From a virus, in the IMG/VR virus record IMGVR_UViG_3300049027_000085, positions 6,165 through 70,164 of that record: a DNA stretch of 64,000 bases; one strand, written 5' to 3'. Shown here one piece after another: positions 1 through 64,000 of this stretch; the stretch's first letter is position 1, and each line of letters opens with the position of its first letter. Both the position numbers and the translations under genes were made by a program. A model generated the notes under the pieces. The model ran no database searches. It saw nothing but the letters and a program-made list of their open reading frames with translations, and was not told the DNA's origin.

Positions 1-1198
1 CAACGCCGAGGTGCGAATGCCGTCAGGCAGCATCGCCCCTGAGGTCAAGGTAGAGAACCCGAAAGGCACGACCTTCACCACCGCTAAAGTCAACCCCGCA
101 GTCATGCCGGGAGAGGCAGCCCCCGCCTTGACGGCACCGCCACTTCCTACCAACCCGGAGTACGACGCCGAGCTTGGCGCTTATCAAGCCGAGATGAAAC
201 GCGGCCCGGCCAAGCAAGGCGTCGCCAGCCAGATCCTCTTCCAGGCCGCTCAGATGGCGGCCAACTTCGGGAGAGGTATGCAGGGCCAGCAGATGCAGCC
301 GTTCCAGTGGCTGGGCGAGGCCAAGGACGAACGGCGCAACCAGCAGGCGGCGACGAGGTTCGCACCCTATCAGGCAGAGCGTAACCAACAAATCGAGAAC
401 TGGAAGACACAGGCCGGAACTAACATCGCCGTCGACAAGGCCAACACCGACCGGCGCAAGACCGAGGCTGAGATCAACAAGATCAACTCTGAAGCGAACC
501 GTGTCGACATGGAGTACTACGAGGCCGAGGGCAAGCGGTTCCAGCGCCGCAAGGGCACGAACGAGAAGTGGGAAGAGATACCTGAACTTCAGGACCGCAC
601 GAAGGCCGGAATAGAACGAGAGTTGCCTGACGGTACGAAGTTCATGACGACCGGCGACAAAGAGGCAGACAGGATCGCGGAACAGTCATACAGGGACGCC
701 CAACTTGACCTTCAAAAAGGGAAGATCGCCCAGGATCAGTTGGACGACTACAGGAAACGGCTCGAGGGTTGGCAAAAAGATTCGGCAGAGCACAACAACA
801 AGAAGGCGGAAATTGAAGCAACAGCTACAGCAAAAGACGGGGAGGCGCAGGCGAAACGTGGCTCGGCTGATCAGCTACTTCGTGAGGCCGGGCAGGCGGA
901 AGCGAACGGTGACCCAGACCGTGCGGCTGACCTGCGCAAGGATGCTGAGAGGCTGCGTCAAGAAGCCAGCGTCGCGCAGGCTTCGGCGGAAGCCGCGAGG
1001 AAACAGGTGAGGGGAATGAAAGCCCCGCCCCCGCCGAGGATGCAGTCGAGCAACATCTCGACCACCAAGCCGACGACCGGGACCAAGTCGCCCAGGAAGG
1101 TAAGTTCTTCTCAGCTTGAACAGCTAAGCAAGCAGACCGGGAAGTCGATCGAAGAGCTCAAGAAGATGGCTAAACGTGAGGGTTACTCCATAGACTAA
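1..1198 (+). CDS. Probable internal virion/DNA ejection protein, likely 5'-truncated
   Basis: Long Q/A/E/K-rich coiled-coil ORF whose frame is open from the window start. The stop is 1 nt before the giant gene, the usual position of podovirus ejection proteins. Confidence 0.55.
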   Translation, partial: NAEVRMPSGSIAPEVKVENPKGTTFTTAKVNPAVMPGEAAPALTAPPLPTNPEYDAELGAYQAEMKRGPAKQGVASQILFQAAQMAANFGRGMQGQQMQPFQWLGEAKDERRNQQAATRFAPYQAERNQQIENWKTQAGTNIAVDKANTDRRKTEAEINKINSEANRVDMEYYEAEGKRFQRRKGTNEKWEEIPELQDRTKAGIERELPDGTKFMTTGDKEADRIAEQSYRDAQLDLQKGKIAQDQLDDYRKRLEGWQKDSAEHNNKKAEIEATATAKDGEAQAKRGSADQLLREAGQAEANGDPDRAADLRKDAERLRQEASVAQASAEAARKQVRGMKAPPPPRMQSSNISTTKPTTGTKSPRKVSSSQLEQLSKQTGKSIEELKKMAKREGYSID

Positions 1199-1199
1199 C

Positions 1200-4100
1200 A
1201 TGGCGCAAGATCAGGACAAGCCGTTCACCAAGCTGTTGAACCAAGTCGCCCCACCGTTGACGCAACCCAAGAAGAAGCGTCCGCGGCGGAAGCCCGTTGC
1301 CCAGCAGCCCGCCAACAACCCCGACCAGGAGAAGTACAACCTCTTCGTCAACGCGTTGAAGAAGCGTGGGATACCGGTCAATTCCGGCTACCGCAGCCGT
1401 CAGCAGCAGGCGAACCTTTACAACCGGCTGCCCAAGGGTGAGGCGGCGCGTCCTGGCACGTCTGATCACGAGTTCTGGCGCGCCGTCGACACCCCGCCTG
1501 ACGCCGACGAGAACCTGATCCGTGAGGCGGCCAAGGAGGCCGGCATAGAGTTGGGCCCGCACCGCATCCACCAGGGAACAGGCCGCCACCGCCACCAGTC
1601 GTTCAACAAGCCCAAACAGCAGGAGGGGGAGTTCACGAAGCTTCTCAAGCAGCTGCCGCAAGAGCCGCAGGACGGTGAGTTCACCCAACTGCTGAAGGGG
1701 CTCGGCGGGCCGACAGACCGGTCTGAGGTACAGGACACCGGTAACGACCGTCCGTGGGTACCGAAGATGTACACAATCCACGACGTTCCCGGTGCGCCTC
1801 AGGGACAGCAAACCACGCAGAAACAGGTTCCTGTGGGAACCTCTGAGCCACAGGAACCGGCTGCCGGTGTCGCGGCCGTCGACCCGACGGCGGCGCAGGA
1901 CCCCGGCAGCCGGGCGTTCAGCAAGAAGGTCACGTTCCGCGACAAGCCGGAGGGGGTCTCGAACACCGAGTGGGCCATACAGCAGCTCATTCCAGAGATC
2001 GTCAACCGGACAGGACACAGCCAGGGCGACGTCGAGCGCCAGCTGAGGAAAGGCATCGCCCACTACGAAGGGACCCCGCTCGACGAGATCAGCCCGGAGA
2101 GTTACTACGAGTTCGCGGGCAGCGAGGACTTCGTCAACGCCCTCGACCAACAGCGTGACGCCCGTGAGGCAGCGCTAGAAGCCGCACTCGAGTCGCCTGA
2201 AGAGTGGAGCCCCGCGGACTGGGACCGGTTCAGCAAGGAGACCGGCACCGACCCGGCGGAGATACAGGCCGCGCTGAGCGGGCAGTCGGAACGGTTCAGC
2301 TCGTTCGCTGAGGCCGGCAACCAACGCCGTCAAGCGCTGGCCGCGAAGACGCAGGAACTCATGCAGCAGGGCGGGCTGACGCAGTTCCAGGCCGGGGTGA
2401 GGGCGAGGGTCGAGATGGGGATCCTCGACGAGCTCAAGGCCCAGGAGCTTTTACAGAAAGACCAGAAGGCGCAGCAGGAGTTCGAGGCGTACTTCAGGGA
2501 GAACTTCATCGACACCCGTGCGGTGACCGCCGGGCTTGGCCAGGTAAGCAGCATGGGCGGAGGCATGAACCCCGTCCAGGACTCTCAGACGTTCGCCAAG
2601 CTGCAGGACCCGGTCGAGTACGAAAAGGCGAGGTCGGAGTACGTGGCGATGCAGATGCAGAACATGCTGCAGCAGTACGGCAGCTACGACGCCGCCATGC
2701 AGCGCCACAAGAACGTGATGCGCGACTACGACCCGAACCTCCGGCCGTTGGCGCGCCCGTTGGAGATGGCGAAGAGCCTGGTCAAAGCCTTGCCTGAGGC
2801 TGTGTCGTCGATTTTCAGGACAGGCGCCTTCCTGCAGGACTTCATCACCCCGGGAATGGTGTACAGGGCGGTGACCGACACGCCCTCCACCCCGACCAAA
2901 GACAAGAACCTCGTCAAGCTGGCCGAGTGGGTGGAGAAGCACACCGAAGAGAACCTTGGGCAGAACAAAGACCTGCAGGTCGAGTTCATGAACAGCCTGG
3001 CCCTCAACCTCGCGTTCAACGTCGGCCCGAACGCGGTCGGTCAGCTGTTGACACAGGTCGGGGCCGGTGCGTTGGGTGGAGGTGCGAAGCTCGCCACGCT
3101 GATCGGCATGGGGCAGGGCCTCGGTGAGCAGCAAAAAGAAGCGATCAAGGGCGGTGCATCTGAGAACCAGATCAAACTACACAGCTTGATCGGCGCCGTG
3201 GCCGCCGTGCCTGACATCATACCGTTGGCGAAGTGGATGCACGAGCCGACGCTGCTGAACAAGTTCTTCGGCAAGTTCTTTGCCGGCGCGGTGGAACAGG
3301 TCGGTGAGGAGGCCGCGCTGCAGGCCACCAAGGGGCTGATCGCCCGGACGCTGAGCAGGGCCAAGACGTTCGCAGCGGGCTCGGCGATGGAGGGGCTCCA
3401 GGAGCTCTCTGAGAAGAAGATCAACGACGCCGTCGCGACCATGACCTACGACCCGAAGCGCAGGGTCCTGGTGTTCACCGACGAGGACCTGCTTGAGACA
3501 CTGGGCGGCGCGGTCGGCGGTTTGGGCGGCGCGGCGGTCGAGATCACGATGGAGGGGGAACAGCCCACCACGGCCAACCCGACCGTCGACCAGGTGTTGG
3601 CTCAATACAACCAAACGGCGCCGGCACAGACGACCGCCAAGACACCTGACCCGATGGCGATCGCGCCGCCTCCACCTCCGGCAGCCGTGGAGCCGGTCGA
3701 ACAGCCGGTTGGGGTACAGGTCGGAAGTACCGTCGAGGCGCCGTTCCGCGGCAAGACCGTCACAGGCACGGTCACCAACATAGAGAATGGAAAGCTCACC
3801 GTTCAGACGGAGAACAACACGTTCGTCGTGAACGAGAAAAGAGCAACACCGGTGACTCAGCAAACAGCTCCTCCTGCTGCTGCGCCGCCGGTAGAGCCGG
3901 ACGCGGTCCCTAAGTCGGTCGTTCCAGTTCAGGCCGGCATCAAGGTCGCTCCGTACGACGGACCCCAGGCCGCTCCGGAGGAGACCGCTACGCCATCGGT
4001 CAAGTCCGTCGAGCGCCGGGGTGTCCGTGAACGCGTCGCCGACTTTATCTACCCTGAGGGTAAGAACCGTCGTGAGACCGCGGAACGCGCGGCGCAGACC

Positions 4101-7100
4101 GACGACCTCACCGGGTTGGCGAACCGCGGTGCTTTGGACCGCGCGCTGCCGGCCGCTGAGAAGGACCCCAACACCTCGGTCATAGCGTTCGACGCGAACA
4201 ACTTCGGGCAGATCAATAAGAAGGTCAGCCAACAGGCCGGCGACCAGGCGTTGAAAGACATCGCGTCCGCCATCCAGCAGGCAGCCAAGGAGGAGGGGGT
4301 CGGTGAACGCGTGTTCCGGCGCGGAGGCGACGAGTTCGTGGTGCTCGCCCCCAAGGCCAAGGCCGAGCGGGTCAGGAAGCTGGCCGAACAGATCTACGGC
4401 GACAAGGACTACTCTGGGGTGAAGGTCAGCATCAGTGGGACCGTGGGCAACACGTTCAACGAGGCTGACGCCACCCTACAAGACGCCAAGGCCGTCAAGA
4501 AGGGGTTGAAGTCTGCACCCAAGGGAAGCTTGAAGCGTACCTTCAAAGGCCCGGTAGAACAACAAAGTTATTACGCTAACCGTGAATTCCTTAAAAAGGA
4601 ACTGGACAAGGTCGGCCTAGAGGCTGACCCGGCGGTGATAGAAGCGACGACCGAAGCCCTCTTCAAAAAGTGGCCGGACCCCAAGACTTTTCGTAAAGCG
4701 ATCACAGACTTCATTCGGGATGAAACGAACGACCATGTCACCGACCGTGTTGAACTGCTCGACCTGCAGGGGAAGTTGAAACGTAAGAAACTCAGCCCGG
4801 ACGATCAAACCAAGGTCCACTACATCAAGAAGAAGCTCCAAGAGTACACAAGCGGCAAGATGCTCAGGCTCAGAGAAGAGTTTGACCTCGACGCCATCGC
4901 TGAGGACATACTGTTCCGAATGGCGCGTGCAGACTTCGGAGCAGCCAAGGGGGACCCAAACACCGGATACGTCATGAGCGACTGGACCGGGGAAGAAGTG
5001 GGCATCGGTGACATCGTTAAATACAGGGTAGATAAGCGCCAAGGAACGGTCGAGCGGATCGTGGATGAGTACGGCGAAACTGAGGCAGTGGTACGTCTGA
5101 CACACGACTCGCAGGGCCGTGAGATATTACCCCAGAATCAGCACAACGTGTCTTGGCCAGAACGTGACATCAGGCTGGTGACCCGCAACCCAGAGGTCAC
5201 CGGTCAGCCTGACCTTGCGCGTACATTCGACATTTACCTCAATAAGTACAAGGGCCTGTTCGACAAGCAAGACGTCAAGGTCGAAGAGTTTACCAAGCTT
5301 TTCGAGCGGGGGATCATCGCGCCGGCGCGTCAGTTGGCAGCCCCCTTGACCTACAGGCCGCCCTACACGGTGAGCAGCCTCTTGCAGCCGCAGTTTGACG
5401 ACTTCCGTGCGAAGAACAAATTGGTCAGCAAGGAGACGATCACCAGCATGGCGTTCAAGAACGCCAAGCCGCTGGAGAAGGAGTTTATCAACACTGTCTT
5501 AGCGAGCCCGATCTTCAAGGACCGAAAGAAGTTCCCCTTTAACGAGTTCGAGCTCGAGCTCAGCCGTGAACTGTTGCCGCTCAATGTGATTTACAGTGCC
5601 CACCACGCCAACTACGGCGTCAGCCGGCTGGGGGCGTACGACAGTTACGGTAAAGAAGAGACGCACATTTACGACGTGCCAGCGGTGAACGCCACGCTCG
5701 ACGCGATGGACCACGGGTATACAGCCCACTGGACCGACCAGTATGACGAAATGGTCGACAGGGCGCAGTACAAGGTCGACCAGGTCGTGAGCCCGTCGGG
5801 TGAACCGGTGTACCTCGTCGTTCCGGACATTGTTTATGACATCGACTACCCGAGCACCGGCTACGCCCTTGAACAGGAGTACCCACGCTGGGTACGTAAA
5901 AAAGGTAAGGGCGACAAGGGCGACTTCAAGTTGAACGAGGAGTCGCTGTACGAGGTGTCGGTCTTCAACACCCGCAACCGTGAGGATGCTGAGCTCGTGG
6001 CGAAAGACCTGACCCAACGCGTCAAGAGGACCAAGGGCCTGTTCGGGCACACGCGTGTCTGGTACAAGGACGACACGGCCTACATCGCGGAGATACAGGG
6101 TGAGGGCCTGCAACGGTTCACCTATCCGTACCATGGCGGCACCAAGAGCACGTGGACAACCAAGAAGTGGCACTGGGGCGCCTCACAATGGGACGTGTCG
6201 AGGAGCGTTTCTTCAGCTGTGGAAATGGTGTTCAACCACTTCCAAAAGCGGCACGCTGTTAAGGGAACCGTCGACGAGAAAATGGACGAGTTCATCGACT
6301 TCGTGATGGAAGGCAAGATGACGATGGACGCGCTCAGTGACATCAGTGACGCGACCACCGCCATCAAAAAGGGCGGTGAGTTGATGGACCGGATCGCCAA
6401 CGACATCCTCTCGGAGATAGAGAACCGTGTCGACACGGACCCCGAGTACCGCGACGATAAGGGCAACACCAAGCTGACGCCGGACGACCGCATGAAGGTG
6501 ATGAGCAAGGAACTGGCCAAAATGAGCGACCAGCTCCAGATCGGCAAGCTCCGCCGTCAGGCTATAGAGACGAAGCTAGAAGAGCTGAAAGAGTACGCCG
6601 AAGAGGTCGACCAAAAAGAGAAAGTCGCGTATGGGTTGATCAACAGTGAAGAGTACACGCAGGCGATCGACGAGCTGGTCCACCACATTCGTCTGGCCGC
6701 TGACCTTCGCCGTGACGATTGGAAGCTCGCGGTCGATAGGTTCAAACAAGACATGGAGGATAACCTTTGGGAAGAGTGGAAAACTGAGGCCGACGCGCGG
6801 ACCTGGATACACGACCGGCACCAAACTGGCGACAACCAGTTCTACCTGATCCGCTCCTACAAGGATCCGCAGACCAAAGAGATAAGCTACGTGCCGATGT
6901 CGGAGGTTAACTACTACGAGTACAGCACCAACGACCTGCACGGACTTTGGGATGACGCCTCATCCAAGGTGGAGACCTTGGCTCAAGAGATCATAGAAGA
7001 GACGTTCGAGGACCAGGTGAAGTTCGGAAGTGACTTCTTCTACATGTTGAAGAACCCGATGGTAGCACACTTCCGCGGCGGCCGTTGGGTCGAGCACGCG

Positions 7101-10100
7101 ATGAACGACGACTGGAGTTTCATCGACAACGCGCAGATCCGGTCAGAAATTCAAGAGGCGGCGCGGGACCACTTCTCAACGAAGACCAACCGGATGAAGA
7201 GCTCGGACAAACTGCGGGCTGAGTATGAAGATCTCAAGATGTCGTACAGCTCTGAGGACTTCAAGAACTTCGAGGACCTGGAACGCGACCTGATCAAGAA
7301 GTGGAAGAGTTTCACGGACATCGTGCCGCTGTGGGCCAAGCAGTTCATATACCACCAGAAGAACTTCGGGCCCCGAATGGCTCGTGAGGAGATACAGCGT
7401 GCCGCCAAGCGCGGGTTGAAGACGGTCCGCATGGCGGCCCCTGAGACCGGGGCGTTGATCGAGGGGCACGTTGACACGACACAAATTTCTGACGCCCGAA
7501 AGGTGGTGGACCCGAACCTCGGTTACTCAGTTTACACCCAATACCGGAGTGACCGTCTCGACGCTGGGGACATCATCTATCTCGACGGTAGCCAGGAACC
7601 CTATATGGTCGTCGAGGTCGGTGAGGGTTGGCTGAAGGCAGCTAAGGGCACATCCGTCATAATGGGCACCCCTGATAAGGTGATCATGAACCTGACAGCG
7701 GAGGCGCCGGACCGGACACGTGACATCGAAGCGCAAGCGAGGGAACTGCTTGAAGAGTTCGGCTACCGCATTTTCCCAGCTTCAAGCCGGAGCGGCTCCA
7801 TTCTGGCCGCTTACGAGGGCCCGGGCTTCGACATCGTGGAGCTCAAAATGCCCGACACCGGCGATCCAAAGAAGATCGATCTAAAGAAACTCCGTGCCGG
7901 GATACGCACCCACCACCAGCCCATATTCGACCGCTACGTCGAAATGGCCGACTGGACCTTTAAGGAACGGCCTGACGCACGGTGGGTGACCGACCACAAC
8001 GGGCACCGGTGGATCGAATTTGACATCACTGAAGCGGACGTCAACAAGCCGATTGCACTTTTCCGCGCAGATTTGTTAGAAGACCACATTGACCAGCGCG
8101 ACAAGTGGGCGCAGCGCGAGGAGATGGACGACGAGTTCTTCAGGGCCATCGACTCCCAGATAGACGACTCAGGGGCCGTGCGCTTGAACTTCGCGGCGGC
8201 TGAGCTGATCCGCAGGATCGAGACGCAGACCCAGATCGACCAGGGCGACGACCCGTTCGTCCCACTCTTCGCGGCGGCCATGGGGCGCCAACAGGACGTC
8301 GACAACTGGATAGACAGGCTAGCGACCATAGATTCGGAGTTAACACGTCTCGGGTACCCCGATGATTCAAGGAAAGGCATCCAGGAGCTACGTAAGCAGC
8401 TAGAGAGCCTGCCGAACCGGGTCGGGGTGATCTACACCCGCAATTTCGCGCTGCCCCATGAGAAGATCCACGAGGCGCGGTACCTGAACGCCGCGATGGA
8501 GGCCTCGGTCCGGAGCTACTACGACGACTTCGAGGCCACGTTCAATGCGGCCAAAACGGACCGCGGCAACATGACCGTCAACGAGAAGGCGTTCCGGAAC
8601 TACTTCAGCAAGACGTACTATAATAACCGCAAGTTCTCGTCCCTGGACCGTGAAGAGCGGGGTATACTTCATGAAGAGGTGTTCACCGCGATCACTGATG
8701 GGGACTATGCGAAACTCAAGCTCACCGACTCCGAGGCGGCGCGGTTCATCGAGGCGGACCTCGACGCGTACGTCAAGAAGAACGGTGATCAGATCCTAGA
8801 CGACATAGAGGTATGGGCAAATGAAAAAGTCAAAAAGTTCGCCGCCGTCGAGAAACTTCTCGCTGGCAAGCAGGCGACGAAAGAACTTAAGAAAGCTGGC
8901 ATCAGCGTACAAGAAACAGAAAGCCGGAACGGAGAACGCGATCGAGGAGGCGCTCAAGACGCTGGAACCCAGGAAGCCGATGGCCGTGGGGTTAAAGATC
9001 GCCGCCTACCGAAAACCGTCGGACGAAACACGTCGCTCGTCGAAGACGACCTGACGTCCGTAGCTAGACAGCTCGAGCAGCTGCCACGTGACGTGGCGGC
9101 CAAGGGGGCAGAGGAGTGGCTGGAGTCGCAAGGGTTCGAGTCCGCCTACAGCCAGGTTTTCGACCTCCCGCCCAGTGGCCAGAACACGGCCAAACGTATG
9201 GCGGTGATCGAGCACATCGACGCGCAGGTCGAGCGGTACACCCAGCAGGGCGACACCGGCCGCGCGAAGGAGTGGTACTCACGCCTCGTCACCTTGACCA
9301 ACGCGATCAGCCCTGACTACACGGAGTACGGCCGTGCGATCGGCCAGCTGGCGAGGTGGGCTGACCTTGACCCCCAGGCGGTCGTCGGCCACACACAGCA
9401 GAAGATGGCGAAGGCCGGCAAGGCCGACAAGCTGACCCTTGAGCAGCAGCAGCAGCTGCGCGACCAGGCCAAGCAGATCGCTGAGCTTGAGAAGAAGGTC
9501 CAGGACCTCGAGGCCAAGAAGAACGGCGCCGGCGGTAAAGGCAAGAGCCACCCGCTCAACCAACAGAAATTACGAGCTACAGCTGCCCTCCAGGCGCTCA
9601 AGTCGAAGCTCGGCAGTCTCAAGCGCTACAACCAGAGCCTTAAGGCGGCGGCCGACAAGATCCGCAAGCTGGGCGCGCAGGGGACCGCCGCGAGCTGGAT
9701 CAACCGTAATGAGAACAACGTCACCAACTGGCAGGAGTTGTTCAACGACCCGAACGGGCTGGACAAGCTGCGAGAACAGGTAGATCACAGCCACACCATC
9801 GCCTCGAACAACGCGAAAATCAAGGAGCTGTCCATCACCGACATGAACGGCTACCTCGATCAGCAGGTCGCCCTGGCCGACGACGGCGCCAACCTCGCCA
9901 ACCCGCAGATCCAGCGTGCCGTTCAACTCGCCAGGACGAACAGGAAGGCGGCCGTCGACTCACTGGTCAACTGGGTGATGAACGAGCGTCAGCAGTCACT
10001 TCAAGAGTGGGACAAGTACCTCACCAACGACAACGACGTCTATGCTGAGGACCCGTTCTTCAGGGACTTCGTTTGGCAGGGGCTGACCGAATCGCTGCGC

Positions 10101-13100
10101 AATGACCGGCCGGACATCCCACCGTCACTCGACCGCGCTGTGCTCGCAGGTGTGTACGAGACCTTCAGCCAGGGGAACAACTTCACCGGCTTCATGAAGC
10201 TGTACAAGAAGGAGTCGTCCAGAGCTTTGGCCGAGGCCAAAGACATGACGAAGGTCACCACGAGCGGCGGGCAGTGGGTCAAGATACCGAGGACAAGCCA
10301 AGACAGCCCCGACTTCGAGCAGAACGCGAACCGCCTGCGCAGTCTGTCAGCGCAGAGTTGGTGCACGAGCCGCGGGATGGAGCGGCCCTACATTCAGAAG
10401 GGCGACTTCTGGATCTACCAGGAGGGCGGGGTCACCGAGCTCGCGATCCGGTTCGACGGCGACCAGGTTGTCGAGATACAGGGCCGCCTCAACAACGGAC
10501 GCATCCCGGTCGAGTACATCCAACAGGTGACCGAGCTGCAGAACAGCGGCGAGGTCCAGTTCAGCAAAGGGGCACAGACACAGATAGACAGGGCGAAACG
10601 CCAGGTCGTCGAGACACAGAAGATCGAGAAGTGGCTCGAAGACGAAAACATCAAGGTCGGCAGCGTCAGCACCGAGGTCAGCAATGCTGAGACCCTGGAA
10701 CACGCCAAAATGGCGTACGTCGGCGAGAACATGCCTCGCAGGCTTGCAAGCATTATCTATGACCGCTACGAGGGTATAGCTGACCTAGAGTGGCACGTGG
10801 ACCGTGAACGTGACATGTACATCGCGGGCGGGCGCCTCACCGAGGATGACATCGAGAACGTCACCGATAAGTATCAATACGTGATCGCCCAGCTTGCATG
10901 GGAGGAGATGACCGCACACCATGATGATGAGCAAGATTATGACGATGAGCGTAACCCAGGCGACCTAGTGGACCCCAACTGGAGGTTAAACAACTTCCTT
11001 GAGGACACCGAGTTCAAGCACTTCGATGACCTCTATGACACGTTCTTCCCTGGTAAGTTCAAGGCGCCAGCGCCCAAGCCGATCACCAAGGAACAGCTCA
11101 GTGAGGTGAAGAACGCAGAAAGCCTAGGACAGGCGCAGGCGATCTACGAGTACCACACGAACCTCAACCAGTTCATAGCCGACAACAAGGAGTACATCTC
11201 CAAGCGCCAGCTGGACGGTGTGACGAACCCGTCCATCTCTGAAGCGTACCGCAAGCGCAACTTCGACCAGCTCACCAGGACCGTGGGGATCCGCAAAACG
11301 TTCGAGTCAGCGCCGCTCTGGCAGCAGGAGGAGATGCTCGGCTTGAGGAAGCTGAAGAACGGCAACTACGTCTTCCCGCACCGCGTGTCGATCGGGGCCG
11401 ACGGGACCATAGGGAACCCGTACATGTATCGTCCGACCCTTGGTCTTCAAGGTAACATACCGACGTACGGGCTGCCGATCGGCAAGTTCCTCGACAAGAT
11501 CGAGGTGTTCGAGAGCTCCGTCCAGCTGCGCAAGGGCGTTAAGGTGCCGAAGCTCCGGCTCGCTGAGAAGAACCTCGTGATCGAGGCCCGCGGGGTGGAG
11601 GTGCCGAAGCTGCAGGTCGTGGGCGGCAACCTCTACATCCAACGTACGGCGACGAAGGACATCAAGTTCCCGAACCTGGTCGCGGTCGGCAGGTCGATAG
11701 GCGTGCTCAACATCTACAATTACGCCACAGAGGGACTCAAGGCGCCAGACGTGCTGAAGTTTCCGAAGCTGATCAGGGAGGGAAGCCGCGGCCTCAACCA
11801 ACCGGGAATGGTGATGTCGTGGAAGCCTGAAAAAGAAACGTCATCGTCTGGCCATACGTTCACCCAGATGGTGGAACACAATCACGACCTCAAGGGCAAC
11901 AAGCTGGATTCAAGCAACACGACACAGCTGGGCCACAAAAAGTTCGACGCGCGAACCTTCGCCTCCAACCTGAGGTTGAGGAAAGGCCAGAAGGGCTACT
12001 CGCTGAAGAGCGCGTTCGATGACACGAAACACGGTCCAGGACCGAGAGGCCCCAAACGCGGCTTTTTGGTGGATGAAGATCAGGTGCGCAAGGTTTACAG
12101 GGAGTACCTCGACGGGAAGAGCCTCAGGCAGGCAGCCAAAGAGAACGGCGTGTCACATGAGCTGCTGCGCCGGCGCTTTAAGGAGCTGGGCCTCGACCTC
12201 AAAACGAAGGGTGAGGGCGCTGAGGACATGTGGCGCGACGGCCGCGGCAAGGGGTCGCTGAAGAACGCGTTCGGTGACATCGAGGGCGACGACGACTTCC
12301 TCAGCTATGAGGGCGACGTCGAGTCTAGGGTGACTGAGTACATTGACCGCTTTGAGCCGAAGAACTCGTTGGAACGGGAGATCTTCAGGCGCTACATCAA
12401 AGATGTCGTCAACCCGGACGAAGAGATCCTTGAGATCCTCAACCCTCCAGACCGCATCATGCTGGCTGAGTTCCTCGGTGAACGCTACGCGACCGAGTGG
12501 GCTGAGGAGTGGCAGGACGTTTACGAGAAATCGCCCACCGAGGAACAAGTCAAAGACGTTGAGGACCGGATGTTCAAGCTGGCCAAGGAGGCTGCTGAAC
12601 GTTACGACGCAGAGGACCCGCTGCCGGCAGCTGCTAACCAAGAGATCGACAACGACCCGGCCAGGCCGCTTGAAGACCGCCTCAACGACATGGCGATGAA
12701 CGCCTACTGGGACAACATCACCAAGTCGGACCCGATGGCGGAACAAGAGGACGATGACAACGACTCCTGGCCGGACCTCCTGATGCGGGTCGACGAGGAC
12801 CGGCCGATCAGCGACTTCCCGAAGGACACCAGGGACGCGCTGGTCGACGTGGCGAAGTACAAGTACCTCGAGGGCCGGATGGCGGACGGGCTGAGCTTCG
12901 ACGACTGGCGCAGCGCCGTGATGAACGAGCTGGTCGCCGCGAAGGTGGACCCCGCGCAGCTCGAGGGCTACTACAAGAGCCTGTACCGCGAGGTGGTCAG
13001 CCAGGTCAAGCAAGAGCGTTTCCGCGCCGAGCTCGACCGGATGAAGGAGAAGTACAACCTCCAGGACGACACGGCCGCACGGCTCGCGCTGATCGAGGAG

Positions 13101-15494
13101 AAGGACGAACGCGTCAAGAAGCTGAAGCTCCACCGCGACGCGGAGAAGGCGGTCCGCCCTGAGAGAGACAAGCGGACCGCACTTCAGGTCGCGATCGACA
13201 ACCACATCGAGGCGGGCGGCACCAAGCTGACCCGCGACGACGTGCTTGGGGTCAAGGACAGGAACCGGTTCTTCAGCCAGCGTGCCGGGAAGATGAAGCC
13301 GTCGGAGATCAACGACCTCTACCTCGAGGCGGTGAACCTCTACATCGACGCGACATCCGACATCCGCGAGGCGCAACAGCAGCGCCGCGCCGAGGCGACC
13401 CTCAAGGCGCCGGGCTACCAGCCCGCCCTTGACAAGGAAGAGGTCAAGCAGATCAACAAGGAGCTCGACGAGGCGCGGCGGCTGAAGACCAAGGAGAGCC
13501 ACAACCTCAGGAAGCTGATCGAGCACATCGTCGGCAGGCCGTTGACCAAGCGGGAACGGCTGGGCGACTGGTACATGCGGCTCAACCGGAATGGCGAGGC
13601 GCTGCTCACCGCGACCGTCAAGACCGCGGCCCACAACGTGATCGCCCAGCGCGGCACGAAGGTGATCAACGCCCTCGAGACCGCGGTCGAACTGGCGTTC
13701 GCCAAGGCCGAGCAGACGCTGGGCGTGAGCATATTCAGTGAGACCGGACTCGACATACCCGCGTCGACGCGGCTCCGCGACGTGCTCAAAGAAGAGGTCA
13801 AGAGCAGCACCTTCCCGTCGGTCCGCAAGGCGCTCCAAGAGTACCGTGACGGCGAGGCCGACCTCATCTCCGCGCTGCAGACGGTTGCTGCCTACAAACA
13901 GCGCGTGGTCGAAGGGGTCCTGGGCCACAACCCGGACCTCTACGACCAGATGATAGGGGCCTTCTCTTACGGCCAGGAACAGGCCGAGGCGCGTCCGATC
14001 GACGAAAGTTATGGCATGGGTGCCAAGACGGTCGAGCGGTTCGTGCGGGGCGTCGAGCGGTACACCCATTACGGGACGGTCCTCAATCGGATCCAGGAGA
14101 AGCACTACCGGTTCGCCACCTTCCTGGCGACCTTGACCGCCGACCTGAAGGGCATGGGCGTCGACCTCGACGCGGTGGTCGAGGAAGGGCAGACGGCGAA
14201 CATACCACGCAACCTGTTGGAGCGTGCGACGAAACGCGCCCTCGAGGACACGTTCGGCGAGGACCTGCCCAGCGACTCGAGCCTGGCGCAGTTCATCAAG
14301 GCCGGCCACAACAGCGCCGCGTGGATACCGTTCATGCTGAACCCGATGCTGTTCCGCAGGTTCTTCTACAACAGCGGCAAGTTCATGGTCGAACACACGC
14401 CCCTCGTGTTGGCGAAAACGGTCACCGCCAAGGGGTTCAGCCGGCGCGACGCTGCCAAGTTCGTGATGGGGACCAGCATGTTCCTGTTCGCCCTCCAGGT
14501 GCTGCGTGAGTTCGGGTCTGACGACGACGACCCGACGGTGCTCAACATCCACGGCCACAACCTGAGGATCAGCGCGTTCAACCCGATCTCGACCTTCATC
14601 GTGATGGCGAACTTCTACCGCAGGTACGAGAAGGGCAAGACGCCCATGAAGACCGGCGACGAGCTGTTCCAGCTGCTGGGGATCGACACCCGGTACCCGA
14701 ACCTCGCGCTCGACTGGTGGAAGAGCATCATCAACCTCGGCTCGGGCGACGAGGCGAAGTACGTCAAGCTCAGCGAGCAGAGCACCATCCTCGGTGCACG
14801 AGGGCTGTCCGCGTTCCTACGGCCCCTGGCGACCGTCAAGGACATCATCAGCCAGTTCGATGAAATGGAGTCGGCCGTCCGCGACCCGATGGGGCAGACG
14901 TTCCGCACCGAGCTTGGCAAGACGGTCCCGCTGGTCTCGACCCGCGAGGCGCCGCTGCTGGGCCCGCCGCCGCCTGTCCGTGAGGACGTGATGACAGGCA
15001 AGCCGATGACGAAGAAGAGCCCGCTGCTCGACCAGATGGGGTTCACGTTCATCAACGACAACCAGGTCGGGGCGAAGTTCAGCCCGGCTGAGGAGTACCT
15101 CGACCAGGCTGCAGCACAGGAGCGGTCACTGAGGCCCAAGAAGTTCAAGGACCCCGAGGAGCGCCGGAGGTCAGGGTACACAGCTCAGCTGTTCACGGCC
15201 ATAGACAAGGGCAACGACGTCAGCAAGGTCGCCGTGGACTACAAGAAGCGCGGGCTGATCACCAAGGACCAGCTGGATGACCTGCTTGACGCGAACCGGA
15301 TCAAGAGCACGGTCGAGCGCAAGGCGAAGGTCGCCAGCATCGGGAAGATCGTGGACGCCTGGTACCTGGCGAACGAGGATGAAAGGAAGATCCTGCGGAA
15401 GGTGCTGACGCAGAAGGTCGCCAACCAGAAGAAACGTGGCAGCCTGAAGCCGGAAGAAGAAAGGGTGGCGAGAGAAATCCTCACCACCCCTTGA
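1200..15494 (+). CDS. Giant (4764 aa) virion/ejection polyvalent protein with M15 peptidase, SH3-like, GGDEF, zincin, WCT and HTH modules
   Basis: Single uninterrupted ORF. Motifs: SGYRS..Q..LY..ARPGTSDH..AVD (M15), DDLTGLANR/RRGGDEF (GGDEF), HEKIH..EE (zincin), SWCTSRG, and SLRQAAKENGVSHELLRRRF (HTH). It also has Gly/Ala-rich hydrophobic segments typical of ejection proteins. Confidence 0.8.
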   Translation: MAQDQDKPFTKLLNQVAPPLTQPKKKRPRRKPVAQQPANNPDQEKYNLFVNALKKRGIPVNSGYRSRQQQANLYNRLPKGEAARPGTSDHEFWRAVDTPPDADENLIREAAKEAGIELGPHRIHQGTGRHRHQSFNKPKQQEGEFTKLLKQLPQEPQDGEFTQLLKGLGGPTDRSEVQDTGNDRPWVPKMYTIHDVPGAPQGQQTTQKQVPVGTSEPQEPAAGVAAVDPTAAQDPGSRAFSKKVTFRDKPEGVSNTEWAIQQLIPEIVNRTGHSQGDVERQLRKGIAHYEGTPLDEISPESYYEFAGSEDFVNALDQQRDAREAALEAALESPEEWSPADWDRFSKETGTDPAEIQAALSGQSERFSSFAEAGNQRRQALAAKTQELMQQGGLTQFQAGVRARVEMGILDELKAQELLQKDQKAQQEFEAYFRENFIDTRAVTAGLGQVSSMGGGMNPVQDSQTFAKLQDPVEYEKARSEYVAMQMQNMLQQYGSYDAAMQRHKNVMRDYDPNLRPLARPLEMAKSLVKALPEAVSSIFRTGAFLQDFITPGMVYRAVTDTPSTPTKDKNLVKLAEWVEKHTEENLGQNKDLQVEFMNSLALNLAFNVGPNAVGQLLTQVGAGALGGGAKLATLIGMGQGLGEQQKEAIKGGASENQIKLHSLIGAVAAVPDIIPLAKWMHEPTLLNKFFGKFFAGAVEQVGEEAALQATKGLIARTLSRAKTFAAGSAMEGLQELSEKKINDAVATMTYDPKRRVLVFTDEDLLETLGGAVGGLGGAAVEITMEGEQPTTANPTVDQVLAQYNQTAPAQTTAKTPDPMAIAPPPPPAAVEPVEQPVGVQVGSTVEAPFRGKTVTGTVTNIENGKLTVQTENNTFVVNEKRATPVTQQTAPPAAAPPVEPDAVPKSVVPVQAGIKVAPYDGPQAAPEETATPSVKSVERRGVRERVADFIYPEGKNRRETAERAAQTDDLTGLANRGALDRALPAAEKDPNTSVIAFDANNFGQINKKVSQQAGDQALKDIASAIQQAAKEEGVGERVFRRGGDEFVVLAPKAKAERVRKLAEQIYGDKDYSGVKVSISGTVGNTFNEADATLQDAKAVKKGLKSAPKGSLKRTFKGPVEQQSYYANREFLKKELDKVGLEADPAVIEATTEALFKKWPDPKTFRKAITDFIRDETNDHVTDRVELLDLQGKLKRKKLSPDDQTKVHYIKKKLQEYTSGKMLRLREEFDLDAIAEDILFRMARADFGAAKGDPNTGYVMSDWTGEEVGIGDIVKYRVDKRQGTVERIVDEYGETEAVVRLTHDSQGREILPQNQHNVSWPERDIRLVTRNPEVTGQPDLARTFDIYLNKYKGLFDKQDVKVEEFTKLFERGIIAPARQLAAPLTYRPPYTVSSLLQPQFDDFRAKNKLVSKETITSMAFKNAKPLEKEFINTVLASPIFKDRKKFPFNEFELELSRELLPLNVIYSAHHANYGVSRLGAYDSYGKEETHIYDVPAVNATLDAMDHGYTAHWTDQYDEMVDRAQYKVDQVVSPSGEPVYLVVPDIVYDIDYPSTGYALEQEYPRWVRKKGKGDKGDFKLNEESLYEVSVFNTRNREDAELVAKDLTQRVKRTKGLFGHTRVWYKDDTAYIAEIQGEGLQRFTYPYHGGTKSTWTTKKWHWGASQWDVSRSVSSAVEMVFNHFQKRHAVKGTVDEKMDEFIDFVMEGKMTMDALSDISDATTAIKKGGELMDRIANDILSEIENRVDTDPEYRDDKGNTKLTPDDRMKVMSKELAKMSDQLQIGKLRRQAIETKLEELKEYAEEVDQKEKVAYGLINSEEYTQAIDELVHHIRLAADLRRDDWKLAVDRFKQDMEDNLWEEWKTEADARTWIHDRHQTGDNQFYLIRSYKDPQTKEISYVPMSEVNYYEYSTNDLHGLWDDASSKVETLAQEIIEETFEDQVKFGSDFFYMLKNPMVAHFRGGRWVEHAMNDDWSFIDNAQIRSEIQEAARDHFSTKTNRMKSSDKLRAEYEDLKMSYSSEDFKNFEDLERDLIKKWKSFTDIVPLWAKQFIYHQKNFGPRMAREEIQRAAKRGLKTVRMAAPETGALIEGHVDTTQISDARKVVDPNLGYSVYTQYRSDRLDAGDIIYLDGSQEPYMVVEVGEGWLKAAKGTSVIMGTPDKVIMNLTAEAPDRTRDIEAQARELLEEFGYRIFPASSRSGSILAAYEGPGFDIVELKMPDTGDPKKIDLKKLRAGIRTHHQPIFDRYVEMADWTFKERPDARWVTDHNGHRWIEFDITEADVNKPIALFRADLLEDHIDQRDKWAQREEMDDEFFRAIDSQIDDSGAVRLNFAAAELIRRIETQTQIDQGDDPFVPLFAAAMGRQQDVDNWIDRLATIDSELTRLGYPDDSRKGIQELRKQLESLPNRVGVIYTRNFALPHEKIHEARYLNAAMEASVRSYYDDFEATFNAAKTDRGNMTVNEKAFRNYFSKTYYNNRKFSSLDREERGILHEEVFTAITDGDYAKLKLTDSEAARFIEADLDAYVKKNGDQILDDIEVWANEKVKKFAAVEKLLAGKQATKELKKAGISVQETESRNGERDRGGAQDAGTQEADGRGVKDRRLPKTVGRNTSLVEDDLTSVARQLEQLPRDVAAKGAEEWLESQGFESAYSQVFDLPPSGQNTAKRMAVIEHIDAQVERYTQQGDTGRAKEWYSRLVTLTNAISPDYTEYGRAIGQLARWADLDPQAVVGHTQQKMAKAGKADKLTLEQQQQLRDQAKQIAELEKKVQDLEAKKNGAGGKGKSHPLNQQKLRATAALQALKSKLGSLKRYNQSLKAAADKIRKLGAQGTAASWINRNENNVTNWQELFNDPNGLDKLREQVDHSHTIASNNAKIKELSITDMNGYLDQQVALADDGANLANPQIQRAVQLARTNRKAAVDSLVNWVMNERQQSLQEWDKYLTNDNDVYAEDPFFRDFVWQGLTESLRNDRPDIPPSLDRAVLAGVYETFSQGNNFTGFMKLYKKESSRALAEAKDMTKVTTSGGQWVKIPRTSQDSPDFEQNANRLRSLSAQSWCTSRGMERPYIQKGDFWIYQEGGVTELAIRFDGDQVVEIQGRLNNGRIPVEYIQQVTELQNSGEVQFSKGAQTQIDRAKRQVVETQKIEKWLEDENIKVGSVSTEVSNAETLEHAKMAYVGENMPRRLASIIYDRYEGIADLEWHVDRERDMYIAGGRLTEDDIENVTDKYQYVIAQLAWEEMTAHHDDEQDYDDERNPGDLVDPNWRLNNFLEDTEFKHFDDLYDTFFPGKFKAPAPKPITKEQLSEVKNAESLGQAQAIYEYHTNLNQFIADNKEYISKRQLDGVTNPSISEAYRKRNFDQLTRTVGIRKTFESAPLWQQEEMLGLRKLKNGNYVFPHRVSIGADGTIGNPYMYRPTLGLQGNIPTYGLPIGKFLDKIEVFESSVQLRKGVKVPKLRLAEKNLVIEARGVEVPKLQVVGGNLYIQRTATKDIKFPNLVAVGRSIGVLNIYNYATEGLKAPDVLKFPKLIREGSRGLNQPGMVMSWKPEKETSSSGHTFTQMVEHNHDLKGNKLDSSNTTQLGHKKFDARTFASNLRLRKGQKGYSLKSAFDDTKHGPGPRGPKRGFLVDEDQVRKVYREYLDGKSLRQAAKENGVSHELLRRRFKELGLDLKTKGEGAEDMWRDGRGKGSLKNAFGDIEGDDDFLSYEGDVESRVTEYIDRFEPKNSLEREIFRRYIKDVVNPDEEILEILNPPDRIMLAEFLGERYATEWAEEWQDVYEKSPTEEQVKDVEDRMFKLAKEAAERYDAEDPLPAAANQEIDNDPARPLEDRLNDMAMNAYWDNITKSDPMAEQEDDDNDSWPDLLMRVDEDRPISDFPKDTRDALVDVAKYKYLEGRMADGLSFDDWRSAVMNELVAAKVDPAQLEGYYKSLYREVVSQVKQERFRAELDRMKEKYNLQDDTAARLALIEEKDERVKKLKLHRDAEKAVRPERDKRTALQVAIDNHIEAGGTKLTRDDVLGVKDRNRFFSQRAGKMKPSEINDLYLEAVNLYIDATSDIREAQQQRRAEATLKAPGYQPALDKEEVKQINKELDEARRLKTKESHNLRKLIEHIVGRPLTKRERLGDWYMRLNRNGEALLTATVKTAAHNVIAQRGTKVINALETAVELAFAKAEQTLGVSIFSETGLDIPASTRLRDVLKEEVKSSTFPSVRKALQEYRDGEADLISALQTVAAYKQRVVEGVLGHNPDLYDQMIGAFSYGQEQAEARPIDESYGMGAKTVERFVRGVERYTHYGTVLNRIQEKHYRFATFLATLTADLKGMGVDLDAVVEEGQTANIPRNLLERATKRALEDTFGEDLPSDSSLAQFIKAGHNSAAWIPFMLNPMLFRRFFYNSGKFMVEHTPLVLAKTVTAKGFSRRDAAKFVMGTSMFLFALQVLREFGSDDDDPTVLNIHGHNLRISAFNPISTFIVMANFYRRYEKGKTPMKTGDELFQLLGIDTRYPNLALDWWKSIINLGSGDEAKYVKLSEQSTILGARGLSAFLRPLATVKDIISQFDEMESAVRDPMGQTFRTELGKTVPLVSTREAPLLGPPPPVREDVMTGKPMTKKSPLLDQMGFTFINDNQVGAKFSPAEEYLDQAAAQERSLRPKKFKDPEERRRSGYTAQLFTAIDKGNDVSKVAVDYKKRGLITKDQLDDLLDANRIKSTVERKAKVASIGKIVDAWYLANEDERKILRKVLTQKVANQKKRGSLKPEEERVAREILTTP
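1335..1610 (+). other. Peptidase M15-like (peptidoglycan hydrolase) domain of the giant protein
   Basis: NSGYRSRQQQANLY...AARPGTSDHEFWRAVD...HRH matches the SxH-x6-D...HxH zinc-ligand pattern. Confidence 0.75.
4080..4505 (+). other. GGDEF (diguanylate cyclase) domain of the giant protein
   Basis: TDDLTGLANR, FDANNFGQIN..AGDQAL, RRGGDEFVVL (about 4317-4346), SISG, ADATLQDAK. Confidence 0.9.
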
Positions 15495-15523
15495 CGCGCC
15501 CTGGAGCCTATGCCCTGCCCGGC

Positions 15524-16075
15524 TTAGTCATCCCGAGACGCGTTTTCTGTCCCGGCCTGATCGCTATCAGGGGGCTCCGGTAATTCCTCTGTCTCGGATC
15601 CACCCTGGTACTCAGCCACGTCCTTCTGCTCGGCGGCCGGGCGGTTCTCGGTCTGCGGTTCTGCTGCTTCAGTTTCTTGTTCTGCCATGTTAACTGTCTC
15701 CTGTTGAGTTGAATTACCTTCCCCTTGATCGACGAACTTTCTGAGCGACTCGATGGTCGCCTTGAACAGGTGGTCCTTCACCTGCTGCTCCTTCGGGAGC
15801 TTCTCATAAGGCACGATGCACGGGTGCTCCTTCTTGTCGGCGTCCTTGTTCAGGCCCCACACCCAGCCATGCGAGATCTTCAACCTCAGCCAGCTCTTGT
15901 GGCTCTCCTCAGCGGTGGTGCTCGGGTCCGAGAGGTGAAGGTTGACGCCGGCGATCGCCGACTCACGCTGCCAGCTGGGAGCCTTGTCCCACTCGACTTG
16001 CGACGTGTCGCCGATCGCCTCACAGTACGCCTTGTTTATGTTGTGGCAGATCTCTGCCAGGTCTCTTGCGTTCAT
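15524..16075 (-). CDS. RyR-domain protein with acidic C-terminal tail
   Basis: HKSWLRLKISHGWVWG..KDADKKEHPCIVPYEKLPKEQQVKD is the RyR-domain signature. Confidence 0.8.
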   Translation of the reverse strand: MNARDLAEICHNINKAYCEAIGDTSQVEWDKAPSWQRESAIAGVNLHLSDPSTTAEESHKSWLRLKISHGWVWGLNKDADKKEHPCIVPYEKLPKEQQVKDHLFKATIESLRKFVDQGEGNSTQQETVNMAEQETEAAEPQTENRPAAEQKDVAEYQGGSETEELPEPPDSDQAGTENASRDD

Positions 16076-16079
16076 AACT

Positions 16080-16334
16080 CTACTCGTTACACGCGATCGT
16101 CAGGTTGATCGCCATGTTCAGCTCACGCAGCTTCCTTAGGGCTGCGGTCTGATCAGCGCATTCAGGTGTATACTCAAGGATCATCTCAGCGACCTCTTTA
16201 CACTTGTCACGGATGATCTCATACCGGTCCACTTGATTCGGAGTCGGCGGGTGGTGGACGAACCAGTTATCCGCCACCTCTTCCGCATTGCTGCGACGGG
16301 GTCGCGGCTTTTTCACTTCAGCTTCATTTTCCAT
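16080..16334 (-). CDS. Acb2/Tad1-like helical-hairpin protein (candidate cyclic-nucleotide sponge)
   Basis: NWFVHHPP..QVDRYEIIRDK..EVAEMI..TP..DQTAALRKLRELNMAINLTIA resembles the FxYHxP..Y..IR..LA..P.SRE..A..KLEE..MWANA.IA hairpin family. Confidence 0.6.
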   Translation of the reverse strand: MENEAEVKKPRPRRSNAEEVADNWFVHHPPTPNQVDRYEIIRDKCKEVAEMILEYTPECADQTAALRKLRELNMAINLTIACNE

Positions 16335-17077
16335 AACGTGTTCCTCGCCTGCTCCGGAAACATCGGAGCCATCATGACACTTATTAAGTTAGAACAATAG
16401 TACTTGTTCAACTCGGTGAACATCTTCAGGTGCCACGCCTCGAACTTCCCCTTGTAGTCCTTCTGGCTGGCGAACGTGCCGAACTTCTCGGTCACGGTGA
16501 AGTGCCTGTCGACCAGCTCCTGCACCTCCTGGTGGGTGAACTCCTGCGGCTGGACGCCGTTGCCGTCGCCGGAGTCGTACGTGTGGTTGCCGGCAGCCCC
16601 CACAGCGGGGTCGTAGTTCGGCGTCGAGAGGTAAAAGACGGAGTCCGCATCACCGCAGGCCGCGAACCGGTCCATGAACTCAGGGCCGTTCTGCTTGCCG
16701 ACGTGCTCGAGCACCTCGAAGCTGACCACGTGCTTGGCACGCGGCAACTCCTGAAAGAACCCGATCGGCGCCTTCACGATGTCTAGCTCATAGAACCCGA
16801 CCCACGGCACTTCCTTGAACGCCTCGCGCGCCTTCTCGACCGTCTTCTTACGGATCTCGAGGCCGGTGTACGGGTCGGCTTTGAAGCGGTTGCGGTACAG
16901 CACCTCAGCGAGGTTACCTTGACCGCAGCCGAAGTCGGTCACACTGTCCCCGACCTTCATGCACTTCAGCACGTGCGTCCACCTGAGGTAGTGCGCGAAC
17001 TGGTCGCGATGGTAGATGTGGCGCTCAAACGCCGTCTTCGGATCTAAATCGGTCGTGTTGTAGTTCTTCTTGCTCAT
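16313..17077 (-). CDS. Class I SAM-dependent methyltransferase
   Basis: VTDFGCGQG (motif I), GLEIR (motif II), SFEVLEHV, LSTPN. RBS TTGAAAGGAGG lies upstream. Confidence 0.85.
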   Translation of the reverse strand: MSKKNYNTTDLDPKTAFERHIYHRDQFAHYLRWTHVLKCMKVGDSVTDFGCGQGNLAEVLYRNRFKADPYTGLEIRKKTVEKAREAFKEVPWVGFYELDIVKAPIGFFQELPRAKHVVSFEVLEHVGKQNGPEFMDRFAACGDADSVFYLSTPNYDPAVGAAGNHTYDSGDGNGVQPQEFTHQEVQELVDRHFTVTEKFGTFASQKDYKGKFEAWHLKMFTELNKYYCSNLISVMMAPMFPEQARNTLWKMKLK

Positions 17078-17258
17078 TGCTCTTTGCTCCTCCTTTCAAA
17101 CGGTTATCCTTTACGTACAAGTAGATCTTGCTGCCTACTTTCTTTTGCATCGTGTCGAACCCTCTTGCGGCGAAATCTTCTCTGAATTGTTTTGCGCGCA
17201 CGGGATCCGATGTGGCTTTGCTCGTTCTCCTGTAGCCGTCTATCACCTCTGGTAGCAT
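17025..17258 (-). CDS. Hypothetical protein
   Basis: AGGAGG RBS before the ATG. Fills the gap in the operon. Confidence 0.5.
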   Translation of the reverse strand: MLPEVIDGYRRTSKATSDPVRAKQFREDFAARGFDTMQKKVGSKIYLYVKDNRLKGGAKSNEQEELQHDRFRSEDGV

Positions 17259-17505
17259 GTAACCTCCTGAGCCTCAGCTCGATCCTCGCGTCCTGGACCA
17301 GGTTGTTCACCTGCACGTCCCGCCAGTTGGTCTTGAACGAGAGCATCCCGAGACGCTGCATCGCCATCACTATTTGTCGGTCTTTGAGTCCGCGTCTTGG
17401 GCCACAGGGAGGCTCCCCGTAGGGATAACCGTCGAGCTGTAGCTCGGCCCAGTTGTCTGCGACCCACTCGATCCTCTTGAGTTTGTCCTCTGCTGTGTTT
17501 CCCAT
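17104..17505 (-). CDS. Hypothetical protein (MGNTAEDK...)
   Basis: ATG at 17505 begins where the deaminase homology ends. It is the 3' part of the 300-aa ORF-track call. Confidence 0.5.
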   Translation of the reverse strand: MGNTAEDKLKRIEWVADNWAELQLDGYPYGEPPCGPRRGLKDRQIVMAMQRLGMLSFKTNWRDVQVNNLVQDARIELRLRRLHATRGDRRLQENEQSHIGSRARKTIQRRFRRKRVRHDAKESRQQDLLVRKG

Positions 17506-17930
17506 GCTTCGACTTGAACACCGGCGGACATCAGCAGGGCGATGCCCATCGGGTCCTTGTACCCCTCCAAGTAAACTACCCTCTTGATCGGCGTTTGCAA
17601 AATCCGCAGAGCGCACTTCGTACAGGGGGCAGTCGTGCAGTAGAGCGTGTCCGCCCGGTCGATCCTGTCCCCTGCGAAGTGGATCGCGTTGTCCTCGGCG
17701 TGGAGCGCCAGGCAGAGGTTCGTCGTCCCTGACGGCTCGTTCACCCCGGGACAAGGCGTCTCCGTGCAGTTGGGGAGCTTCGACGGCGGCCCGTTGTACG
17801 CCGTGCTCAGGATCCGCTGCCGGTCGTCGATGATCACCGCGCCGCCCTGACGCCTCGGGCAGCTCGCCCTCAGCTTCACGCCGAGGACAATGTCGAGGTA
17901 GTACTCGTCCCAACTCGGGCGTCCACCCAC
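17370..17930 (-). CDS. dCMP deaminase
   Basis: RPSWDEYY, ASC.RRQ.GAVI, YNG, HAEDNA, PCTKC. Probable GTG start at 17930. Confidence 0.9.
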   Translation of the reverse strand: MGGRPSWDEYYLDIVLGVKLRASCPRRQGGAVIIDDRQRILSTAYNGPPSKLPNCTETPCPGVNEPSGTTNLCLALHAEDNAIHFAGDRIDRADTLYCTTAPCTKCALRILQTPIKRVVYLEGYKDPMGIALLMSAGVQVEAWETQQRTNSRGSSGSQTTGPSYSSTVIPTGSLPVAQDADSKTDK

Positions 17931-18658
17931 TCTTTCGCCAGTTTCTTGTCCACGTTCCATTGTCCGTTCTCCTTGAAGTAGTCCAGCAGGTAGAAGTGCC
18001 GGTCATAAATGTGCCCTGAACCGCAGTGCCAGATGATCAACCCACGGTGAAAACGAACGGCCGGGGAGTTTAATTTCTCCAGCATCCTGTCGCGCACGTA
18101 GGTGGCCCACGCGAGGTCATTCGGATACCCGTAGATCATGTCGCATGACCGCATGTAAACCATCATATTCAACGCACCGGCTTGATCAATATTGAACTGG
18201 TACGAGTACGTGCACATGTAGTCGTTGCGACCGTTGTGGTTGAAGTCACGCGTCATCGAGGGGCGGTTGAACTGTATCACCGCCCTCCTGGTGTGCGTGT
18301 CCTTCTTCAACTGGTTGACCGCGAACATGAACTGGTGGTGGTTGTCCTTGCTGAACACGACCCAGCCGTAGTTCGAGTTGATCACCCCGTCGTCGTCGGC
18401 GACCTCCTTCCAGATCTTCGGCACATCACCCGGGATGTCCTTCACCTTCAGGCTCTGGCTGAGGTACCACTGCTTCTCGCGCTCGATGTAGCCGAGGTCC
18501 GGCGCCCCGAAGAGCGCCGGGTCAGAGGCGTTGAACTGCAACGCCGTGATGTCGACGGTCCGCTGCCGGCCCTCGGTGAACTGTTTCGCCCCGTACAGGT
18601 AGAGAAACTGCTCGCGTATGTAACTGATCGGCGGGATGTTTCTCAGGATGAGACTCAC
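17876..18658 (-). CDS. dCMP hydroxymethylase (T4 gp42-like, thymidylate synthase fold)
   Basis: REKQWYLSQSL.VKDIPG..PKIW, INSNYGW, DYMCT, MRSCD..YGYPNDLAW and GSGHIYDRHFYL align with T4 gp42 as recalled. Asp occupies the position of ThyA Asn177, indicating dCMP specificity. Confidence 0.85.
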   Translation of the reverse strand: MSLILRNIPPISYIREQFLYLYGAKQFTEGRQRTVDITALQFNASDPALFGAPDLGYIEREKQWYLSQSLKVKDIPGDVPKIWKEVADDDGVINSNYGWVVFSKDNHHQFMFAVNQLKKDTHTRRAVIQFNRPSMTRDFNHNGRNDYMCTYSYQFNIDQAGALNMMVYMRSCDMIYGYPNDLAWATYVRDRMLEKLNSPAVRFHRGLIIWHCGSGHIYDRHFYLLDYFKENGQWNVDKKLAKEWVDARVGTSTTSTLSSA

Positions 18659-19581
18659 AGTGTCACCTCCTTGGGTCGGTTGAACATGTCACGGTTCGAC
18701 TTCTGCCCGTCTATCTTGCCGCGGAGCAGCTCGACCCCGATCGCTAAGAAGCACATCCGGTCCTTGAACGTGTCTTCCAATACCTCGTTGTTCGGCTCGT
18801 ACCCCTCACCGTATGCCGCCTCGACAAGTGATGTCTGCCGGTTGCGCTTCTCGACGTCGACCTTGTAGATCACGTCGAGGATGCCGTTCGGGTAGTAGTC
18901 TGCGGCCTTGACCGAGGAGTTCGGGTTCTGGTAGTCTTGGCCCTTACGCCGTAAAAGATCTATGCACTCCTGCAGCACCAAGATCGCCTCGCGGTCGTTG
19001 TCCGCCGGGTCGACTTTTCCTAAATGCTCTAACCCCTTGGAGGTCAGAAACACTTCAGGGTCAGCATACGCGCGTACTCGGTTGATCGCTTCGGTGATCT
19101 TGCTGTCGTCGATTAACATGCGTTTGTACTCAGCCTTATCTTCCGGGTCGAGCATGTTGAAGAACAGCTCGACGTCGACCGACTCCGGCCCGAGGTCAGG
19201 CTTCACCCACCCGTCAGGCTTGACGAGGTCCATACCCTCGCTGTTGGGGCGTTTGTCGTTGGACCCAACGACCTTCGTGTGGTTGGCTTTCATCACCTTG
19301 ACCCATGCGTCGTTCGCGCAGTCCGGGCCGACCAGGAGGTCAAGGGTGCCGGCGGCCACGACGATCAGGTCTATGAGGCCGTCGACGAGCTCCTCGGAGT
19401 TCATCTCGTAGGCGGCTTTTTCGGTCTCTAACAGCTCCTCCTCGAGGAACTGGAGCCTGTTGACCAAGCCCTTTGTGGTGAGCCGGTCGGGCGTGAAGCC
19501 GTACTTCTCGTGGAAGTTCTTGAGGTCGTCGAACACATTTCCGGTTATCTGCGGCGTTGGGGCCGCTGCTGTGTCGTTCAT
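18655..19581 (-). CDS. MazG-like NTP pyrophosphohydrolase fused to a nucleotide-modification-associated helical domain
   Basis: N-half: FLEEELLE..ELVDGLIDL..VMKAN..K..DLVKPDGW. C-half: ECIDLLRRKGQDYQNPNS...LEDTFKD, a domain seen next to base-modification genes in T4-like phages. Confidence 0.75.
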   Translation of the reverse strand: MNDTAAAPTPQITGNVFDDLKNFHEKYGFTPDRLTTKGLVNRLQFLEEELLETEKAAYEMNSEELVDGLIDLIVVAAGTLDLLVGPDCANDAWVKVMKANHTKVVGSNDKRPNSEGMDLVKPDGWVKPDLGPESVDVELFFNMLDPEDKAEYKRMLIDDSKITEAINRVRAYADPEVFLTSKGLEHLGKVDPADNDREAILVLQECIDLLRRKGQDYQNPNSSVKAADYYPNGILDVIYKVDVEKRNRQTSLVEAAYGEGYEPNNEVLEDTFKDRMCFLAIGVELLRGKIDGQKSNRDMFNRPKEVTL

Positions 19582-19594
19582 GATTTGTCTCCTT

Positions 19595-19717
19595 TCAAAC
19601 TAGATTTAATTTTCCCAAGATCGTTCTGACCACACGGTAAAGCAGTGTCGACACGTGCAGTCGAGGTGGCGGAACGTAGCGTATCGACTTCGACACGTTG
19701 TAAAGGTGTTTACTCAC
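19595..19717 (-). CDS. Small hypothetical protein
   Basis: GTG overlaps the upstream TGA, with an AAGGAGG RBS. Confidence 0.4.
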   Translation of the reverse strand: MSKHLYNVSKSIRYVPPPRLHVSTLLYRVVRTILGKLNLV

Positions 19718-20199
19718 AACGTCACCTCCTTGATGAATTGCTGTCTGAAGAGCGGCCAGTCCGCCTTCCACGCGTCGAGCATCCCGTACTGACCGCTCTT
19801 CTCCATCACTTTCCAACACTGTCTGAGGCTGAACATCACGCCGTAGTAGCCGATCGGGTAGTACTTCTTCTCTCGAGTGTTGAGCCGCCAGGTCGGGTCG
19901 TACACATTTCCGTTCTTGTCGACCACCCACGCGTGCATCGTCGGTATGACCGTGCAGGCGAAACCCTCGACGTAGATCAGGTCGTCTTGAAACAGGGTGA
20001 GCTCGAACGCGTTCTTGTAGCACTGCTTCTCTTCCCCCATCGGGTACTTGTTCAAGATCTCATAGTCGACGTCGAACTGCGCGCCGTTCTGGATCACGAA
20101 GTCTTCTGCCCCGCTGTAGTACCACCCCTTGGGAAGTGGCACTGACCAAGTTTTTTTCATCTCCACCATTTGGTGGAGGTACTGTTCTGTTGGTGTCAT
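19714..20199 (-). CDS. Hypothetical phage protein (possible Cys-His-Asp transglutaminase/papain-like fold)
   Basis: QCYKNA...YVEGFA...HAWVV....YDPTW. Strong RBS. Confidence 0.6.
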   Translation of the reverse strand: MTPTEQYLHQMVEMKKTWSVPLPKGWYYSGAEDFVIQNGAQFDVDYEILNKYPMGEEKQCYKNAFELTLFQDDLIYVEGFACTVIPTMHAWVVDKNGNVYDPTWRLNTREKKYYPIGYYGVMFSLRQCWKVMEKSGQYGMLDAWKADWPLFRQQFIKEVTL

Positions 20200-20316
20200 T
20201 GCTCAATCTCCTTTCAAAAGATGTCATAGGTGGGGGCCTAACAGCCCACAGTCGGGCCCCCACCGATCAGGCGATACGGCCAAACCTGATCATTGTTCAC
20301 GGGCCGTCTTTTTCAT

Positions 20317-20434
20317 TGGCAGGGACGTCAGGACTCGAACCTGAAGATCTCCGTTTTGTACACGGTGTCGGTACTCCTATAACGCTATGACGAAGCATTA
20401 CGCCGCTATAAACGGCTTTACGACCCACGTCCCT
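20317..20434 (-). tRNA. Atypical tRNA-like RNA: tRNA-Trp-like acceptor, ACA anticodon, expanded D-arm
   Basis: Acceptor AGGGACG/CGTCCCT followed by G-CCA. T-arm TCAGG-TTCGAGT-CCTGA. Anticodon arm CCGT-GTACAAA-ACGG. D-stem GTCG/CGAC encloses about 50 nt with two hairpins. Has its own promoter upstream. Confidence 0.7.
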
Positions 20435-20474
20435 AAAATTGTCAAAATGGTGTCTTCTCAAATGCGACTTAAAG

Positions 20475-20506
20475 ATCGTAGCACGCGATCATTTGGAAGT
20501 AAATAC
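20475..20506 (-). promoter_or_regulatory. Phage sigma70-type promoter (copy 1) driving the tRNA-like gene and modification operon
   Basis: GTATTTACT-17 bp-TACGAT with TG extension and an upstream A/T tract. Confidence 0.7.
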
Positions 20507-20516
20507 TAGAAATGAC

Positions 20517-20560
20517 TTTTTTAAAAACGATTCAGGGTGACCGTTGCGGGTCACCCTGAA
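20517..20560 (-). terminator. Intrinsic terminator after the replication operon
   Basis: 12-bp perfect stem TTCAGGGTGACC/GGTCACCCTGAA followed by TCGTTTTT. Confidence 0.65.
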
Positions 20561-20635
20561 CTGTTTGAAAGGAGGTCCCAGGCGGGACCGTGTTGAGCAA
20601 GATAACAGTACCACGTTTGACACGAATATGTACAC

Positions 20636-21067
20636 CTAAAATTCTCTCTTCTCCCACTGTTTCTTCTTGTAGCTCACAGCTATGAATTTGAAGATCGGGA
20701 ACTGCTCGGCGGCGACCTTGATCTTCACCAGCGCGTCGTCCGTCCACCAGCCCTTGACCTCGTGAATCTCCAACGTCAAGTCGTCCCGCATCACGAGGAA
20801 GTCTGGGCGGTAGTATGTGTTGTCGGCCAGTCGGAGATTGAACGGCTTGGGTGTGTACCACGGCACGTCATCGGCCAGGTCGAGCATCGTGGCCCACGCC
20901 CTCTCGGTTTTGTTGAGTGGGTCATCCTTTACGCGGCCTATGGCCTGCATACGTTGCAACGACGTGGGCTCCTGGGCGTCCCGTGGCGCCTTTTTCTTGT
21001 CAGGCCTTATTCTGCCTTCACGTTCCAGCCGTTCGAGGTCCTCGTCGTCAAGCCGCAATCCCTTCAT
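20636..21067 (-). CDS. PD-(D/E)xK endonuclease (DUF1064-like)
   Basis: NKTE..W...YYRPDFLV....EIHEVKG...DALVKIK. Confidence 0.75.
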   Translation of the reverse strand: MKGLRLDDEDLERLEREGRIRPDKKKAPRDAQEPTSLQRMQAIGRVKDDPLNKTERAWATMLDLADDVPWYTPKPFNLRLADNTYYRPDFLVMRDDLTLEIHEVKGWWTDDALVKIKVAAEQFPIFKFIAVSYKKKQWEKREF

Positions 21068-21446
21068 CTTTCCTCCGATTCAGCCAGGTTCCGCTCCCGC
21101 GGCCCTTGCGGCCCTTGAGGAACTTGATCACAGGGGTGAGGTTGTACACGATACGTCCGTCGTCGTTGCTGAACCACATGCCCTTGAGGTTGCCAGCCGT
21201 GCGGTGCTTGATCAGTAACGCCTTGTTGGTCTTGAGCCCCTGTCGCTTGGCTTCCTCCAAAACCTCGCTTTCCGTCGCCAGCTTGATGCCCGGCGTTGAC
21301 TCCCTGAGGTAGTCGTCGACCAGGCTCAGCAACACGTCACGGGGCGTGAAGCCGTTGTAGGTCGCGACCTTCTGGAACTTCGTGAAGCGCTCCTCCTCTT
21401 TCGAGTTGAACATCTTCAGGTTGAATGTACGTACTGCCTGTTTCAT
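21048..21446 (-). CDS. Hypothetical, probable DNA-binding regulator
   Basis: Basic protein with an RHH-like N-terminus (TFNLKM...VLLSLVDDYLR). Confidence 0.5.
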   Translation of the reverse strand: MKQAVRTFNLKMFNSKEEERFTKFQKVATYNGFTPRDVLLSLVDDYLRESTPGIKLATESEVLEEAKRQGLKTNKALLIKHRTAGNLKGMWFSNDDGRIVYNLTPVIKFLKGRKGRGSGTWLNRRKDEGIAA

Positions 21447-21485
21447 CTTGAGCCCATCCTATCATGTAAAATACCGAAATTGACA

Positions 21486-23372
21486 CTAAAATTGCGGGTC
21501 CTCTTCGTTCACCACGCCCGGCTGACGCTCGACCGGCCCCAGCACCAACCCGTGCTCGACGATCCTCAGCGTCACGGGGTCGAGGTCGATCGCCACCGTC
21601 CTGCAGGTGCCTGCACCGTTGCGCGCTTTCGTAATCGCTATGCTTCGTCTGTGCTGCACCACGTCTTGGCTGTCGTCAGCCTTGAGGACACGTGTGAACC
21701 CTGGATTCAACTCTTCCGAGTGCTGCAGCCAGATATTCGTGTGCGTGAAGCGGTGCCACGCCTGACCCCCCGCTGCCCCCTCAGTCCCCGGCTTCTTGAC
21801 GCCGGGCTTTTGGTGGGTGGTGGCGATCAGGCTCATTCCGGCGTCGTTGATGATGCTCTGCGCGGTGAGAACGAACTTTTGGTCACTCTCCCACTGCTTG
21901 TTGGCCATCTCCATGGCGGTCACCGGGTCGATAATGGCCACGCTGTAACCGGATGCCGCGATCTTCTCGAGCCACTGCAGCACCGCCTTGGGCGTCATCA
22001 TCTTCGCCTCCAACGTGGTGACGTGCTCGAAGTACGCGTCCAACCTGTCACGTACCGACATGAAGATCTCCTGGGCCTCGTCACAGTGCTCACGCTGCCA
22101 GATGGCGTCGGTGTACTCGGAACGCCCCGCCATCTGGGCGACGCACCGTTTCTGGTAGTCGATCTTGCCGTCCTCGAGGAACAGGGTGGCGCACCGGTCA
22201 CCTGCCTCGTTGAGACACCACCCAGCATACATCGCGATGAAGCTCTTCGCGGAGCCTGGGTTGCCGATCAGCAAGGTCGACTTGCCTGGCAGCGTCATCT
22301 GCGTCAGCTTGGTGAGGACCGGCATCCCCGGCAGCTCCACCAAACGGTAGTTCCCGTCGTGTATGTCGTAGAGGTGCTCCTGAAACTCGAGGCTGGGCGT
22401 CCACGGTATAGCCTGACGGAAGATCGACTCGAGCCGCGGCATCGGGTCGCCGTTGACCTTGGCGAGGAAGTCCGCGATGTCATCCTTCTCCTCAGGCTCC
22501 CAGCCGCCGATCCTCGTCACGTCGACGACCTTGATGGAACGCGCGAACTTCCTGATCAGCTCGATCACCTCGGTCTGGTACCGCTTGCCCGGCCGGTCGT
22601 AGTCACGCCAGATGGTGACGTCCTTATCCGTGAGTGGCGTCCAGTCGGTCAGGTCGGGAGCCTTACCGCCGCCCGGTGAGGTGGTCGCCGCCCAGTCAGG
22701 CATGTTCACCCTGGTGAAGTGCTCGACGCACTTCTCCCCCTCGACCACCAAGACATTTTGTGCAGTGGTGACCCGGCCGAGGTTGTAAAGCGGCCGGTTG
22801 TTCGGTAAGCTCTCGAAGTCCCACCCCTTCGCGGAGGTGAAGGTCGCCTGCAGGACGCGCTTGCCCTCGCCGGGGACGTCGAACCGGACGGTCGCGAAGC
22901 TGCACCCACCGGTCGACGGGTCGTCGTACTTGTGGATCGAACCGAGCGCGAAGTTGGGGTGCCGTGACAGATACTGCTGCACCAGCCCCTCGATCGTCGA
23001 CGGTCCGACGGGTACCTGACTCGGCGCGGCAGCTGACAGGTAAGTCATCGTCTGTTCGATCGACGACACTTCCTGCTTGAAGGCAGCCCGCAATGAGGTG
23101 TTGTTACGGAAAGCCTGCAAAGCGAAGTAGTCGAGGTGCAGGTCGCAGGCGTAACAGATGAAGTAGTAACCGCTGGGCAGCTCCTTCACCTCGGCGGACG
23201 GGTTCTTGTCGTTGTGGTAGGGGCAGAGGAACTTTCCGGATCCTGGCGGGACGCGTTTAACGCCGTCCTCCATCAGGATCTTCTCCATTCTGTACCGGTC
23301 CTTCTTGATCTCTGACTTCTGTTGTTCGCTCAACTCTGTGAAGTCTTCAGGGTCCTCTTGTTCTCTCAACAT
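21486..23372 (-). CDS. DNA primase-helicase (CHC2 zinc finger, TOPRIM, RecA/DnaB-like helicase)
   Basis: CPYH.DKNPS..CYAC, VVEGEK, DYD, DDIAD, GNPGSAKS, IIDP, ITKARNG. Confidence 0.85.
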   Translation of the reverse strand: MLREQEDPEDFTELSEQQKSEIKKDRYRMEKILMEDGVKRVPPGSGKFLCPYHNDKNPSAEVKELPSGYYFICYACDLHLDYFALQAFRNNTSLRAAFKQEVSSIEQTMTYLSAAAPSQVPVGPSTIEGLVQQYLSRHPNFALGSIHKYDDPSTGGCSFATVRFDVPGEGKRVLQATFTSAKGWDFESLPNNRPLYNLGRVTTAQNVLVVEGEKCVEHFTRVNMPDWAATTSPGGGKAPDLTDWTPLTDKDVTIWRDYDRPGKRYQTEVIELIRKFARSIKVVDVTRIGGWEPEEKDDIADFLAKVNGDPMPRLESIFRQAIPWTPSLEFQEHLYDIHDGNYRLVELPGMPVLTKLTQMTLPGKSTLLIGNPGSAKSFIAMYAGWCLNEAGDRCATLFLEDGKIDYQKRCVAQMAGRSEYTDAIWQREHCDEAQEIFMSVRDRLDAYFEHVTTLEAKMMTPKAVLQWLEKIAASGYSVAIIDPVTAMEMANKQWESDQKFVLTAQSIINDAGMSLIATTHQKPGVKKPGTEGAAGGQAWHRFTHTNIWLQHSEELNPGFTRVLKADDSQDVVQHRRSIAITKARNGAGTCRTVAIDLDPVTLRIVEHGLVLGPVERQPGVVNEEDPQF

Positions 23373-23386
23373 AGGTTGCTCTCCTT

Positions 23387-24250
23387 TCAGTTGTAAATTT
23401 CTTCCATACGCGCCTTCACCTCAGCCGGCCAGGTGTCCGGGTTGTAGCCGTAGAACTTCTGTGCGTCTTCAATGCCGTTGATCTTCCACGCCGGCGGGAT
23501 GTTCTTCTTCTCGCGCTCGGCGACACGACGCATCCACTTCTTCCACGCCGCGATCCAGCCTCCACCTTCAACGCATTTGTCTCCAGTCGCCGTGTAGTGA
23601 TCTATGAAATTCGCGTGTTCAACGGTCAGAATGTCACGCGTCAGCTGTTGGGGATACATTCGCTTCATCTCGTCGATCGTCTCTTGAGGCGGCTTGAACT
23701 TCGGATCGACCGTTGTTTTAACTGTTTTAACCTTCACCTCCTTGGTCGGAGTGGGTTCAGGATTCGGTGGGTCTGGGATCAGCGCGGGCTGTGTTTTTTC
23801 TATTTCGGAAGAGGTGTTAACCTCTTCCTTTTTATATTTACCTTTATACCAGACATTTTCGTCTGGGGCTGCAGACATTTTCGTCTGTAGGGCTACAGAC
23901 GATTTCGTCTGCAGGGGTACAGACGATTTCGTCTGTAGGGCCCTCACCGGATTACCAGGGAGGTAAAGGTGGCGGGCCTTAACTTCTTTGGTCTCAGGGT
24001 CTACGATCACCTCACGTTCTAGGTAACCGTATTCGACCAGTTTAGAGACGGATCTTCTGATCGATGTTTCTGTGGTTTTGGTCAATTCAGCTAGATAGGA
24101 GTTACGTGCGTAGCAGTAACCTTGCTGTGTGGTCAAGGCTGTAATTCGCCCATATAACAATTTTTCGGTCGATGTGAGCCGGTCGTCGTCGAGAACAATC
24201 GCAGGTATTACGGCGTAATACCCGTGATGAGGTTGATCTGGGTTTTCCAT
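23387..24250 (-). CDS. Replication initiator (lambda O/HTH_36-like)
   Basis: YYAVIPA.V..D.RL...KLLYG.I..L....GYC.A.NSYLA..LVEYGYL. Contains internal iterons. Start taken as ATG at 24250. Confidence 0.8.
   Translation of the reverse strand: MENPDQPHHGYYAVIPAIVLDDDRLTSTEKLLYGRITALTTQQGYCYARNSYLAELTKTTETSIRRSVSKLVEYGYLEREVIVDPETKEVKARHLYLPGNPVRALQTKSSVPLQTKSSVALQTKMSAAPDENVWYKGKYKKEEVNTSSEIEKTQPALIPDPPNPEPTPTKEVKVKTVKTTVDPKFKPPQETIDEMKRMYPQQLTRDILTVEHANFIDHYTATGDKCVEGGGWIAAWKKWMRRVAEREKKNIPPAWKINGIEDAQKFYGYNPDTWPAEVKARMEEIYN
23850..23935. repeat. Four palindromic 16-bp iterons (probable origin) next to an AT-rich tract
   Basis: CAGACATTTTCGTCTG at 23850 and 23872, CAGACGATTTCGTCTG at 23896 and 23920. 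AT-rich stretch at about 23826-23849. Confidence 0.8.
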
Positions 24251-24258
24251 GGTTAAAC

Positions 24259-24418
24259 AAAAAATGCCCTGAGCTGAAACCCGCCCGTGGTGACTCCGGC
24301 AGGTTGTCAACGGTCAAGCTAGCAACGCTACAAAGACAGAACGGGCCTCAGCTCAAGGCACTGCTGTTAAAAGAGTCTTGTACGTATTGTTAGCGTCGAT
24401 TGACGCCAGCTTGACCGT
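24259..24418 (-). promoter_or_regulatory. Structured leader of the initiator gene with alternative stems
   Basis: Stem A (24265-24277 with 24348-24360) is followed by a T-tract. Crossing stem B (24310-24320 with 24408-24418) is a perfect 11 bp. Confidence 0.5.
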
Positions 24419-24456
24419 GATATTTATACAACAGGTCTGCTCAACATGTACACTGC

Positions 24457-24717
24457 TCACGAGCAGTTCTTACATATTTTTTCGATCCGGTCATACGTCT
24501 CCTTGAGCAGGTCTGCCATCTGTTTGATGTCCGCTGCAGCCTTGAGGTTAAGGTCGAGGTACTTCTTCAGGGCGGCGGCCACGGTCGGGAAGTAAAGCGG
24601 GTCGTAGGCGACCAGCTTCCCGTCCTTCGTTGCTTGGTAGAGGAGGACCCAGCAGTGCGGGTCCTTCTTGAGGGTGTAGTTCTTGTCCAACACGATCACG
24701 TCTTCTTTTCCTTTCAT
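24457..24717 (-). CDS. Hypothetical protein
   Basis: Clean ORF with RBS, in the operon. Confidence 0.6.
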   Translation of the reverse strand: MKGKEDVIVLDKNYTLKKDPHCWVLLYQATKDGKLVAYDPLYFPTVAAALKKYLDLNLKAAADIKQMADLLKETYDRIEKICKNCS

Positions 24718-24729
24718 GGTAGTTTCTCC

Positions 24730-25197
24730 TTACGTCTGCCCGTTGAGGGACATCATCTCGGCTTTCAACCTGCTGTTCTCACTCTGGTGCCACATCAGCT
24801 GATTGGTCAGCATCTGGTGGTACTTCCCGGCCGTGTTGGCCTGTGCTTCCCAGTAGTTGAACGGCTCCATCACGGCCTTCGCCTCCATGTAGACCACAGA
24901 ATTCGTGAAGTCGACAGTCGGCTTGAACTTCGGGTCCGCAAAAGCGAGGCGGCAAAGTTCCTTGGCCTGTGGGTCTTGAAGAAGCTCCCACTGCTTCGAC
25001 TGTACTAACCCCGTGATGACGGTCTCGTAGGTCTGCTTCTGTTGGAACAGCGTCGCCATCTGCTGTGCCGCGTGGTGGTACTCGTAGGAGGCCTGCGCCA
25101 TCCTCTCGAGTAGCTCGTCCGGCGTGTAGCGCGTCTGCTCACGGTGCGGTATCGGTTCGATCTCGATTATGTCGTAGATCGCTTCTTTAAGTGCCAT
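24730..25197 (-). CDS. Hypothetical coiled-coil protein
   Basis: TAATG coupling to the upstream gene. Confidence 0.6.
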   Translation of the reverse strand: MALKEAIYDIIEIEPIPHREQTRYTPDELLERMAQASYEYHHAAQQMATLFQQKQTYETVITGLVQSKQWELLQDPQAKELCRLAFADPKFKPTVDFTNSVVYMEAKAVMEPFNYWEAQANTAGKYHQMLTNQLMWHQSENSRLKAEMMSLNGQT

Positions 25198-25496
25198 TAT
25201 CTTAGATCCTCCTTCAATTCTTTCCTTGCTTGGGCCCGCGCCCCCTTCAACGTCCGTTTGTCCACCTTGACGATGTGCTTCGCCTTCTTCTCGATCTTGG
25301 CGAGGTGGTGCTCCACAGCCCGTTGGTAAAGGCCTGCGACCGGCAGCCGGTAGGTGTCACGTGACCCCTTCAGCCTGAACCCGATCATCGCGCCGTCCCG
25401 TGTCGGTTCGACGCTCACTATTATATTCCTGTGCTGCGACCTCTCAAAGATGCTCGCAGCAGTCTCACGTTTTATCGGTTTGTTTAACTTAGGCAT
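25197..25496 (-). CDS. Hypothetical basic phage protein
   Basis: First gene after the leftward promoter. TTGAAAGGAGG RBS. Confidence 0.65.
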   Translation of the reverse strand: MPKLNKPIKRETAASIFERSQHRNIIVSVEPTRDGAMIGFRLKGSRDTYRLPVAGLYQRAVEHHLAKIEKKAKHIVKVDKRTLKGARAQARKELKEDLR

Positions 25497-25522
25497 CGCT
25501 CAAATACCTCCTTTCAAAAGCA

Positions 25523-25555
25523 ACCCTAACACGGACGGAATCAAAAGTAAATACC
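25523..25555 (-). promoter_or_regulatory. Phage promoter (copy 2, leftward)
   Basis: GGTATTTACT-17 bp-TAGGGT with TG extension. Confidence 0.65.
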
Positions 25556-25595
25556 AGCGTTAATTTTTTTCCTGACTACAGAAAAGTACAACTTT

Positions 25596-25628
25596 GGTAT
25601 TTACTTCTATATATCAACGTGTTACGAT
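25596..25628 (+). promoter_or_regulatory. Phage promoter (copy 3, rightward), divergent from copy 2
   Basis: GGTATTTACT-17 bp-TACGAT with TG extension. Confidence 0.7.
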
Positions 25629-25656
25629 CTTCTGGGTCGAGGCGACTCGGCTACAT

Positions 25657-25696
25657 CAAACACCAAAGGAAACAAACACCAAAGGAAACAAACACC
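25657..25696 (+). repeat. Tandem 16-bp duplication containing the RBS
   Basis: CAAACACCAAAGGAAA x2.5 directly before ATG 25697. Confidence 0.8.
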
Positions 25697-26707
25697 ATGG
25701 CACTAAAAGAAAATTCGCCACTAGCAAACAATTTCCTCACGATCAAGCACCACGCGATCTGCAAGGAGCTCAACCCGAAACCCTCGACGCCTGAAGAGAT
25801 CGAAGAGGCGCTACGTAATAAGTACCAGGAACTCACCGTAGAGAACCCGTCGGACATCAAGCCGGACGGCAGCAAGGGCACCGTTCAAAAGTGGGTCCGC
25901 AAGTTCGGCAGCCTCGAGGGCAAGATCGTCGGGCTGGAGTGGTACGACCGGAAACAGAACGTGAACGGCCGTGAGGTCCGCTTCATGGGCCTCAAGATGA
26001 AGATCAAGGACGACGAGACGTACATCCTTGACCTCCCGTTCGGCACGAAGGGCTACGATGTGTTCACCCGCGTGATGGAGGACATAGAGTACTCCAAGCC
26101 GATCGAGATCAGCGTCTGGCACGACAAGAAGAACGGCAACGCCACGGCAGTGCTGTTCCGTCAGGACGGCGACTCGATCAAGTGGCGGTACACCAGGGAG
26201 TGGAACAACAACGTTGTCCGCGGCCTCGGCGCCAGCAAGCACACGGAACAGCTCGGCTACGACCTCCACGAGGCGCTCGAGGCCGGGGCGGTCGGTGCCG
26301 ACCTCATGCAGAAGGTGATCGACGCGGGGTTCGTCGTCGCACCGCCGCCGGTGCACAACCCGCTGGCCAAGCCACAGTGGAACTTCGACGCGCAGCGGGC
26401 GTTCCTTTGGAACCGCCTCAACAACATCGTCATCCCGAAGGTGCAGGAGCTGAACCCCAAGTTCGACGAGCCTGTCCCTGAAGAGGTGGATCCGACGGAC
26501 TTCACCCCGCCGGACGGCGACATTCCTTTCGGCCCTGACGACGTCAAGCCGATCCAGAAGGCTGTACCGACGGCCCAGGCCCAGGCGGCTGCAGCGCCAG
26601 CTGCGGCACCTGCCGACCCGCTCCCGAACGGAGGCTTCACAGGGATGCCACTCCCCGCTGAAGAGCCGTCAGGCTGGGTACCTCCCGGCGCTGAGCCCCA
26701 GTACTAA
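25697..26707 (+). CDS. Probable single-stranded DNA-binding protein
   Basis: Beta-rich core with an acidic Pro-rich tail containing DGDIPF. Lies just upstream of the polymerase. Confidence 0.55.
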   Translation: MALKENSPLANNFLTIKHHAICKELNPKPSTPEEIEEALRNKYQELTVENPSDIKPDGSKGTVQKWVRKFGSLEGKIVGLEWYDRKQNVNGREVRFMGLKMKIKDDETYILDLPFGTKGYDVFTRVMEDIEYSKPIEISVWHDKKNGNATAVLFRQDGDSIKWRYTREWNNNVVRGLGASKHTEQLGYDLHEALEAGAVGADLMQKVIDAGFVVAPPPVHNPLAKPQWNFDAQRAFLWNRLNNIVIPKVQELNPKFDEPVPEEVDPTDFTPPDGDIPFGPDDVKPIQKAVPTAQAQAAAAPAAAPADPLPNGGFTGMPLPAEEPSGWVPPGAEPQY

Positions 26708-26711
26708 CCTG

Positions 26712-26736
26712 AAGGGGAGGGCTTCGGCCCTCCCTT
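26712..26736 (+). terminator. UUCG hairpin after the SSB-like gene
   Basis: GGGAGGGC-TTCG-GCCCTCCC with a weak U-tract. Confidence 0.5.
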
Positions 26737-26762
26737 GACCCCACCTGAAAGGAGAGAAACCC

Positions 26763-28805
26763 ATGTTGATCAACACCAGGGAGGCCTTCTTCGCCTCTCT
26801 TGACAAGTTCACAGACACGATAGTCCTTGACACCGAGACCGACGGGCTCGACGTGTGGCAGGACAACAAGCAGTGCGGGATAGGTGTCTGCACCACGAAC
26901 GAGGAGACGTTCTACTACCCGTTCCGCCACGACGACGCCCGCAGCCCGTTACTCACACAGTTGGACGGGGAGCTCAACCTCCCGATGGACCTGCTGCACC
27001 TTCTGCTGGCGCGGATCTCACTGAGCAAGAAGATCATCGGCCACAACCTCAAGTTCGACCTGACCGCATTGGTGAAGGACGGCCTGGAGCTGCCAGACGA
27101 CGTCGAGATCGAGGACACCCTCTGCATGGCCCGGCTCTGCCTCCACGAACAGTACGCTGACATGGACCTTGAGAGCGTGGTCGACGCGATGCTGCCAGGT
27201 CAACAGGCCCACCGGTGGAAGACGGAGTTCAAGGAGTACCTGCGCCAATCCAAAGCTAAGAACTACGCCCAGGCCCACCCGAAGATCATGGCAGAGTACT
27301 GCGAGCGTGACTGCCTGATGACCTGGCGGGTCTACAACAAGATGGCTGAGTACATCACCGCCACCAAGCAGGACAAGATCAGGGAGCAGGAGAGGGAGCT
27401 GCTTCGGGTCGTCTGGGAGATGGAGCGCGACGGCCTGTACTTCGACCGTCAGTACGTCGAGGAGAAGATTGTCCAGCTCCGGGCCCGGCTGCTCGAGCTC
27501 GAGAAGGAGATCTGTGACGAGTTGGGCGTGGTGATCAACATCGGCAGCACGCCGCAGCTCACCAAGGCGCTTAACGACAAGGGGATATTCAGCCCCAAGC
27601 TGACGAAGGCCAAGAAGCAGTCGTGGGACAACGAGGCCATGAAGAAGCTTGGTCACCCGATCGGCGCGAAGATCCTCAACTACCGGTCGTTCCAGAAGAT
27701 GCTCGGGACCTACCTCGAGCCGCCGTTGAAGTGGGCAGACGACTACATGCACCCGAGCTTCAACCAGGCGCGCCCGATCACGGGCCGTTTCAGCTGCTCG
27801 AACCCGAACCTCCAGAACCTGATCAACGGCAGCTTCATCATCAAGAGCGAGAAGGTCGACAAGGAGAACACGAAAGCGCTGTCCGACGCGCTGCTCGGGG
27901 GTGGAGGCGTGGAACTCGCAGACGAGTTCGCTGACCTGATGGCGGTCAAGTTCAAGGGCACAGACAACGAGGTCGCGATCAAGAGGATGTTCGTCCCGCC
28001 GCCGGGCTACAAGCTGTGGTTGTTCGACGAGGACCAGATGGAGATGCGCGTGTTCGCTGACTACGTCGACGACCCGCTGCTCTCCAAGATGCTCGAGAGC
28101 GACAAGTTCGACTTCCACAAGTTCGTCGCGATGACGGTGTGGGGGGCCCAGCCCGGCAGTGACATGTGGAGCTTCTACCGCAAACTCGCCAAGGCGATCA
28201 ACTTCGGCCTGATCTTCTGCGTCGGCGACGAGAAGCTCGGGATGAAGATCCAGAAGACGACAGAAGAGGCCGGTCAGTACAAACTTGACTACTTCGCGCG
28301 CTTCCCGAAGGCGAGCCAGTTCATTCAGAACGTGATCGCCACGGTCAAGCAGCGGGGGTACGTGTTCAACCGGTTCGGCAGGCGGTACGTGATCGACCCG
28401 AACCGCGCCTACGTCGGCATCAACTACCTCGTGCAGGGGACCTCAGCCGACGTGATCAAGAACCGGATGATCGCCTGTGCGAAGTACCTCAAGTCGATCG
28501 GCGCGAAGAGCCGTATGGTGGTGCAGGTGCACGATGAGCTCGGGTTCTACATACACGAGTCCGAAGAGAGCTTCGTGCCGGCCAAGATCAAGGACATAAT
28601 GGAGGAGCGGACGATCAAGACGTTCCTGTCGGTCAAGGCGGAACGGGGCAACCCAAGCTGGGTGCAGAAGCAGCCGATGTGCGTCTACTGCGTGCAGCCG
28701 CTCACCAAGGAGGAGGACACCGGCGACGCGGTTCACCCGTGCGACGAGGAGCGCGCCAAGAAGGTCCGCCGGGTGCAGACCCGGCCGGCCCCGGTGGCAG
28801 CATGA
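26763..28805 (+). CDS. Family A DNA polymerase with 3'-5' exonuclease
   Basis: LDTETDG, GHNLKFD, YCERD, TGRFSCSNPNLQN, DEDQMEMR, KAINFG, NYLVQGTSAD, VHDEL. Confidence 0.95.
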   Translation: MLINTREAFFASLDKFTDTIVLDTETDGLDVWQDNKQCGIGVCTTNEETFYYPFRHDDARSPLLTQLDGELNLPMDLLHLLLARISLSKKIIGHNLKFDLTALVKDGLELPDDVEIEDTLCMARLCLHEQYADMDLESVVDAMLPGQQAHRWKTEFKEYLRQSKAKNYAQAHPKIMAEYCERDCLMTWRVYNKMAEYITATKQDKIREQERELLRVVWEMERDGLYFDRQYVEEKIVQLRARLLELEKEICDELGVVINIGSTPQLTKALNDKGIFSPKLTKAKKQSWDNEAMKKLGHPIGAKILNYRSFQKMLGTYLEPPLKWADDYMHPSFNQARPITGRFSCSNPNLQNLINGSFIIKSEKVDKENTKALSDALLGGGGVELADEFADLMAVKFKGTDNEVAIKRMFVPPPGYKLWLFDEDQMEMRVFADYVDDPLLSKMLESDKFDFHKFVAMTVWGAQPGSDMWSFYRKLAKAINFGLIFCVGDEKLGMKIQKTTEEAGQYKLDYFARFPKASQFIQNVIATVKQRGYVFNRFGRRYVIDPNRAYVGINYLVQGTSADVIKNRMIACAKYLKSIGAKSRMVVQVHDELGFYIHESEESFVPAKIKDIMEERTIKTFLSVKAERGNPSWVQKQPMCVYCVQPLTKEEDTGDAVHPCDEERAKKVRRVQTRPAPVAA

Positions 28806-28820
28806 AAAAAAGTTAAATAG

Positions 28821-28870
28821 GGTATTTACTTTTGCGGCAGAGCGCTGTACGATCTTCCTTGTACGGCGCT
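28821..28870 (+). promoter_or_regulatory. Phage promoter (copy 4) with inverted repeat over the -10
   Basis: GGTATTTACT-17-TACGAT. Inverted repeat AGCGCTGTAC/GTACGGCGCT. Confidence 0.75.
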
Positions 28871-28901
28871 TTCGCCGATTCTTTTGAAAGGAGAGCACAC
28901 C

Positions 28902-30461
28902 ATGAAAACCATGACTTTGACCGACAAGTTCACCGCCGCCCTTCTCGCAGGGACCCCGCTGATCGGGATCACCTGCTACGACCCGGAAGCCACCATGGCA
29001 ACCCTACACAAGGAGATAAAGAACCAACCCGTCATCCAGTGGGACTGCATACAGGGCTGGAGACCGCGCACCGACACGGGCAAGAACGCGATCAAAGAAG
29101 CGTGCAAGTCCGCTGACAAGGACGTCGTCGCCGGCAAGACCGCCAACCCGGTCGAGCAGTTAGAGGTCGCCGCCAACCTCCCTGAGGAAACGGTGCTGTT
29201 CATGATCAACAGCCACAACTACTTCGACAACCCGGCGTTCCTCCAAGCGGCGTGGAACCTGCGTGACGAGTTCAAGACGAACGGCCGGACGCTGGTGTTC
29301 CTCGCGCCGCACCTCAACATACCGGGCGACATCAAGAACGACGTGATCCTGTTCGACGAGGAGCTCCCTGACGCCGCCCAGTTGCGTGGGATCGTGAACT
29401 CCGTGATCGACCCGATGGTCAAGGCCAAGGTGTTCTCCCACGGCGTGACGGTCGACGACGCCGTGAGGGACCGCGCGGTCGACGCGCTCCGCGGCATTCC
29501 GGCGTTCGCCGCTGAACAGTGCGTCGCCATGGCGTCCACCGTCCAGGAGGCCGGCCTGCAGGTCGACCAGGTGTGGGAGTACAAGCGCAAGATGATCAAC
29601 GACACACCGGGCCTCAAGGTGTACGGCGGGACTGAGAAGTTCGACGACCTCGGCGGCTGCGACGCGGTCAAAACTTATCTGCGGCGCGTGATCGCCGGCA
29701 AAGACGCCCCGCGCGTGATCGTGTTCATCGACGAGGGCGAGAAGATGTTCGCCGGCGCCACCAACGACGTCGGAGACAACACGGGCGTGAGCCAAGACGC
29801 GCTGGGAACGACGCTCTCCTTCATGGAGGACAACGAGTGCGACGGTGCGGTCTTCGTGGGCCCTCCCGGAGCGGCCAAGTCCGCGATCGCCAAGGCGATG
29901 GGCAACGAGGCCGGCGTGCCGACGATCATGCTCGACTTCGGCGGCCTCCGCGGAAGCCTCGTGGGTGAAAGTGAGCGGAAGCTGCGCGAGGCGTACAAGA
30001 TCGTCGACGCGGTAGGCGGCGGCAAGGCGTTCTTCGTGATGACCTGCAACAAGGACGCGGCATTGCCGCCGGAACTTAAACGCCGGTTCACGAGTGGCAC
30101 GTTCTTCTTCGACCTCCCGACCCGCGAGGAGCGCGAGACCATTTGGAAGATCTACCTCGACAAGTACGGCTTCGATGACGTCGCGGTCAATGCGATCGAG
30201 TTCGACAAGGACTGGACCGGCGCGGAGATCCGCAACTGCTGCCGCATGGCGTACCGTCAAGGCATCAGCCTCGAAGAAGCGGCGCAGTACATCATCCCGG
30301 TCGCGGAGAGCGCTGCGGACCAGATCGAACGCTTGCGCAACTCGGCAGCCGGTAAGTACCTCTCGGCCTCGCGTGCAGGTAAGTACTCGCCGCACGTAGA
30401 AAAGCCGTCCCTGTCATCCTATGCTGAGTCTAAACAGCGTCAGGTGAAGACCAGCCGTTAA
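28902..30461 (+). CDS. Ycf46-like AAA+ ATPase with internally permuted ATPase domain
   Basis: Ycf46-type N-region. FIDEGEK precedes GPPGAAKS, then SLVGESE, TCN, LPPELKRRF, FFFDLP, WTGAEI. Confidence 0.85.
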   Translation: MKTMTLTDKFTAALLAGTPLIGITCYDPEATMATLHKEIKNQPVIQWDCIQGWRPRTDTGKNAIKEACKSADKDVVAGKTANPVEQLEVAANLPEETVLFMINSHNYFDNPAFLQAAWNLRDEFKTNGRTLVFLAPHLNIPGDIKNDVILFDEELPDAAQLRGIVNSVIDPMVKAKVFSHGVTVDDAVRDRAVDALRGIPAFAAEQCVAMASTVQEAGLQVDQVWEYKRKMINDTPGLKVYGGTEKFDDLGGCDAVKTYLRRVIAGKDAPRVIVFIDEGEKMFAGATNDVGDNTGVSQDALGTTLSFMEDNECDGAVFVGPPGAAKSAIAKAMGNEAGVPTIMLDFGGLRGSLVGESERKLREAYKIVDAVGGGKAFFVMTCNKDAALPPELKRRFTSGTFFFDLPTREERETIWKIYLDKYGFDDVAVNAIEFDKDWTGAEIRNCCRMAYRQGISLEEAAQYIIPVAESAADQIERLRNSAAGKYLSASRAGKYSPHVEKPSLSSYAESKQRQVKTSR

Positions 30462-30465
30462 CAAC

Positions 30466-30482
30466 GGGGGAGGAAACTCCCC
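30466..30482 (+). terminator. GNRA hairpin between the two AAA genes
   Basis: GGGGAG-GAAA-CTCCCC with no U-tract. Confidence 0.35.
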
Positions 30483-30510
30483 CACCATCGTTTGAAAGGA
30501 GAAGAAGATC

Positions 30511-32262
30511 ATGAGATTAGGAATACAGGCGAAATACGTAAGGGAAGTCATAGAAAAGATCGGCAAGGACGAGGCGTCATTCAGCATCGACCGGTGGAAG
30601 GACGGCGAGATCAGAGAGTACCTGGACTTCAGCAAGATGCGGACCGACGAGATCAAGGAGTTCGACAAGTTGCTGAAGCGGCTGGCGGAACAACCGTCCA
30701 CCAAACAGAAGTACGGTGCCGCATACAGGAAGTTCACCGAGTTCTTCACGCTGCTCACCGGTGACGTGGGCGGCAAAGCGATCAAGAAGCTGGACATGAT
30801 ACCGGCCGCGATCAAGTCTTACTTCAAGGACTCCGACAGAAAGTGGGTCTTCAAGGAGACGTCAGACGGCCTGCCCAACCCGTACTTCCTGACGAGGTGC
30901 TGGTACAAAGAGGCCCACTACCTGCGGAGCGGCGCTTACGTGCCCGCGACGACGCACCTCGTGATCACGGCGTGGCGGCAGGGCAAGCAAACCACCTCGT
31001 CCTTCTCGTGGCTGGCGAAGAACGTCGGCAAAGCGGGCAAGACGGTGCAGCAGCTGCTGTCGCAGCACGGGCTTCACATAGAGACCGACGCCGCGGTAGA
31101 GGCGTACTACGAGGAGTTCCACCGGTGCCTCGAGCTCCAAGAGCAGGTTGGGCTTCAGATGTCGTCACAGGGAACGGCGTTCCTCAAGGCTGAGAACAGG
31201 TGGTACTCACCAGCGGCTGTGGCAATGATACGTGAGGGCATCGCCACGAAGGTCGTGATCGAGGATCAGGATATTCGCAGCGATGACGACGAGTCGGAAA
31301 CATCCATCATGGACACCTTCTGGGACGTCGTCAAGGTCAGCAAGTTGCGCTCACGTAGACCGGTCTCCGACGACGACGATGAGGTAGAGGTCGAGGAGGT
31401 CGACGAGACAGACGACGACGAGAAGAAGCGGATCGAACTTCCGATCCACCCGTACCTCTACGTCTTCGACCTCGATAAGCACCAGTACGTCGACATTCAC
31501 ACGAAGAACCTGCTCGACTACAAGTGGAACAAGACGTTGGGCGATAAGCTGATCATCAAGGACGAGGACAAAAAGTTGATCGACCTCTTGATGAATCGCA
31601 CCGGGCAGAGCGTCAGCGACATCGTGTCCGGCAAGATGAACGGTGTCATAGTACTCGCTACCGGAAGCCCTGGGATCGGCAAGACACTGACCGCTGAGGT
31701 CTTCTCAGAGATGATCGAGAAGCCCCTCTACAATGTGCAGTGTTCACAGCTCGGCCTGAACGTCGATCAGATCGAGAAGAACCTCAGGAATGTGCTTGAC
31801 CGCGCTTCACGGTGGGGGGCGATCTTGCTGGTCGACGAGGCGGACGTTTACATCAGGAAGCGCGGCGAGGACATTCACCAGAACGCGATCGTCGGGGTGT
31901 TCCTGCGGCTGATCGAGTACTACCGCGGGGTGCTGTTCATGACGAGCAACCGGGGTGAAGAGATCGACGACGCGATCATCAGCCGTGCGACGGCATGGAT
32001 CAAGTACGAAAAGCCGTCTCCGGACCTCCTGGCGCGAATCTGGGATGTTCTGGGCAAACAGTACGGCGCGAACTTCAGCGACACGGACATCAAGCGTCTG
32101 TTGAAGATCCTGCCCGGCATCTCTGGCCGCACGGTCCGCAACCTGTTGAAACTTGCCAGGATGCTCGCTGGAGACTCACCGGTCACGGTCGACCTGATCG
32201 ACCAGGTCAAGGGGTACCAGCAGCTCGACGGGGACCCGCTGACTGAAGCGGCAAAAAAGTGA
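30511..32262 (+). CDS. AAA+ ATPase (canonical order) with long N-terminal region
   Basis: GSPGIGKTLTAE, LLVDEADV, FLRLIEYYRGVLFMTSNR, DDAIISR. Confidence 0.9.
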   Translation: MRLGIQAKYVREVIEKIGKDEASFSIDRWKDGEIREYLDFSKMRTDEIKEFDKLLKRLAEQPSTKQKYGAAYRKFTEFFTLLTGDVGGKAIKKLDMIPAAIKSYFKDSDRKWVFKETSDGLPNPYFLTRCWYKEAHYLRSGAYVPATTHLVITAWRQGKQTTSSFSWLAKNVGKAGKTVQQLLSQHGLHIETDAAVEAYYEEFHRCLELQEQVGLQMSSQGTAFLKAENRWYSPAAVAMIREGIATKVVIEDQDIRSDDDESETSIMDTFWDVVKVSKLRSRRPVSDDDDEVEVEEVDETDDDEKKRIELPIHPYLYVFDLDKHQYVDIHTKNLLDYKWNKTLGDKLIIKDEDKKLIDLLMNRTGQSVSDIVSGKMNGVIVLATGSPGIGKTLTAEVFSEMIEKPLYNVQCSQLGLNVDQIEKNLRNVLDRASRWGAILLVDEADVYIRKRGEDIHQNAIVGVFLRLIEYYRGVLFMTSNRGEEIDDAIISRATAWIKYEKPSPDLLARIWDVLGKQYGANFSDTDIKRLLKILPGISGRTVRNLLKLARMLAGDSPVTVDLIDQVKGYQQLDGDPLTEAAKK

Positions 32263-32267
32263 AAATA

Positions 32268-32312
32268 GGTATTTACTTTCTGACAGGGACGTGTTAGGAT
32301 CGTTCCTGTCAG
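32268..32312 (+). promoter_or_regulatory. Phage promoter (copy 5) with inverted repeat around the -10
   Basis: GGTATTTACT-17-TAGGAT. Inverted repeat CTGACAGGGACG/CGTTCCTGTCAG. Confidence 0.7.
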
Positions 32313-32338
32313 TTACTATTCTACGGAGGTTACGAACC

Positions 32339-32728
32339 ATGTCACACATCACTCAGATCAAACTCGAGATCAAGGACCTCGAGGCCCTCAAGACGGCGGC
32401 TGCCATGCTTGAGCTCGAATACAAAGAGGGGGTCACCAAGCACAAGTACTACGCAGGCAAGTACGGCAAGTGCGACCACGTGATCAGCGTGCCCGGCAAC
32501 AAGGACGCCTACGAGATCGGCGTCGTGGCCAACCCGAACGGGACGTACAAGCTCAACTGGGACAGCTTCGCCGGCGGCTACGGGCTGGTTGAGAAGGTCG
32601 GCGAGAGCGCGTACAAGCTGAAGCAGGAGTACGGCGCCGCGGTCGCTGAGAAGCAGCTGCGCCGACAGGGGTACCGTGTCAAGCGACAGGTCGTGGACGG
32701 GAAGCTCGTGCTTCGCGGTGTCAACTAA
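32339..32728 (+). CDS. DUF1257 (Ycf35)-like protein
   Basis: MSHITQIKLEIKDLEAL..A...YEIGV....G.Y.L.WD...LKQEY...RRQGYRV. Confidence 0.75.
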   Translation: MSHITQIKLEIKDLEALKTAAAMLELEYKEGVTKHKYYAGKYGKCDHVISVPGNKDAYEIGVVANPNGTYKLNWDSFAGGYGLVEKVGESAYKLKQEYGAAVAEKQLRRQGYRVKRQVVDGKLVLRGVN

Positions 32729-32738
32729 GGAGGCCGTC

Positions 32739-32936
32739 ATGAAACAGCAAACAGAAATCGTCGTCGAGATCGACCGCGAGGGCAACCCGAAGGTCGAGGT
32801 GAAGGGTCACGTGGGCCCAGGTTGCAAGGAGCTCACCAAGCAGATCGAGCTAGCGCTCGGCGCAGCGGAGAGCGAGAACAAGAAGCCCGAGTTCTACCGG
32901 CAGGAGGTGAAGCATGTTGCTACCAATCGTCGTTAA
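32739..32936 (+). CDS. DUF2997-like protein
   Basis: EIVVEIDREG.PKVEVKG..G.GC.ELT..IE.ALG....KPEFY. Confidence 0.75.
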   Translation: MKQQTEIVVEIDREGNPKVEVKGHVGPGCKELTKQIELALGAAESENKKPEFYRQEVKHVATNRR

Positions 32937-33243
32937 CGAGGACGGATCGATCGAGCAGATCGTCACCGATGACATGGTCGCCTTCGAGGGGGAGGCGACC
33001 ACCACTAGGGCCAGCAACGTCGTGCCCGAGCCGTTGTTCAAGCAGCTCGTGTTCATCAAGCTGCGGGAGTGGTTCGGTGATCAAGGCAGGGTCGCGGACT
33101 GGACACGCCGTTGGAAGGGGCCGCACATCGCGTGCATGGTCGACGGTCCGGTCTTAGGCCCGTACCCCAGCCGGCAGGCGGCGTTGGACGCAGAGATGCG
33201 GTGGTTACTCAAGAACAGGTTCGGAGGTGAAAGTCATGAATGA
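32914..33243 (+). CDS. Conserved hypothetical protein of the AAA/DUF1257/DUF2997 neighbourhood
   Basis: RASNVVP...GPVLGPY.SRQAALDAE..WL. Confidence 0.6.
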   Translation: MLLPIVVNEDGSIEQIVTDDMVAFEGEATTTRASNVVPEPLFKQLVFIKLREWFGDQGRVADWTRRWKGPHIACMVDGPVLGPYPSRQAALDAEMRWLLKNRFGGESHE

Positions 33244-33739
33244 TGAAATGAAGGACGACGCTCTCGACTTCGAGATGCAAGAGGATATAAACGAAATTAA
33301 AGAGGCGGCCGAGCAGTTTGGCAAGCTGCTGAGTGACAAGGCGGGCAAGCAGGCCCAGAAGCAGATCGAGGCGCTCTCGGACGAGCAGCTCAAGAACAGG
33401 ATCATCGAGCAGGGCGCCAACGTGTTCACGCGTGCCTGTAACAAGACGATCGACGTGATAGGGGTCGCCAAGATCCTCGGTCTCAACGACGACCACGTCA
33501 AGGACCTCGTGAGGCAGCACTGTGAGTTCCAGGTCGACCTGCTGGTCCGGCTCGGCGTCGAGCTCCCGCCGGACCTCGACGTCGCCGTCAAGGAGCTGTA
33601 CGACATAGAGATCGGCGGCGTGGACGAGTTCATAAAGGCCCACAGCGACGGGGCACACCCTGGGTGCATACTGGACGAGTACCAGAAACGGAACAGCTGG
33701 GACGAGCTGATCGAGGAGGTGGGCCATGGCGTTAACTAG
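33236..33739 (+). CDS. Acidic hypothetical protein
   Basis: GGAGG RBS. Overlaps its neighbours by a few nt. Confidence 0.6.
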   Translation: MNDEMKDDALDFEMQEDINEIKEAAEQFGKLLSDKAGKQAQKQIEALSDEQLKNRIIEQGANVFTRACNKTIDVIGVAKILGLNDDHVKDLVRQHCEFQVDLLVRLGVELPPDLDVAVKELYDIEIGGVDEFIKAHSDGAHPGCILDEYQKRNSWDELIEEVGHGVN

Positions 33740-34112
33740 AGAACAAGAAGCGGACTACACGGTGCGCGGCAAGAAGTTCTGTTTCACCGGCGCCCTCACG
33801 ATCTTCACCAGGGACCAGGCCAAGGCGCTGCTGATCGAGCGTGGCGGCATCGTCCACCTGTCGGTCAAGACCGACACCGACTACCTGATCTACGGCCACG
33901 ACACCGGCCAGACGAAGATGAACGCCGCCAGGGCCCGCGGGACCAACCTCAGATCCGAACAGTGGCTGCTCGCGGCGATCACGGCGAATGCCCCCGGGCT
34001 GGTACCGCGCAAGAACATTCCGGACGTGACGACGGTCTTCCAGCAACCCCAGGCTGAGGTGAAGGAGAGCATCGAGATGAAGCCGAAGGTACGCAGAGTC
34101 CGCGTCCGCTAA
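33726..34112 (+). CDS. Stand-alone BRCT-domain protein
   Basis: GKKFCFTGAL..FTRDQA..LLIERGG.V..SV...TDYLI.G...G.TKM..A...G....SE.W (NAD-ligase-type BRCT). Ends in RRVRVR. Confidence 0.85.
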   Translation: MALTREQEADYTVRGKKFCFTGALTIFTRDQAKALLIERGGIVHLSVKTDTDYLIYGHDTGQTKMNAARARGTNLRSEQWLLAAITANAPGLVPRKNIPDVTTVFQQPQAEVKESIEMKPKVRRVRVR

Positions 34113-34137
34113 AATAATTCACAAAAAGTTGAAAAAA

Positions 34138-34187
34138 GGTATTTACTTTTACTCCGTAGCGCTGTACGATCTTCCTTGTACGGCGCT
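34138..34187 (+). promoter_or_regulatory. Phage promoter (copy 6), sharing a 30-bp identity with copy 4
   Basis: GGTATTTACT-17-TACGAT. AGCGCTGTACGATCTTCCTTGTACGGCGCT is identical to 28841-28870. Confidence 0.75.
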
Positions 34188-34308
34188 TATAAACACCGTG
34201 CGCGTTTGAAAGGGGGAGCGTTGAGCCGCTCCTAAAGATCAAGGGAATCGTGGCCGGAGCCGTTCCGACCGATTTTTATCAACCCTAACCGCACCATGGA
34301 GGAGCATC

Positions 34309-35514
34309 ATGAAAAACGAAACATTCACCGCAGAGCAGTTCACCAAGTTCGTCAAGGACATGTCCGCAGCAGTCAAGCGTGTCTACAACACGCCGGGGAT
34401 CGTCGATGAGATGACGGTCGAGCAGCGGAACGACTTCAAGGCCCGCGTCGAGAAGTACACCCCGAGCAACCCTGAGGGTCAGGGACGCAAGTCAACGGTT
34501 CTTTACACCCTCGAGACCACGGTCGCGGTCGAAGCCGCCTCCACCAACGGCAGCGTTGCCACGCCGGTCAACGACATGTCGGCTGAGGTCGCCAAGCGGA
34601 TCGCGGAAGAGAGCATCGTGATCGAGATTCACATCCGTCAGCCCGGGTTCACCAAGAAGATCGACGCGAACGACTTCCTTGACCGCAACGGCAACAAAGG
34701 CAAGGTCGAGTCCGACATCCTCCACGTGCACCAAGACCTGATCGACAAGCGCCACGTGAAGAACCTGATGGACCACCGTCAGAGCCTGCTCGACTACATC
34801 CGATCGTGGCAGGTGCCCGGCGGCATGTTGACGCCCGGCGGCGGTCAGTTCCTCGTGCCGCTCGCGGCTCAGGAAAAGATCTACGCCAAGATCGAGGAGT
34901 TCGGCGCCGAGCGTCAGGGCCTGCTCGACAAGTTCGCAGAGAGCTGGGACACGATCGTCGAGGAAGCCAAGAAGAAGCGTGGCGTCTTCTTCGACGACGG
35001 GGACTACCCGAGCTTCAAGTCGATCCGCGACCGGTTCACGCACGACTTCCGGTTCATCAGCAACAAGGTGCCCGACGAGCTGAAGAAGCTCGGCCTTGAG
35101 ATCTATCAGAAGGAGTTCGACAAGCAGATGCTGAACTGCGCGACGGCCGCGTCCGAGATTCAGGCGGCCCTACGTGAGGGTTTCCTCGGGTTGATCGAGC
35201 ACTTCACCGACCGGTTGGGGGTGGATGAGGAGACCGGCAAGCCGAAGCGTTTCAACGAGAAGCGGATCACGGACATCCGTGAGTTCCTCGAGACGTTCCA
35301 GGCGCGGAACCTGACGAACGACACGCAGCTCGCCGCCCTCTGTGAGAAGGCGCAGACGCTGATCGAAGGTGTGGACGCTGCCACGATCCGCAGCAACGCG
35401 GACGCCCGCGCGAGCCTCAAGCAAGCGTTCGACGACCTGACCACGGCGACGAACGAGCTGATCGGAACCAAGACCCGCCGCGTGCGGGTCGCGGCCGCCA
35501 GCAACGGACAGTAG
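34309..35514 (+). CDS. DUF3150-like protein
   Basis: FLVP..., GVFFDDGDYPS...IRDRF, NLTNDTQL..L..KA, IRSNADAR. Ends in RRVRVAAASNGQ. Confidence 0.6.
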   Translation: MKNETFTAEQFTKFVKDMSAAVKRVYNTPGIVDEMTVEQRNDFKARVEKYTPSNPEGQGRKSTVLYTLETTVAVEAASTNGSVATPVNDMSAEVAKRIAEESIVIEIHIRQPGFTKKIDANDFLDRNGNKGKVESDILHVHQDLIDKRHVKNLMDHRQSLLDYIRSWQVPGGMLTPGGGQFLVPLAAQEKIYAKIEEFGAERQGLLDKFAESWDTIVEEAKKKRGVFFDDGDYPSFKSIRDRFTHDFRFISNKVPDELKKLGLEIYQKEFDKQMLNCATAASEIQAALREGFLGLIEHFTDRLGVDEETGKPKRFNEKRITDIREFLETFQARNLTNDTQLAALCEKAQTLIEGVDAATIRSNADARASLKQAFDDLTTATNELIGTKTRRVRVAAASNGQ

Positions 35515-35592
35515 TTCGGGACAACGGTTAAGGGGGTGGCCGTCCGACCGGTGCACCGAAAACACCCCCATTTAATGGTCAAGAGGTTAAAT

Positions 35593-35877
35593 ATGGGAGA
35601 GCAATATACAGAAGAACAGTTCATTAATGGGCCATGGGACACATGGGGCCGTGAAGACGGCACCACATGGTTAAAGTTACGTTCGAAGAACGTAATAATT
35701 ATAAAGAAAGGTGATGAGATAATCGGTCACAGGAGGTTGCACAATGAGAACACTAGTAATTCACCCGTCGGACAGAACGACGGACTTCTTAGACAAGATA
35801 TACAACGGGATAGATGCTGTGGTGATCAGGGGCAGTGTGAGGGACAGCTTCCTCAGGGAGCAGATAGCGATCGCTGA
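35593..35877 (+). CDS. Hypothetical protein
   Basis: GAGG RBS. AT-richer than its neighbours, with a long 3' overlap. Confidence 0.45.
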   Translation: MGEQYTEEQFINGPWDTWGREDGTTWLKLRSKNVIIIKKGDEIIGHRRLHNENTSNSPVGQNDGLLRQDIQRDRCCGDQGQCEGQLPQGADSDR

Positions 35878-36328
35878 CCGGGTCATGCTGATGGGCCACG
35901 GGACGCCGCAGGGGCTCCTGGGGCCCAGCCAGAGGATGATGATCGACCAGAGCCATGTCGGGCTGCTCAAGACCAAGAAGAACCTGGTCGGCATCTGGTG
36001 CAACGCGGACGGGTACTTCGAGAGGTACGGCCTCAACGGCCTGTACACGGGGATGATCATCTCCGAGCCGATGGAGGCACGGGTGTTCAACGTCACGGCT
36101 ACAGACAACCAGATCTGGGACTCCAACCACCAGTTCGCGAAGAGCGTCAAGCGCGGGCTGGAGCTGTTCGACCCAGAGTACGCGGCCGAACAGGTCAGGG
36201 AGTTTTACACGGAGAGACCGTTCGCGATGGCACGTACCAACCCCGTGATCCAGTACAACGTGCAGAACATCTACGACAGCCGGATCACGACCGCCGGGGT
36301 GGAGGAGGTGGTAGCATGTACCAGCTAG
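35744..36328 (+). CDS. Hypothetical protein, possible caspase/gingipain-fold peptidase
   Basis: MLMGHGTP and GIWCNA could form a His-Cys dyad. AGGAGG RBS. Confidence 0.5.
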   Translation: MRTLVIHPSDRTTDFLDKIYNGIDAVVIRGSVRDSFLREQIAIADRVMLMGHGTPQGLLGPSQRMMIDQSHVGLLKTKKNLVGIWCNADGYFERYGLNGLYTGMIISEPMEARVFNVTATDNQIWDSNHQFAKSVKRGLELFDPEYAAEQVREFYTERPFAMARTNPVIQYNVQNIYDSRITTAGVEEVVACTS

Positions 36329-36780
36329 GCATGCTCCTCGGCCGGTGGGAGGAGCCCAAGAAGGTGGCTGAACGCCTGATGAAGAAGCTCAAGAAGTACG
36401 ACCCGTTTGTCTTCCACGTGAGCCTTGACAAGAACAGCGTGTACATCCACTTCAATGCGCTGCCCAACGGCCTTGACCACAAGCTGCGGGTCAGCACGCA
36501 CGAGGAGAGGGAGCGCTACGGCTACAAGTGGCAGATGCGTCTCGACGGCCTGTCCGGGGTGGAGGAGCCCAAGAGGTGGAGCCGGTACTTCGACGACGAG
36601 GACGAGCTGCTGAAGTCATTCTGCCGCTACTACGACAACATAGAGCGGAGCGGCGAGGCTCAGAACAAGGTGGACTTTGATCGGATAAGGAGGCAGTACC
36701 ATGGACTCGAAGGACCTGATAGCGAGCTTGAAGAGGGGGGAAGGGCTGACACAACCGAGGTGGCGCCAACAGGACTATGA
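36316..36780 (+). CDS. Hypothetical protein
   Basis: GGAGG RBS. Contains SVYIH...KLRVSTH. ATGA-coupled to the next gene. Confidence 0.6.
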   Translation: MYQLGMLLGRWEEPKKVAERLMKKLKKYDPFVFHVSLDKNSVYIHFNALPNGLDHKLRVSTHEERERYGYKWQMRLDGLSGVEEPKRWSRYFDDEDELLKSFCRYYDNIERSGEAQNKVDFDRIRRQYHGLEGPDSELEEGGRADTTEVAPTGL

Positions 36781-37253
36781 ACAGACCGATAGTGTTCCTA
36801 CAGAACTCGTACAGCCCGGTGTACGCCGGGAGGGAGTGGCCGAGGGAGAGCTGGCTGAGGGCGCTGGCGGCCTGCCGATCGGGGAAGATGCTGACCCACC
36901 TGGGCCAGCCGTGGGGCGTGATGCACAACACGACCCCTCAGGTCGGCAGGACGGCGAGCAGCAAACTGCCGCCGGACTACGATCACATGTTGAGGGTTAT
37001 CCAGGAATGTTCTCCGGCTTCTATCGTGGCCTGCGGCCAACAGGCGATCGACGCCGTGAGGCTGATCTGGGACGGGCCGAGGGTCGAGCTGCCGCACCCA
37101 GCATGTCGCTGGGTAAAGTCCACCTTGTATCAGGAGGGGAAACGTCTCCTGGACCTGCAGGTGAGGGGAGGGATGAACTTCCGCGCGAGGGTGTGGGAGA
37201 AGAAGGGTGAGCCGTTCAAGGTGGAGATCCTGCGGCAGGAGGTAAAGGTATGA
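36777..37253 (+). CDS. Uracil-DNA glycosylase superfamily-like protein
   Basis: VFLQN, SGKML, NTTP, IVACGQQA, LPHPA follow the UDG-fold motif order. Confidence 0.5.
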   Translation: MNRPIVFLQNSYSPVYAGREWPRESWLRALAACRSGKMLTHLGQPWGVMHNTTPQVGRTASSKLPPDYDHMLRVIQECSPASIVACGQQAIDAVRLIWDGPRVELPHPACRWVKSTLYQEGKRLLDLQVRGGMNFRARVWEKKGEPFKVEILRQEVKV

Positions 37254-37960
37254 ACGACAAATCACGCACCAACGAGGCGGCGGCGAAATGCGTATGTGGA
37301 CCGGAAGGGGCGTGCAAGCTGCACAAGGCCGTCATTTGCTCGAAATGCGGGCAGGTGGATGATTCGGGGCTGACCCCGAGGACGAACAGTGCAGCGGGCT
37401 GCACTCACGATTGGCAAGCGTTCACCAACGAGGCGGCGGCGCCCGATGACGCGGCGGTGGGGGAGGCTGTGGAGGTGCTGAAGCCAATCGTGGAGGAATG
37501 GTCGGTAAGGGATGCACCGATAGCGATTTACGGCAACGAGATAAAGGCTCTAGCTACCGCTATCGCCGCCCTCACGCCCCGCGACGACCCAGCCGCCGCG
37601 ACGGACGGGACGCTTCTGCCGTGCCCGTTCTGTGGCGGGGAAGCATCGGCCGCTACCAGCGGCGGCGGCGTGTATTGGGTGTTTTGTTCGCGATGCAAAG
37701 CGCAGGTGGATTGGCACCACACATCGCAGGAGGTGGCAGATACGTGGAACCGCCGTGCCGACCTGCCCCCCGCCGTGGTGCGCCGCATCGAGGAGGCGTT
37801 CGCGGGGAGGGTGAAGGCGGCATTGGAACTGGAGATATATTCCGACGAGGCGATCAAGGATGCTAGACACGACGGCAACCATCACCCGCACAGTTGGAAT
37901 CAGGGTGCGAAGAAGGTGTTACGGGCGATGGATGCTGAACTAGGGAGGAAGGGGGAATGA
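37250..37960 (+). CDS. Lar-like (restriction alleviation) zinc-finger mosaic protein
   Basis: LLPCPFCGGEA...VFCSRC...WNRR. Confidence 0.65.
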   Translation: MNDKSRTNEAAAKCVCGPEGACKLHKAVICSKCGQVDDSGLTPRTNSAAGCTHDWQAFTNEAAAPDDAAVGEAVEVLKPIVEEWSVRDAPIAIYGNEIKALATAIAALTPRDDPAAATDGTLLPCPFCGGEASAATSGGGVYWVFCSRCKAQVDWHHTSQEVADTWNRRADLPPAVVRRIEEAFAGRVKAALELEIYSDEAIKDARHDGNHHPHSWNQGAKKVLRAMDAELGRKGE

Positions 37961-38075
37961 GTCGAATACTTTGTTGGATCGGTTGGCACTACTGGATGCC
38001 GAAGCCGTACACCGATACTTACAACCAAGCGTGCTGGCGATGTGGACTGATGCGCCGATATTTGGGGGATAAGAA

Positions 38076-38471
38076 ATGGCAATACATCGGGAAATGACCA
38101 AAACGACCAACGCCCCGAACGCGGGGGATGCGGCGGGGATGGTGGAAGCGGCGAGGGCTTTCAACGCATCTTGCGAATCGTGCGGCAGTATCGGACGGTG
38201 CGACCTGTGCATGGCATCGTTCGCCGCCTCTCACGCCGCCGCCCTACAGCGGGAGAACGCGAGGATGCGTGCCGCCCTTGAGCACTACGCGGACGACAAT
38301 AGCTGGCTTTGCGATACGTGCGACGACCCGAATTGGCGTTGCACGCCGGACACCCACCGAGTAGCGAATTGGCAAGGGCGTTCTCAGCACGGCCCCGACA
38401 TCGCCCGTGCCGCCCTCACCGGCGAGGAAAGAGAGGTGAGAGATGGCGACGTATTACGACAGACTCTGTGA
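38076..38471 (+). CDS. Cys-rich hypothetical protein
   Basis: CxxC pairs. ENARMRAALEHYAD...GPDIARAAL is a common phage early-gene module. Confidence 0.55.
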   Translation: MAIHREMTKTTNAPNAGDAAGMVEAARAFNASCESCGSIGRCDLCMASFAASHAAALQRENARMRAALEHYADDNSWLCDTCDDPNWRCTPDTHRVANWQGRSQHGPDIARAALTGEEREVRDGDVLRQTL

Positions 38472-38866
38472 AGAAGACCTGTGCGACGATCAACACTATG
38501 AACCAGAGGAAAGCACAGCACAACGGGTGGGCCGAGGAGCTGAAGATCTACCTGAGCAAGATCCTGATGTGCGAGATGTGCAGGATCCGCAAGGCGACCG
38601 ACCACGCCCACAGGCTGAAGAGACGGCTGATCGGCTGGAGGACGGACTTGGACCGGCTGGAGTACTTCATGGCGGCGAAGCTGTGCCGGCGCTGCCACAA
38701 GTCATTGGACGAGTACGTCGGCCCCCAGGACGCGCACGAGAGGATGTTCCTGATCATCACTCGGATAGCCGTGGCGCGTCCGAGGGGCTCCGTCCATGGT
38801 GAGTATGTCCCGACCCACCCGGTGACGCTCTGGGACCCCCAGTTGATCTACCGCTACAGCCGATAA
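38468..38866 (+). CDS. HNH-like zinc-binding protein
   Basis: CEMC....TDHAH...LCRRCH. GTG start overlaps the upstream TGA. Confidence 0.55.
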   Translation: MKKTCATINTMNQRKAQHNGWAEELKIYLSKILMCEMCRIRKATDHAHRLKRRLIGWRTDLDRLEYFMAAKLCRRCHKSLDEYVGPQDAHERMFLIITRIAVARPRGSVHGEYVPTHPVTLWDPQLIYRYSR

Positions 38867-38881
38867 AAAAAAGTAAAATAG

Positions 38882-38920
38882 GGTATTTACTTTCTGGCCA
38901 GAACTGTATAGAATGGTTCT
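38882..38920 (+). promoter_or_regulatory. Phage promoter (copy 7)
   Basis: GGTATTTACT-17-TAGAAT with upstream A-tract. Inverted repeat AGAACTGT/ATGGTTCT. Confidence 0.7.
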
Positions 38921-38954
38921 CGTTGAGCAAATCTGTTTGAAAGGAGAACGAGCC

Positions 38955-39311
38955 ATGATTACCGAAAAATACGCAGAAGAGAGGGGTTACACCTACCACG
39001 GCGCATACAGCTGGAACCAGGAAGAGATGAAGAAGCGGGCCGCTGAGCTCAGAAAAGAGGGCAACAAGGCGATGGTCGTGTACAGCCCTGCAAGCCCGCT
39101 CAGCCGCAGCAGTTCAGGCGGGGGCTACTCGGTCTACTGGATCGAGTCGGAGGAGAACCGCAGGGCGAGACACCTCAAGGAGGCGAACGGCCTCGCGTGG
39201 CGCGCGCAGAGCAAGATCAGCCGGCTGATCAACGAGTTGGCGGAGGCGAACAAAGAGCTGGAGGCGGCGCAAGCGAGGGTCAAGGAACTGACCGAGGGAG
39301 TGCAGTCATGA
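38955..39311 (+). CDS. Hypothetical protein
   Basis: TTGAAAGGAG RBS after the promoter. Confidence 0.65.
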   Translation: MITEKYAEERGYTYHGAYSWNQEEMKKRAAELRKEGNKAMVVYSPASPLSRSSSGGGYSVYWIESEENRRARHLKEANGLAWRAQSKISRLINELAEANKELEAAQARVKELTEGVQS

Positions 39312-39586
39312 GCACCAGATGGAAGGGGTACAGCCAGACAGACGGCACGGGCGTGCACACGGAGGGCCTCGCGATGAGGACCAACCCCAAGATGCGCACG
39401 TTCTGCTGCATGGTGTGCCGTGAGGAGCTGACGATCATGGACTACCCCGTGACACTGCACATGAACAAGCACAGGAAGCAGGGCCTAACGACCGACGCGG
39501 ACAAGCACGACCTGAAGAGCCAGCTCTTCCCGAACACGGCGAGGAAGATCCGAGAGTTTCTGAAGAGGGACAGCAACAGAAGATGA
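39308..39586 (+). CDS. Hypothetical zinc-finger protein
   Basis: CMVC...HMNKH. ATGA coupling. Confidence 0.55.
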   Translation: MSTRWKGYSQTDGTGVHTEGLAMRTNPKMRTFCCMVCREELTIMDYPVTLHMNKHRKQGLTTDADKHDLKSQLFPNTARKIREFLKRDSNRR

Positions 39587-39798
39587 AAACAGCAAGGATC
39601 AAGAGCCGGTCGAAGCTCCCCCATTTCACGAAGAAGGTCAACAAAGGGAGACTAGAGCAGTTGAGACAGAAGGCCGACCTGCAGAGACGACTCAGAGGGG
39701 GTAAAGGCGATGAACGATCAAACAAAGGAGCTGATAAAGCGAATAAAGGAACTGCCGAAGGGGAGGCTCCTGAACCTGGAGCACTTCCCCGTGCCTGA
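39583..39798 (+). CDS. Small basic hypothetical protein
   Basis: ATGA coupling. Confidence 0.45.
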   Translation: MKTARIKSRSKLPHFTKKVNKGRLEQLRQKADLQRRLRGGKGDERSNKGADKANKGTAEGEAPEPGALPRA

Positions 39799-39916
39799 CG
39801 ACTACAGAGGGGTCAAGACGGATCACCTCAAGGAGTTGATCGATGAAAAAGAGAGGACTGAGAGCGTTCAGGACAGAGGCGATGGGGATAGAAGGGTTCG
39901 TGGCTGCAGCGAGTAG
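39710..39916 (+). CDS. Small hypothetical protein
   Basis: GAGGGGG RBS. Confidence 0.45.
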   Translation: MNDQTKELIKRIKELPKGRLLNLEHFPVPDDYRGVKTDHLKELIDEKERTESVQDRGDGDRRVRGCSE

Positions 39917-40115
39917 GTCCGAGGCGATGTACTGGACACAAAAAGCTGCCAACGAGGTCGGTTACCCGGTCAAGTTCACTGAGGTGAAGGTCAACCGTGC
40001 GCCGGAGTTCGACGAATGGGCTACGGAGAGGGTGAGGTACCGTTGTTGGACTAGAGAAACATTGTTAAACAGTAGATCTCACGATTTACAGAACGAGATC
40101 AGCGCGCTACAGTGA
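39843..40115 (+). CDS. Hypothetical protein
   Basis: AAGGAG RBS. Confidence 0.55.
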   Translation: MKKRGLRAFRTEAMGIEGFVAAASRSEAMYWTQKAANEVGYPVKFTEVKVNRAPEFDEWATERVRYRCWTRETLLNSRSHDLQNEISALQ

Positions 40116-40119
40116 GACA

Positions 40120-40944
40120 ATGTCGAAGGCAACGGAGAGAAAGACAGGCCGGATGACCAAGACGAGCAAGGACTTCGTCGAGGCAGCGGCGACCATAGGG
40201 GTGAGCGGGACACAGGCCCTCAGGGTGGCCAGGATCAAGAACCCGGCACAGCAGAAGAAGAACAAACCGACGGTGATAGTGGATAACCCGACGGACGGAA
40301 GCCCCCAGGGAGGGAGCCCCAACCTTGACCACGTCCAGGCGTACAACAAGAGCAAGGCGCTGCGGAACTCGATAGAGGAGCGCAAGAAAATGGCCCTCGA
40401 GTTCTGTGACGTCACCCCTGAGATGGTCCTCGGAGCCACGGCGATGAGGGCCTTCGCCAGCATAGACGGCGCGTTCGACGAGGACGGCAGGTTCGACATA
40501 CGCCTCGCGAGGCAGACAGGGGCGATCCACCTGATCAAGAAGCTGGAGACCACCCAGTACGGCCTCAGGGCCGAATTTTACAGCAACGAGAGCGCGCAGC
40601 AGCAGCTCGCGAGCTACATGGGGATGGAGTTCGCCCCCAAGGACCAGAAGGACGACGTGGAGAGCCTGAAGGCGGGGATCGAGGCGATCGCGAGGGGGAT
40701 CGCGAGGGAGAGGAAGACAGAGATCACGCACGAGATCCGCGTCGAGGCGTGGGAACGCGTGGCCAAGTGGGTCAAGGAGACCAAGGCGCGGTACAGCGCC
40801 TCGGCGATCGAGGAGGCAGGGAAGCAGTATGGAGTCACTGGGGGCGGTGGCGTGGGCGATCATGGCGGGGGTTACCCTCGCCTGGCTGCTGATACGGTGG
40901 GTGGAGAGGCCGATATATCCGGGGGGAAGGATGCCGGCCAGTAA
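40120..40944 (+). CDS. terS: Probable terminase small subunit
   Basis: FDEDGRFD...IKKLETTQYG.RAEFY....AQQQLASYMG resembles TerS cores. Lies upstream of terL. Confidence 0.6.
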   Translation: MSKATERKTGRMTKTSKDFVEAAATIGVSGTQALRVARIKNPAQQKKNKPTVIVDNPTDGSPQGGSPNLDHVQAYNKSKALRNSIEERKKMALEFCDVTPEMVLGATAMRAFASIDGAFDEDGRFDIRLARQTGAIHLIKKLETTQYGLRAEFYSNESAQQQLASYMGMEFAPKDQKDDVESLKAGIEAIARGIARERKTEITHEIRVEAWERVAKWVKETKARYSASAIEEAGKQYGVTGGGGVGDHGGGYPRLAADTVGGEADISGGKDAGQ

Positions 40945-41332
40945 GAGGAGCAACCAGACACTGACGCACTTCACCGTGACCACGCCCGACCGGTCCGCGA
41001 GGGAGGTCAGCAGGCAGCTGCAAGAGGAGCTGGAGAGGACGAGGGAAGAGATCCTGGGCGGCACCGTGCGCGGGAGACCGCAGGTCATACCGTTCCCCGA
41101 CCGCCGGCCGACACCGAGCCCTGTGGGAGAATCGCCGCTGACCGCGGCAGGTGCGAGGTACGTCCAGGAGATGCAGCGGAACATGACCGACAACTTCCGC
41201 GAGATGATGAACGCACACTTCGTGTTCCAGGACCCGCCGTCGACGGCCGCGCGCAACAAGGAGCCAGAGGTGAAGGAGAACATGCTCGAGACGGTCAAGA
41301 GGGGCAAGAGGAGGGTCAGGGTAGGTGGCTAA
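40829..41332 (+). CDS. Hypothetical protein ending in RRVRVGG; alternative start at 40931 omits the TM helix
   Basis: Two in-frame starts, each with an RBS-like sequence. Confidence 0.55.
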   Translation: MESLGAVAWAIMAGVTLAWLLIRWVERPIYPGGRMPASKRSNQTLTHFTVTTPDRSAREVSRQLQEELERTREEILGGTVRGRPQVIPFPDRRPTPSPVGESPLTAAGARYVQEMQRNMTDNFREMMNAHFVFQDPPSTAARNKEPEVKENMLETVKRGKRRVRVGG

Positions 41333-41657
41333 GAAGAACTGGGGGGACGAGGTGAGGGACAGGATCGGCCAGATGCCCACGCGTCAGGCCGTCACACCGT
41401 TCCACGTGCAGCGCGAGGGCAGGAAGCCGAGGTACAGCGACCACGAGCTCGGGTCAGCGCCCCCCGTGACCGTGGATGCGCTGGGGCGGGCCGCTGACCG
41501 TGCCGCGGAGATCCAGAGGTCTTACCACATCTTCGGCGACGGCTACAGCGGCGTGGTCTATGAGGAGCGGACCGTGTACTCGGACCCCACCCCGGAGGTC
41601 AAGCTCGTGCCGTTGGAGACGGTCGCGCCGAGGCAGAGGCGGGTCAGGACGGCATAA
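41325..41657 (+). CDS. Hypothetical protein ending in RRVRTA
   Basis: GTG start overlaps the upstream gene end. Confidence 0.55.
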   Translation: MAKKNWGDEVRDRIGQMPTRQAVTPFHVQREGRKPRYSDHELGSAPPVTVDALGRAADRAAEIQRSYHIFGDGYSGVVYEERTVYSDPTPEVKLVPLETVAPRQRRVRTA

Positions 41658-41712
41658 GGAAGCATCACAGACAGGACAGAAGGCGCGTCTCGGCGCGTCC
41701 AGGGGAGAGACA

Positions 41713-42372
41713 ATGGCGTACAGACCGACACAAGAGGACCTCAACCAGGTCGCTGAACTGGCCACGATACTGGGCGGCTACGCCCGTGAGGAGGTGGGGT
41801 GGCGCGACTGCGCCGGCTTCCAGATCTTGTGGGACCAAGGTTTACAGCACTACAAGATCAAGCTGAGGGGCCGTGCCGATGCCTACCCCTGCACGAGGAT
41901 CCTGAGCCTCTCGACGCTCCGCAACATGATCACCGGGAGGGGCGACCCGTCGGCCGTGATCAGGGACATGTGGGACCAGGTACGGATGGAGCAGCGCGCG
42001 GTCGGCAACAGGGTGTCCGGCACGCCGGTCGTCGAGGACCCGAGTGTGCCTGAGGGACAGGTATACGGCGTGACCAGCCCCAGCCAGCAAGCGGCGCTGC
42101 GGAACCTCGGCTACACCGGCGGCGACCCGGTCGGGCTCGGCGGCTACAACTATCAACCGCTTCGACTCACTGCTGAGGAACGTGAGCGGATGGAGCAGCG
42201 CAGGCTCGAGAGGGAGGAGTCGGCCCGTGTCCGTGAGGCGCAGCGCCAGCGACAGGCCCAGGAGGAGCAGATGCGGCGTGAAGAGGAGGCGATCCAGCGC
42301 GAGGTGCGGAGGATCGAGAACGAGGTCAAGCAGGTTACAATCGGGGCGAGACGTGTTAGAGTGCGTGCCTAG
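41713..42372 (+). CDS. Hypothetical protein with coiled coil, ending in RRVRVRA
   Basis: GGGGAG RBS before ATG 41713. Confidence 0.6.
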   Translation: MAYRPTQEDLNQVAELATILGGYAREEVGWRDCAGFQILWDQGLQHYKIKLRGRADAYPCTRILSLSTLRNMITGRGDPSAVIRDMWDQVRMEQRAVGNRVSGTPVVEDPSVPEGQVYGVTSPSQQAALRNLGYTGGDPVGLGGYNYQPLRLTAEERERMEQRRLEREESARVREAQRQRQAQEEQMRREEEAIQREVRRIENEVKQVTIGARRVRVRA

Positions 42373-42386
42373 GAGGCAGATCGCAC

Positions 42387-42674
42387 ATGTCAATACCGCT
42401 ACCCAAGGAAGGGTTCGACTGGGGAGCCCTCGGCAAGAAGGTCGGCAAGGGCCTGACCGACGGCATGCAGGGATGGAACCAGGCCCAGCAGGGGGGCATC
42501 CAGCCGATGGGCCCTCAGGGCCCGCAACAGGGGATGATCTTCGGCAAGCCCCAGGCCGCGGCGCCCCAGATCATGCCCTACCAGCCCCAGGACTACATGA
42601 GGCGCGTCCAGATGAACCCGCTCATGAGCAAGCTAAGGCTGACCGCCCCCGACCTGACAGGCGGACTCTACTGA
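42387..42674 (+). CDS. Q/G/P/M-rich small protein
   Basis: AGGAGG RBS. Composition resembles internal virion proteins. Confidence 0.55.
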   Translation: MSIPLPKEGFDWGALGKKVGKGLTDGMQGWNQAQQGGIQPMGPQGPQQGMIFGKPQAAAPQIMPYQPQDYMRRVQMNPLMSKLRLTAPDLTGGLY

Positions 42675-42679
42675 TCTAG

Positions 42680-44497
42680 ATGTTCGACCTGGACTCCTAC
42701 GTCAACGAGGTGATGACCAGGGAGGCCCTGTCCTCGGGCGTGGGCTTCCACCGGTCCACCTTCAGCCCGCACATCCCGACCCCCAGGCAGCAGATGTTCC
42801 TCGACCTCCGCGACGAGATCGAGGCGTTCTACGGCGGAGCGGCCGGCGGCGGCAAGTCCGACGCGCTGCTCATGGCAGCGCTCGAGTACGTCCACATCGA
42901 GGGCTACGCCGCGATCCTCTTCAGAAAGACGCACACCGACCTCGCGAAGCCGGGCGCCCTGATGGACAGGTCGCACTCGTGGCTGACGGGGCACGCCCAC
43001 TGGGACGGGCAGAAGAAGACCTGGACCTTCCCCGGAGGGGGGAGGATCGTGTTCGGCTACCTCGACACGGAGAACACCAAGTACCGCTACCAGTCGGACG
43101 AGTACCAGTTCATAGGGTTCGACGAGCTCACCCACTTCACCGAGAGTCAGTACACATACATGTTCAGCCGCCTCAGGAAGCCCGAGTCAGGGCCGCTCAG
43201 TGAGGTGCCGCTCCGCATGAGGGCGGGGTCGAACCCGCCGCAGGACGCGGGCGGCCTCTGGGTGAAGAGGCGGTTCGTGCCCAAGTGGTTCAAGCCTGAG
43301 GACGCTGAGCAGCCCCGTGTGATCGAGCAGCAGTACCTCGACGAGGAGACGGGGGAGACGAAGAAGACCTACTTCGTGCCGGCCAGGCTCGACGACAACC
43401 CGCACGTCGACAGGGCCGCCTACCGCAAGTCGCTGGGCTTCCTCGACGCGGTGACACGCGCCCAGCTGCTCAGGGGCGACTGGCACATCCAGCTCCAGGG
43501 CGACATCCTGTTCGACTGGAAGGAGAGCCACGTGATCGTGCCTTGGAGCAGGTTCATGAGGGTCCTGCGGCTCCAGCAGAAGAAGATCCCGATGAACTGG
43601 CAGCTGGGCATCTTCCAGGACTGGGGCGCAACGCACGAGCACCCCTGCATAACTGGCTGGTTCGCCACCGCCGCTGAGAACACCCCGCCTGTACGGTTCA
43701 GGGACCCGACCGGCAGGCTGGTCTACGAGGTGCCCATCGCTGGGACGGTGTTCTGGTACCGGACCCACATACGGACGGTCAAGGTGAAGGCCAGCTCGGT
43801 CAAGAAAGAGATCGTGGGCTACATGGTCCCCGACAACGAGGTGGCGCGCTGCAACACGTGGGAGATGAGCCACGAGGCCAACTCCGAGCGGAACGAGTAC
43901 AACGACACGGACGACGAGACCGGCATCAGCCTGCCGTTCACCAACTGGGACGTGGGTAAAAGACGCGGCATCGAGCAGCTTAAGTCGGCGATCGCCCCGA
44001 GGCACGTCCACGAGCCGCACCCGTTCAACCCGGGGGTGTGGGGCAGGCCCAAGCTGATCATACTCGTCGACGACGACCAGGAGCAGATGGCGGACGAGGT
44101 GCTGGACGGGTGGGACCGCGGCCAGTCGAGGGTGAGGGCGGAGGCGCCGGCCTACAAGTGGAACACGCCGAAGTCCGGCGACGTGCCCACCAAGCTCGAG
44201 CCGTTCCCCTTGTTCAACGACGCGATGGACGTCGCCCGCGGCGCGGCTGCGAGCCTGTGGCCCGAGCCGGAGGAGCTGACCGCCCAGGAGGTGCTCGACC
44301 GAAACGTCCAAGAGCGCATGTTAGCGGAGGGTTTACAACGCACAGAAGAACATGGTACTGTGCCAGAGGGGCGGCAGATCGCACACGCGATCGTTCGTGC
44401 GCAGGAGGTGCGCAAGCTTCAGTCCCAGTACGACATCGACGAGTTCGGGTTCGACAAGGAGCCGGACGAGGTCTCAGACATAGGCGAAGGTTGGTAG
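42680..44497 (+). CDS. terL: Terminase large subunit
   Basis: YGGAAGGGKS, IGFDELTHF, MRAGSNP, FQDWG, NDAMD. Confidence 0.93.
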   Translation: MFDLDSYVNEVMTREALSSGVGFHRSTFSPHIPTPRQQMFLDLRDEIEAFYGGAAGGGKSDALLMAALEYVHIEGYAAILFRKTHTDLAKPGALMDRSHSWLTGHAHWDGQKKTWTFPGGGRIVFGYLDTENTKYRYQSDEYQFIGFDELTHFTESQYTYMFSRLRKPESGPLSEVPLRMRAGSNPPQDAGGLWVKRRFVPKWFKPEDAEQPRVIEQQYLDEETGETKKTYFVPARLDDNPHVDRAAYRKSLGFLDAVTRAQLLRGDWHIQLQGDILFDWKESHVIVPWSRFMRVLRLQQKKIPMNWQLGIFQDWGATHEHPCITGWFATAAENTPPVRFRDPTGRLVYEVPIAGTVFWYRTHIRTVKVKASSVKKEIVGYMVPDNEVARCNTWEMSHEANSERNEYNDTDDETGISLPFTNWDVGKRRGIEQLKSAIAPRHVHEPHPFNPGVWGRPKLIILVDDDQEQMADEVLDGWDRGQSRVRAEAPAYKWNTPKSGDVPTKLEPFPLFNDAMDVARGAAASLWPEPEELTAQEVLDRNVQERMLAEGLQRTEEHGTVPEGRQIAHAIVRAQEVRKLQSQYDIDEFGFDKEPDEVSDIGEGW

Positions 44498-44518
44498 TTC
44501 TGCATTCTCTGACAGACC

Positions 44519-46342
44519 ATGAGCGAGATAAACGTTGCTGCTGGGACCGTAGACGTTACCCTTCCAGAGGGTGATCAAGGCGATCTCGTCCTCAGGATCT
44601 ACAACAAGAAGACCTTTATATCCAGCACCGGGGAGACGGTCCTCGGCACCCCTTTTCTGGGGCCAGCTTATTACAAGGACGTGCCCTGTACCTACGTTGA
44701 CGGCGTCCTCAGCTATGAAAGTTTCACCATAGACTCCACCGAGGACGCGATCCTCGACGAGCGCGGCACCAGCTACGCCATCGCGGTCTTTAACGCCGAC
44801 ACGTACCTCTACCGCCTTTACAACCGCCTCAGGGTGCCCGACGACCCACCGGACACCACCCTTTCAGCGATCGCCGATTTCTCAAGCGACTGGGTCGCCA
44901 CACCGGGCGGCGGGCGGCTCAACGGCAACATCTATTCGACCCCGGGGACCATCGGGGAGCTTATCGAGATCCTCATAGACGGGTTCACGGAGTTGGGTGC
45001 GCAGTTCATCGACGGGGTCGCCCCGACCGTCCCGACCGGACTCGCCGCGACGGTGCTGTCCGGCACCAGCATCAAGCTGGACTGGCTCGCCTCCACGGAC
45101 GACACCGGGGTGGCCGGCTACGAGCTCTCCATCGACGGCGGGGCGGCGATCGACCTCGGGGACGTCCTGACCTCCACGCGCACCGGCCTGACCAGCGGGA
45201 CCACGTACCAGTACCGCGTGCGGGCGTACGACGCGGCGGGGAACCGCTCCGCGTACTGCACGGCGGTCCCGGCGACCACGAGCGACACGGACGCCCCGAG
45301 TGTCCCCGTGATGACGGCCCCGAGCGGCGTCGGGGAATCGCAGATCACGTTCAACTGGAACGCCTCGACGGATAACGTCGGGGTGACCGGGTACGACCTG
45401 CAGGTCGCGACGGACGCGGGGTTCACCAGCATCGTCTCGACGCACAACCTTGGGGCGGTGCTCACCTACACCAAGACGGGGCTGAACCCGTCCACCACGT
45501 ATTACGCCCGCGTGCGGGCCCACGACGCGGTGCCGAACAACTCCGCCTACTCCTCCTCGACGAACGCGACGACCACCGCGGACGCGACCGCCCCGACCGT
45601 CCCGACGATGTCTGCGGCGACCGGGATCACCGACACCGAGATCACCTGGAACTGGACCGCCGCGACCGACAACGTCGCCGTGACGGGGTACGACCTGCAG
45701 GTCGCGGAGGACGCCGGTTTCAGCGTCAACCTCTCGACGCACAACCTTGGGGCGGTGCTCACCTACACTTCCACGGGGCTCGACCCGTCGACGCAGTACT
45801 TCGCTCGGGTGCGGGCCCACGACGCGATCCCCAACAATTCCGCTTACTCCACGGAGACGGACGCCACGACCGACGCCCCGCCGGTGCCTTCATTGTGGGA
45901 AACGATCGGCGCGAACTGGACGGAAGATCCGGGCGACAAATCGATCACGGCGACGTCTTCCTCGTTCGCGGGGGTGACCCATACCGTGCTGCCGAAGTTC
46001 AACGACATCGGTGACCGCATCGATATGGAATGCCTGGCGGACGGCGGTAATGCGGGTTCGATCGGCAGCTACGTTCTGACCGATTCGCTCGCGAAGACCG
46101 CGACGCTTATCGCTACGGGCTCTATAAACTCCACGGACGAACCCGTACAGTTCCCCGCACCGTGGACCGTCGGGGACGTTGTGCGACTCGAAAAAACAGG
46201 AGCGACCCAGTTCACCCGTTACATCAACGGGGCGGACCCCGTGGTGATAACCCAAGCCCTCACGGGCGAGGTGGAACTAACGTGGCAGTCACAGACGGTC
46301 ACGGGTGCGTCGGGGGCGAATCCGGTCAGCAACATCAGCTAA
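44519..46342 (+). CDS. Virion surface/tail protein with three fibronectin type III domains
   Basis: Three APTVP...W.ASTD..GV.GY...GL...T.Y..RVRA.DA..N.S units. Units 2 and 3 are highly similar at DNA level (about 45290-45880). Confidence 0.85.
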   Translation: MSEINVAAGTVDVTLPEGDQGDLVLRIYNKKTFISSTGETVLGTPFLGPAYYKDVPCTYVDGVLSYESFTIDSTEDAILDERGTSYAIAVFNADTYLYRLYNRLRVPDDPPDTTLSAIADFSSDWVATPGGGRLNGNIYSTPGTIGELIEILIDGFTELGAQFIDGVAPTVPTGLAATVLSGTSIKLDWLASTDDTGVAGYELSIDGGAAIDLGDVLTSTRTGLTSGTTYQYRVRAYDAAGNRSAYCTAVPATTSDTDAPSVPVMTAPSGVGESQITFNWNASTDNVGVTGYDLQVATDAGFTSIVSTHNLGAVLTYTKTGLNPSTTYYARVRAHDAVPNNSAYSSSTNATTTADATAPTVPTMSAATGITDTEITWNWTAATDNVAVTGYDLQVAEDAGFSVNLSTHNLGAVLTYTSTGLDPSTQYFARVRAHDAIPNNSAYSTETDATTDAPPVPSLWETIGANWTEDPGDKSITATSSSFAGVTHTVLPKFNDIGDRIDMECLADGGNAGSIGSYVLTDSLAKTATLIATGSINSTDEPVQFPAPWTVGDVVRLEKTGATQFTRYINGADPVVITQALTGEVELTWQSQTVTGASGANPVSNIS

Positions 46343-46345
46343 TTT

Positions 46346-47959
46346 ATGGCAACTCTCAGGGAATATCTTTTGGACGACGAGATGCCCGACGGCGGGCCTG
46401 GCGGATCTGTGGATTGGGGCGACGTCGGCGGCAGCCTTCAAGACCAGGCCGACCTTGCGGCGGCGTTGGACGCCAAGCAGCCGAACCTGGTCTCCGGCAC
46501 TCACGTCAAGACCATCAACGGATCGAGCATCGTCGGGGCCGGGAACCTGACCATCGAGACGGGCGGAGCGGACGGGGTGCAGGACTACGCATTGGAGTTC
46601 GTCGCGGAGGTCGAGCGGATCCCCGGTAGTGCGAATTACAACGCCCACAACGCCTTTTTCGGTGAGTTCTTCCCGCCTTCAACGATGCTGGGCGACTGCT
46701 GGTGGGAGTTCATCTTTATGTCCGCCCCGGAGAACACGCAGGGGGTGATCTGCGACATCTCGCACGGGGGGAACCACCCGGTCCTGCTGGAATCCCTCGG
46801 GGACGAAACGGGGCAGACGCTGTACGGGAACCTGTACGACGGCACGATGCCGCTGACGGAGGCTTCCGGGAAGGACATATTCGCCCCGGACACCATCCAC
46901 CACGGCGTGTACGCGGTGTTCGGGCAATACCTTTACGTCTACCTCGACGGGGTGATGGGGGCCAAAACGCAGTTCGACGGGACGCGGCAGACCGGAATCC
47001 TCGACACGGACGGGTACCTGTACCTCGGGGCGAGCGGGGAGCACCAACAGTTCATCGGGCGGATACTTCGTGCGAGAGCGTTCGAGTCGGAGGCAAACGG
47101 CGGGTTCGGCTTGCCCTTCGCGTCGGCCCCAGGGGCCTTCGTCCCCGAGAGGGTGTTCGGGGACGTGTGGAATGAGGTAGCGTGCGTCTGGAACGTCGAT
47201 CTGACGCGTCCATCTAAGAAGATCATCGACACATCTGGCGGTATTGACGGTAAGCCTCACTCAGGATTTAGGTCACTCTCGCTAGGATCGCAAAGCTGGC
47301 CCGAAGAACACCTCCCGCAATTCGTGCCGACCCCGTTCGTGCTGCCGACGTACACGGGAACGCCCGCGGCGGTACCGGCGGGAGCGGACATCTTCGACGA
47401 TTTCTCCGACGACAACCGCACGCATTTTGCGAACTACGACGCCACGTTCACCTACTCGTACCCGTCCATCGCGCAAGGACGAACCGCACGAGTCGGAGGC
47501 ACTTGGGTTGGCGATGTGATGACGCATCCGCCTATCGGCATCCTTGAGGGCCACGCCGTGCCGCTCGGCGGGGACCCGAACGCTTACCAGATCGCACGGA
47601 TGCCGACGCCTGGTTCGGCTACCGACTACACCATCGAGGTGGACACAGGCTACCGCGGCGGGTGCGCCGTGATCGTGCGGTGGCAGGATTCCGACAACTA
47701 CCTGATGGCGTTGCTGGAGCCGACCGGCATCAGCTTCAAGGAAGTGCTCGCCGGGGTGCAGACGTTCAGCTCCACCACGGCGGTGAGCAACCCGGACTGG
47801 ACCACCGCGACGGTGGAAACGGTCGGGGACACGACGACCGTGACCATCGGGGCGAACGTCGCGACGCACACCGAGGCGGCTTTGGCCTCGGGGACAACCG
47901 TGGGGTTCGGGCTGGCCCCTCTTCAAAGATTAAAATCAATCGCGGTGTACGAACTGTAA
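46346..47959 (+). CDS. Tail fibre/receptor-binding protein with LamG/ConA-like beta-sandwich domains
   Basis: WGDVGGSLQDQADL..ALDAKQ.NLVSGT.VKTINGSSI.GAGNL fibre motif, then HHGVY..LYVYLDG...LYLG....F.GRI. Confidence 0.65.
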   Translation: MATLREYLLDDEMPDGGPGGSVDWGDVGGSLQDQADLAAALDAKQPNLVSGTHVKTINGSSIVGAGNLTIETGGADGVQDYALEFVAEVERIPGSANYNAHNAFFGEFFPPSTMLGDCWWEFIFMSAPENTQGVICDISHGGNHPVLLESLGDETGQTLYGNLYDGTMPLTEASGKDIFAPDTIHHGVYAVFGQYLYVYLDGVMGAKTQFDGTRQTGILDTDGYLYLGASGEHQQFIGRILRARAFESEANGGFGLPFASAPGAFVPERVFGDVWNEVACVWNVDLTRPSKKIIDTSGGIDGKPHSGFRSLSLGSQSWPEEHLPQFVPTPFVLPTYTGTPAAVPAGADIFDDFSDDNRTHFANYDATFTYSYPSIAQGRTARVGGTWVGDVMTHPPIGILEGHAVPLGGDPNAYQIARMPTPGSATDYTIEVDTGYRGGCAVIVRWQDSDNYLMALLEPTGISFKEVLAGVQTFSSTTAVSNPDWTTATVETVGDTTTVTIGANVATHTEAALASGTTVGFGLAPLQRLKSIAVYEL

Positions 47960-48001
47960 GGACAAGGGGGTTATGAGCATCGATGAAAAGAGGAGGTTAA
48001 C

Positions 48002-48184
48002 ATGACACTGGTACAATTCATCGTCACACTGGTCATACTCGGCATCGTCTGGTACCTCGCCCTGAGATACCTGCCGCTTCCGGACATCGTCAAAACGGTG
48101 TTGAACATAGTGGGCGTGCTCGTGGTAATATTCTTAGTGTTGGCGCTCTTCGGGGTGATGCCAATTCCGTTCGACGTTAAGTAA
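48002..48184 (+). CDS. Two-TM small membrane protein (holin candidate)
   Basis: 60 aa with two hydrophobic helices separated by YLPLP. Confidence 0.65.
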   Translation: MTLVQFIVTLVILGIVWYLALRYLPLPDIVKTVLNIVGVLVVIFLVLALFGVMPIPFDVK

Positions 48185-48197
48185 GGAGGTTAAGGTT

Positions 48198-48512
48198 ATG
48201 GCTTCAGCTGTATTCCCTGACAGAGTTCAGGAATCTAAAAGGTGGGGCGGTTGGCTCAACTGGGCTAAACGCGCAGGTGTGATCACGGATGCCCTGGTGG
48301 CGGCCAATGCGACGGTCACGGGTCTTAAAACGGCGGTGGACGCGCAGAGCGTGCCCGCTGAGCAGCGCCCGATGCTCACCTATGTCAAGCTAGCGCTCAG
48401 CCGTGCGCTGAGCATGGGTCAGATCAGTGAGACCCACGGCCAGACGACCGTGGCGGGCCTCGTGGCCCAGGGGGACGCCTCGACGACCCACATGCAGGGC
48501 TATTACGGTTAA
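48198..48512 (+). CDS. Hypothetical protein
   Basis: TAAGGAGG RBS. Confidence 0.6.
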   Translation: MASAVFPDRVQESKRWGGWLNWAKRAGVITDALVAANATVTGLKTAVDAQSVPAEQRPMLTYVKLALSRALSMGQISETHGQTTVAGLVAQGDASTTHMQGYYG

Positions 48513-48577
48513 CCGGTGAAAATGGGGATTGCCGCCGGTTAAGAGGGTCCGTGTTGAATCGAGGGACGCACGGGCCC
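48509..48577 (+). other. Two tandem intergenic hairpins
   Basis: TTAACCGG/CCGGTTAA and GGGTCCGTG/CACGGGCCC. Confidence 0.4.
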
Positions 48578-48602
48578 GCTAATCAATTCAAAGGAGACAG
48601 TT

Positions 48603-49238
48603 ATGACGTTCGTAAGATCAACAGGGGCCATGCTCCTTCTCATTCTGATGACCTGTGGCGTGTTTTCTCAGACAGCGGACAGCCCACGTCATGTCGTGGC
48701 CGTAACGGCGACCTACACGCGCGCAGACTTCAACATCAAGAACTTCCAGGGCGAGTTCACCTCGGTCGACGCCGAACGGGACTCCCCGGGGTTCGACGTC
48801 AGCTACACCCACTTTCCGACCAGCTCCCCGCTCACCGTCGGTATGGCCACGGGCGCTAGTTTCGAGAACAGAGAGATCGACGAGGTGTACTCGTGCGGGT
48901 CGGGATGCGTCGCCACCAACGGCGGGACGTCCAAGGTCGCGAAGGCGTACTTCCAATATGAAATGGGGCTCGCTAAACGCACCGGGGCGGTGCAGCCCGC
49001 TGTCGTCGGGGTGATCGGCGTGGACCGCTCGAACTTCGGCGGCGTGTCGTTCGTGAACAACAACCTCGTCCAGGTCGGCAGCGGGTCACGGTTCTACTAC
49101 GGGGCCAAGGGGCTGGTCGACTTCCGGCTAGGCAAGAAGGTCTACCTGCGGACCGGGCTGCAGGTCACGAACGCGTTCAACTCAGATGTGAGGCAGCTCG
49201 ACGTGCAGGGTCAGGCAGGCCTGGCCTTCAAGTGGTGA
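48603..49238 (+). CDS. Outer-membrane beta-barrel protein (OmpA/Ail-Lom-like)
   Basis: Signal peptide, alternating amphipathic strands and a C-terminal beta-signal AGLAFKW. Confidence 0.75.
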   Translation: MTFVRSTGAMLLLILMTCGVFSQTADSPRHVVAVTATYTRADFNIKNFQGEFTSVDAERDSPGFDVSYTHFPTSSPLTVGMATGASFENREIDEVYSCGSGCVATNGGTSKVAKAYFQYEMGLAKRTGAVQPAVVGVIGVDRSNFGGVSFVNNNLVQVGSGSRFYYGAKGLVDFRLGKKVYLRTGLQVTNAFNSDVRQLDVQGQAGLAFKW

Positions 49239-49243
49239 CCGTT

Positions 49244-49795
49244 ATGAGGGAAACGAAACTCACGTTCGCGGTGATCTCGTTCGCCGTAGCTGTTCTGGTC
49301 GTGTTGATCGGGTTCGGCTGCGGCGACACCGACGTCCCGACAGGCGGCAGGACCCTCACCACGCCGGCCGGCGCGAGGGTCGTCCGGTTGAGCGGGCCTG
49401 AGCTCGACATGGAGACGGCGAACAACATAGACGCTCAGATCAGCCGCCTCAACACGGTCGCCAAGCAGGTGGGCCTTGAGAAAGACCCGCCGAAGAACTA
49501 CGTGTTCCCCCAGCACAGCGACTACGTGATCGAGCTCGTCGAAGCTAAGGGCTGCGAGGCGCCCTACGGCTTCGTCACCGAGGGTCCAGGCTACGGAACG
49601 CCCACCATCTGCGTGGCCGGAAGGTACTACCCTGAGACGAACCGGATCCGGACCACGGTTGCGGCGATCAACCAGACGCGTGCGCTCCAGTATGAGGGCG
49701 AGCACTTCGGCCTGAGGCTGAACGACCGTGAGGAGTACCTGCGCACGCTGAACCACCTGACCGGGCCGCCGCACCCGGTCCTGGGGAGGGAGTGA
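49244..49795 (+). CDS. Probable lipoprotein/exported protein with degenerate zincin motif
   Basis: Hydrophobic leader ending FGCG. LQYEGEH resembles HExxH. Confidence 0.55.
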   Translation: MRETKLTFAVISFAVAVLVVLIGFGCGDTDVPTGGRTLTTPAGARVVRLSGPELDMETANNIDAQISRLNTVAKQVGLEKDPPKNYVFPQHSDYVIELVEAKGCEAPYGFVTEGPGYGTPTICVAGRYYPETNRIRTTVAAINQTRALQYEGEHFGLRLNDREEYLRTLNHLTGPPHPVLGRE

Positions 49796-50631
49796 CCATG
49801 AACATCACAGAGAACAACGAGGCCACACTGGACATCGGGAGGCTGGGGAAGCTGCCCGCCAGGTCCAGCCAGAAGGCCCTGCTCTTCGACGACTTCCTCA
49901 AGCCGCGTGCGGAGGTGAAGGTGCCGGAGAGCTTCGACTTTTGGGGGAGGCGCAAGCCGTTCCCCTTGCGCAGCTTCGGCAACCGGGAGCACGGGTGCTG
50001 CACCGTCGCGAGCCAGGCATTGGCCGCCATGCGGTCCGAACGCCTCGAGCAGCGCAGGACCATCGAGATACCCACAGAGAGCGTTCTCAAAGCTTACTAC
50101 GACATGACGGCCCGCCTCTACGGCGGGGGCGACACCGGGGCGTACGAGACCGACGCGCTCAGCCAGTGGCGGAACCCTGACCTCACGTTCCGCGACGGCA
50201 AGGGCCGCCCGGTCACGATCGACGCGTTCACGAGGATCAACCACTTCGACCATGAGGCCGTCCGCAGGGCCTTCTTCATAACGGCGGGCAAGGGCATCAA
50301 GGTGTGCTTCAACCTCCCGGTTGCGTGGTCGTACAAAGCGTGGGACCTGCCGGAGGGACAGTCGATGACCGGCGAGTGGATGCCGGGGAGCTGGGGCGGG
50401 CACTCGATGTTCGCGGTGTCTAAGTACAACAAGAACGGGTTCTGGGTGGTCCACTCGTGGGACATCCCCGACCAGTTCGTCACGTGGCGCGGCGCTGCGG
50501 CCTACATGGACGAGGCGCACTGGTACATCGACAGCATCAACAGCTGGAAGAAGACCAAGGCCTCTTCGAGCGTCAATTTCAGCAAGCTCGTCTCTGCTGT
50601 GAACGAGGTCAGCTCGATCAAGATCAAATGA
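49792..50631 (+). CDS. Papain-like cysteine peptidase (endolysin or maturation enzyme candidate)
   Basis: GNREHGCCTVA (catalytic Cys), GGHSM (His), VHSW. Confidence 0.7.
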   Translation: MTMNITENNEATLDIGRLGKLPARSSQKALLFDDFLKPRAEVKVPESFDFWGRRKPFPLRSFGNREHGCCTVASQALAAMRSERLEQRRTIEIPTESVLKAYYDMTARLYGGGDTGAYETDALSQWRNPDLTFRDGKGRPVTIDAFTRINHFDHEAVRRAFFITAGKGIKVCFNLPVAWSYKAWDLPEGQSMTGEWMPGSWGGHSMFAVSKYNKNGFWVVHSWDIPDQFVTWRGAAAYMDEAHWYIDSINSWKKTKASSSVNFSKLVSAVNEVSSIKIK

Positions 50632-51068
50632 GAAAACGCATCTGGCCGCACAAGCTGTGGATAAGGCTCTTTCAAGCTCGTCGGCTGGCGCGGCGGCTTC
50701 AGCGCAAACTCGACGTGATCCAAACACGACACGCCGATGAGGTCGCCGCAATCAAGGATCATTACGAGGAGCACATCGCCATCGAGAGGGCGCGCGGCGA
50801 CCGGATCCAGACGGAGATGACGAGCCGCCTGCTTCAGGCGATGCGGCTCCAACCGATGCTGGTGACCGACCTGGACGAGGACATCACGAACCCCAAGTTC
50901 AGGTACCAGCCCAAGCCTGAGGACGTTATGAGCGCCGACGCGGCGGAGAGGTACGCGGAAGAGAAAGAACGGTTCTTCGAGGAGGGCGTCCAGAACGGAC
51001 TGAGCCTGGCAGCGATCATGGAGCGGTGGAAGGAAGTGGAGCCGCAGGTCATTGAGGAAATAGGCTGA
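50628..51068 (+). CDS. Hypothetical coiled-coil protein preceding the portal
   Basis: ATGA and TGATG coupling on both sides. Confidence 0.6.
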   Translation: MRKRIWPHKLWIRLFQARRLARRLQRKLDVIQTRHADEVAAIKDHYEEHIAIERARGDRIQTEMTSRLLQAMRLQPMLVTDLDEDITNPKFRYQPKPEDVMSADAAERYAEEKERFFEEGVQNGLSLAAIMERWKEVEPQVIEEIG

Positions 51069-53635
51069 TGGACGGAGCACAGAAAAATTTAGCGCCAGTC
51101 AGGCCGCTGCTGCAGATAGGCACGCAGAACCTCAGCGGCCAGTACCTCGCCGACGCCCTCAAGGAGCTGGTCAACGACATGTTGGGCCGGCACAAGGAGC
51201 TGTTCGACGAGGTAGCCCGCACCACCGAGGTCACGAGCAACTTCATCCAGGGCAAGCAAACGTGGGTGAAGAGCTACTGGAACAACCAGTGGAGGATCGC
51301 CCCGGTCGAACGTGCCGACCCGAACCGCGTGACGGCGATCAACATCATGCAGTTCTACTGCACCACACAGGTGAAGATGTTCACCGCCTCCAACCCTGAC
51401 GTCGAACCCACGGACGAGTACAAACAACGCGAGTACCGAGACAAGGTGAAGGTCGCCAAGGCCGTCTGGAACCACTACGAGTCGAAGTTCTACACGCCGC
51501 GCTTCAACCAGATGGAGGCGCTCCACGCGATCGTCAGCGGCAACTACATAGAGTCGGTACGTTATGACCACCTCAAGAAAGGGTCCAAGGTCTTCCGTGA
51601 GCTCTTCGAGAACAAGAGGGTGCGGATCAGCGACGGGCATTCCCGTTGCTTCAGCTGCGGCACGACCGGCGGCTGGGACGACTTCGTCGAACCCGGTGCC
51701 CCGGCACGGTGTCCGAACTGCGGCAGCATGGAGGTCACCCCGCCAGAAGAACCGGTAGAGCAAGAGTACCGGTCGGTGGTCGGGATGGAGCCGGTCCAGA
51801 TCGGCGACCTCGACATCCGGCTGGTCCCGATCCAAACGGTCAGGTTCGACGTGCGAGGGCCCATCGAGGAGTCCAGCTGGTCGATCGAACGGATCGAGAT
51901 CGAGGAGGAGAAGCTAAGGTACTACCTGGGGGACCTCGACATCGGGCTGGCTGACAACACCACCGACGAGGGCCTCCAGTCGGTGAGGGCGATCAGGGAG
52001 GCAGGCAACACGCTGTCCGGCCTGGCGAGCGACTACCTGCCCAGCACGCTCAGCCGCATGGCGATCGTTGACCGCATCTGCATCAAGCCGGAGGACGTGT
52101 GCCACATCAAGCTGGGCCAGGACACCGAAACGCTGTCGGGCGACGTCCTCCCCAAGGACGCCCGGCTCAGCGACTTCATCCCGCCCGAGGGGGCGACCAT
52201 ACTGGCTGTCAACGACGGCGGCCTGATCATCGGCCTCTACACCGGCACGCACCACAGCATTGAGATGAGCTCCGGGGTGTACCACATGCGGTTCGAGAGC
52301 GGCATCGGGCGGGGGTCTGAGGACACCGTGGAGGTCCAGAAGCGCTTCAACCGTAACGACGCACAGATCACCCGCTACGGCGAGTCCACGGCCACCCCGG
52401 CGAGGATGTACGTGGCCGGCGCCGTCAAGCGCGCGCACGTCAAGAAGATCGGCCACCCGATGGCCGCGATACCGGTCAACCGCCAGATCGCCGAGGCGAT
52501 GGGCACGACCGAGCTGATCAAGACGCTCCAACCCGGGCAGATCGGCCCGCAGTTCTTCCAGTACACGTATGACATCCTCAACCAGTACCGCCAGCTCACG
52601 AGCCACTCGACCGACTTCACCAATGCATTCCCTGGTGTGGACAACGCGACAGCTACCGGAGCGCGTCTGGCGAAAAGTAACGCTGAGTCCGTGTTCAGCC
52701 CCGCGTTACAGCTCAAGGGAATGGTCCGGATCCGTACTGCAGCCAACACACTGAAGCTGAGGTCAGGGCAACAGTTCGAAGGGCTCAAGCAGTACTTCAG
52801 CTTCGGCCAGACGGAGAACAAGCGTCAGGTGGGGCGCCACGTGTCGACCGAGGAGATCGACCCCAACGTGTCGTTCACGGTGGTGAGGGACTCGGAGCAG
52901 CCCAAGACGATGTACGACCGCCAGATCGACTTCGTCAACATGATGAACGTCGCCGGGACGGCCGGCGGGTACCAGGTGCTGAAGCAGACCGACCCGAAGA
53001 TGGCCGAGGCGCTCCTCAAGGCGTTCGACATCGACCTGGACGACCAGTCGTACACCACGATGGTGGACATCTGCGAGACGCGTCTGGATCAAGCGCTAGA
53101 GCTACAAGAGAGGTTTCAATTCTTCCAGCAAGTTAGTATGATGCAGGGTATGCCCCTCCCCGAGGTACCTCCGGAGAGCGTACTCGTAGGGCTTGAACCC
53201 TCCATAGCGACAGAGGAGCCGAACCACATGATGAAGGCCAAGTGGTTCATGGACTACCTGGACAGCCCCGACGGCCAGGCGATGAAGAACGAGCAGCGTG
53301 AGATCGTGAAGATGTTCGTCCGCCACCACGCTGAACAGGAAGCGATGCAGCAGGCGCTGATGATGCAGCTAGCGAGCGCGGCCCAGGTGATGGGCACGCA
53401 GCCTGAACGCGAGGCGGCCGCGGCGGAACAACAGGCCGCCGCCGATCAGGAGGCCCAGGCTGACCTCGAGAGGTCGCAACGCGACGAACAGGCAGCGCGC
53501 GACTCGAAGGCGATCGAACGTGAGGACCGCATGGCGGAGGCGCAGGCGAACGCCCAGTCAGACGCGGCACAAAGCATACTTGAAAGTGGTCTTCGGCTTT
53601 TTGAAGCCGAAAACTCGCCGTCACCAACGGCGTAA
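51068..53635 (+). CDS. Portal protein with zinc-ribbon insertion
   Basis: Size, position before scaffold and capsid, Q/A/E-rich C-terminal barrel, CFSC...CPNC insert. Confidence 0.75.
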   Translation: MDGAQKNLAPVRPLLQIGTQNLSGQYLADALKELVNDMLGRHKELFDEVARTTEVTSNFIQGKQTWVKSYWNNQWRIAPVERADPNRVTAINIMQFYCTTQVKMFTASNPDVEPTDEYKQREYRDKVKVAKAVWNHYESKFYTPRFNQMEALHAIVSGNYIESVRYDHLKKGSKVFRELFENKRVRISDGHSRCFSCGTTGGWDDFVEPGAPARCPNCGSMEVTPPEEPVEQEYRSVVGMEPVQIGDLDIRLVPIQTVRFDVRGPIEESSWSIERIEIEEEKLRYYLGDLDIGLADNTTDEGLQSVRAIREAGNTLSGLASDYLPSTLSRMAIVDRICIKPEDVCHIKLGQDTETLSGDVLPKDARLSDFIPPEGATILAVNDGGLIIGLYTGTHHSIEMSSGVYHMRFESGIGRGSEDTVEVQKRFNRNDAQITRYGESTATPARMYVAGAVKRAHVKKIGHPMAAIPVNRQIAEAMGTTELIKTLQPGQIGPQFFQYTYDILNQYRQLTSHSTDFTNAFPGVDNATATGARLAKSNAESVFSPALQLKGMVRIRTAANTLKLRSGQQFEGLKQYFSFGQTENKRQVGRHVSTEEIDPNVSFTVVRDSEQPKTMYDRQIDFVNMMNVAGTAGGYQVLKQTDPKMAEALLKAFDIDLDDQSYTTMVDICETRLDQALELQERFQFFQQVSMMQGMPLPEVPPESVLVGLEPSIATEEPNHMMKAKWFMDYLDSPDGQAMKNEQREIVKMFVRHHAEQEAMQQALMMQLASAAQVMGTQPEREAAAAEQQAAADQEAQADLERSQRDEQAARDSKAIEREDRMAEAQANAQSDAAQSILESGLRLFEAENSPSPTA

Positions 53636-53655
53636 TTTGCAGTAAGGAGATAGCT

Positions 53656-54267
53656 ATGAGCAAGAAGGCAGAAGAGACGAAAGCTGCGAACAAGCCAGCC
53701 GACAGGTCGGTCACGGCCGGGGCAGCGTTGAGCGCAGGTGCCGCTTCCGGCCCTCCGTCCGTTGAGCCGCTCAAGTCCGACCCGAAAGCACCGTCCATTG
53801 AGGAAGGGGCTCCGATCGGACAGAAGGTGGCAGACGGCGGCGGGGCACCCGTGTTCGCCAACCATCAGCTCGTCAAGGGCATACCTGTGGTCATTCCGGT
53901 GACCCCTGGCCTGCACCCTGACACCGAGCTGGTCGAAGGCTTGGCGGTCGCCGCAGCGGTGGTCCCGGGGGCTCCCGAGATGATCGCCAACGCGCAGGCG
54001 GAGTTCGCTGTTGAGAACCAGACCTGGAAGGCTGGGGAGATCAAGAGCGTCCACTACAACCAGGGTGAGGTGCAGATCGACACCGTCGGAAAGGACGGTC
54101 AGGTCGAGACGCAGCGTCACCGTGCGGACGAACGTACCTACAAGGCGTTCGAGAAGTCGTTCGAGGGCGGCGACAAGGCCAAGCCGAAGGCGTTCGCCAA
54201 GAAGCACTTCACGAAGGAGACCGCGATCCCGGATCCGAACGCTCCTTTCGAAGACGACGAGGACTAG
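53656..54267 (+). CDS. Hypothetical protein with weakly KTSC-like C-terminus
   Basis: TAAGGAG RBS. Low-complexity N-half, then IKSVHY..TYKAF. Confidence 0.5.
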   Translation: MSKKAEETKAANKPADRSVTAGAALSAGAASGPPSVEPLKSDPKAPSIEEGAPIGQKVADGGGAPVFANHQLVKGIPVVIPVTPGLHPDTELVEGLAVAAAVVPGAPEMIANAQAEFAVENQTWKAGEIKSVHYNQGEVQIDTVGKDGQVETQRHRADERTYKAFEKSFEGGDKAKPKAFAKKHFTKETAIPDPNAPFEDDED

Positions 54268-54336
54268 TTTCAGACGGCCCGGCGCGAGACCCTCAAGATC
54301 CGCGTCGGTGAGCGACAAGAGGGAAGTTAAACGATC

Positions 54337-55779
54337 ATGTCAACAGGACTAGACACTGCCTTAGAAGGAATAGACATTCCTCAGGCCACAGGTGAGGGGA
54401 GCCAACCCGGCGCTCCCGGTTCCGCCGCCCCAGAAATCGTCCCGCCAGCCGACGGCGACGGTGAAGGAACAAATGCCGGAGAAACGCCAAAAGATGACAT
54501 CGGCGAGGGTCAAGAGGGTACCGAAGAGAAGACACAGGAGCAGATCTTAGAGGAGCTGAGGCAGGCCGCAGAGCCGCAGCCCACAGACACCTCAACGATC
54601 AAGCAGCTCAGGGAGTTGCTGAAGACCCGTGTCGACAAGCTGGTGCCGCAGGACCCGGGCCAGGGCGAAGCCGCTCTGTCCGACAGTGACCGTGAACGCC
54701 TTGACATGGTTCAAGGCCTGTTCGACTACGACATCGAGAACGACCGGCCCACCACGAGGCCGTTCGTCGAGAAGCTAGCCGCGAAGGACCACACCCTGGT
54801 GGGGCAGCTGCTGCTGGACTCGATAAACGTACCTGTACCCAATACGGAAATTAGAGGGTGGACGTACGGGCACGAGCTGCTGCAGCAGATGGGGCTCGAC
54901 CCCATGAAGTTCCCTGACCTGGTGAGGTTCAGCCGAGGGGAGATCAGCGGGGAGGCGTTCGGCATCGAGCAGATGCCTGAGTACGTCCCGGCAGAGTACC
55001 ACGAGGCCTACAAGCAACTCAACCCGGTGACCAGGAGCGACGTTGACATCTACCTGCGGGGTGATGACCCCGCTCAAAAGGCTGCAGCGATGCAGACCTT
55101 GCAGGACAAGTACAACGTCATTCAGCGCACACAGGAAGAGGCACAGCGGCAGCAGCGCGAGACGGAGACGTTCAACCAGACCATCGGTCGAGAGGTAGAA
55201 ACGCAGGTCGAACAGACCTACGTGAACTTGCTCGAGACCGTGGCGCAGAACAAAGCTTTCACTGAGGTGAAGGTGCACGGTGACGCGAACGTTGACGGGT
55301 TCGTCAAGCAGACGATCATCAACCAGATAGTCGCTTTGGGCGACGACAACGCGATCTTAGCTAAGCGCGCGGTGGAGAGCTTCAAGCAGATGGGGGTGGA
55401 CGTCGATCACCAGAAGGTGAACGGTATTCTCGATTCGATCAAGAAGAACACGGAGATCGCTGTACGGGCGGAGAGACAAGCCAAGGCTAGAGGACAGCAG
55501 ACATCGGCGCAGGCCGAAGAGGCGAAAGCAAGGGTCTCGTCAGCTGTAGGTCAGGCGGTCAGCCTCGCCAACCGGATCGCAGGGGAAGCGCTCAAGAAGT
55601 ACTCCCCGCCGTCGGTGGTGAAGGACACGCCCAAGGACAGGCAGGAGCCGAACTTCAAACGCGGCGACGGCGGTTCGAGGGCGCGGGACGAGGGTACGGG
55701 CAACGGCGCCCTCAAACCTCAGGACCTGGACGCTCTGATCAACAACACAGTGGCGACCCTGCGCGAGACGGCTCAATAA
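54337..55779 (+). CDS. Scaffolding protein
   Basis: Acidic disordered N-terminus and coiled coils, immediately before the capsid gene. Confidence 0.6.
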   Translation: MSTGLDTALEGIDIPQATGEGSQPGAPGSAAPEIVPPADGDGEGTNAGETPKDDIGEGQEGTEEKTQEQILEELRQAAEPQPTDTSTIKQLRELLKTRVDKLVPQDPGQGEAALSDSDRERLDMVQGLFDYDIENDRPTTRPFVEKLAAKDHTLVGQLLLDSINVPVPNTEIRGWTYGHELLQQMGLDPMKFPDLVRFSRGEISGEAFGIEQMPEYVPAEYHEAYKQLNPVTRSDVDIYLRGDDPAQKAAAMQTLQDKYNVIQRTQEEAQRQQRETETFNQTIGREVETQVEQTYVNLLETVAQNKAFTEVKVHGDANVDGFVKQTIINQIVALGDDNAILAKRAVESFKQMGVDVDHQKVNGILDSIKKNTEIAVRAERQAKARGQQTSAQAEEAKARVSSAVGQAVSLANRIAGEALKKYSPPSVVKDTPKDRQEPNFKRGDGGSRARDEGTGNGALKPQDLDALINNTVATLRETAQ

Positions 55780-55803
55780 TATTTACGCAGGAGGGCCGAC
55801 ACC

Positions 55804-57102
55804 ATGGCCGCAGTTACTAGCTTTGAACAGATCGTGCACGTCGGACGCGAAACCGTCCGGACGAGCTTTGAGTACATCGGGGAGAATGAGACCCCGTGGC
55901 TCAACTACCTGATGCGCAAGCGCAAGTCGCTTCTGACCGAGTTCGGGCGGCGTATCCCGATCATGACCCGCCGTCCGGGCGGGCACACGTCGTTCGACCG
56001 CTCGAACGTCGACTTCCGTGAGCCGGTCGCGATGGAGACCGACTCGATGCGCGCTTACCCCGTGTGGTACGCGCTGCCGTTCAAGATCGACGGCTCCACG
56101 TTCCGTGGGCTGAAGAGGGGCGACGCTGACCTCTTCATGGATTACAAGCGCTACATGGCTGCCATCACGGAAGCCGCGATGAAGCGTTTGAACTACTACT
56201 TCCACGGCGACGGCACCGCGGCCCTCGCGGTCACCACCACGGTAATCGCGGGCGCGGGCGCCGGCCAGACGATGAACTTCCAGACCTTGGCCTCCTCGGC
56301 AGCGGGTGAGGGCGAGACGAAGGGAGCGACCCGTTTGGAAGTGGGGCACACGTATTGCGTGATGAACCCGTCGACGAACGCGATCAAGCTGATCTTCACG
56401 GTCACCTCGATCACCTCGAAGACGGCCATCGTCGCGAACGTGACCACGTTCAACGCGGCTTCGGCCTCCGGAGACCCGGTCGTGGACGCAGGTCCGACAA
56501 CGACCACGAGCGCTTATAAAAAGGCGCCGAACGGGATCCGCGGCCTGGCGGCACAGACCGGCCCCTTGCAGAACATCGCGCGTACGGATTACCTCGAGCT
56601 CCGCACGCCGCGCTACAACGGGGGCGACAACCCGATCACCCCGTTCGCGTTCCGCTACGCCAAGGACCTCGTCCGCATCGCCAGCAACGAGGACCGCAAG
56701 TCGAGCCGCATCATCGTCATGACGCCCGGTCAGATGGGCGCGCTCGTCAACCAGCAGTTCGGCTACCGCCGTTACGAGGGTAACGAGGACGTCCGCGGCG
56801 TCGCGGGCAAGTACATCGATGAGGATGGGGACACCTACATCATCGACGCCGACGCAGCTGAGGACCGGATCTACATCCTCGACGGGGACAGCTACGCCCT
56901 CGGTGAGGAGAAGAAGTTCGGCGCCTACGATGAAGACGGGAACGACATCCGCATGCTGGTCGGTGCGAACGTCTCCGGTTCTGACCGGTTCGCCGGTTCG
57001 ATCGGTTGGGGCGGAAACCTCGTCAAAGAGGGCCTGCCGCGCGCTGACGCGTACATCGACCGTCTCAGCCAGACGGACGTCGCCCAGCAGATCAGCCTCT
57101 AA
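55804..57102 (+). CDS. Major capsid protein
   Basis: Strong AGGAGG RBS and strong codon bias. YFHGDG, NGIRGL, IIVMTP..L fit HK97-fold patterns. A terminator follows. Confidence 0.8.
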   Translation: MAAVTSFEQIVHVGRETVRTSFEYIGENETPWLNYLMRKRKSLLTEFGRRIPIMTRRPGGHTSFDRSNVDFREPVAMETDSMRAYPVWYALPFKIDGSTFRGLKRGDADLFMDYKRYMAAITEAAMKRLNYYFHGDGTAALAVTTTVIAGAGAGQTMNFQTLASSAAGEGETKGATRLEVGHTYCVMNPSTNAIKLIFTVTSITSKTAIVANVTTFNAASASGDPVVDAGPTTTTSAYKKAPNGIRGLAAQTGPLQNIARTDYLELRTPRYNGGDNPITPFAFRYAKDLVRIASNEDRKSSRIIVMTPGQMGALVNQQFGYRRYEGNEDVRGVAGKYIDEDGDTYIIDADAAEDRIYILDGDSYALGEEKKFGAYDEDGNDIRMLVGANVSGSDRFAGSIGWGGNLVKEGLPRADAYIDRLSQTDVAQQISL

Positions 57103-57120
57103 CGTGAGGTTGTGAAAGGT

Positions 57121-57154
57121 GTGTGAGAGCTTTGTGAGAGGCTCTCACACTTTT
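57121..57154 (+). terminator. Intrinsic terminator after the capsid gene
   Basis: GTGTGAGAGC/GCTCTCACAC stem followed by TTTT. Confidence 0.75.
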
Positions 57155-57187
57155 CCAGAAACACCAGACAGAGGGGAGAGAACGACG

Positions 57188-57565
57188 ATGCCTAATCAAA
57201 ACGCAACGGTGGGTGACATCGGCACCAGCACCGGGCAGCCGTTCAAAAAGCTGCGTCTGGAACTCGCACAGGCCGGTACCGCCGCGCCGACTTTGACACG
57301 CGAGTTCCAGAACACTCTGAATTTCAACAAGGTCACGCCTACACTGGCGCGTAGCGGCGTTGGAGTTTACACGATCACGATGGCAGGGGCTTTCGAGGGG
57401 AACGTCATCCCCAAGGCGTACCTTGCCGGGAACGCGACGGGCGTCACGGCCCGTCTTGAAAAGACCAGCAACAACGTCCTCACGCTGAGGACCTTCTCAG
57501 CCGCAGGTGCAGCCGCCGACTTCGTCGGTACGTGCTGGATCGAGGTAGAGGTCTGGCCTGCATAA
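57188..57565 (+). CDS. Probable head decoration/cement protein
   Basis: Small T/A/G-rich beta protein directly after the capsid gene. Confidence 0.5.
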   Translation: MPNQNATVGDIGTSTGQPFKKLRLELAQAGTAAPTLTREFQNTLNFNKVTPTLARSGVGVYTITMAGAFEGNVIPKAYLAGNATGVTARLEKTSNNVLTLRTFSAAGAAADFVGTCWIEVEVWPA

Positions 57566-57566
57566 C

Positions 57567-58256
57567 ATGAGCATAGTCCTGGCAAAGTCCGTTTTGAAGG
57601 ACGACTGGCGCAAGTGGGCGGCCGAGTACTGTCCCGCACCCCGTGACGGGTTCGACCGAGACGGGTACCAGAAACGTCTCGACGAGATCACCGGCCTCAG
57701 CAGGGGCCGGTCGATCTTGCGTTTAGAGTGGGGCGGCGAGGAACAGGTGTCGAAGTACGGCGCGATGGAGCTGGGGAACCCCAACCCGTCACAGCTGATC
57801 TTCGAGCCCAAGTACAAGCTGCGCCGAAAGTACATGGGCGCGACCGTGATGGTCCCGTTCAGGCGGTGGGTGATCGCCCAACTTGCCGAGTGGGAGGAGT
57901 ACGGCTACGGCGACGACACCCAGACCACGTTCACTGATGAAAACGGGGTCCTGAGACGCGCCGCGGACAAGCCGCGTGACCTCTACACCCCGCTGATATA
58001 CGTCGGCGATCACAGGTCATGCAAGCCGGACTGCTGCGCCGACAAGCTGTGCCCTGGGGACTACAAGCACCCTGACGCGGCTGAGCTCTTCTGGGTACTC
58101 GAGTCGACCTACAAGCTCAAGACCGAGAGGATCAAGGACCCACGGCAGAAAGACTTCAACCCTCAGCAGATGCAGATCATACGTGCTGAGTACGCTGAGC
58201 AACAACAGAAGAAAAAGGAGGAGTTCGACAAGAGATTGGAGACCATCGAGCTTTAA
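57567..58256 (+). CDS. Hypothetical protein with Cys cluster
   Basis: In the structural operon. Contains H.SCKPDCC...C.G.Y..P. Confidence 0.6.
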   Translation: MSIVLAKSVLKDDWRKWAAEYCPAPRDGFDRDGYQKRLDEITGLSRGRSILRLEWGGEEQVSKYGAMELGNPNPSQLIFEPKYKLRRKYMGATVMVPFRRWVIAQLAEWEEYGYGDDTQTTFTDENGVLRRAADKPRDLYTPLIYVGDHRSCKPDCCADKLCPGDYKHPDAAELFWVLESTYKLKTERIKDPRQKDFNPQQMQIIRAEYAEQQQKKKEEFDKRLETIEL

Positions 58257-58261
58257 GCTAT

Positions 58262-59494
58262 ATGACACAGGTAGCGGCCCCAGCGGCCATAAATTACAAC
58301 GATCAAGTCGTCGGCCTGGCGAACCGAAACGACGTCAACAAGGAGCGTACGCGGTACGTCTTCTGCATAGGCGACCACATCGCTGATGTGGACAAGCTGA
58401 ACTTCGAGAGCTTGGGCGCACGGTTCGGCGGGCTGTGGGTCGGGCACTCAGAGACAGAGGGCGCCCCGACCATGAAGCGCACCAACTTCATGATGTACCG
58501 CGGCGGGATCACCCCCCTTGAGTCGACGGCGATACCGAAGAAAGCCGACCACCGGGCAACCGACCGTGCGGGTGAGAACTTCCTCCAGGGCGAGGGTGTT
58601 CCCCCCAACGTGCGCGGCTACATGGTGTACGCCGGCGACACGCTCAACTACCTCCAGAGCGACAAGTTCCGCCCGATGGGGGTGGTCGAGCTCCAGGCGC
58701 TGAGGTTCAGGCCCTGGACCGAGTCCAACGCGCGCCAGCTGCAGCTCATGCTGTTCCCACGCTGGAACGACTGGCTGCAGGGCATCAAGGCGCCTGTCCT
58801 GCTCGAGGACTGGATGGCTGAGGTCAGCCGGGCGTTCAACCAGTACCCTGACCTCAGGGTGTTCGAGAACGACATCTTCGAGTCTCACCGCCTGTTCCGC
58901 AGTTACGCACTCAGCCACATCGAACGGAACCGCCAGCAGATCCTATCTAAGCGCGCTGTCGACAACGGCGGCATGTTCGTCAGCTGGTCAGGAACGTCGC
59001 GCCTGTACGCCAAACAGCTCGGTGTCACGTTAGAGAACGAAGCTGAACTGAGGCCTGCTGGAGCCGGTGCTTCGACCGGTGACTCGGCATTGATCAGGGA
59101 AATGCAGGAAGAGCGCAAGCTGCGCACCGAAGAGGCGCGTCAGAACCGTGAGCTGATCCAGATGCTCGCGTCGATGCTTCAGGAACGCGGCGGGGCACCG
59201 ATACCGTTCGCGACCACTGAGGAGACCGCCCCGCCCCTCACCCAAGAGATCGAGGTCGAGGTGGTAGAGGAGAACCCGGCGGCGAACGTCAGCTTCGGGA
59301 CCGAGCCCGGAGAGGTCGGCCTCACGGACCCCCAGCCGCAGGTCATCGACCCGGAAAAGAGCCCTGAACGCAAGGAGCTCGACGCCAAACTCGAAGACCC
59401 AAATTTCGCCCGGGCCGTGGAGGAAGACGAGGGGCTTCGCGGCGCGATAAAAAATAACCCCAACCTCGTGGGGGCGATCGAAGAGGAGGACTAA
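58262..59494 (+). CDS. Hypothetical structural-region protein
   Basis: 410-aa ORF with an acidic C-terminus. Confidence 0.6.
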   Translation: MTQVAAPAAINYNDQVVGLANRNDVNKERTRYVFCIGDHIADVDKLNFESLGARFGGLWVGHSETEGAPTMKRTNFMMYRGGITPLESTAIPKKADHRATDRAGENFLQGEGVPPNVRGYMVYAGDTLNYLQSDKFRPMGVVELQALRFRPWTESNARQLQLMLFPRWNDWLQGIKAPVLLEDWMAEVSRAFNQYPDLRVFENDIFESHRLFRSYALSHIERNRQQILSKRAVDNGGMFVSWSGTSRLYAKQLGVTLENEAELRPAGAGASTGDSALIREMQEERKLRTEEARQNRELIQMLASMLQERGGAPIPFATTEETAPPLTQEIEVEVVEENPAANVSFGTEPGEVGLTDPQPQVIDPEKSPERKELDAKLEDPNFARAVEEDEGLRGAIKNNPNLVGAIEEED

Positions 59495-60322
59495 GTGGCC
59501 ACAACGCTGCTGAGAGAGGTGACCGCCGTGCGCCAGTTCTTGGGTGACCCCCTTGAACAGGCGCCGTCGGTCCGTCAGATCGTCAAGGAACTGGAGGCCG
59601 AGTACCACCAGTTGGGGATCGAGTCATCTAACCGCGGCCTCACCCAACACATCGGTGAGGTCGTCATTACGACCAACCAGCACCAGCGACGGTATGAACT
59701 CGGGATAGAGGCGGACCAGTTCTACAAGGCACTAGGCATCACCACCATCCCAGCCAACGCGACCGTTACCGGTGACGCGACCAGCAAGCGCGTGACGATC
59801 GAGACCGGTGACGACCGTGAGTCCAGCTTAGAGTTCACCGAGCTCAACAGGTTCGGTGACTCCTGGCCCCACCTCGCCGCCAATCGCGGCCAGCTGTTCG
59901 GGTCGAGCCATGACTCACAGGCCGTCGCCGTTTACAAGACGATAAAACCTGGGACCGGGGAAGCCATAGTCATGGAGTTCCGGCCCACCCCCAACTCCGA
60001 ACAGCGCTACCTCTTGATGTATCAGATCACCGACTGGTGGGACACCATGCTGTCGTCCACGGACGGCGCGGACGACCCGCTGTTCAAGCTCCCCCACCCC
60101 AGCCAGAGGATGATGATCCGTGCCAGGGTGGGCCTCAACCTGATCCAGAAGGGCATCGTCAAGTGGGCGCTCAACGACGACTACAACATGCGGCGCGGTG
60201 AGGTCGTGCTGAACGGCCTTAAGGAACGTGCCGAGAGGTACAAGAAGACCTACGAGGACTACCTTGACACTCTGGAACACGGCGACATCGTTTACGTCGA
60301 CCTGTTCAGTGACCGGCTATGA
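59495..60322 (+). CDS. Probable head-tail adaptor
   Basis: Contains FRPTPN...Y.L.Y. Position in the operon fits. Confidence 0.5.
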   Translation: MATTLLREVTAVRQFLGDPLEQAPSVRQIVKELEAEYHQLGIESSNRGLTQHIGEVVITTNQHQRRYELGIEADQFYKALGITTIPANATVTGDATSKRVTIETGDDRESSLEFTELNRFGDSWPHLAANRGQLFGSSHDSQAVAVYKTIKPGTGEAIVMEFRPTPNSEQRYLLMYQITDWWDTMLSSTDGADDPLFKLPHPSQRMMIRARVGLNLIQKGIVKWALNDDYNMRRGEVVLNGLKERAERYKKTYEDYLDTLEHGDIVYVDLFSDRL

Positions 60323-60924
60323 CTCTGGAAGAACTTATCGCGAGGGTGAAGGTAGTGGCGCTCGAGACCGCCACCCGTGACATCCGACCGCTGCTGCTCA
60401 ACACGGACGTGCTGATCGAGGTGCTGCTCCCGCGGTGCCTGGAGTTCGTCGTCGAGAGGGTGATGAAGACGCCTGACGGGCTGCAAAGCTTACGGGGCGA
60501 GGTCACTGTCGCCTTCACCAGCGGTGTCGGCACGTTGCCGTCCACGCTTAAGGCGGACTACGTCGACATGATCGTCTTCAAGGATGACCCGTCGACCAGC
60601 CACGTCCCCAGCTGGCACGAGTTCGACATGGACCCTGACGGTGACGAAGACCCGGTCGACTACTCACGTTTCCACATCACGAACGGGCAGATCCACTACC
60701 ACCGACGTGACTACCTCAAGAACTCGTTCACCGGAAACCAGGTCGTCATGGGCATACTGACGCCGGTTCTGCCGACACTCGTGGGCGACACGGTCACGTT
60801 GAACGAGTCGATCATTCAAAAACTGATAACCACGACCGCCGCTGTGGTCAATGGACAGATCCCGCTGTCCCAGTTGGGCCTTAACTACGGCAGCCTCGAG
60901 CGGGTGAACAAACAGGCGATCTAA
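60319..60924 (+). CDS. Probable head-tail adaptor/tail tubular protein A-like
   Basis: MTLEELIARV N-terminus. ATGA coupling. Confidence 0.5.
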   Translation: MTLEELIARVKVVALETATRDIRPLLLNTDVLIEVLLPRCLEFVVERVMKTPDGLQSLRGEVTVAFTSGVGTLPSTLKADYVDMIVFKDDPSTSHVPSWHEFDMDPDGDEDPVDYSRFHITNGQIHYHRRDYLKNSFTGNQVVMGILTPVLPTLVGDTVTLNESIIQKLITTTAAVVNGQIPLSQLGLNYGSLERVNKQAI

Positions 60925-60925
60925 G

Positions 60926-63085
60926 ATGCGCAAGCAGAACAAGACCTACAGGCCGGGCCCGTTCGCGCCCAACACCAGCTTCACCGGGGCGGAGCAGCCG
61001 ATGCTCGTCCACGGCGAGAACATGTGGGTCAGGTTCGGCAAGTTCGGCACGGTCTACGCTGAGGGTTACACCGGCCACCGCGACCTGGCCGAACCCGTCG
61101 ACGGGGAGCAGATCATCGGCCAGTTGAACTCAACGGCCGGCAGCAAGGTGATCGAGGGCACGGGCGGCGGCGGGACGACGTTCCGTGAGCAGATCCACAT
61201 CGGACAGTTCATATTCGTTGACGTCGGCGCCGGGCTCGGCGAGCTCCTGGTGGTGGAGGAGGTGGTCGACGACAGCACCTTCATAGCACACAAAGAGGTG
61301 ACCTCGACATGGAGCAACAAGGACGCCTGGGTGATGCCTGTCGTCTACGCCGTCGGGACCAAGAGGGGCACGTCGGTCTCGGGCAACGTTATCCAGTTCC
61401 TGCAGGGCCACTTCCTCGGCGTCGGCCGGGGCGAGTTCAAGCTTAACGGCCAGTCGCTCAACGCGCCGATGACGTTGTCACGCGTGCCTCGGCTCGCGAT
61501 CTACAACCCGACCACTGGGCTGTACACACAAGAGACGGTCGGAATATCGCTTCCTGGTGCGGCCCCCCACATAGCCGTGGCCGCGCACACGCCGGGGACC
61601 GCCACACAGATGCGGGCAGGGAGTCACAGCATCCGCGTGATGGCGAAGAACAGCACCACCAAAGGCTACTCCAACCCCTCAGACGCGATAGCCCCCGTCA
61701 CGATCGCGGCCGGGGACCAGATCCAGGTGACGTTCAACAACGCGATGGCGTCCGACCAAGACTCGTGGGACATCTACGCGAGCGAGTCGAACGACAACGC
61801 GACGACCAACATCGACCACCGCTACCAGGGACCCTGGTACTACGTCAAGACGGTCAAGGCGTCTGAGCTGATCGACGGCAGCCACGCCACCGGCCGCGAG
61901 GCAGGGACAGTTCACCGGTTCAACTTCCAGGACGCCGAGATCGTCGCGACCGGGCGGCTACTGAGCTTCAACAACTTCCCGCCCGACGACGCGCTGTATG
62001 TCGACTCGGTGAACGGGATACCGATTTACTTCTCATGCTTCGGCAAGGGCGACCCGACACGTACTGACGGTACCTGCCCGGGGCCCGCCGCGGTGCCGTC
62101 CAAGCCCAGCAACCCTGAAGGGGCGTTCCTCGACAAGGCGCTCAGCATGGCGGGCAACGACTACATCATCGGCGAGATGCAGTTCAGAAGCCGAATATTC
62201 TGTCTCGGCCAGATGACCCTCCAGGTGATCGTGCTGACCACCATCGACGAGGAGCCGATAGCGTTCAGGAGCCTCTGGAACGTGGGATTCAGGAACCCTT
62301 ACGCAGCTGACGGGTACAAGGAGTACATCTACGGCTTCAGCACGGCGGGAATGGTCCGCTCGGTGGCCGGCGGCGACGACTCGGACGTCGAGTTCAAGTT
62401 CGACGCTGACGTGAAGAACTACGTCGCTGACTGGAACTGCGCGCAGGTGCTGGTCCGCTACGACCCGAAGAACAAGGCGATGGTGTACTTCTTCAGCGGG
62501 GCTGAGAGGAGGAACGGTCACCTGGTGACCATCGCACTCCCGTTCCTGGTGGACGAGGGCGTGTTCAACATGCCGATCGTGCTGTCTGCGCCGGACCGTG
62601 ACTTCGTGGTCTCCGGCGTGGCGACCGTGGGGCAAGAGCTGGTGTTCATCGCAGGGGGCAGGACGGACGCCGGCGCAGTCGAGTTCAACACCTACGTTTT
62701 CGACGGCGGGAACACGGAGACCAAAGAGTGGTTCATGTGCTTCAACTACGCCGACGACACCCTGGACACCAACACCAAACGGGTGCACGGAGCGGCCATG
62801 ACGGCCCGCCTCGAGAACGGTGCGGAGGTGAAGGTGTACGGCGTGCCGGAGAACGGCGAGTTCAAGCTCACTGACCTCAAGGCCGGCACGAACGAGGACA
62901 GCTCCATACCGTTCACCGCGACGACCGGGTACCTTCAAAGGAAGGAACTGACCGCGTCTGAATCTGAGCCCTTCGCCCTTTACGCGGTGAGGATCGAAGG
63001 AAGCACGAACAACGACACCCGAGACACCGTCGACAGGTTCGACGAGTTGATGATACAGGTGGACTCTAATTCAGCCGATGGCTAG
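60926..63085 (+). CDS. Probable tail nozzle/stabilisation protein (beta-propeller-like)
   Basis: 719-aa beta-rich protein following the adaptors. Confidence 0.55.
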   Translation: MRKQNKTYRPGPFAPNTSFTGAEQPMLVHGENMWVRFGKFGTVYAEGYTGHRDLAEPVDGEQIIGQLNSTAGSKVIEGTGGGGTTFREQIHIGQFIFVDVGAGLGELLVVEEVVDDSTFIAHKEVTSTWSNKDAWVMPVVYAVGTKRGTSVSGNVIQFLQGHFLGVGRGEFKLNGQSLNAPMTLSRVPRLAIYNPTTGLYTQETVGISLPGAAPHIAVAAHTPGTATQMRAGSHSIRVMAKNSTTKGYSNPSDAIAPVTIAAGDQIQVTFNNAMASDQDSWDIYASESNDNATTNIDHRYQGPWYYVKTVKASELIDGSHATGREAGTVHRFNFQDAEIVATGRLLSFNNFPPDDALYVDSVNGIPIYFSCFGKGDPTRTDGTCPGPAAVPSKPSNPEGAFLDKALSMAGNDYIIGEMQFRSRIFCLGQMTLQVIVLTTIDEEPIAFRSLWNVGFRNPYAADGYKEYIYGFSTAGMVRSVAGGDDSDVEFKFDADVKNYVADWNCAQVLVRYDPKNKAMVYFFSGAERRNGHLVTIALPFLVDEGVFNMPIVLSAPDRDFVVSGVATVGQELVFIAGGRTDAGAVEFNTYVFDGGNTETKEWFMCFNYADDTLDTNTKRVHGAAMTARLENGAEVKVYGVPENGEFKLTDLKAGTNEDSSIPFTATTGYLQRKELTASESEPFALYAVRIEGSTNNDTRDTVDRFDELMIQVDSNSADG

Positions 63086-63806
63086 GAACTACCTCAGAAA
63101 CAGTGACGACCCGATGTCGGATCCAGAGGCGATCGCGGCACGGTATCAGTTGGGCCGTAACGCGTTCTTTGAGGTCGCCCTGACACTGGCCGAACAGCGC
63201 GACAACGAGCGGGCTAACGGCGCGTCGAGCGGCTCAGCCGCCTCAGCGGGCTCGATCGCCTTGGTCAGCTCCGGCGGTTACGGAGGTTACGGCGGCGGGG
63301 GCTTCTGTCCACGTGAGGACATGTACGTTTGGGTCTGTAACGCGGACGCCGCCGACATACGGCCGGTGCGTGTGCATTACCTGGCTGACAACTGTGGGCG
63401 AAAACAGTTCCACCTCTACAACCCGATCACCAAGAATGCCAACAAACTCGTCAGCGCAGTTTACCGGCATGAGGTGCCGACGATCAGTTTCGACACCGAG
63501 CGCGGTGCGGCAGGCGTGGTCGGGGAGACACACAAGGTCATACGGAACCCGAGCGACCTCGACGGCCACCGGCTGAAGGGGTACCTGGGTGAGGTGCTCA
63601 GCTGTTTCAAGGAGAAGCAGGGCGAAAGAACCGTCGAACGGCTTTACCTCGACCAACTGCTGGAGGTGCGTGAAAAGGACCCTGCGACGGTGGTGGAGAT
63701 CAGCCTGGAGAAAGAGTTCATCTACTGGATGGGCGAGGACCGGGGGTGCGGCACCTTGGCGCACAACCGCAAGGCCGACCCGGGCGACGAGATCTTCTTT
63801 AGTTGA
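63078..63806 (+). CDS. Tail-region protein with C-terminal Hint (intein-like) domain
   Basis: Gly linker, then CPREDMYV (C1), GETHKV (block B), VEISLEKEFIY...LAHN|R (blocks F/G). Hint spans 63306-63767. Confidence 0.75.
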   Translation: MARNYLRNSDDPMSDPEAIAARYQLGRNAFFEVALTLAEQRDNERANGASSGSAASAGSIALVSSGGYGGYGGGGFCPREDMYVWVCNADAADIRPVRVHYLADNCGRKQFHLYNPITKNANKLVSAVYRHEVPTISFDTERGAAGVVGETHKVIRNPSDLDGHRLKGYLGEVLSCFKEKQGERTVERLYLDQLLEVREKDPATVVEISLEKEFIYWMGEDRGCGTLAHNRKADPGDEIFFS

Positions 63807-63809
63807 ATT

Positions 63810-64000
63810 ATGAGCTGGCACATGAAAGTGGTTAATGACGACCCAGTGGTCTTCAAAGAGGCGTTCCGCTGGTACCGTGAGGTGCCTGGCTTCTTGCGCC
63901 ACCTGCAGGACATCCGTGGCCGTCACGACGACGAAGAGGAGTTCGCCGAGAGCATGCGGTCCGGGTTAAACTACCTTGCAAGCCTCAACGGGGTGCCCAA
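63810..64000 (+). CDS. Hypothetical protein, 3'-truncated
   Basis: Open frame from ATG 63810 to the window end. Confidence 0.5.
   Translation, partial: MSWHMKVVNDDPVVFKEAFRWYREVPGFLRHLQDIRGRHDDEEEFAESMRSGLNYLASLNGVP

What the first reader, a model, noticed from the sequence alone, without database searches (positions are those of the whole stretch)
16313..19581. T4-type hydroxymethylcytosine pathway paired with a SAM methyltransferase rather than a glycosyltransferase
Seen: a MazG-like pyrophosphatase fusion, a gp42-like enzyme with the dCMP-specifying Asp (GYPND), a dCMP deaminase, two small ORFs and a class I methyltransferase. No glycosyltransferase or dNMP kinase is recognisable in the window. 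Known: T4 uses a dCTPase and gp42 to replace C with hmC and then glucosylates it. Inference: this GC-rich, polA-type podophage may carry a different modification, such as O-methylated hmC, plain 5mC/hmC, or hmU by deamination. The methyltransferase lacks DNA-MTase catalytic motifs (DPPY/NPPY, PC) and looks like a small-molecule O/N-methyltransferase.
Basis: partly seen in the sequence, partly recalled or inferred. Interest (0 to 1): 0.7.

Follow-up and report, generated by a model that had tools for sequence, protein, structure and literature searches.

The report
Phage hydroxymethylcytosine genes with dedicated methyltransferase
An uncultured soil phage carries the genes to replace the C in its DNA with 5-hydroxymethyl-C, next to a phage-only methyltransferase that accompanies this pathway in about a hundred other phages and probably turns the base into one not yet described.

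Summary
On the minus strand of 16313-19581 lie a MazG/PRA-PH-type NTP pyrophosphatase with an extra conserved domain, a T4 gp42-type dCMP hydroxymethylase, a dCMP deaminase, two small overlapping ORFs and a class I SAM methyltransferase. No glycosyltransferase, dNMP kinase or second thymidylate synthase turned up in the 70-kb record.

The TS-fold enzyme matches T4 dCMP hydroxymethylase (E 1e-58). It has the residues reported for dCMP use and a hydroxymethyl product, and lacks the change reported for 5-hydroxy-dCMP synthases.

The methyltransferase belongs to a large, almost virus-only family. Of 107 loci holding a family member, 100 also hold a TS homologue nearby. All 99 read carry the same hydroxymethylase signature. 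Three natural proteins fuse this methyltransferase to a C5-cytosine DNA methylase. Phage AXL3 has the same module, and its DNA resists 35 of 37 restriction enzymes.

Best reading: a pre-replicative hmC pathway whose hmC is then methylated, most likely on the hydroxyl (5-methoxymethylcytosine). The product is unproven. One integrative element has the methyltransferase without such a TS.

Earlier notes of this scan reached the same reading on other genomes. I found no paper describing the base. This is a new variant of a known kind.

The parts
18655..19581 (-). Two-domain protein (308 aa). The N-terminal part is an all-alpha MazG/PRA-PH-type NTP pyrophosphohydrolase, inferred to be the dCTPase that supplies dCMP and keeps dCTP out of DNA. 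The C-terminal ~170 aa form a conserved domain of unknown fold.
   Evidence: PF01503 E 1.8e-5. phrog_671 E 9e-21 and phrog_18404 matching both halves. Acidic residues E48, E49, E52, D67 and D71 are invariant in 26 homologues. The C-terminal part has no Pfam hit. dCTP specificity is inferred, not shown.
17876..18658 (-). T4 gp42-type deoxycytidylate 5-hydroxymethyltransferase (260 aa).
   Evidence: PDB 1B49 E 1.2e-58. 41.5-45% identity to T4-like phage genes over 82-89% of the query. In E. coli ThyA numbering it has D at 143, C at 146, D at 169 and D at 177. The Glu matching E. coli E58 is conserved.
17370..17960 (-). dCMP deaminase (196 aa as listed). The real start is probably later, and the last ~45 codons lose the coding signal.
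   Evidence: PF00383 E 5.9e-18 and phrog_174 E 1.4e-43. The HAE and PCxxC zinc motifs are visible in the translation. The frame signal changes near 17500.
17104..17505 (-). Small ORF A. The coding signal covers only about 17230-17500 (roughly 83 codons). The rest of the frame overlaps ORF B.
   Evidence: Third-position GC by frame, translation, no family hit. No relative in the other methyltransferase loci by tblastn.
17025..17258 (-). Small ORF B (77 aa). It begins inside ORF A's frame and overlaps the methyltransferase start by 53 nt.
   Evidence: ORF list, weak third-position GC signal, no family hit. The DNA across the A/B junction is identical in a contig of an independent run (X3 record 20, 17160-17310, 0 differences). 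So the frame change is not an assembly error of this record.
16313..17077 (-). Class I SAM-dependent methyltransferase (254 aa) of a phage-specific family. It is inferred to tailor hydroxymethylcytosine.
   Evidence: Pfam. At least 1149 homologous clusters. AF2 model with pLDDT 85.5. The best PDB sequence match is the bacterial Hen1 methyltransferase domain, E 2e-7. Family-wide invariant residues are HRD..H..RW, GCG, EVxEH, STP, A.NH, E179 and RNxW. Linkage to TS.
26763..28805 (+). Family A DNA polymerase with 3'-5' exonuclease. It is the enzyme that would have to incorporate the modified dCTP (inferred partner).
   Evidence: PF00476 E 4.6e-72. A PolA gene lies within the fetched flanks of 59 of 89 methyltransferase loci.

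Best explanation
The block is a pre-replicative cytosine-replacement pathway of the T4 kind with a different last step.

(1) The MazG-type enzyme hydrolyses dCTP to dCMP (inferred).
(2) The gp42-type enzyme converts dCMP to 5-hydroxymethyl-dCMP with methylene-tetrahydrofolate (well supported by sequence).
(3) Host kinases or an unrecognised kinase raise it to the triphosphate, and the phage's family A polymerase builds hmC-DNA (inferred).
(4) The dCMP deaminase feeds dUMP towards dTTP, as T4 Cd does (inferred).
(5) The phage-specific class I methyltransferase uses SAM to methylate the hydroxymethylcytosine. This most likely happens on the hydroxyl oxygen, giving 5-methoxymethylcytosine, and probably on DNA after replication. 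It takes the place that glucosyl-, arabinosyl- or carbamoyl-transferases hold in known systems (inferred from gene linkage and gene fusions; the atom methylated and the substrate form are not shown).

The expected benefit is resistance to restriction enzymes and other nucleases that read C.
For: TS-fold enzyme:
- It matches T4 dCMP hydroxymethylase at E 1.2e-58, against 3.8e-8 for true TS.
- It has Asp at the N177 position (dCMP), Asp at the L143 position (hydroxymethyl product) and keeps Asp at 169 (not the D169N of 5-hydroxy-dCMP synthases). I read these rules in PMC13326640, sections 24 and 28.

Linkage of the methyltransferase to such enzymes:
- 82 of 89 loci with a family member hold a TS homologue within the fetched flanks.
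- So do 17 of 17 loci of a second lineage and the one fusion locus.
- The four-residue signature was read in 99 of these 100, and all 99 are D-C-D-D.
- The link holds across methyltransferases only 24-61% identical to the window's and TS homologues only 20-33% identical. It holds in differently built phages: the siphovirus AXL3, two records filed as Podoviridae and Siphoviridae, and ~50-kb uncultured phages.
- The same module with PRA-PH, dCMP deaminase and PolA is experimentally tied to cytosine-modified metavirome DNA. There a carbamoyltransferase in the same slot makes 5-carbamoyloxymethylcytosine (PMC8670742 and bioRxiv 2024.12.05.627091, passages only).

Fusions: three natural proteins join a C5-cytosine DNA methylase domain to this methyltransferase (P0154, P0155, P0156). 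P0156's phage also has PRA-PH, a D-C-D-D TS, dCMP deaminase and PolA.

Phenotype in a cultured relative: AXL3 virion DNA was cut by only 2 of 37 restriction enzymes, the two whose sites hold only A/T (PMC7504290, passages). Its TS gp28 has the D-C-D-D signature.

SAM demand: 9 of 89 loci carry a SAM-synthetase-like gene nearby.

Enzyme type:
- No amino-methylase or C5-methylase motif.
- The nearest PDB sequence relative is Hen1, an O-methyltransferase.
- E121, E124, H125 and H165 are invariant in all nine divergent members aligned. That Hen1 binds its metal with such a set is recalled, not tested here.
Against: - Nothing measures the base. The methylated atom and the substrate (nucleotide or DNA) are inferred.
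- One clear exception: a ~13-kb integrative element in a 203-kb MAG contig has the methyltransferase (52% identical in alignment A6) beside an integrase, two DUF3127 genes and PolA. It has no TS homologue, and the whole MAG holds only an ordinary Asn-177 ThyA.
- Six further loci lack a TS, but all are cut by contig ends 0.2-3.8 kb downstream.
- Fold searches give a flat list of small-molecule methyltransferases (VIA Z 16.3-18.3; Foldseek TM by query 0.44-0.58), so they do not name a substrate.
- The family's pI is near neutral (median 6.0) and there is no extra DNA-binding domain. This fits a nucleotide substrate as well as DNA.
- 19 of 89 loci also carry a 5-hmdU-DNA-kinase-like gene, so part of the family may work in more complex chemistry.
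- No dNMP kinase for hm-dCMP was found in this record.
- Many of the 80 IMG/VR loci come from one sample and are close kin. The number of independent lineages is about six, not a hundred.
Confidence: 0.5

Rival explanations
1. Same pathway, different chemistry. The methyltransferase belongs to the hmC module but methylates another atom (for instance N4 of hmC) or acts before replication on hm-dCMP or hm-dCTP. The final base would then be something other than 5-methoxymethylcytosine made on DNA.
For: The linkage evidence does not say which atom or which substrate form is used. The family pI is about 6 and the protein has a small single domain with a small-molecule-type lid. The gene sits among nucleotide-pool enzymes. 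The fusion partners are C5-methylases, which suggests a shared cytosine substrate rather than the hydroxyl as such.
Against: There is no amino-methylase motif. The nearest PDB sequence relative is an O-methyltransferase. From the papers I read, the carbamoyl- and arabinosyl-transferases that tailor such bases act on DNA; that T4's glucosyltransferases do so too is recalled. Fusion to a DNA methylase argues for DNA as substrate.
Confidence: 0.22
2. The methyltransferase is unrelated to DNA modification. It methylates RNA ends (like Hen1), a host or phage protein, or a small molecule. It lies near the TS gene only because early and nucleotide-metabolism genes cluster.
For: The best PDB sequence match is the RNA 2'-O-methyltransferase Hen1. 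The L088 element has the enzyme without any hydroxymethylase. Fold searches are non-specific.
Against: The neighbouring TS is of the dCMP-hydroxymethylase type in 99 of 99 cases read and never an Asn-177 thymidylate synthase. In the preprint I read, TS genes beside deaminases in unmodified contigs were mostly of the dT type. The link survives gene-order changes and about 25% sequence identity. Fusions to C5-cytosine DNA methylases exist. No Pnkp-like or ligase partner of Hen1 systems was seen in the window.
Confidence: 0.15
3. hmC is only an intermediate. The dCMP-family deaminase converts hm-dCMP or hm-dCTP to the hmU nucleotide, and the DNA carries hmU (possibly methylated) in place of some T.
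For: Seven of 90 phage 'dCMP deaminases' tested, all found next to Asp-177 TS homologues, gave 5hmdU from a 5hmdC pool in vivo (bioRxiv 2024.12.05.627091, passages). The record has no TS of its own for dTMP.
Against: A deaminase lies in only 14 of 89 methyltransferase loci, so it is not a core partner. Those seven deaminases sat beside TS homologues predicted to make 5-methyl-dCMP, of which five were confirmed. AXL3's resistance concerns G/C-containing sites, and its A/T-only sites are cut.
Confidence: 0.06
4. The TS-fold enzyme is an XP12-type dCMP methylase and the DNA carries plain 5-methylcytosine.
For: Asp at the N177 position is shared by dCMP methylases and hydroxymethylases.
Against: Asp stands at the L143 position, where a hydrophobic residue is said to exclude water in methyl-forming enzymes. 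The protein is 42-45% identical to T4-like hydroxymethylases and matches 1B49 at E 1e-58.
Confidence: 0.04

Closest known systems
Phage T4 hydroxymethylcytosine pathway (gp56 dCTPase/dUTPase, gp42 dCMP hydroxymethylase, gp1 dNMP kinase, Cd dCMP deaminase, alpha- and beta-glucosyltransferases)
   Same: Both have a gp42-type enzyme (E 1e-58 to PDB 1B49), a dCMP deaminase and an NTP pyrophosphatase for the dCTP-to-dCMP step. The logic is the same: replace C before replication, then tailor the hydroxymethyl group.
   Different: No glucosyltransferase and no gp1-type kinase were found in the record. The pyrophosphatase is a MazG/PRA-PH two-domain protein. The polymerase is family A. A SAM methyltransferase stands where the tailoring enzyme is expected. 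The T4 gene roles are from established knowledge and were not retested.
Metavirome 'TS(Asp177) + PRA-PH + dCMP deaminase + PolA' module with 5hmC carbamoyltransferase (MetaGPA; PMC8670742; bioRxiv 2024.12.05.627091)
   Same: The Pfam domain set is the same (PF00303, PF01503, PF00383/PF14437, PF00476) and is reported as specific to cytosine-modified contigs (passages). A non-sugar group is added to the hmC hydroxyl.
   Different: The tailoring enzyme here is a class I methyltransferase, not a carbamoyltransferase. The word methyltransferase does not occur in the main text of PMC8670742 (0 occurrences). Supplements of both papers were not seen.
Stenotrophomonas phage AXL3 (MT536174) genes 27-31, and Pseudoxanthomonas phage PW916 ORF58-63
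   Same: The row is the same: methyltransferase, NTP pyrophosphohydrolase, TS homologue, dCMP deaminase. The TS has the D-C-D-D signature. The methyltransferase keeps all family-invariant residues. AXL3 DNA resists 35 of 37 restriction enzymes.
   Different: The methyltransferase is only 24.5% identical by tblastn. AXL3 has an added thymidylate-kinase-like gene (gp29) and a separate ThyX (gp50). It is a siphovirus. Its authors read the genes as a thymidylate pathway and left the modification unknown.
Hen1 RNA 3'-terminal ribose 2'-O-methyltransferase (PDB 3JWG-3JWJ, 3HTX)
   Same: It is the best sequence-profile match among solved structures (E 2e-7 over about 116 positions). The match includes the GCG SAM loop and the EVxEH segment after strand 4.
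   Different: The match is weak. Hen1 does not appear among the 50 best structural neighbours listed. The family has its own N-terminal HRD..H..RW helix and its own STP...A.NH loop. No Pnkp partner is present.
5-hydroxy-dCMP synthases of RB69, DLP3 and RL38JI (PMC13326640)
   Same: They are TS-fold enzymes with Asp at position 177 and an acidic residue at 143, and they start a cytosine hypermodification.
   Different: Those enzymes carry Asn at position 169. The window's enzyme and all 99 methyltransferase-linked TS homologues read keep Asp. A 5-methoxycytosine product is therefore not expected.

Membership tests
T4 gp42-type deoxycytidylate 5-hydroxymethyltransferase | Thymidylate-synthase fold with closer similarity to gp42 than to ThyA | tested here: met
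   PF00303 E 1.8e-17. PDB 1B49 at E 1.2e-58, against 3.8e-8 for the best true TS.
T4 gp42-type deoxycytidylate 5-hydroxymethyltransferase | Catalytic Cys (E. coli C146) and the Glu matching E. coli E58 | tested here: met
   C149 and E61 align with these residues. Both are invariant in 15 aligned homologues.
T4 gp42-type deoxycytidylate 5-hydroxymethyltransferase | Asp instead of Asn at E. coli position 177 (dCMP instead of dUMP) | tested here: met
   GYPND, D181. The rule was read in PMC13326640, section 24.
T4 gp42-type deoxycytidylate 5-hydroxymethyltransferase | Acidic residue at E. coli position 143 (lets water in, giving a hydroxymethyl rather than a methyl product) | tested here: met
   D146 in NDYMC.
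T4 gp42-type deoxycytidylate 5-hydroxymethyltransferase | Formation of 5hm-dCMP from dCMP and methylene-THF | not testable with these tools
   This needs an enzyme assay or the in vivo LC-MS assay.
5-hydroxy-dCMP synthase (RB69 gp48 type) | Asn at E. coli position 169 | tested here: not met
   RSCD: Asp is kept. The rule comes from PMC13326640, section 28.
All-alpha NTP pyrophosphohydrolase (MazG / PRA-PH) | Domain match and conserved acidic metal-binding residues | tested here: met
   PF01503 at 25.5 bits, above the cut-off of 21.3. E48, E49, E52, D67 and D71 are invariant in 26 homologues.
All-alpha NTP pyrophosphohydrolase (MazG / PRA-PH) | Specificity for dCTP | not testable with these tools
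   Inferred only, from the place in the pathway.
dCMP deaminase (PF00383) | Domain match with the HAE and PCxxC zinc motifs | tested here: met
   65.1 bits, above the cut-off of 25. The motifs are visible in the translation.
DNA amino-methyltransferases (N6A/N4C) and C5-cytosine methyltransferases | (D/N/S)PP(Y/F/W) motif, or the PC catalytic dipeptide with ENV | tested here: not met
   Neither pattern occurs in the 254 residues. No PF00145, PF01555 or PF02384 hit.
Hen1-type metal-dependent O-methyltransferase | Sequence-profile relationship of the methyltransferase domain | tested here: inconclusive
   E 2e-7 to 3JWJ and 3JWG over 116-119 positions. Hen1 is not among the 50 best structural neighbours listed by either search.
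Hen1-type metal-dependent O-methyltransferase | Glu-x-x-Glu-His plus a downstream His as metal ligands | tested here: inconclusive
   E121, E124, H125 and H165 are invariant in nine divergent members. That these are Hen1's metal ligands is recalled. EVLEH-like segments also occur in other class I methyltransferases (recalled).
Phage hmC-linked methyltransferase family (defined here) | Signature residues HRD..H..RW, GCG, EVxEH, STP, A.NH, E179 and RNxW | tested here: met
   All are invariant across nine members down to 26% identity, including AXL3 gp31 and two fusion proteins.
Phage hmC-linked methyltransferase family (defined here) | A D-C-D-D type TS homologue nearby | tested here: met
   In the window it lies 0.8 kb away. 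In the family it is present in 100 of 107 loci.

The most novel reading that the evidence does not exclude
Virion DNA of this phage carries 5-methoxymethylcytosine in place of cytosine. So would AXL3, PW916 and the uncultured phages behind the more than 1100 protein clusters of this family. This base has not been described in nature. It would be made on hmC-DNA by a metal-dependent, Hen1-like O-methyltransferase family found almost only in viruses. It would be the smallest known 'cap' on hmC and a third kind of hmC tailoring, beside glycosylation and carbamoylation.
Probability: 0.4. Interest if true: 0.85.

Novelty: new variant of a known kind. Interest (0 to 1): 0.72.

Why it matters
Modified bases decide which restriction, CRISPR and glycosylase defences a phage escapes. 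They have also given widely used enzymes, such as T4 BGT, the 5hmC carbamoyltransferase and the 5mC-selective deaminases.

Here a large virus-specific methyltransferase family is tied to one kind of precursor enzyme: more than 1100 protein clusters and 217 IMG/VR relatives. A cultured, published phage (AXL3) has the same module and a matching unexplained phenotype. The question of which base it makes can therefore be settled with one LC-MS run.

An enzyme that O-methylates 5hmC in DNA would also be a candidate reagent for marking 5hmC.

In the papers I could search, no natural methoxymethylcytosine is described. O-methyltransferases are only listed among domains that co-occur with phage pyrimidine dioxygenases.

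Tried and rejected
- Single-sequence scan of IMG/VR with the methyltransferase found no relative. The alignment-based scan did.
- Foldseek against PDB and the wide VIA search gave only a flat list of class I small-molecule methyltransferases, with no substrate clue.
- I tested whether the C-terminal domain of the MazG fusion is a DUF6378 domain, the small gene next to the methyltransferase in 78 of 89 loci. BLASTP gave E 0.34. hhalign gave E 0.68 and E 0.013 over 25 columns. This is not established.
- Structure prediction of the MazG fusion failed once and was then not accepted.
- Complex prediction (methyltransferase with the TS-fold enzyme) was not available, so no binding test was made.
- Sequencing runs: 17 soil or rhizosphere runs hold part of the stretch, but all are kept as contigs. 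No read-level signal of modification could be sought.
- PDB sequence searches with two unknown neighbours in the exceptional L088 element found nothing.
- The Acb2/Tad1-hairpin gene beside the methyltransferase is not a regular member. Relatives were found in only 2 of the other loci.
- tblastn of the two small ORFs found no relatives in other methyltransferase loci.
- The by-sequence look-up in earlier findings returned nothing.
- TET/JBP route: the one fusion-protein contig I could fetch has a TS route, not a dioxygenase. P0155's 1.9-kb contig and P0154's own contig could not be fetched.

Full report
What is there.

The window is bases 6165-70164 of a 70,164-bp IMG/VR virus record. Its GC content is 52-65% in 2-kb windows. 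From 25.5 kb down to 15.5 kb a leftward gene block runs on the minus strand. It holds:
- replication initiator genes and a primase-helicase (21486-23372);
- a DUF1064-type nuclease;
- the module of the finding;
- an Acb2/Tad1-hairpin protein and a RyR-domain protein.

The module consists of:
- 18655-19581, a 308-aa protein whose first ~130 residues are a MazG/PRA-PH-type NTP pyrophosphohydrolase (PF01503 E 1.8e-5; phrog_671 E 9e-21);
- 17876-18658, a thymidylate-synthase-fold protein;
- 17370-17960, a dCMP deaminase (PF00383 E 5.9e-18);
- two small ORFs;
- 16313-17077, a class I SAM methyltransferase (PF13489 E 7e-11).

The C-terminal ~170 residues of the first protein match no Pfam model even at E<=1. 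They are nevertheless conserved: 26 of 30 homologues found span at least 92% of the protein.

Third-position GC shows that the deaminase frame loses its coding signal near 17500. There a second frame takes over (ORF A, about 17230-17500). A third, weak frame (ORF B, 17025-17258) starts inside it. A contig from an independent run is identical across this junction (17160-17310, 0 differences). So the arrangement is not an error of this assembly.

What is absent.

No glycosyltransferase, dNMP kinase, ThyA or ThyX appeared. Pfam covered every called ORF of 77 aa or more in the window. PHROGs covered nearly all of these and nine ORFs of the 6 kb upstream. A P-loop pattern occurs only in the giant ORF, one AAA protein and the terminase. 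The record is 'linear' with a CheckV completeness estimate of 55%, so absence holds for these 70 kb only.

The TS-fold enzyme.

It matches T4 deoxycytidylate hydroxymethylase (PDB 1B49, 1B5D, 1B5E, 6A9B) at E 1.2e-58 over residues 32-239. The best true thymidylate synthase reaches only 3.8e-8. By tblastn it is 41.5-45% identical, over 82-89% of its length, to genes of T4-like Klebsiella, Aeromonas and Acinetobacter phages. These are annotated as dCMP hydroxymethylase or thymidylate synthase.

A 2026 paper, of which I read the abstract and sections 24 and 28 (PMC13326640), gives residue rules in E. coli ThyA numbering:
- N177D means dCMP instead of dUMP;
- an acidic residue at L143 goes with hydroxymethyl products;
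- D169N marks the newly found 5-hydroxy-dCMP synthases.

The window's protein has D at 143, C at 146, D at 169 and D at 177. It also keeps the Glu that aligns with E. coli E58. It is therefore a hydroxymethylase by every sequence criterion available. It is neither a dCMP methylase of the XP12 kind nor a 5-hydroxy-dCMP synthase. The activity itself is not shown.

The methyltransferase.

An AlphaFold model built on 33 homologues is confident (mean pLDDT 85.5, pTM 0.84). It shows a seven-stranded class I fold with an N-terminal helical lid, a poorly ordered but sequence-invariant loop at 152-181, and C-terminal helices.

Foldseek and the wide VIA search return only a flat list of small-molecule methyltransferases, including cyclopropane synthases, TleD, TehB-like proteins, CmoM, MccD, UbiG and cap guanine-N7 methyltransferases. 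Z values are 16.3-18.3 and no entry stands out. By sequence profile the best solved relative is the methyltransferase domain of bacterial Hen1, an RNA ribose 2'-O-methyltransferase (E 2e-7). The next is plant HEN1.

An alignment of nine members down to 26% identity leaves an unusually rich invariant set beyond the SAM loop: H23 R24 D25 H29 R32 W33, E121 V122 E124 H125, S151 T152 P153, A162 N164 H165, E179, and R245 N246 W249. E-x-x-E-H plus a later His is, as I recall, how Hen1 holds its metal. That point is recalled, and similar EVLEH segments occur in other class I enzymes. I therefore treat 'metal-dependent O-methyltransferase' as a lead only.

Linkage to the hydroxymethylase. This is the main evidence.

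The family is large. 1149 protein clusters reach E<=1e-3 among 1519 candidates, and the best 120 are 56-83% identical over nearly the full length. It is nearly virus-only:
- 217 of 272 pattern matches in IMG/VR are relatives;
- only 6 loci were found in one genome for each of 185,579 species, all of them in MAG contigs;
- the nearest Atlas clusters are viral.

Only 5 of 50,697 deposited phage records hold a relative (24.5-29% identity). They are AXL3 (two records), PW916 and two Manatee Spring phages. The three I opened all show the same row: methyltransferase, NTP pyrophosphatase, in two of them a thymidylate-kinase-like gene, TS homologue, dCMP deaminase. PW916's published gene table lists the same genes.

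I tallied 89 loci: the best 80 of the 217 IMG/VR relatives, 3 phage records and 6 MAG contigs. Of these, 82 hold a TS homologue within the fetched flanks. A second lineage, found through a fusion protein, adds 17 of 17, with the TS directly after the methyltransferase. The fusion locus L116 adds one more.

The four-residue signature could be read in 99 of these 100. All 99 are D-C-D-D (76 not counting the window's own, 5, 17, 1). The hundredth is a 56-residue fragment at a contig end. No Asn-177 thymidylate synthase was seen beside the methyltransferase.

For comparison, a preprint that I read in passages reports on TS genes beside deaminases. They were predicted to make modified dC in 85% of cytosine-modified contigs, but mostly dT in unmodified ones (bioRxiv 2024.12.05.627091).

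Other frequent neighbours, out of 89 loci (Pfam on examples):
- DUF6378, 78;
- a dUTPase-fold gene, 68, or a MazG-fold gene, 17;
- PolA, 59;
- a 5-hmdU-DNA-kinase-like gene, 19;
- dCMP deaminase, 14;
- a SAM-synthetase-like gene, 9.

Many IMG/VR loci come from one sample and are close kin. I count about six independent lineages:
- this GC-rich phage;
- the ~50-kb phages in several gene orders;
- the P0154 lineage;
- the AXL3, PW916 and ctUtU524 group;
- the Manatee Spring record filed as Podoviridae;
- L087, L091 and L116.

Fusions.

A search among longer proteins found three in which a C5-cytosine DNA methylase domain precedes a full domain of this family:
- P0155 (570 aa, PF00145 E 4.6e-24);
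- P0156 (820 aa, PF00145 E 3.1e-22);
- P0154 (495 aa), whose N-terminal half shows FxGxG-, PNC- and ENP-like motifs by eye but has no Pfam hit.

P0156's phage (GC 64%) also has DUF6378, an Acb2/Tad1-hairpin gene, PRA-PH, a D-C-D-D TS, dCMP deaminase and PolA. In 17 IMG/VR relatives of P0154 the methyltransferase stands alone, and the N-terminal domain was not found within the fetched flanks of up to 10 kb. So that fusion is a rare variant. Fusion to an enzyme that binds DNA and acts on cytosine C5 is the best hint that the family works on cytosines in DNA.

Phenotype in a cultured relative.

The AXL3 paper (passages read) reports that virion DNA was cut by only 2 of 37 restriction enzymes, TasI and Tru1I. 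Their sites hold only A and T. The authors concluded that G/C is modified in an unknown way. They read genes 27-31 as a thymidylate pathway. AXL3 gp28 carries the D-C-D-D signature and AXL3 has a separate ThyX. So gp28 is better read as a dCMP hydroxymethylase.

Counter-evidence.

Seven of the 89 loci lack a TS. Four are cut by a contig end:
- L027, L028 and L030 end 0.2-1.8 kb after the methyltransferase;
- L005 has the gene order of L019 and ends 3.8 kb after the methyltransferase, just past the dUTPase gene and before the place of the TS.

L089 and L090 end 0.8 and 0.3 kb downstream.

L088 is a real exception. It is a ~13-kb integrative element inside a 203-kb MAG contig, with this order: integrase, DUF3127, methyltransferase, unknown, DUF3127, unknown, PolA. 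It lies next to a defence island. There is no TS homologue in the element, and the whole MAG holds only an ordinary ThyA. Two of its unknown genes match nothing in PDB. I cannot explain it. A satellite that relies on a helper phage's hmC pool is a guess.

Other weaknesses:
- The family's pI is near neutral (median 6.0, range 5.4-8.95).
- There is no separate DNA-binding domain.
- 19 loci carry a DNA-kinase-like gene, which suggests more elaborate chemistry in part of the family.

Mechanism proposed.

Supported by sequence: a dCMP hydroxymethylase, a dCMP deaminase and a MazG-type pyrophosphatase.

Inferred: dCTP to dCMP by the MazG-type enzyme, phosphorylation by host or unknown kinases, and incorporation by the phage PolA.

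Inferred from linkage and fusions: the methyltransferase modifies hydroxymethylcytosine.

Inferred from chemistry and analogy: the hydroxyl is the acceptor and DNA the substrate. The analogies are the carbamoyltransferase in the same slot (PMC8670742, passages), the Hen1 relationship and the absence of amino-methylase motifs. The product would be 5-methoxymethylcytosine.

I put 0.5 on this whole statement. I put about 0.7 on the weaker claim that the enzyme belongs to the hmC pathway at all.

Literature.

Full-text searches found no paper describing such a natural base or this enzyme. The searches covered methoxymethyl with hydroxymethylcytosine, phage and methyltransferase (0 papers), six spellings of methoxymethyl- and methoxy-cytosine (5 unrelated papers), and dCMP hydroxymethylase or cytosine hypermodification with methyltransferase or SAM. 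A 2026 PNAS paper lists O-methyltransferases among domains that co-occur with phage 5-methylpyrimidine dioxygenases, without a product (passages). Supplements were not opened for any paper. Subscription journals are outside the library.

Earlier notes of this scan.

Notes e1-5989314, e1-3267152 and e1-5939394 describe the same pairing on other genomes and reached the same reading. They are not independent evidence. I rechecked linkage, signature and Hen1 likeness here. New here: the C5-methylase fusions, the L088 exception and the 5-hydroxy-dCMP exclusion.

Verdict.

This is a new variant of a known kind of system. The question can be settled on a phage that is already in culture.

Noticed in passing
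window 16080-16334 (-): An 84-aa protein with an Acb2/Tad1 hairpin domain (PF24729, E 8e-8), a fold known from phage sponges for defence signalling nucleotides. It overlaps the end of the methyltransferase gene by about 20 nt. A relative lies two genes upstream of the methyltransferase fusion in L116 (9459-9683) and another in L054, but not in the other loci.
   Followed up: partly
window 15524-16075 (-): A 183-aa protein with a RyR domain (PF02026, E 1.2e-11) and an acidic tail. It is the last gene of the leftward block. It matches PHROGs of unknown function.
   Followed up: no
window 1200-15494 (+): A single 4764-aa ORF. It holds a GGDEF diguanylate-cyclase domain hit (PF00990, 35 bits) that begins just upstream of base 4200 and runs to about 4394. 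It has almost no other family match. This is probably a giant virion or ejected protein.
   Followed up: partly
window 17104-17505 and 17025-17258 (-): The two small ORFs overlap out of frame. ORF A has no stop until 17104, but its coding signal ends where ORF B starts (17258). The DNA is the same in an independent run. This may be a programmed frameshift or simply overlapping genes.
   Followed up: partly
window 37250-37960 (+): A 236-aa protein with a Lar-type restriction-alleviation domain (PF14354, E 3.8e-13). It is a second anti-restriction device in the same phage.
   Followed up: no
L085 3112-3771 (record bases 3112-3771, upstream of the window): A 219-aa protein matching PHROGs annotated as PAPS reductase or QueC-like (best E 1.3e-8), with no Pfam hit. 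Enzymes of this kind occur in other DNA-modification systems.
   Followed up: no
alignment A1, C-termini of homologues such as P0023, P0031, P0045, P0097: About a third of the methyltransferase homologues aligned end in an acidic tail closing with D-D-(D/E)-L-F/M/L/Y. This resembles the C-terminal tails of single-strand-binding proteins that dock on replisome partners (resemblance recalled). The window's protein lacks it.
   Followed up: no
L007 6749-7990; L019 8846-10096 and 10560-11378; L005 8822-10054 and 10517-11413: In 19 of 89 loci a 5-hmdU-DNA-kinase-like gene (PF18723, E down to 9e-52) lies next to the methyltransferase. In 9 loci there is a SAM-synthetase-like gene. The TS there is still of the dCMP type, so these may be kinases for hmC in DNA.
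   Followed up: partly
L088 (MAG contig G001:C61, about 95-112 kb) and L095: A ~13-kb integrative element (integrase, two DUF3127 genes, methyltransferase, PolA) without any TS homologue. It is inserted beside FolB and next to a type I restriction system and SMODS genes.
   Followed up: partly
L003 7226-8320 (AXL3 gp29) and L116 15095-15679: AXL3 gp29 is a thymidylate-kinase-like P-loop protein with a long extra C-terminal part (phrog_761, E 2e-12, over residues 47-159 only). L116 has a weak UDG-superfamily hit (20.2 bits, below the cut-off) between the methyltransferase fusion and PRA-PH.
   Followed up: no
window 28884-30461 and 30511-32262 (+): Two adjacent AAA+ ATPase genes (525 and 583 aa) directly after PolA. 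The second matches a PHROG annotated as ATP-dependent protease (E 8e-81).
   Followed up: no
window 14000-23999: Near-identical DNA occurs in contigs of soil and rhizosphere metagenome runs from several studies. X2 holds 34% of the sampled words. Short contigs of X2, X3 and X4 lie on the module with 0 differences.
   Followed up: partly

What the first reader, a model, noticed from the sequence alone, without database searches (positions are those of the whole stretch)
28761..42372. Shared C-terminal RRVR[V/T] tail on unrelated proteins: candidate addressing tag for a phage AAA system
Seen: five non-homologous proteins end almost identically. They are BRCT KVRRVRVR* (34092), DUF3150-like KTRRVRVAAASNGQ* (35476), GKRRVRVGG* (41309), RQRRVRTA* (41637) and GARRVRVRA* (42349). 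Looser versions end the polymerase (KVRRVQTRPAPVAA*, 28767) and the permuted AAA (KQRQVKTSR*, 30435). Codons differ between copies (CGC AGA GTC CGC GTC; CGC CGC GTG CGG GTC; AGG AGG GTC AGG GTA; AGA CGT GTT AGA GTG), so selection acts on the peptide and this is not a DNA repeat. None of the capsid, portal or tail genes ends this way. Inference: a beta-strand docking motif or degron that routes a set of phage proteins to one partner, such as the phage AAA/DUF1257/DUF2997 machine, a host protease or chaperone, or a host hub that the three small terS-terL proteins titrate as decoys. I know of no description of this tag.
Basis: partly seen in the sequence, partly recalled or inferred. Interest (0 to 1): 0.88.

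Follow-up and report, generated by a model that had tools for sequence, protein, structure and literature searches.

The report
Shared docking tail, phage AAA+ module
Eight to ten unrelated proteins of this uncultured phage, among them its DNA polymerase, end in the same short arginine-valine peptide, which is this phage's version of a conserved tail of an unstudied Cdc48-like ATPase gene set and most likely plugs them all into one binding site that is still unknown.

Summary
In 62 curated genes (20,508 aa), R[RKQ][VI][RKQ] occurs 10 times, always within the last 24 residues. Codons differ and no DNA repeat covers the sites.

It is not a private invention of this phage. The first Arg of RRVRV is the only invariant column in 125 DUF3150-like proteins, and 143 of 157 family members end in R-x-h-x-h. 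The neighbouring Cdc48/p97-like ATPase carries the same tail.

Across 51 distinct phage loci the two tails resemble each other more within a locus than between loci (0 of 10,000 shuffles). Extra proteins carry their own locus's version (13 observed against 3.0 expected). A plasmid shows the same pattern.

Best reading: a docking tag tied to the AAA/DUF1257/DUF2997/RASHV/DUF3150 module, here in an unusual all-basic form copied onto polymerase, a BRCT protein and five or six small proteins upstream of terL. The reader protein is unidentified. Degron, host-hub and decoy ideas have no support.

This scan noted the same kind of tail before on other phages. My paper searches found no description.

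The parts
26763..28805 (+). Family A DNA polymerase. A C-terminal extension ends K-V-RRVQT-RPAPVAA (motif at 28767-28781).
   Evidence: Pfam DNA_pol_A 4.6e-72. Motif. The 67%-identical homologue in L002 ends about 20 residues earlier and has no tail, so the tail was added in this lineage.
28902..30461 (+). AAA1, a two-tier Cdc48/p97/Rix7-like ATPase and core of the module. Its tail is K-Q-RQVKT-SR (motif at 30438-30452).
   Evidence: Pfam AAA. Model pLDDT 93.4. Foldseek finds Rix7, NVL and p97/Cdc48 at E 3e-12 to 1e-10. The tail Arg (R513) is at least 90% conserved in 72 homologues. L002 ends RKVKVNKEQ.
30511..32262 (+). AAA2, a second classical AAA ATPase with an acidic stretch. It is untagged and is not part of the conserved module.
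   Evidence: Pfam AAA, and phrog_29662 at 7.8e-81. No homologue in L002, L003 or L005 by tblastn at E 1e-3.
32339..32728 (+). DUF1257 protein. Untagged module member and a candidate reader.
   Evidence: Pfam DUF1257 1.3e-05. Homologues in 52 of 85 loci. Weak charge-swap lead at residue 133 of the 145-aa ORF.
32739..32936 (+). DUF2997 protein. Untagged module member.
   Evidence: Pfam DUF2997 5.4e-11. Homologues in 33 loci. Alignment A7.
32914..33243 (+). Small 'RASHVEP-motif' protein, here RASNVVPEP. Untagged module member.
   Evidence: No Pfam hit. Homologues in 27 loci. Alignment A8 has invariant R, S and P in the motif.
33726..34112 (+). BRCT-domain protein ending K-V-RRVRV-R (motif at 34092-34106).
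   Evidence: Pfam BRCT 3e-10. The 46%-identical homologue in L002 ends RQ-RRVRV-Q, while the linker before the tail differs.
34309..35514 (+). DUF3150-like protein, core of the module, ending T-RRVRV-AAASNGQ (motif at 35476-35490).
   Evidence: Family of 7468 clusters at E<=0.001. 3 of 10 members give sub-threshold DUF3150 hits. R390 is the only invariant column of 125 sequences. Model pLDDT 93.8; the tail follows the last helix (364-385) and has no secondary structure.
39308..39586 (+). 92-aa protein with RKIRE nine residues before the end (39542-39556). Weak candidate.
   Evidence: Frame supported by GC3.
39710..39916 (+). 68-aa protein ending D-RRVRG-CSE (motif at 39890-39904).
   Evidence: GC3 supports the frame to about 39880.
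40120..40944 (+). Probable small terminase subunit. Untagged; context only.
   Evidence: Protein atlas feature score 0.93 with 178 shared features, in Terminase_2 clusters. No Pfam hit.
40829..41332 (+). Protein B, 167 aa, with an N-terminal hydrophobic segment (probable membrane anchor). Ends K-RRVRV-GG (motif at 41309-41323).
   Evidence: The two Arg codons AGGAGG also serve as a Shine-Dalgarno-like site 10 nt before the GTG of gene C.
41325..41657 (+). Protein C, 110 aa, ending Q-RRVRT-A (motif at 41637-41651).
   Evidence: No Pfam or PHROG family.
41713..42372 (+). Protein D, 219 aa, with a Glu/Arg-rich helical region. Ends A-RRVRV-RA (motif at 42349-42363).
   Evidence: No homologue but itself in the 5.8-billion-protein search at near lengths. 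No usable atlas hit.
42387..42674 (+). Protein E, 95 aa, with RRVQM 19 residues before the end (42600-42614). Weak candidate.
   Evidence: Frame supported by GC3.

Best explanation
RRVR[VT] is this phage's version of a conserved C-terminal docking tail, R-x-h-x-h (h = V, I, L, F or M). That tail belongs to two core proteins of a five-gene mobile-element module. The module comprises a two-tier Cdc48/p97-like ATPase (AAA1), a DUF3150-like helical protein, DUF1257, DUF2997 and a small RASHVEP-motif protein.

The tail sits on a flexible extension after the last folded element. It most likely binds as a short extended strand to one site. That site is encoded by the element itself and co-evolves with the tail.

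In this lineage the tail has lost the usual acidic residues and become all-basic. It has been copied onto further proteins: DNA polymerase, a BRCT protein, a membrane-anchored protein and several small proteins just upstream of terL. These are thereby recruited to the same hub as the ATPase, as adaptors or clients.

Shown: the enrichment at C-termini, the conservation, the variation in step within elements, and the spread to extra proteins.
For: (1) Enrichment: 10 of 10 R[RKQ][VI][RKQ]. sites lie in the last 24 residues of their proteins, within 20,508 aa. Shuffles give 0.05 terminal hits against 6 observed.

(2) The constraint is on the peptide: five Arg codons are used and no repeat family covers the tails.

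(3) The tail is an ancestral family feature: R390 is the only invariant column in 125 DUF3150-like sequences. 143 of 157 members have R-x-h-x-h in the last 32 residues, with a median of 4 residues after it. The AAA1 tail Arg is at least 90% conserved in 72 sequences.

(4) Orthologues keep the tail while the linkers diverge. The DUF3150-like homologues at 69, 62, 51 and 51% identity end RRVRV, RKVRV, RRVKV and RAIRV. In L002 the BRCT, AAA1 and DUF3150-like proteins end RRVRV, RKVKV and RKVRV.

(5) Variation in step. AAA and DUF3150 tails of the same locus score 4.55, against 1.44 +/- 0.62 for shuffled pairings of 51 distinct pairs (0 of 10,000). Their net charges correlate (Spearman 0.56, n = 51).

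(6) Spread to other proteins. 13 other ORFs carry their own locus's tail, against 3.0 +/- 1.7 with another locus's tail, in 73 loci and 2333 ORFs (0 of 5000).

(7) The same pattern occurs outside phages. Plasmid CP114559.1 has AAA-DUF1257-DUF2997-DUF3150, with RKIRI on DUF3150, RKIRL on an unrelated 847-aa protein and RRLRG on the AAA.

(8) The tails are unstructured in monomer models with otherwise high confidence, as expected of a linear motif.

(9) AAA1 has the fold of the p97/Cdc48/Rix7 ATPases.
Against: - No reader is identified.
- The loci are related to each other, so the shuffle tests overstate independence.
- AAA1's own tail here (RQVKT) is looser than the clients' tails, and polA's (RRVQT) is also loose.
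- A host-encoded reader that differs between hosts would also produce tails that vary in step within an element.
- The all-basic composition fits nucleic-acid or membrane binding as well.
- In protein B the two Arg codons double as a ribosome-binding site for gene C, so one of the tails is under an extra DNA-level constraint.
- Proteins C and D, g39710 and E have no homologues in hand, so conservation of their tails could not be tested (for D).
Confidence: 0.6

Rival explanations
1. Substrate or degron tag. The tail marks proteins for unfolding or removal by AAA1, by the phage's second AAA ATPase, or by a host protease such as ClpXP. This would time the turnover of early and middle proteins.
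For: AAA1 has the fold of unfoldases. AAA2 matches a PHROG annotated 'ATP-dependent protease'. The tails are terminal and unstructured. Basic C-terminal ClpX signals of the MuA type exist (recalled, not from a call).
Against: - The ATPase itself carries the tail in nearly all loci, which is odd for a degron.
- The tail is invariant in a stable core partner, the DUF3150-like protein, over thousands of clusters.
- AAA2 is absent from relatives that keep the tail.
- 0 to 25 residues follow the motif, so a free C-terminus is not part of it.
Confidence: 0.15
2. There is no separate reader. The tails pair with each other as short strands, or bind the body of the DUF3150-like protein. The DUF3150-like protein or the ring of ATPase tails would then be the hub itself.
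For: The alternating R/V pattern suits strand pairing. Within-locus likeness of the tails is what strand-strand pairing would give. DUF3150 residue 143 is K/R in loci with acidic tails and D/E in 3 of 5 lineages with basic tails. A difference that large was reached by 55 of 2000 random lineage sets. pLDDT of the DUF3150-like tail block 391-400 is 74, which is not fully disordered.
Against: The charge-swap signal is weak and not corrected for three families tested. DUF1257 residue 133 gives a similar signal (42 of 2000). Neither monomer model shows strand secondary structure in the tail.
Confidence: 0.12
3. Generic basic tail. The Arg-rich ends bind DNA, RNA or anionic membrane without a specific protein partner.
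For: Net charge is +3 or more in this phage. The carriers include DNA-handling proteins: polymerase, BRCT, and neighbours of the terminase.
Against: The family-wide tail is net acidic in most loci (42 of the non-duplicate loci at -1 or below), yet keeps the same Arg and the two hydrophobic positions. The hydrophobic positions are restricted to V/I here. Simple charge would not demand a fixed order or the terminal position.
Confidence: 0.07
4. Chance, or a DNA-level element such as a repeat, terminator or ribosome-binding site, that happens to translate alike.
For: One tail (protein B) overlaps a Shine-Dalgarno-like AGGAGG. Two off-frame RRVR[VT] hits show the background rate in this G+C-rich DNA.
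Against: Different codons are used and the flanks are 37% identical. No repeat family covers the tails. Homologues conserve the tail through K/R and V/I exchanges. Shuffles do not reach the observed count.
Confidence: 0.01

Closest known systems
p97/Cdc48 with cofactors that bind through short motifs, and PUB/PUL domains that read the p97 C-terminal tail (PMC10641518 and PMC6995525: search listing and start of abstract only)
   Same: AAA1 has the two-tier p97/Cdc48/Rix7 fold. The ATPase ends in a flexible tail, and several unrelated proteins are tied to it by short linear motifs.
   Different: In p97 the tail belongs to the ATPase alone, and the cofactors carry other motifs that bind the N domain. 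Here the ATPase and its partners carry the same tail. The sequence (R-x-h-x-h) is unrelated to the p97 tail, and no PUB or PUL domain was found among the 20 window proteins scanned.
Proteasome-activator docking tails: HbYX of PAN/Rpt/archaeal Cdc48, and GQYL shared by Mpa and Bpa (recalled; PMC6017811 seen only in the search listing)
   Same: The same C-terminal peptide on unrelated proteins lets them dock, in turn, onto one ring-shaped partner. The carrier is an AAA+ unfoldase.
   Different: Those tails end in Tyr-X at the free C-terminus. This tail has no Tyr and is followed by 0-25 further residues. I did not look for a proteasome-like partner beyond the Pfam scans of 20 proteins.
Ycf46 (AAA) / Ycf35 (DUF1257) / DUF2997 genes of cyanobacteria and plastids (gene names seen in the listings; function recalled as unknown)
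   Same: The same Pfam families DUF1257 and DUF2997 sit next to an AAA ATPase.
   Different: The mobile-element form adds the DUF3150-like and RASHVEP proteins and the shared tail. I did not test whether the cyanobacterial proteins carry the tail.
RVxF docking motif of eukaryotic PP1 regulators, [RK]-x(0,1)-[VI]-x-[FW] (recalled)
   Same: Family-wide tails such as R-K-I-S-F or R-R-I-S-F fit this pattern. RVxF binds as a short strand with two hydrophobic anchors after basic residues.
   Different: This is a resemblance only. Here the last anchor is V or T, not F or W. No PPP phosphatase belongs to the module, and RVxF is not C-terminal.
Acidic C-terminal tails shared by T7 gp2.5 and gp4, which bind T7 DNA polymerase (recalled)
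   Same: Unrelated phage replication proteins share one C-terminal tail that docks them onto a common partner.
   Different: Opposite charge and a different motif. The partner there is the polymerase, whereas here the polymerase itself carries the tail.

Membership tests
Shared-tail AAA / DUF3150 / DUF1257 / DUF2997 / RASHVEP module of mobile elements (unpublished as far as my searches show; noted before in this scan) | The five module genes lie close together | tested here: met
   AAA1, DUF1257, DUF2997, the RASHVEP protein and the DUF3150-like protein lie at 28902-35514. The same order occurs in L002, L003 and Tunturi_3 and on a plasmid.
Shared-tail AAA / DUF3150 / DUF1257 / DUF2997 / RASHVEP module of mobile elements | The AAA and the DUF3150-like protein both end in R-x-h-x-h with a conserved Arg | tested here: met
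   R390 is invariant in 125 sequences. R513 is at least 90% conserved in 72 sequences. Here the tails are RRVRV and RQVKT, and the last position of the AAA tail is T.
Shared-tail AAA / DUF3150 / DUF1257 / DUF2997 / RASHVEP module of mobile elements | The tail version is shared within an element and differs between elements | tested here: met
   The loci are not independent, so the p-values are optimistic.
Shared-tail AAA / DUF3150 / DUF1257 / DUF2997 / RASHVEP module of mobile elements | Acidic residues follow the second hydrophobic position (family consensus D/E, D/E, E/D) | tested here: not met
   In this phage the tails are followed by R, A, G or nothing, and their net charge is +3. This is an all-basic variant, shared with L002, L016, L031, L044 and L064.
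HbYX / GQYL proteasome-docking tails | Hydrophobic-Tyr-X (or GQYL) at the free C-terminus | tested here: not met
   No Tyr in any tail, and 1-19 residues follow the motif.
HbYX / GQYL proteasome-docking tails | A 20S proteasome-like ring as partner | not tested
   Only 20 window proteins were scanned with Pfam. No proteasome family appeared among them.
RVxF PP1-docking motif | [RK]-x(0,1)-[VI]-x-[FW] | tested here: not met
   Here the last position is V, T or G. Many family members elsewhere do fit: F at that position in 58 of 143.
RVxF PP1-docking motif | A PPP-family phosphatase as reader | not tested
   None among the 20 proteins scanned. The rest of the genome was not scanned.
ClpX C-terminal recognition signal of the MuA type (recalled) | ClpX-dependent recognition of a basic C-terminal peptide | not testable with these tools
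   The host is unknown and no assay is possible.
DNA repeat or regulatory element | Conserved nucleotide sequence beyond what the codons require | tested here: not met
   59% identity within the 12 nt coding RRVR, against 37% in the 30 nt upstream. Five Arg codons are used. No repeat family covers the tails.
Pfam DUF3150 (PF11348) | Score above the gathering threshold of 24.9 bits | tested here: not met
   The window protein gives no hit at E 0.01. 3 of 10 family members reach 18-23.5 bits. A plasmid relative is annotated DUF3150. I therefore call it DUF3150-like, a distant relative.

The most novel reading that the evidence does not exclude
The tail is an address code of a mobile-element Cdc48-like segregase system. 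The module's untagged small proteins (DUF1257, DUF2997, RASHVEP) would form a multivalent hub. That hub would hold the ATPase together with whatever proteins a given phage has tagged. In this phage those are the DNA polymerase, a BRCT nick- or phospho-binding protein, a membrane anchor and proteins encoded next to the terminase genes. The machine would then organise or dismantle the replication-to-packaging apparatus at one place in the cell.
Probability: 0.15. Interest if true: 0.85.

Novelty: new variant of a known kind. Interest (0 to 1): 0.68.

Why it matters
The DUF3150-like family alone has 7468 clusters at 50% identity, and the module travels on phages and plasmids. My paper searches found nothing on what it does.

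A short shared tail gives a direct experimental handle. The set of tagged proteins in each phage gives a first list of that machine's partners or clients.

This phage is informative for two reasons. It has tagged its DNA polymerase and a run of genes next to the terminase.

Tried and rejected
Complex prediction. I sent DUF1257, DUF2997 and the RASHVEP protein, each with an alignment, together with residues 352-401 of the DUF3150-like protein as partner. The result was no answer (score 0.01, mark 0.32) and the controls were not run. This says nothing for or against binding, and AAA1 was not in the job.

Cis docking. The AAA1 monomer model, built on 72 homologues, leaves the tail without strand structure at pLDDT 60-69. 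It therefore gives no hint that the tail binds AAA1's own domains, although a hexamer could differ.

Fold of the DUF3150-like protein. Foldseek against PDB gave nothing below E 0.15. VIA wide gave only generic helical bundles over residues 257-391, at Z up to 9.7, below the level the tool calls meaningful for helical proteins.

I compared five lineages with basic tails against 42 loci with acidic tails.
- AAA1: no signal (662 of 2000 random sets reach the observed value).
- DUF3150 residue 143: 55 of 2000.
- DUF1257 residue 133: 42 of 2000.
These are leads only and are not corrected for the three families tested.

Relatives.
- Single-protein scans of IMG/VR with terL and with the DUF3150-like protein found nothing, as did the closer alignment A2.
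- The metagenome scan gave 3 loci.
- Protein D has no homologue other than itself at near lengths.
- Homologues of proteins B, C and E and of g39710 were not searched for in the large databases.
Their other tagged proteins are therefore unknown.

PADLOC gave only generic AAA matches (IetA, TRIP13) and no defence system.

The hit at 59133 (KRRVRTVS in the +1 frame inside gene 58262-59494) is 14 codons after a stop. The main frame reads through it normally, so I take it as chance. I also considered a frameshift joining the terS-like gene to protein B and did not pursue it: B has its own ATG and a Shine-Dalgarno-like site.

Supplementary files of papers were not consulted. No paper was read beyond search listings and the starts of abstracts.

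Full report
WHAT THE WINDOW IS. The window is bases 6165-70164 of a 70,164-base IMG/VR virus record estimated at 55% complete. It has about 60% G+C. Its early and middle genes lie on both strands, and a long rightward block runs from a DNA polymerase to the tail genes.

Pfam identifies the following:
- a family A polymerase (26763-28805)
- two AAA ATPases (28902-30461 and 30511-32262)
- DUF1257 and DUF2997 proteins
- a BRCT protein (33726-34112)
- a Lar-like protein
- a large terminase (42680-44497).

The 401-aa protein at 34309-35514 has no Pfam hit of its own. The protein at 40120-40944 looks like a small terminase subunit by language-model features (score 0.93 with 178 shared features, Terminase_2 clusters).

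A six-frame scan for R[RQ]V[RQK][VT] returns ten hits, all on the + strand. The other three are off-frame inside terL (44437), or sit in ORFs of 14 and 26 codons (59133 and 62386). These three give the background rate for this G+C-rich DNA.

A GC3 frame plot supports the reading frames of the small genes B (40829-41332), C (41325-41657), D (41713-42372) and E (42387-42674).

In a curated list of 62 genes (20,508 aa):
- RRV[RQK] occurs eight times. Seven have at most seven residues after them and one has 19.
- R[RKQ][VI][RKQ]. occurs ten times, all within the last 24 residues.
- The looser R.V[RK][VT] has six terminal and three internal hits.

With residues shuffled inside each protein of a cruder 105-ORF set, terminal hits average 0.05 (maximum 2 in 2000 shuffles) against six observed. 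That set lacked gene C because of an overlapping longer ORF call. No gene from terL to the window end carries the tail.

IT IS A PEPTIDE, NOT DNA. The Arg codons of six tails are AGG 6, CGC 4, AGA 4, CGG 2 and CGT 2. The 12 nt coding RRVR are 59% identical between copies, and the 30 nt upstream are 37% identical. The repeat search shows the 20 largest of at least 60 families, and none covers a tail. The largest family (D1) is a 66-nt intergenic element at 28806, 32253, 34123 and 38867. Its first and third copies begin within about ten bases after the stops of two tagged genes, polA and BRCT. One caveat applies: in protein B the two Arg codons AGGAGG lie 10 nt before the GTG of gene C and probably also serve as its ribosome-binding site.

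THE TAIL IS ANCESTRAL TO THE DUF3150-LIKE FAMILY. Homologues of the 401-aa protein keep the tail as identity falls:
- 69% identity: RRVRV
- 62%: RKVRV
- 51%: RRVKV
- 51%: RAIRV
- then RKVIL-ED, RRITF-EEE and similar forms.

A profile search of 1.84 billion representatives finds 7468 proteins at E<=0.001. Of 157 sequences in hand, 143 have R-x-h-x-h in the last 32 residues. The consensus is [P/R/K]-x-R-[K/R/A]-[I/F/V/L]-x-[L/F/V]-[D/E]-[D/E]-[E/D], with a median of four residues after the motif.

In an alignment of 125 of these sequences the only invariant column is R390, the first Arg of RRVRV. Three of ten members give sub-threshold hits to Pfam DUF3150, and a plasmid relative is annotated as DUF3150. 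'DUF3150-like' is therefore a fair name.

The AlphaFold model is confident (pLDDT 93.8). The last helix ends at 385, and residues 386-401 have no secondary structure. No solved structure matches the fold clearly.

THE ATPASE CARRIES THE SAME TAIL, AND THE MODULE IS CONSERVED. A syntenic metagenome contig (L002) has polA, AAA1, DUF1257, DUF2997, the small RASHVEP-motif protein, a 170-aa protein, BRCT and the DUF3150-like protein in the same order. Identities are 40-78%.
- Its AAA1 ends RKVKV-NKEQ.
- Its BRCT protein ends RRVRV-Q, although the linker before the tail differs.
- Its DUF3150-like protein ends RKVRV-ASAGD.
- Its polymerase stops about 20 residues earlier and has no tail. The polymerase tail here is therefore a recent addition.

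The second AAA gene of the window has no counterpart in L002, L003 or Tunturi_3.

The cultured Tunturiibacter phage Tunturi_3 has the same module. Its ATPase ends GRIIR and its DUF3150-like gp96 ends RKFHL-EGEEF. Two adjacent small ORFs, one of them unannotated, end in RVRV directly before the stop. These two look like tandem duplicates, because the DNA after their stops also reads alike.

A Candidatus Manganitrophus plasmid encodes AAA, DUF1257, DUF2997 and DUF3150 in a row. There DUF3150 ends RKIRI, an unrelated 847-aa protein two genes further on ends RKIRL, and the AAA ends RRLRG.

TESTS ACROSS 80 PHAGE LOCI. An alignment of AAA1 relatives retrieved 80 IMG/VR loci. Searches with profiles and jackhmmer over all ORFs of 85 loci found:
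- the ATPase in all 85
- the DUF3150-like protein in 70
- DUF1257 in 52
- DUF2997 in 33
- the RASHVEP protein in 27.

Many loci are cut by contig ends, and small proteins are easily missed. Nearly every ATPase and DUF3150-like protein ends in R-x-h-x-h.

Three tests followed:
1. For 51 distinct pairs, the tails of the two proteins of one locus score 4.55 by BLOSUM62 over six positions. Shuffled pairings score 1.44 +/- 0.62, and none of 10,000 shuffles reaches the observed value.
2. Their net charges correlate (Spearman 0.56, n = 51).
3. Among 2333 other ORFs of 73 loci, 13 end in a five-residue match to their own locus's tail. With the tail of a random other locus the figure is 3.0 +/- 1.7, with a maximum of 11 in 5000 permutations.

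By eye there are more such cases. The loci are related to each other, so these figures overstate independence. The direction is nevertheless consistent. The window's own count in the third test is an undercount, because B and C were lost to ORF overlap.

WHAT KIND OF MACHINE. The AAA1 model (pLDDT 93.4) matches the two-tier ATPases Rix7, NVL and p97/Cdc48, with E 3e-12 to 1e-10 and TM 0.33-0.54. Its last 19 residues are unstructured (pLDDT 60-69).

In that family, partners are recruited by short motifs, and the ATPase's own C-terminal tail is read by dedicated domains. I rely here on the search listing and on recall. What is unusual in this module is that the ATPase and its partners carry one and the same tail.

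MOST LIKELY MECHANISM. The tail is a docking tag for one site that evolves together with it.

Proteins that acquire the tail join the same hub. Here they are the polymerase, the BRCT protein, the membrane-anchored B, proteins C and D, the 68-aa protein and perhaps E and the 92-aa protein.

The enrichment, conservation, variation in step and spread are shown. I put this reading at 0.6.

RIVALS.
- A degron (0.15) is hard to square with the unfoldase carrying it, and with its invariance in a core partner.
- A model without a separate reader (0.12) would have tails pairing with each other or binding the DUF3150 body. It cannot be excluded and has one weak lead. DUF3150 residue 143 is K/R where tails are acidic and D/E in three of five basic-tail lineages (55 of 2000 random sets reach that difference). 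DUF1257 residue 133 gives a similar signal (42 of 2000).
- Generic charge binding (0.07) does not explain why mostly acidic tails elsewhere keep the same Arg and hydrophobic pattern.
- Chance or a DNA element is excluded.

WHAT IS SPECIAL HERE. This lineage has an all-basic tail (net +3). Most loci have acidic tails. Only L002, L016, L031/L061, L044 and L064 share the basic type. It is also the only case in my data where the DNA polymerase is tagged, and where a run of genes between the small and large terminase genes is tagged.

NOVELTY. My searches were:
- DUF1257 or DUF2997: 5 papers, none on this subject by title and abstract start
- DUF3150: 1 unrelated preprint
- Ycf46 with Ycf35: 17 papers, of which the 10 listed are organelle-genome papers
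- 'shared C-terminal' with bacteriophage, AAA+ and docking: 0 papers
- Ycf46 with Synechocystis and ATPase: 5 papers, none on tails by title.

I read only listings, so a description inside a paper's text, its supplements or a subscription journal could have been missed.

Those notes gave me the name of the RASHVEP protein and the p97 comparison, both of which I checked here.

I file the finding as a new variant of a known kind, namely short shared docking tails of AAA+ machines.

Noticed in passing
window 28806-28871, 32253-32318, 34123-34188, 38867-38932: Four copies of a 66-nt intergenic element that starts with an A-run followed by an AT-rich box (61-85% identity to the reference copy). The first and third copies begin within about ten bases after the stops of polA and BRCT. 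They probably mark repeated promoters or terminators of the early and middle operons.
   Followed up: no
window 40829-40944: The terS-like gene (stop at 40944) overlaps the start of protein B (ATG 40829) by 116 nt. From about 40830 the GC3 signal follows B's frame, so the last 38 codons of the terS-like gene look like an out-of-frame, Gly-rich read.
   Followed up: partly
window 30511-32262: The second AAA ATPase has a strongly acidic Asp/Glu stretch in its N-terminal half and matches phrog_29662 ('ATP-dependent protease') at 7.8e-81. It is absent from the syntenic relative L002. An acidic stretch beside all-basic tails is suggestive, but L002 has basic tails without this gene.
   Followed up: partly
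L005 11339-11721 (Tunturiibacter phage Tunturi_3, PP885686.1 about 68700-69080): Two adjacent small ORFs end in RVRV directly before the stop, and the DNA after the stops also reads alike, so they look like a tandem duplication. The second ORF is not annotated in the record.
   Followed up: partly
window 32914-33243: In this phage and in L002 the otherwise nearly invariant His and Glu of the RASHVEP motif are replaced (RASNVVP and RASNVLP). Both proteins also carry an insertion of about 25 residues after the motif. These are the same lineages that have the all-basic tail.
   Followed up: no
window 28674-28760: The polymerase has a Cys/His-rich C-terminal extension (CxxC ... H-x-C) that is shared with L002 and precedes the tail. 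It may be a zinc-binding add-on to a family A polymerase.
   Followed up: no
window 59127-59156: The +1 frame inside gene 58262-59494 reads KRRVRTVS followed by a stop, 14 codons after a stop in that frame. I take it as chance, since the main frame reads through normally.
   Followed up: yes
L075, L079, L081, L086 (about 4 kb upstream of the ATPase): In the more distant ATPase loci (22-27% identity), which have G-R-x-L-D-L tails and no detectable DUF3150 or DUF1257, a conserved protein of about 415-570 aa ends in S-G-R-G-L-R-D-L-L. It may be a different tagged partner in a variant module.
   Followed up: no

Follow-up and report, generated by a model that had tools for sequence, protein, structure and literature searches.

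In the AAA domain of a soil phage protein encoded in the window (the whole stretch of DNA analysed, 64,000 nucleotides of an IMG/VR record of a metagenome-derived virus rated 55% complete), the strand-helix unit that carries Walker B lies upstream of Walker A, and this is confirmed as a real rearrangement. Walker A, a Walker B of the form hhhhDE, the sensor 1 asparagine and the arginine fingers are all present, and along the chain Walker B comes first, followed by Walker A, the pore loop and sensor 1; because this departs from the AAA norm, the protein is classed as a variant and not as an ordinary AAA member. It is very probably a two-domain phage AAA protein, consisting of a D1-like N-domain without nucleotide motifs and a classic-clade AAA domain, in which a unit of about 45 residues (beta3 and alpha3) was relocated in the ancestor of the lineage.

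Chain order of the AAA domain

The open reading frame at 28884-30461 (+) is uninterrupted by stops and opens with TTG at 28884, from which residues are numbered here (525 amino acids) in preference to ATG 28902. The latter is likely the true start, being 7 nt downstream of AAAGGAGAG (28887-28895), and the length of the 100% identical database entry P0002 (519 amino acids) fits it. The translation contains ...RVIVFIDEGEKMFAGATNDVGDNTGVSQDALGTTLSFMEDNECDGAVFVGPPGAAKS...LDFGGLRGSLVGESERKLREAYKIVDAVGGGKAFFVMTCNKDAALPPELKRRF, and the positions at which the first-pass annotation had set Walker B (29715) ahead of Walker A (29859) match it. The features of the protein and of its neighbours are given in Table 1.

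Table 1. Coordinates in the window of the permuted AAA gene, its parts and the neighbouring module genes
Feature	Position	Strand	Content or basis
Permuted AAA ATPase gene	28902..30461	+	519 aa from ATG 28902
N-terminal alpha/beta domain, residues 11-240	28914..29603	+	Model secondary structure, structure comparison, alignments
FDDLGG motif and helix alpha0, residues 253-271	29640..29696	+	Alignments and model
Moved block B, residues 273-318	29700..29837	+	Strand beta3 with Walker B, EK motif, loop, helix alpha3
Walker B VIVFIDE, residues 278-284	29715..29735	+	In block B
Block A, residues 319-380	29838..30023	+	beta1, Walker A, alpha1, beta2, pore loop, alpha2
Walker A GPPGAAKS, residues 326-333	29859..29882	+	
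Pore loop SLVGESE	29955..29975	+	
GGGK turn, helix alpha2 to sensor-1 strand	30015..30026	+	Alignments; family consensus AVGGGR
Block C, residues 381-430	30024..30173	+	beta4 with sensor 1, alpha4 with R400 and R401, beta5
Sensor 1 FFVMTCN (TCN, residues 387-389)	30030..30050	+	
R400 and R401 codons	30081..30086	+	In helix alpha4
Helical lid domain, residues 414-505, WTGAEIRN motif	30123..30398	+	PDB phmmer, model, structure comparison
DUF1257 gene	32339..32728	+	PF06868, 25.8 bits (cut-off 22.2)
DUF2997 gene	32739..32936	+	PF11211, 42.6 bits
Small conserved gene, no known family	32914..33243	+	Travels with the module
DUF3150-family gene	34309..35514	+	Locus counts, PF11348, structure-model match

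The N-terminal domain resembles the D1-type AAA fold, lacks Walker motifs and is common to the normal-order relatives, with W53, D54 and G58 invariant across both groups in the alignments. Helix alpha0 then runs into the Walker B strand in place of the P-loop strand, and helix alpha3 of the moved block terminates in SFMED. Downstream of Walker A the protein has no second Walker B, the presence of which the first-pass annotation had named as grounds for abandoning its reading: after the pore loop, helix 2 and the sensor-1 strand are separated only by the GGGK turn, and this turn occupies the site of Walker B in normal AAA proteins.

Profile matches break at the same points. The Pfam AAA profile (PF00004) scores 45.7 bits against a gathering cut-off of 21.2 and covers only residues 323-373, equivalent to profile positions 2-52 of 131. 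In a phmmer comparison with PDB sequences, residues 320-377 correspond to the segment from Walker A to helix 2 of VAT/p97 and residues 385-457 to sensor 1 onward, and between the two matched segments some 48 residues of the target, its Walker B part, are left unaligned. In a homologue (P0209), Pfam AAA profile positions 58-106 fall on the upstream block (residues 263-309).

Profiles of the separate blocks gave the order B-A-C in the window protein and in Tunturiibacter phage Tunturi_3, and A-B-C in all four named normal-order phage proteins, where block B scores 25-47 bits and lies downstream of the Walker A block: Mycobacterium phage Corndog gp96 (residues 373-412, 47.5 bits), Agrobacterium phage JP1 gp048 (JP1_048, residues 404-441), Rhizobium phage vB_RleS_L338C gp050 (L338C_050, residues 357-393) and Aeromonas phage HJ05 gp65 (residues 353-389). 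Alignments likewise place the homologous segment (e.g., VIVYIDEVEK...GVSADALGAILTWMQD) after helix 2 in Corndog gp96, HJ05 gp65 and two further loci (L159 and L130). Block profiles and alignments thus bear out the proposal that the beta3-helix unit has moved inside the domain in a non-circular manner.

Distribution and origin of the rearranged order

The homologue search that the first-pass annotation had suggested returned the same order throughout: by the profile test, B-A-C is found in 268 of 268 homologous database proteins, and it recurs in 80 of 80 IMG/VR loci, in all 38 genes that are complete in a set of 57 bacterial genome loci (the complete Nitrospira moscoviensis chromosome is represented) and in the isolate genome of phage Tunturi_3, the gp103 product of which is 34% identical to the window protein (tblastn). 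A count of motifs by regular expression gave two apparent exceptions to the order in 121, which were chance extra motif matches. Loci found with normal-order queries have A-B-C in 75 of 80 cases; of the other five, four show a gap of about 45 residues where block B, having diverged beyond detection, would lie, and one has no block C match. Relatives number 6788 representatives at E <= 1e-3, the best 150 of which are colinear with the query, and 1190 clusters at E <= 1e-30, permuted and normal order counted together. Three homologues contain inteins, within the P-loop or ahead of sensor 1. In locus L155 a weak extra block C match (10.8 bits) was disregarded.

There is next to no chance that the odd order is a misassembly, chimera or frameshift of a metagenomic contig, and for the family this reading is already refuted. 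The record's metagenomic origin and incompleteness speak for it, as does the fact that the sole sequencing run with a contig over the whole span (X1) may itself be the source of the window DNA; the same order in all the database proteins and IMG/VR loci, in an isolate phage and in a bacterial chromosome speaks against it, together with a single open frame and contigs without joints. The X1 contig (5346 nt) spans 29300-30400 with no differences and no joints. Runs X2-X4 contributed identical pieces of 151-319 nt only, of which X4 record 25 crosses the junction from alpha0 to Walker B and X3 record 19 that between helix 2 and sensor 1, its shorter side measuring 31 letters; no X2-X4 piece crosses the junction from Walker B to Walker A with 31 letters on each side. 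The runs listed include no RNA data set. The family-wide order and the colinear contig exclude the misassembly that the first-pass annotation had named as a possible refutation.

The permuted order appears to have arisen once, in a large lineage of phages and prophages. In a tree on all blocks, the 42 permuted rows are split from the 83 normal-order rows by one branch with SH-aLRT 100, corresponding to one change, and the same split, with the same support, is obtained with the rearranged columns dropped (residues 1-270 and 386 to the end, LG+C20); both trees come from a "quick" search with SH-aLRT as the only support measure. The unit of beta3 (with Walker B) and alpha3 would have shifted from the gap between alpha2 and beta4 to that between alpha0 and beta1, giving the chain alpha0-beta3-alpha3-beta1(P-loop)-alpha1-beta2-pore loop-alpha2-beta4(sensor 1)-alpha4(Arg fingers)-beta5-lid with three new loop connections (AGKDAP, NECDG and GGGK). 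Since the ends that each of these loops connects share one edge of the sheet and are one to two strands apart, the sheet and the ATP site can stay AAA-like.

Permuted proteins usually come about by duplication and subsequent loss, and a D1-like domain already lies upstream in this one; the block may accordingly never have moved, its Walker B unit being instead left over from a partial tandem duplication (A-B-A-B-C, minus the initial A and the final B) or from an earlier AAA domain upstream. This route is improbable: intermediates with two B or two A blocks are absent from the 268 proteins and from 160 chosen locus ORFs, normal-order sisters with the same N-domain have alpha0 directly ahead of Walker A, and block B follows the alpha0 of the active domain, outside the D1-like domain. 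The duplication route concerns only the path taken, and the present-day protein is the same under either. Relocation of the block in the ancestor of the lineage is the preferred reading.

Catalytic residues and predicted fold

Conservation counted over 340 distinct sequences agrees with the earlier statement that all catalytic residues are kept. All 340 have E284, K332, N389, R401, G361 and a serine or threonine at position 333; D283 is found in 333 and R400 in 324. Walker A position 331, alanine in the window protein and not the usual glycine, is alanine in 192, glycine in 124, serine in 18 and threonine in 3 of the 340, so that the motif is a variant with a small residue at this point. Compared with that of normal-order relatives, the arginine-finger stretch has two residues fewer (KRRF versus R[KA]GR[FW]D). 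To judge from this conservation, the permuted AAA protein is probably an active ATPase.

The AlphaFold2 model (pLDDT 91.8, pTM 0.87) has a strand at 278-282 and a helix at 301-316, with block means mostly above 90 there. Residues 245-493 of the model superimpose on the D2 domain of p97 (6g2v) with Z 16.8 and rmsd 2.5 over 200 aligned residues; Vps4 gave Z 17.1 and rmsd 2.7 over 210, and the whole model (residues 11-492) gave Z 19.1 and rmsd 4.8 over 400 when compared with the D1-D2 proteins p97/Cdc48/AFG2. Mean-field direct coupling analysis (DCA; 340 sequences, Neff 259) connects block B with block A or C in 29 of the top 70 couplings. The first-ranked pair is G285-M386 and the second V278-G378; V280-F384, V280-A382 and 279-383 pair beta3 with beta4 in parallel register, many pairs join alpha3 to alpha2, and couplings between beta1 and beta5 are present. 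Among the top 100 couplings there are no beta3-beta2 and no beta1-beta4 pairs, so that coevolution bears out the packing of beta3 on one side only. The alignments behind the model and the coupling analysis overlap and are not fully independent. AlphaFold2 confidence and coevolution together suggest that beta3 still lies beside beta4 in the folded sheet; for the AAA strand order 5-1-4-3-2, the evidence comprises the confident model, the Z scores of 16-17 and the beta3-beta4 and beta1-beta5 couplings, with the beta3-beta2 coupling absent.

A DE block that fails to serve the P-loop downstream of it in the chain is highly improbable, whether the protein were a pseudo-ATPase that only binds nucleotide or beta3 and alpha3 swapped in three dimensions into the neighbouring subunit of a ring. 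A331 in place of glycine before the P-loop lysine and the shortened arginine-finger stretch could be taken in this sense, and DCA cannot separate contacts within a chain from those between chains of a homo-oligomer; a pseudo-enzyme, however, would have no need of E284, K332, N389 and R401, which are invariant. As to a swap, the linker from alpha3 to beta1 has only about four residues (NECD), too short to reach into another subunit. Over block B the monomer model is confident, and the couplings of rank 2 and rank 32 connect the beginning of beta3 with the end of alpha2, the former chain joint.

Gene module, implications and known systems

Of the neighbouring genes, the DUF3150 gene shows the closest linkage to the permuted AAA gene, being detected in 77 of 80 permuted loci versus 12 of 80 normal-order loci. 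PF11348 is detected in 12 of 30 members of its family, and the model of the window's DUF3150 protein (pLDDT 82.9) matches viral DUF3150 models (E 7.4e-13); Foldseek found nothing similar in the PDB at E <= 0.001, and BFVD gave uncharacterised DUF3150-like phage proteins along with a weak match to Mycobacterium phage Dylan (E 0.045). Without exception on the strand of the AAA gene, DUF1257 genes lie nearby in 36 permuted and 41 normal-order loci (80 loci of each kind), and DUF2997 genes are found in 40 and 43, respectively. The small gene that travels with the module is found in 32 of 80 permuted loci and has a match in Tunturi_3 gp99 (E 2.1e-14). Same-strand AAA, DUF1257 and DUF2997 genes are shared with the normal-order lineage, as is the N-domain, which aligns over its length with those of Corndog gp96, HJ05 gp65, L159 and L130, and in a tree on the N-domain and C-terminal part the permuted and normal-order rows stay one family.

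The module partners have no annotated function in PHROGs; PADLOC yielded only generic AAA matches to IetA, and NCBIfam only AAA matches below threshold. A complex prediction for the AAA and DUF3150 proteins (score 0.00, mark 0.32) speaks neither for nor against binding. The literature searched contains no description of DUF1257/DUF2997 phage modules, no relevant paper on DUF3150 and nothing on a Tunturiibacter phage ATPase; DUF2997 and DUF1257 (ycf35) genes adjoin in Synechocystis, according to a passage in PMC4284462. The AAA protein is predicted to form a ring and would hydrolyse ATP and remodel or unfold a protein client via its pore loop; it may work with the DUF3150, DUF1257 and DUF2997 proteins, presumably among early or middle genes beside the replication genes.

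Among AAA+ and other P-loop ATPases, Walker A ahead of Walker B is regarded as invariant, and profile models and annotation pipelines assume this order. In the window protein Pfam catches only 51 residues of the domain, and the PHROGs match splits into four pieces. The permuted lineage offers a natural experiment on the extent to which fold and motor cycle rely on how the chain is connected; it can also serve to test structure predictors and order-independent aligners, and as a template for engineering permuted motors. The module of AAA, DUF3150, DUF1257, DUF2997 and one small gene is widespread (soil phages, and prophages or integrated elements of Acidobacteriota, Nitrospira and Planctomycetota), and its cultured carriers, phage Tunturi_3 and N. 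moscoviensis, are usable experimentally.

There is a small chance that the rewiring is not neutral, the way in which nucleotide state reaches the pore and the adjacent subunit being altered along with the recruitment of DUF3150, which would make the protein a mechanically distinct AAA motor and the first natural, active, non-circular permutation of a P-loop ASCE core. The pore-loop helix alpha2 would then have its covalent link with the sensor-1 strand and no longer with the Walker B strand, and helix alpha3, with its Met-Glu-Asp end, would be joined to the P-loop strand. No description of such an AAA rearrangement (Walker B before Walker A, or a permuted AAA or P-loop protein) was found in the literature searched, the main texts of openly available papers and mostly their titles and abstracts, nor is a permutation reported in the titles and abstracts on Ycf46 and AAA proteins.

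The closest known systems are the normal-order two-domain phage AAA proteins, comprising the four named above and phrog_8638, which are 21-30% identical to the window protein. They have in common with it the N-domain, the FDD.GG motif with alpha0, a VGESE-type pore loop that lacks aromatic residues, the T-x-N of sensor 1, the TGAEI of the lid and nearby DUF1257 and DUF2997 genes. They differ in having the Walker B block after helix 2 (four of four named proteins and 75 of 80 loci), an arginine-finger stretch of the form R[KA]GR[FW]D where the window lineage has RRF, and far fewer DUF3150 neighbours. Solved classic-clade AAA proteins (p97/Cdc48 D1-D2, Vps4, spastin, FIGNL1, AFG2 and Rix7) have the fold that the model predicts for the window protein, and from Walker A to helix 2 they are 30-40% alike to the window protein, as estimated by eye from the alignments; the chain order of the core differs, and the D1-like domain of the window protein has no nucleotide motifs. 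The usual pore-loop triplet of AAA proteins is aromatic-hydrophobic-Gly, as in the classic proteins, whereas the window protein has Leu-Val-Gly.

Other permuted enzymes keep their active sites as well. The circularly permuted P-loop GTPases YlqF, YjeQ and YqeH and the permuted DNA methyltransferases are likewise natural permutations of a nucleotide-binding alpha/beta fold. Mentions of permutation in passages of PMC10853773 and PMC7824862 concern methylases, and the reference list of PMC10853773 includes a 2002 work by Bujnicki. The permuted GTPases and methyltransferases are circular permutations with new termini, whereas the window protein keeps its termini and has an internal block relocated, and it is therefore a non-circular permutation with three connections rebuilt.

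Relocation of the Walker B block

The permuted AAA gene probably starts at ATG 28902, 7 nt 3' of AAAGGAGAG, yielding a 519-aa protein (database entry P0002), while residues are numbered here from TTG 28884 (525 aa, P0001). Its chain reads FDDLGG and a helix, RVIVFIDEGEKMFAG...GVSQDALGTTLSFMED, CDGAVFVGPPGAAKS, ...LDFGGLRGSLVGESERKLREAYKIVDAV, GGGK, FFVMTCN and ...ELKRRF, so that the motifs described by the first-pass annotation were recovered in this ORF, positions included. Block B (the Walker B strand and its helix) is followed by block A (Walker A through helix 2) and block C (sensor 1 onward); this B-A-C order is called permuted, and A-B-C normal. The source IMG/VR virus record has 70,164 bases and is rated 55% complete.

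Features of the window in and around the permuted AAA gene
Feature	Coordinates	Strand	Location
Primase-helicase-like gene	21486-23372	-	
HTH_36 gene	23387-24310	-	upstream of permuted AAA, opposite strand
Family A DNA polymerase gene	26763-28805		precedes permuted AAA ORF
Permuted AAA ORF	28884-30461	+	3' of polymerase gene
Second AAA gene, normal order	30511-32262		3' of permuted AAA
DUF1257 gene	32339-32728		3' of permuted AAA
DUF2997 gene	32739-32936		3' of permuted AAA
Small conserved gene	32914-33243		3' of permuted AAA
Acidic protein gene, then BRCT gene			between small conserved gene and DUF3150-family gene
DUF3150-family gene	34309-35514		3' of permuted AAA
ORF with Lar domain	37250-37960		

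The window protein was aligned with gp103 of Tunturiibacter phage Tunturi_3, Corndog gp96 and Aeromonas phage HJ05 gp65, and again with the addition of the two nearest normal-order relatives (loci L159 and L130). Both alignments place the Walker B segment in two locations: 5' of Walker A in the window protein and Tunturi_3, and after helix 2 in the normal-order relatives (in Corndog, VIVYIDEVEKALEG...GVSADALGAILTWMQD). Profiles of the three blocks, built from 87 aligned permuted-family sequences (B, residues 273-318; A, 319-380; C, 381-430), matched Tunturi_3 in the order B 280-319, A 324-383, C 389-431. The block B profile matched Corndog gp96 (residues 373-412, 47.5 bits), JP1_048 (404-441), L338C_050 (357-393) and HJ05 gp65 (353-389), in each phage protein between its own blocks A and C. 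The Walker B part of the Pfam AAA profile (positions 58-106) likewise falls on the upstream block of the homologue P0209. The relocated Walker B is thereby confirmed, and the first-pass reading, movement of this unit to a place 5' of Walker A, is supported; the alignments and profiles show a translocation of a homologous block.

The normal site holds no Walker B, as had also been claimed. The Pfam AAA match of the permuted protein (45.7 bits, cut-off 21.2) is limited to residues 323-373, profile positions 2-52 of 131. In the PDB sequence search, residues 320-377 align with the region from Walker A to helix 2 in VAT, p97 and Cdc48, and residues 385-457 with sensor 1 onward, approximately 48 target residues being skipped before residue 385. 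The match to phrog_8638 is split into four stretches.

Misassembly, the artefact against which the first-pass annotation had advised a check, can be rejected, since the order is shared across the family. The B-A-C order was found, as scored with the block profiles, in 268 of 268 proteins from two protein searches, in all 80 IMG/VR loci kept from 217 relatives, in the isolate phage Tunturi_3, and in 38 complete genes among 57 loci from bacterial genomes and MAGs. The other 19 comprise two B-A genes truncated at a contig end, three fragments with A fused straight to C, two smaller fragments, and 12 normal-order genes (nine A-B-C, three A-B), each of at most 30% identity. A representative search returned 6788 clusters at E <= 1e-3 (1190 at E <= 1e-30), and the best 150 of the 6788 were all colinear with the query across almost its full length. 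Metagenome run X1, possibly the source sample, contains a 5346-nt contig that spans 29300-30400 with 0 differences and no joints reported. Short pieces from three other studies (X2-X4) cover parts of that interval with 0 differences, and the soil and rhizosphere runs X2-X7 contain 0.21-0.36 of the window's sampled words.

Most titles of the 57 bacterial loci name Acidobacteriota (Bryobacteraceae, Terriglobia), with Nitrospira and Planctomycetota also present. The complete chromosome of the cultured bacterium Nitrospira moscoviensis NSP M-1 (NZ_CP011801.1, 1451463-1462911) carries a permuted copy, presumably within a prophage or island, with a DUF3150-like gene 3' of it.

Origin, predicted fold and catalytic residues

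A tree of 42 permuted proteins (every second permuted locus) and 83 normal-order proteins was computed from N, A, B and C-terminal segments aligned separately and concatenated; L125, without a block C match, was excluded. It places the permuted rows on one side of a branch (SH-aLRT 100) with one change of state; the nearest normal-order row is L159, then L130. A second tree (LG+C20+F+G4) of residues 1-270 and 386 to the end, which leaves out the junctions together with blocks A and B, again gave SH-aLRT 100 and one change, with long-branch warnings on normal-order rows L122, L154 and L160. Both trees, which are 'quick' searches with SH-aLRT in place of bootstraps and no inferred root, argue for a single origin of the permuted lineage. 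The normal order is taken to be ancestral because all other AAA proteins have it.

AlphaFold2, given an 87-row alignment, returned a model with pLDDT 91.8 and pTM 0.87. Its elements are E278-282, H285-293 and H301-316 in block B; E320-325, H332-343, E347-350 and H362-378 in block A; and E382-388, H396-401 and E406-408, followed by a helical lid, toward the C-terminus. Because the whole model aligns with D1-D2 of p97, Cdc48 and AFG2 (Z 19.1, rmsd 4.8, 400 residues over 11-492), residues 11-240 are a D1-like domain, which here lacks Walker motifs. For the C-terminal domain the structural matches are p97 D2 (Z 16.8, rmsd 2.5, 200 residues over 245-493), Vps4, spastin and FIGNL1, as in a Foldseek search. 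The approximately 49 unaligned residues in 245-493, known by number and not by identity, are consistent with the size of block B.

Packing was examined by mean-field DCA (340 sequences, Neff 259, residues 245-432), in which block B is paired with A or C in 29 of the top 70 couplings. Rank 1 is G285-M386, joining the residue after D283/E284 to the sensor-1 strand, and ranks 20, 64 and 84 (V280-F384, V280-A382, 279-383) give the parallel register of beta3 and beta4. The start of beta3 is coupled to the end of helix 2 (V278-G378 and R277-G379, ranks 2 and 32), marking the chain joint of normal AAA proteins. There are many couplings between helices 301-316 and 362-378, and beta1 is paired twice with beta5 but never with beta3; the top 100 hold no beta3-beta2 and no beta1-beta4 pair. 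The predicted model is confident and the couplings favour a place of beta3 beside beta4; support therefore extends to a single flank of beta3.

The claim that catalytic residues were kept holds across 340 distinct permuted-family sequences: E284 (Walker B), K332 and S/T333 (Walker A), G361 (pore loop), N389 (sensor 1) and R401 (Arg finger) occur in 340 of 340, D283 in 333 (Glu in the remaining seven) and R400 of the Arg finger in 324. The position preceding the P-loop Lys, Ala in the window, is A in 192, G in 124, S in 18 and T in 3. The Arg-finger stretch of the permuted lineage is RRF (window 30081-30086), against R[KA]GR[FW]D in normal-order relatives (alignment A4); this deletion of two residues accompanies the rearrangement. 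Three permuted-family homologues contain inteins, within the P-loop block in P0164 and P0209, and at the new junction of helix 2 and the sensor-1 strand in P0124 (LAGLIDADG type, approximately 400 aa).

Gene neighbourhood and possible role

The flanks of 80 permuted and 80 normal-order loci were scanned with profiles of the neighbours, and every match lies on the strand of the AAA gene. With some flanks truncated and proteins this short, the counts are minima: DUF3150 in at least 77 permuted versus at least 12 normal-order loci, DUF2997 in at least 40 versus 43, DUF1257 in at least 36 versus 41, and the small conserved gene in at least 32 versus 7. The DUF3150-family gene is thus the neighbour most closely tied to the permuted AAA. 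Tunturi_3 carries the complete set (gp102, gp101, gp99, gp96), both DUF1257 and DUF2997 occur in HJ05 and L338C, and DUF2997 in JP1. The second AAA, polymerase and BRCT genes were found by tblastn in the flanks of 0 of the 80 permuted loci; the second AAA is an accessory of the window phage, because it is absent from all 80.

That second AAA has the motifs GSPGIGKT, LLVDEAD and FMTSN; its best matches are phrog_29662 ('ATP-dependent protease') and IteA/IetA models, the latter under their cut-off. The predicted DUF3150-family protein (pLDDT 82.9) consists mainly of long helices beside a small sheet and matches no PDB structure at E <= 0.001. Tunturi_3 gp96 (L001 7699-8658) is labelled 'HNH endonuclease', which looks wrong because it matches the window's DUF3150-like profile at E 1.9e-85. 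The Lar restriction-alleviation domain (PF14354, 49.9 bits) lies in the middle of its ORF. The primase-helicase-like gene, whose CHC2 zinc finger and AAA_25 matches are weak, at or below cut-off, and the HTH_36 gene, both upstream of the permuted AAA and on the other strand, fit a replication region.

The permuted AAA holds the same position in the module as its normal-order relatives, which speaks for a shared job; the function libraries and papers searched give none for it or the module. Our best guess is a protein remodeller of the classic AAA type, with a non-aromatic pore loop (L359-V360-G361), that would form a ring, be driven by ATP and have the DUF3150, DUF1257 and DUF2997 proteins as its substrates or partners early or midway through infection.

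Comparison with known systems

No description of the rearrangement was found in the open papers searched, taken without their supplements, nor did queries on the module's gene families and on Tunturi_3 bring one up there. The permuted lineage is real and conserved, is linked to DUF3150 and has hosts among bacterial genomes (Acidobacteriota, Nitrospira, Planctomycetota). Judged by motifs and predicted fold, the permuted protein should work like a classic-clade AAA protein, from whose ordinary members it is set apart because its chain order differs; its closest relatives are the phage AAA proteins of normal order that share its module. Among nucleotide-binding folds, the natural permutations known to us by name are circular, and the GTPases YlqF and YjeQ are examples. 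Permuted DNA methyltransferases, which are treated in PMC10853773 and PMC7824862, are likewise circular cases. Unlike these circular cases, the permuted AAA has kept its termini and rebuilt three internal connections.
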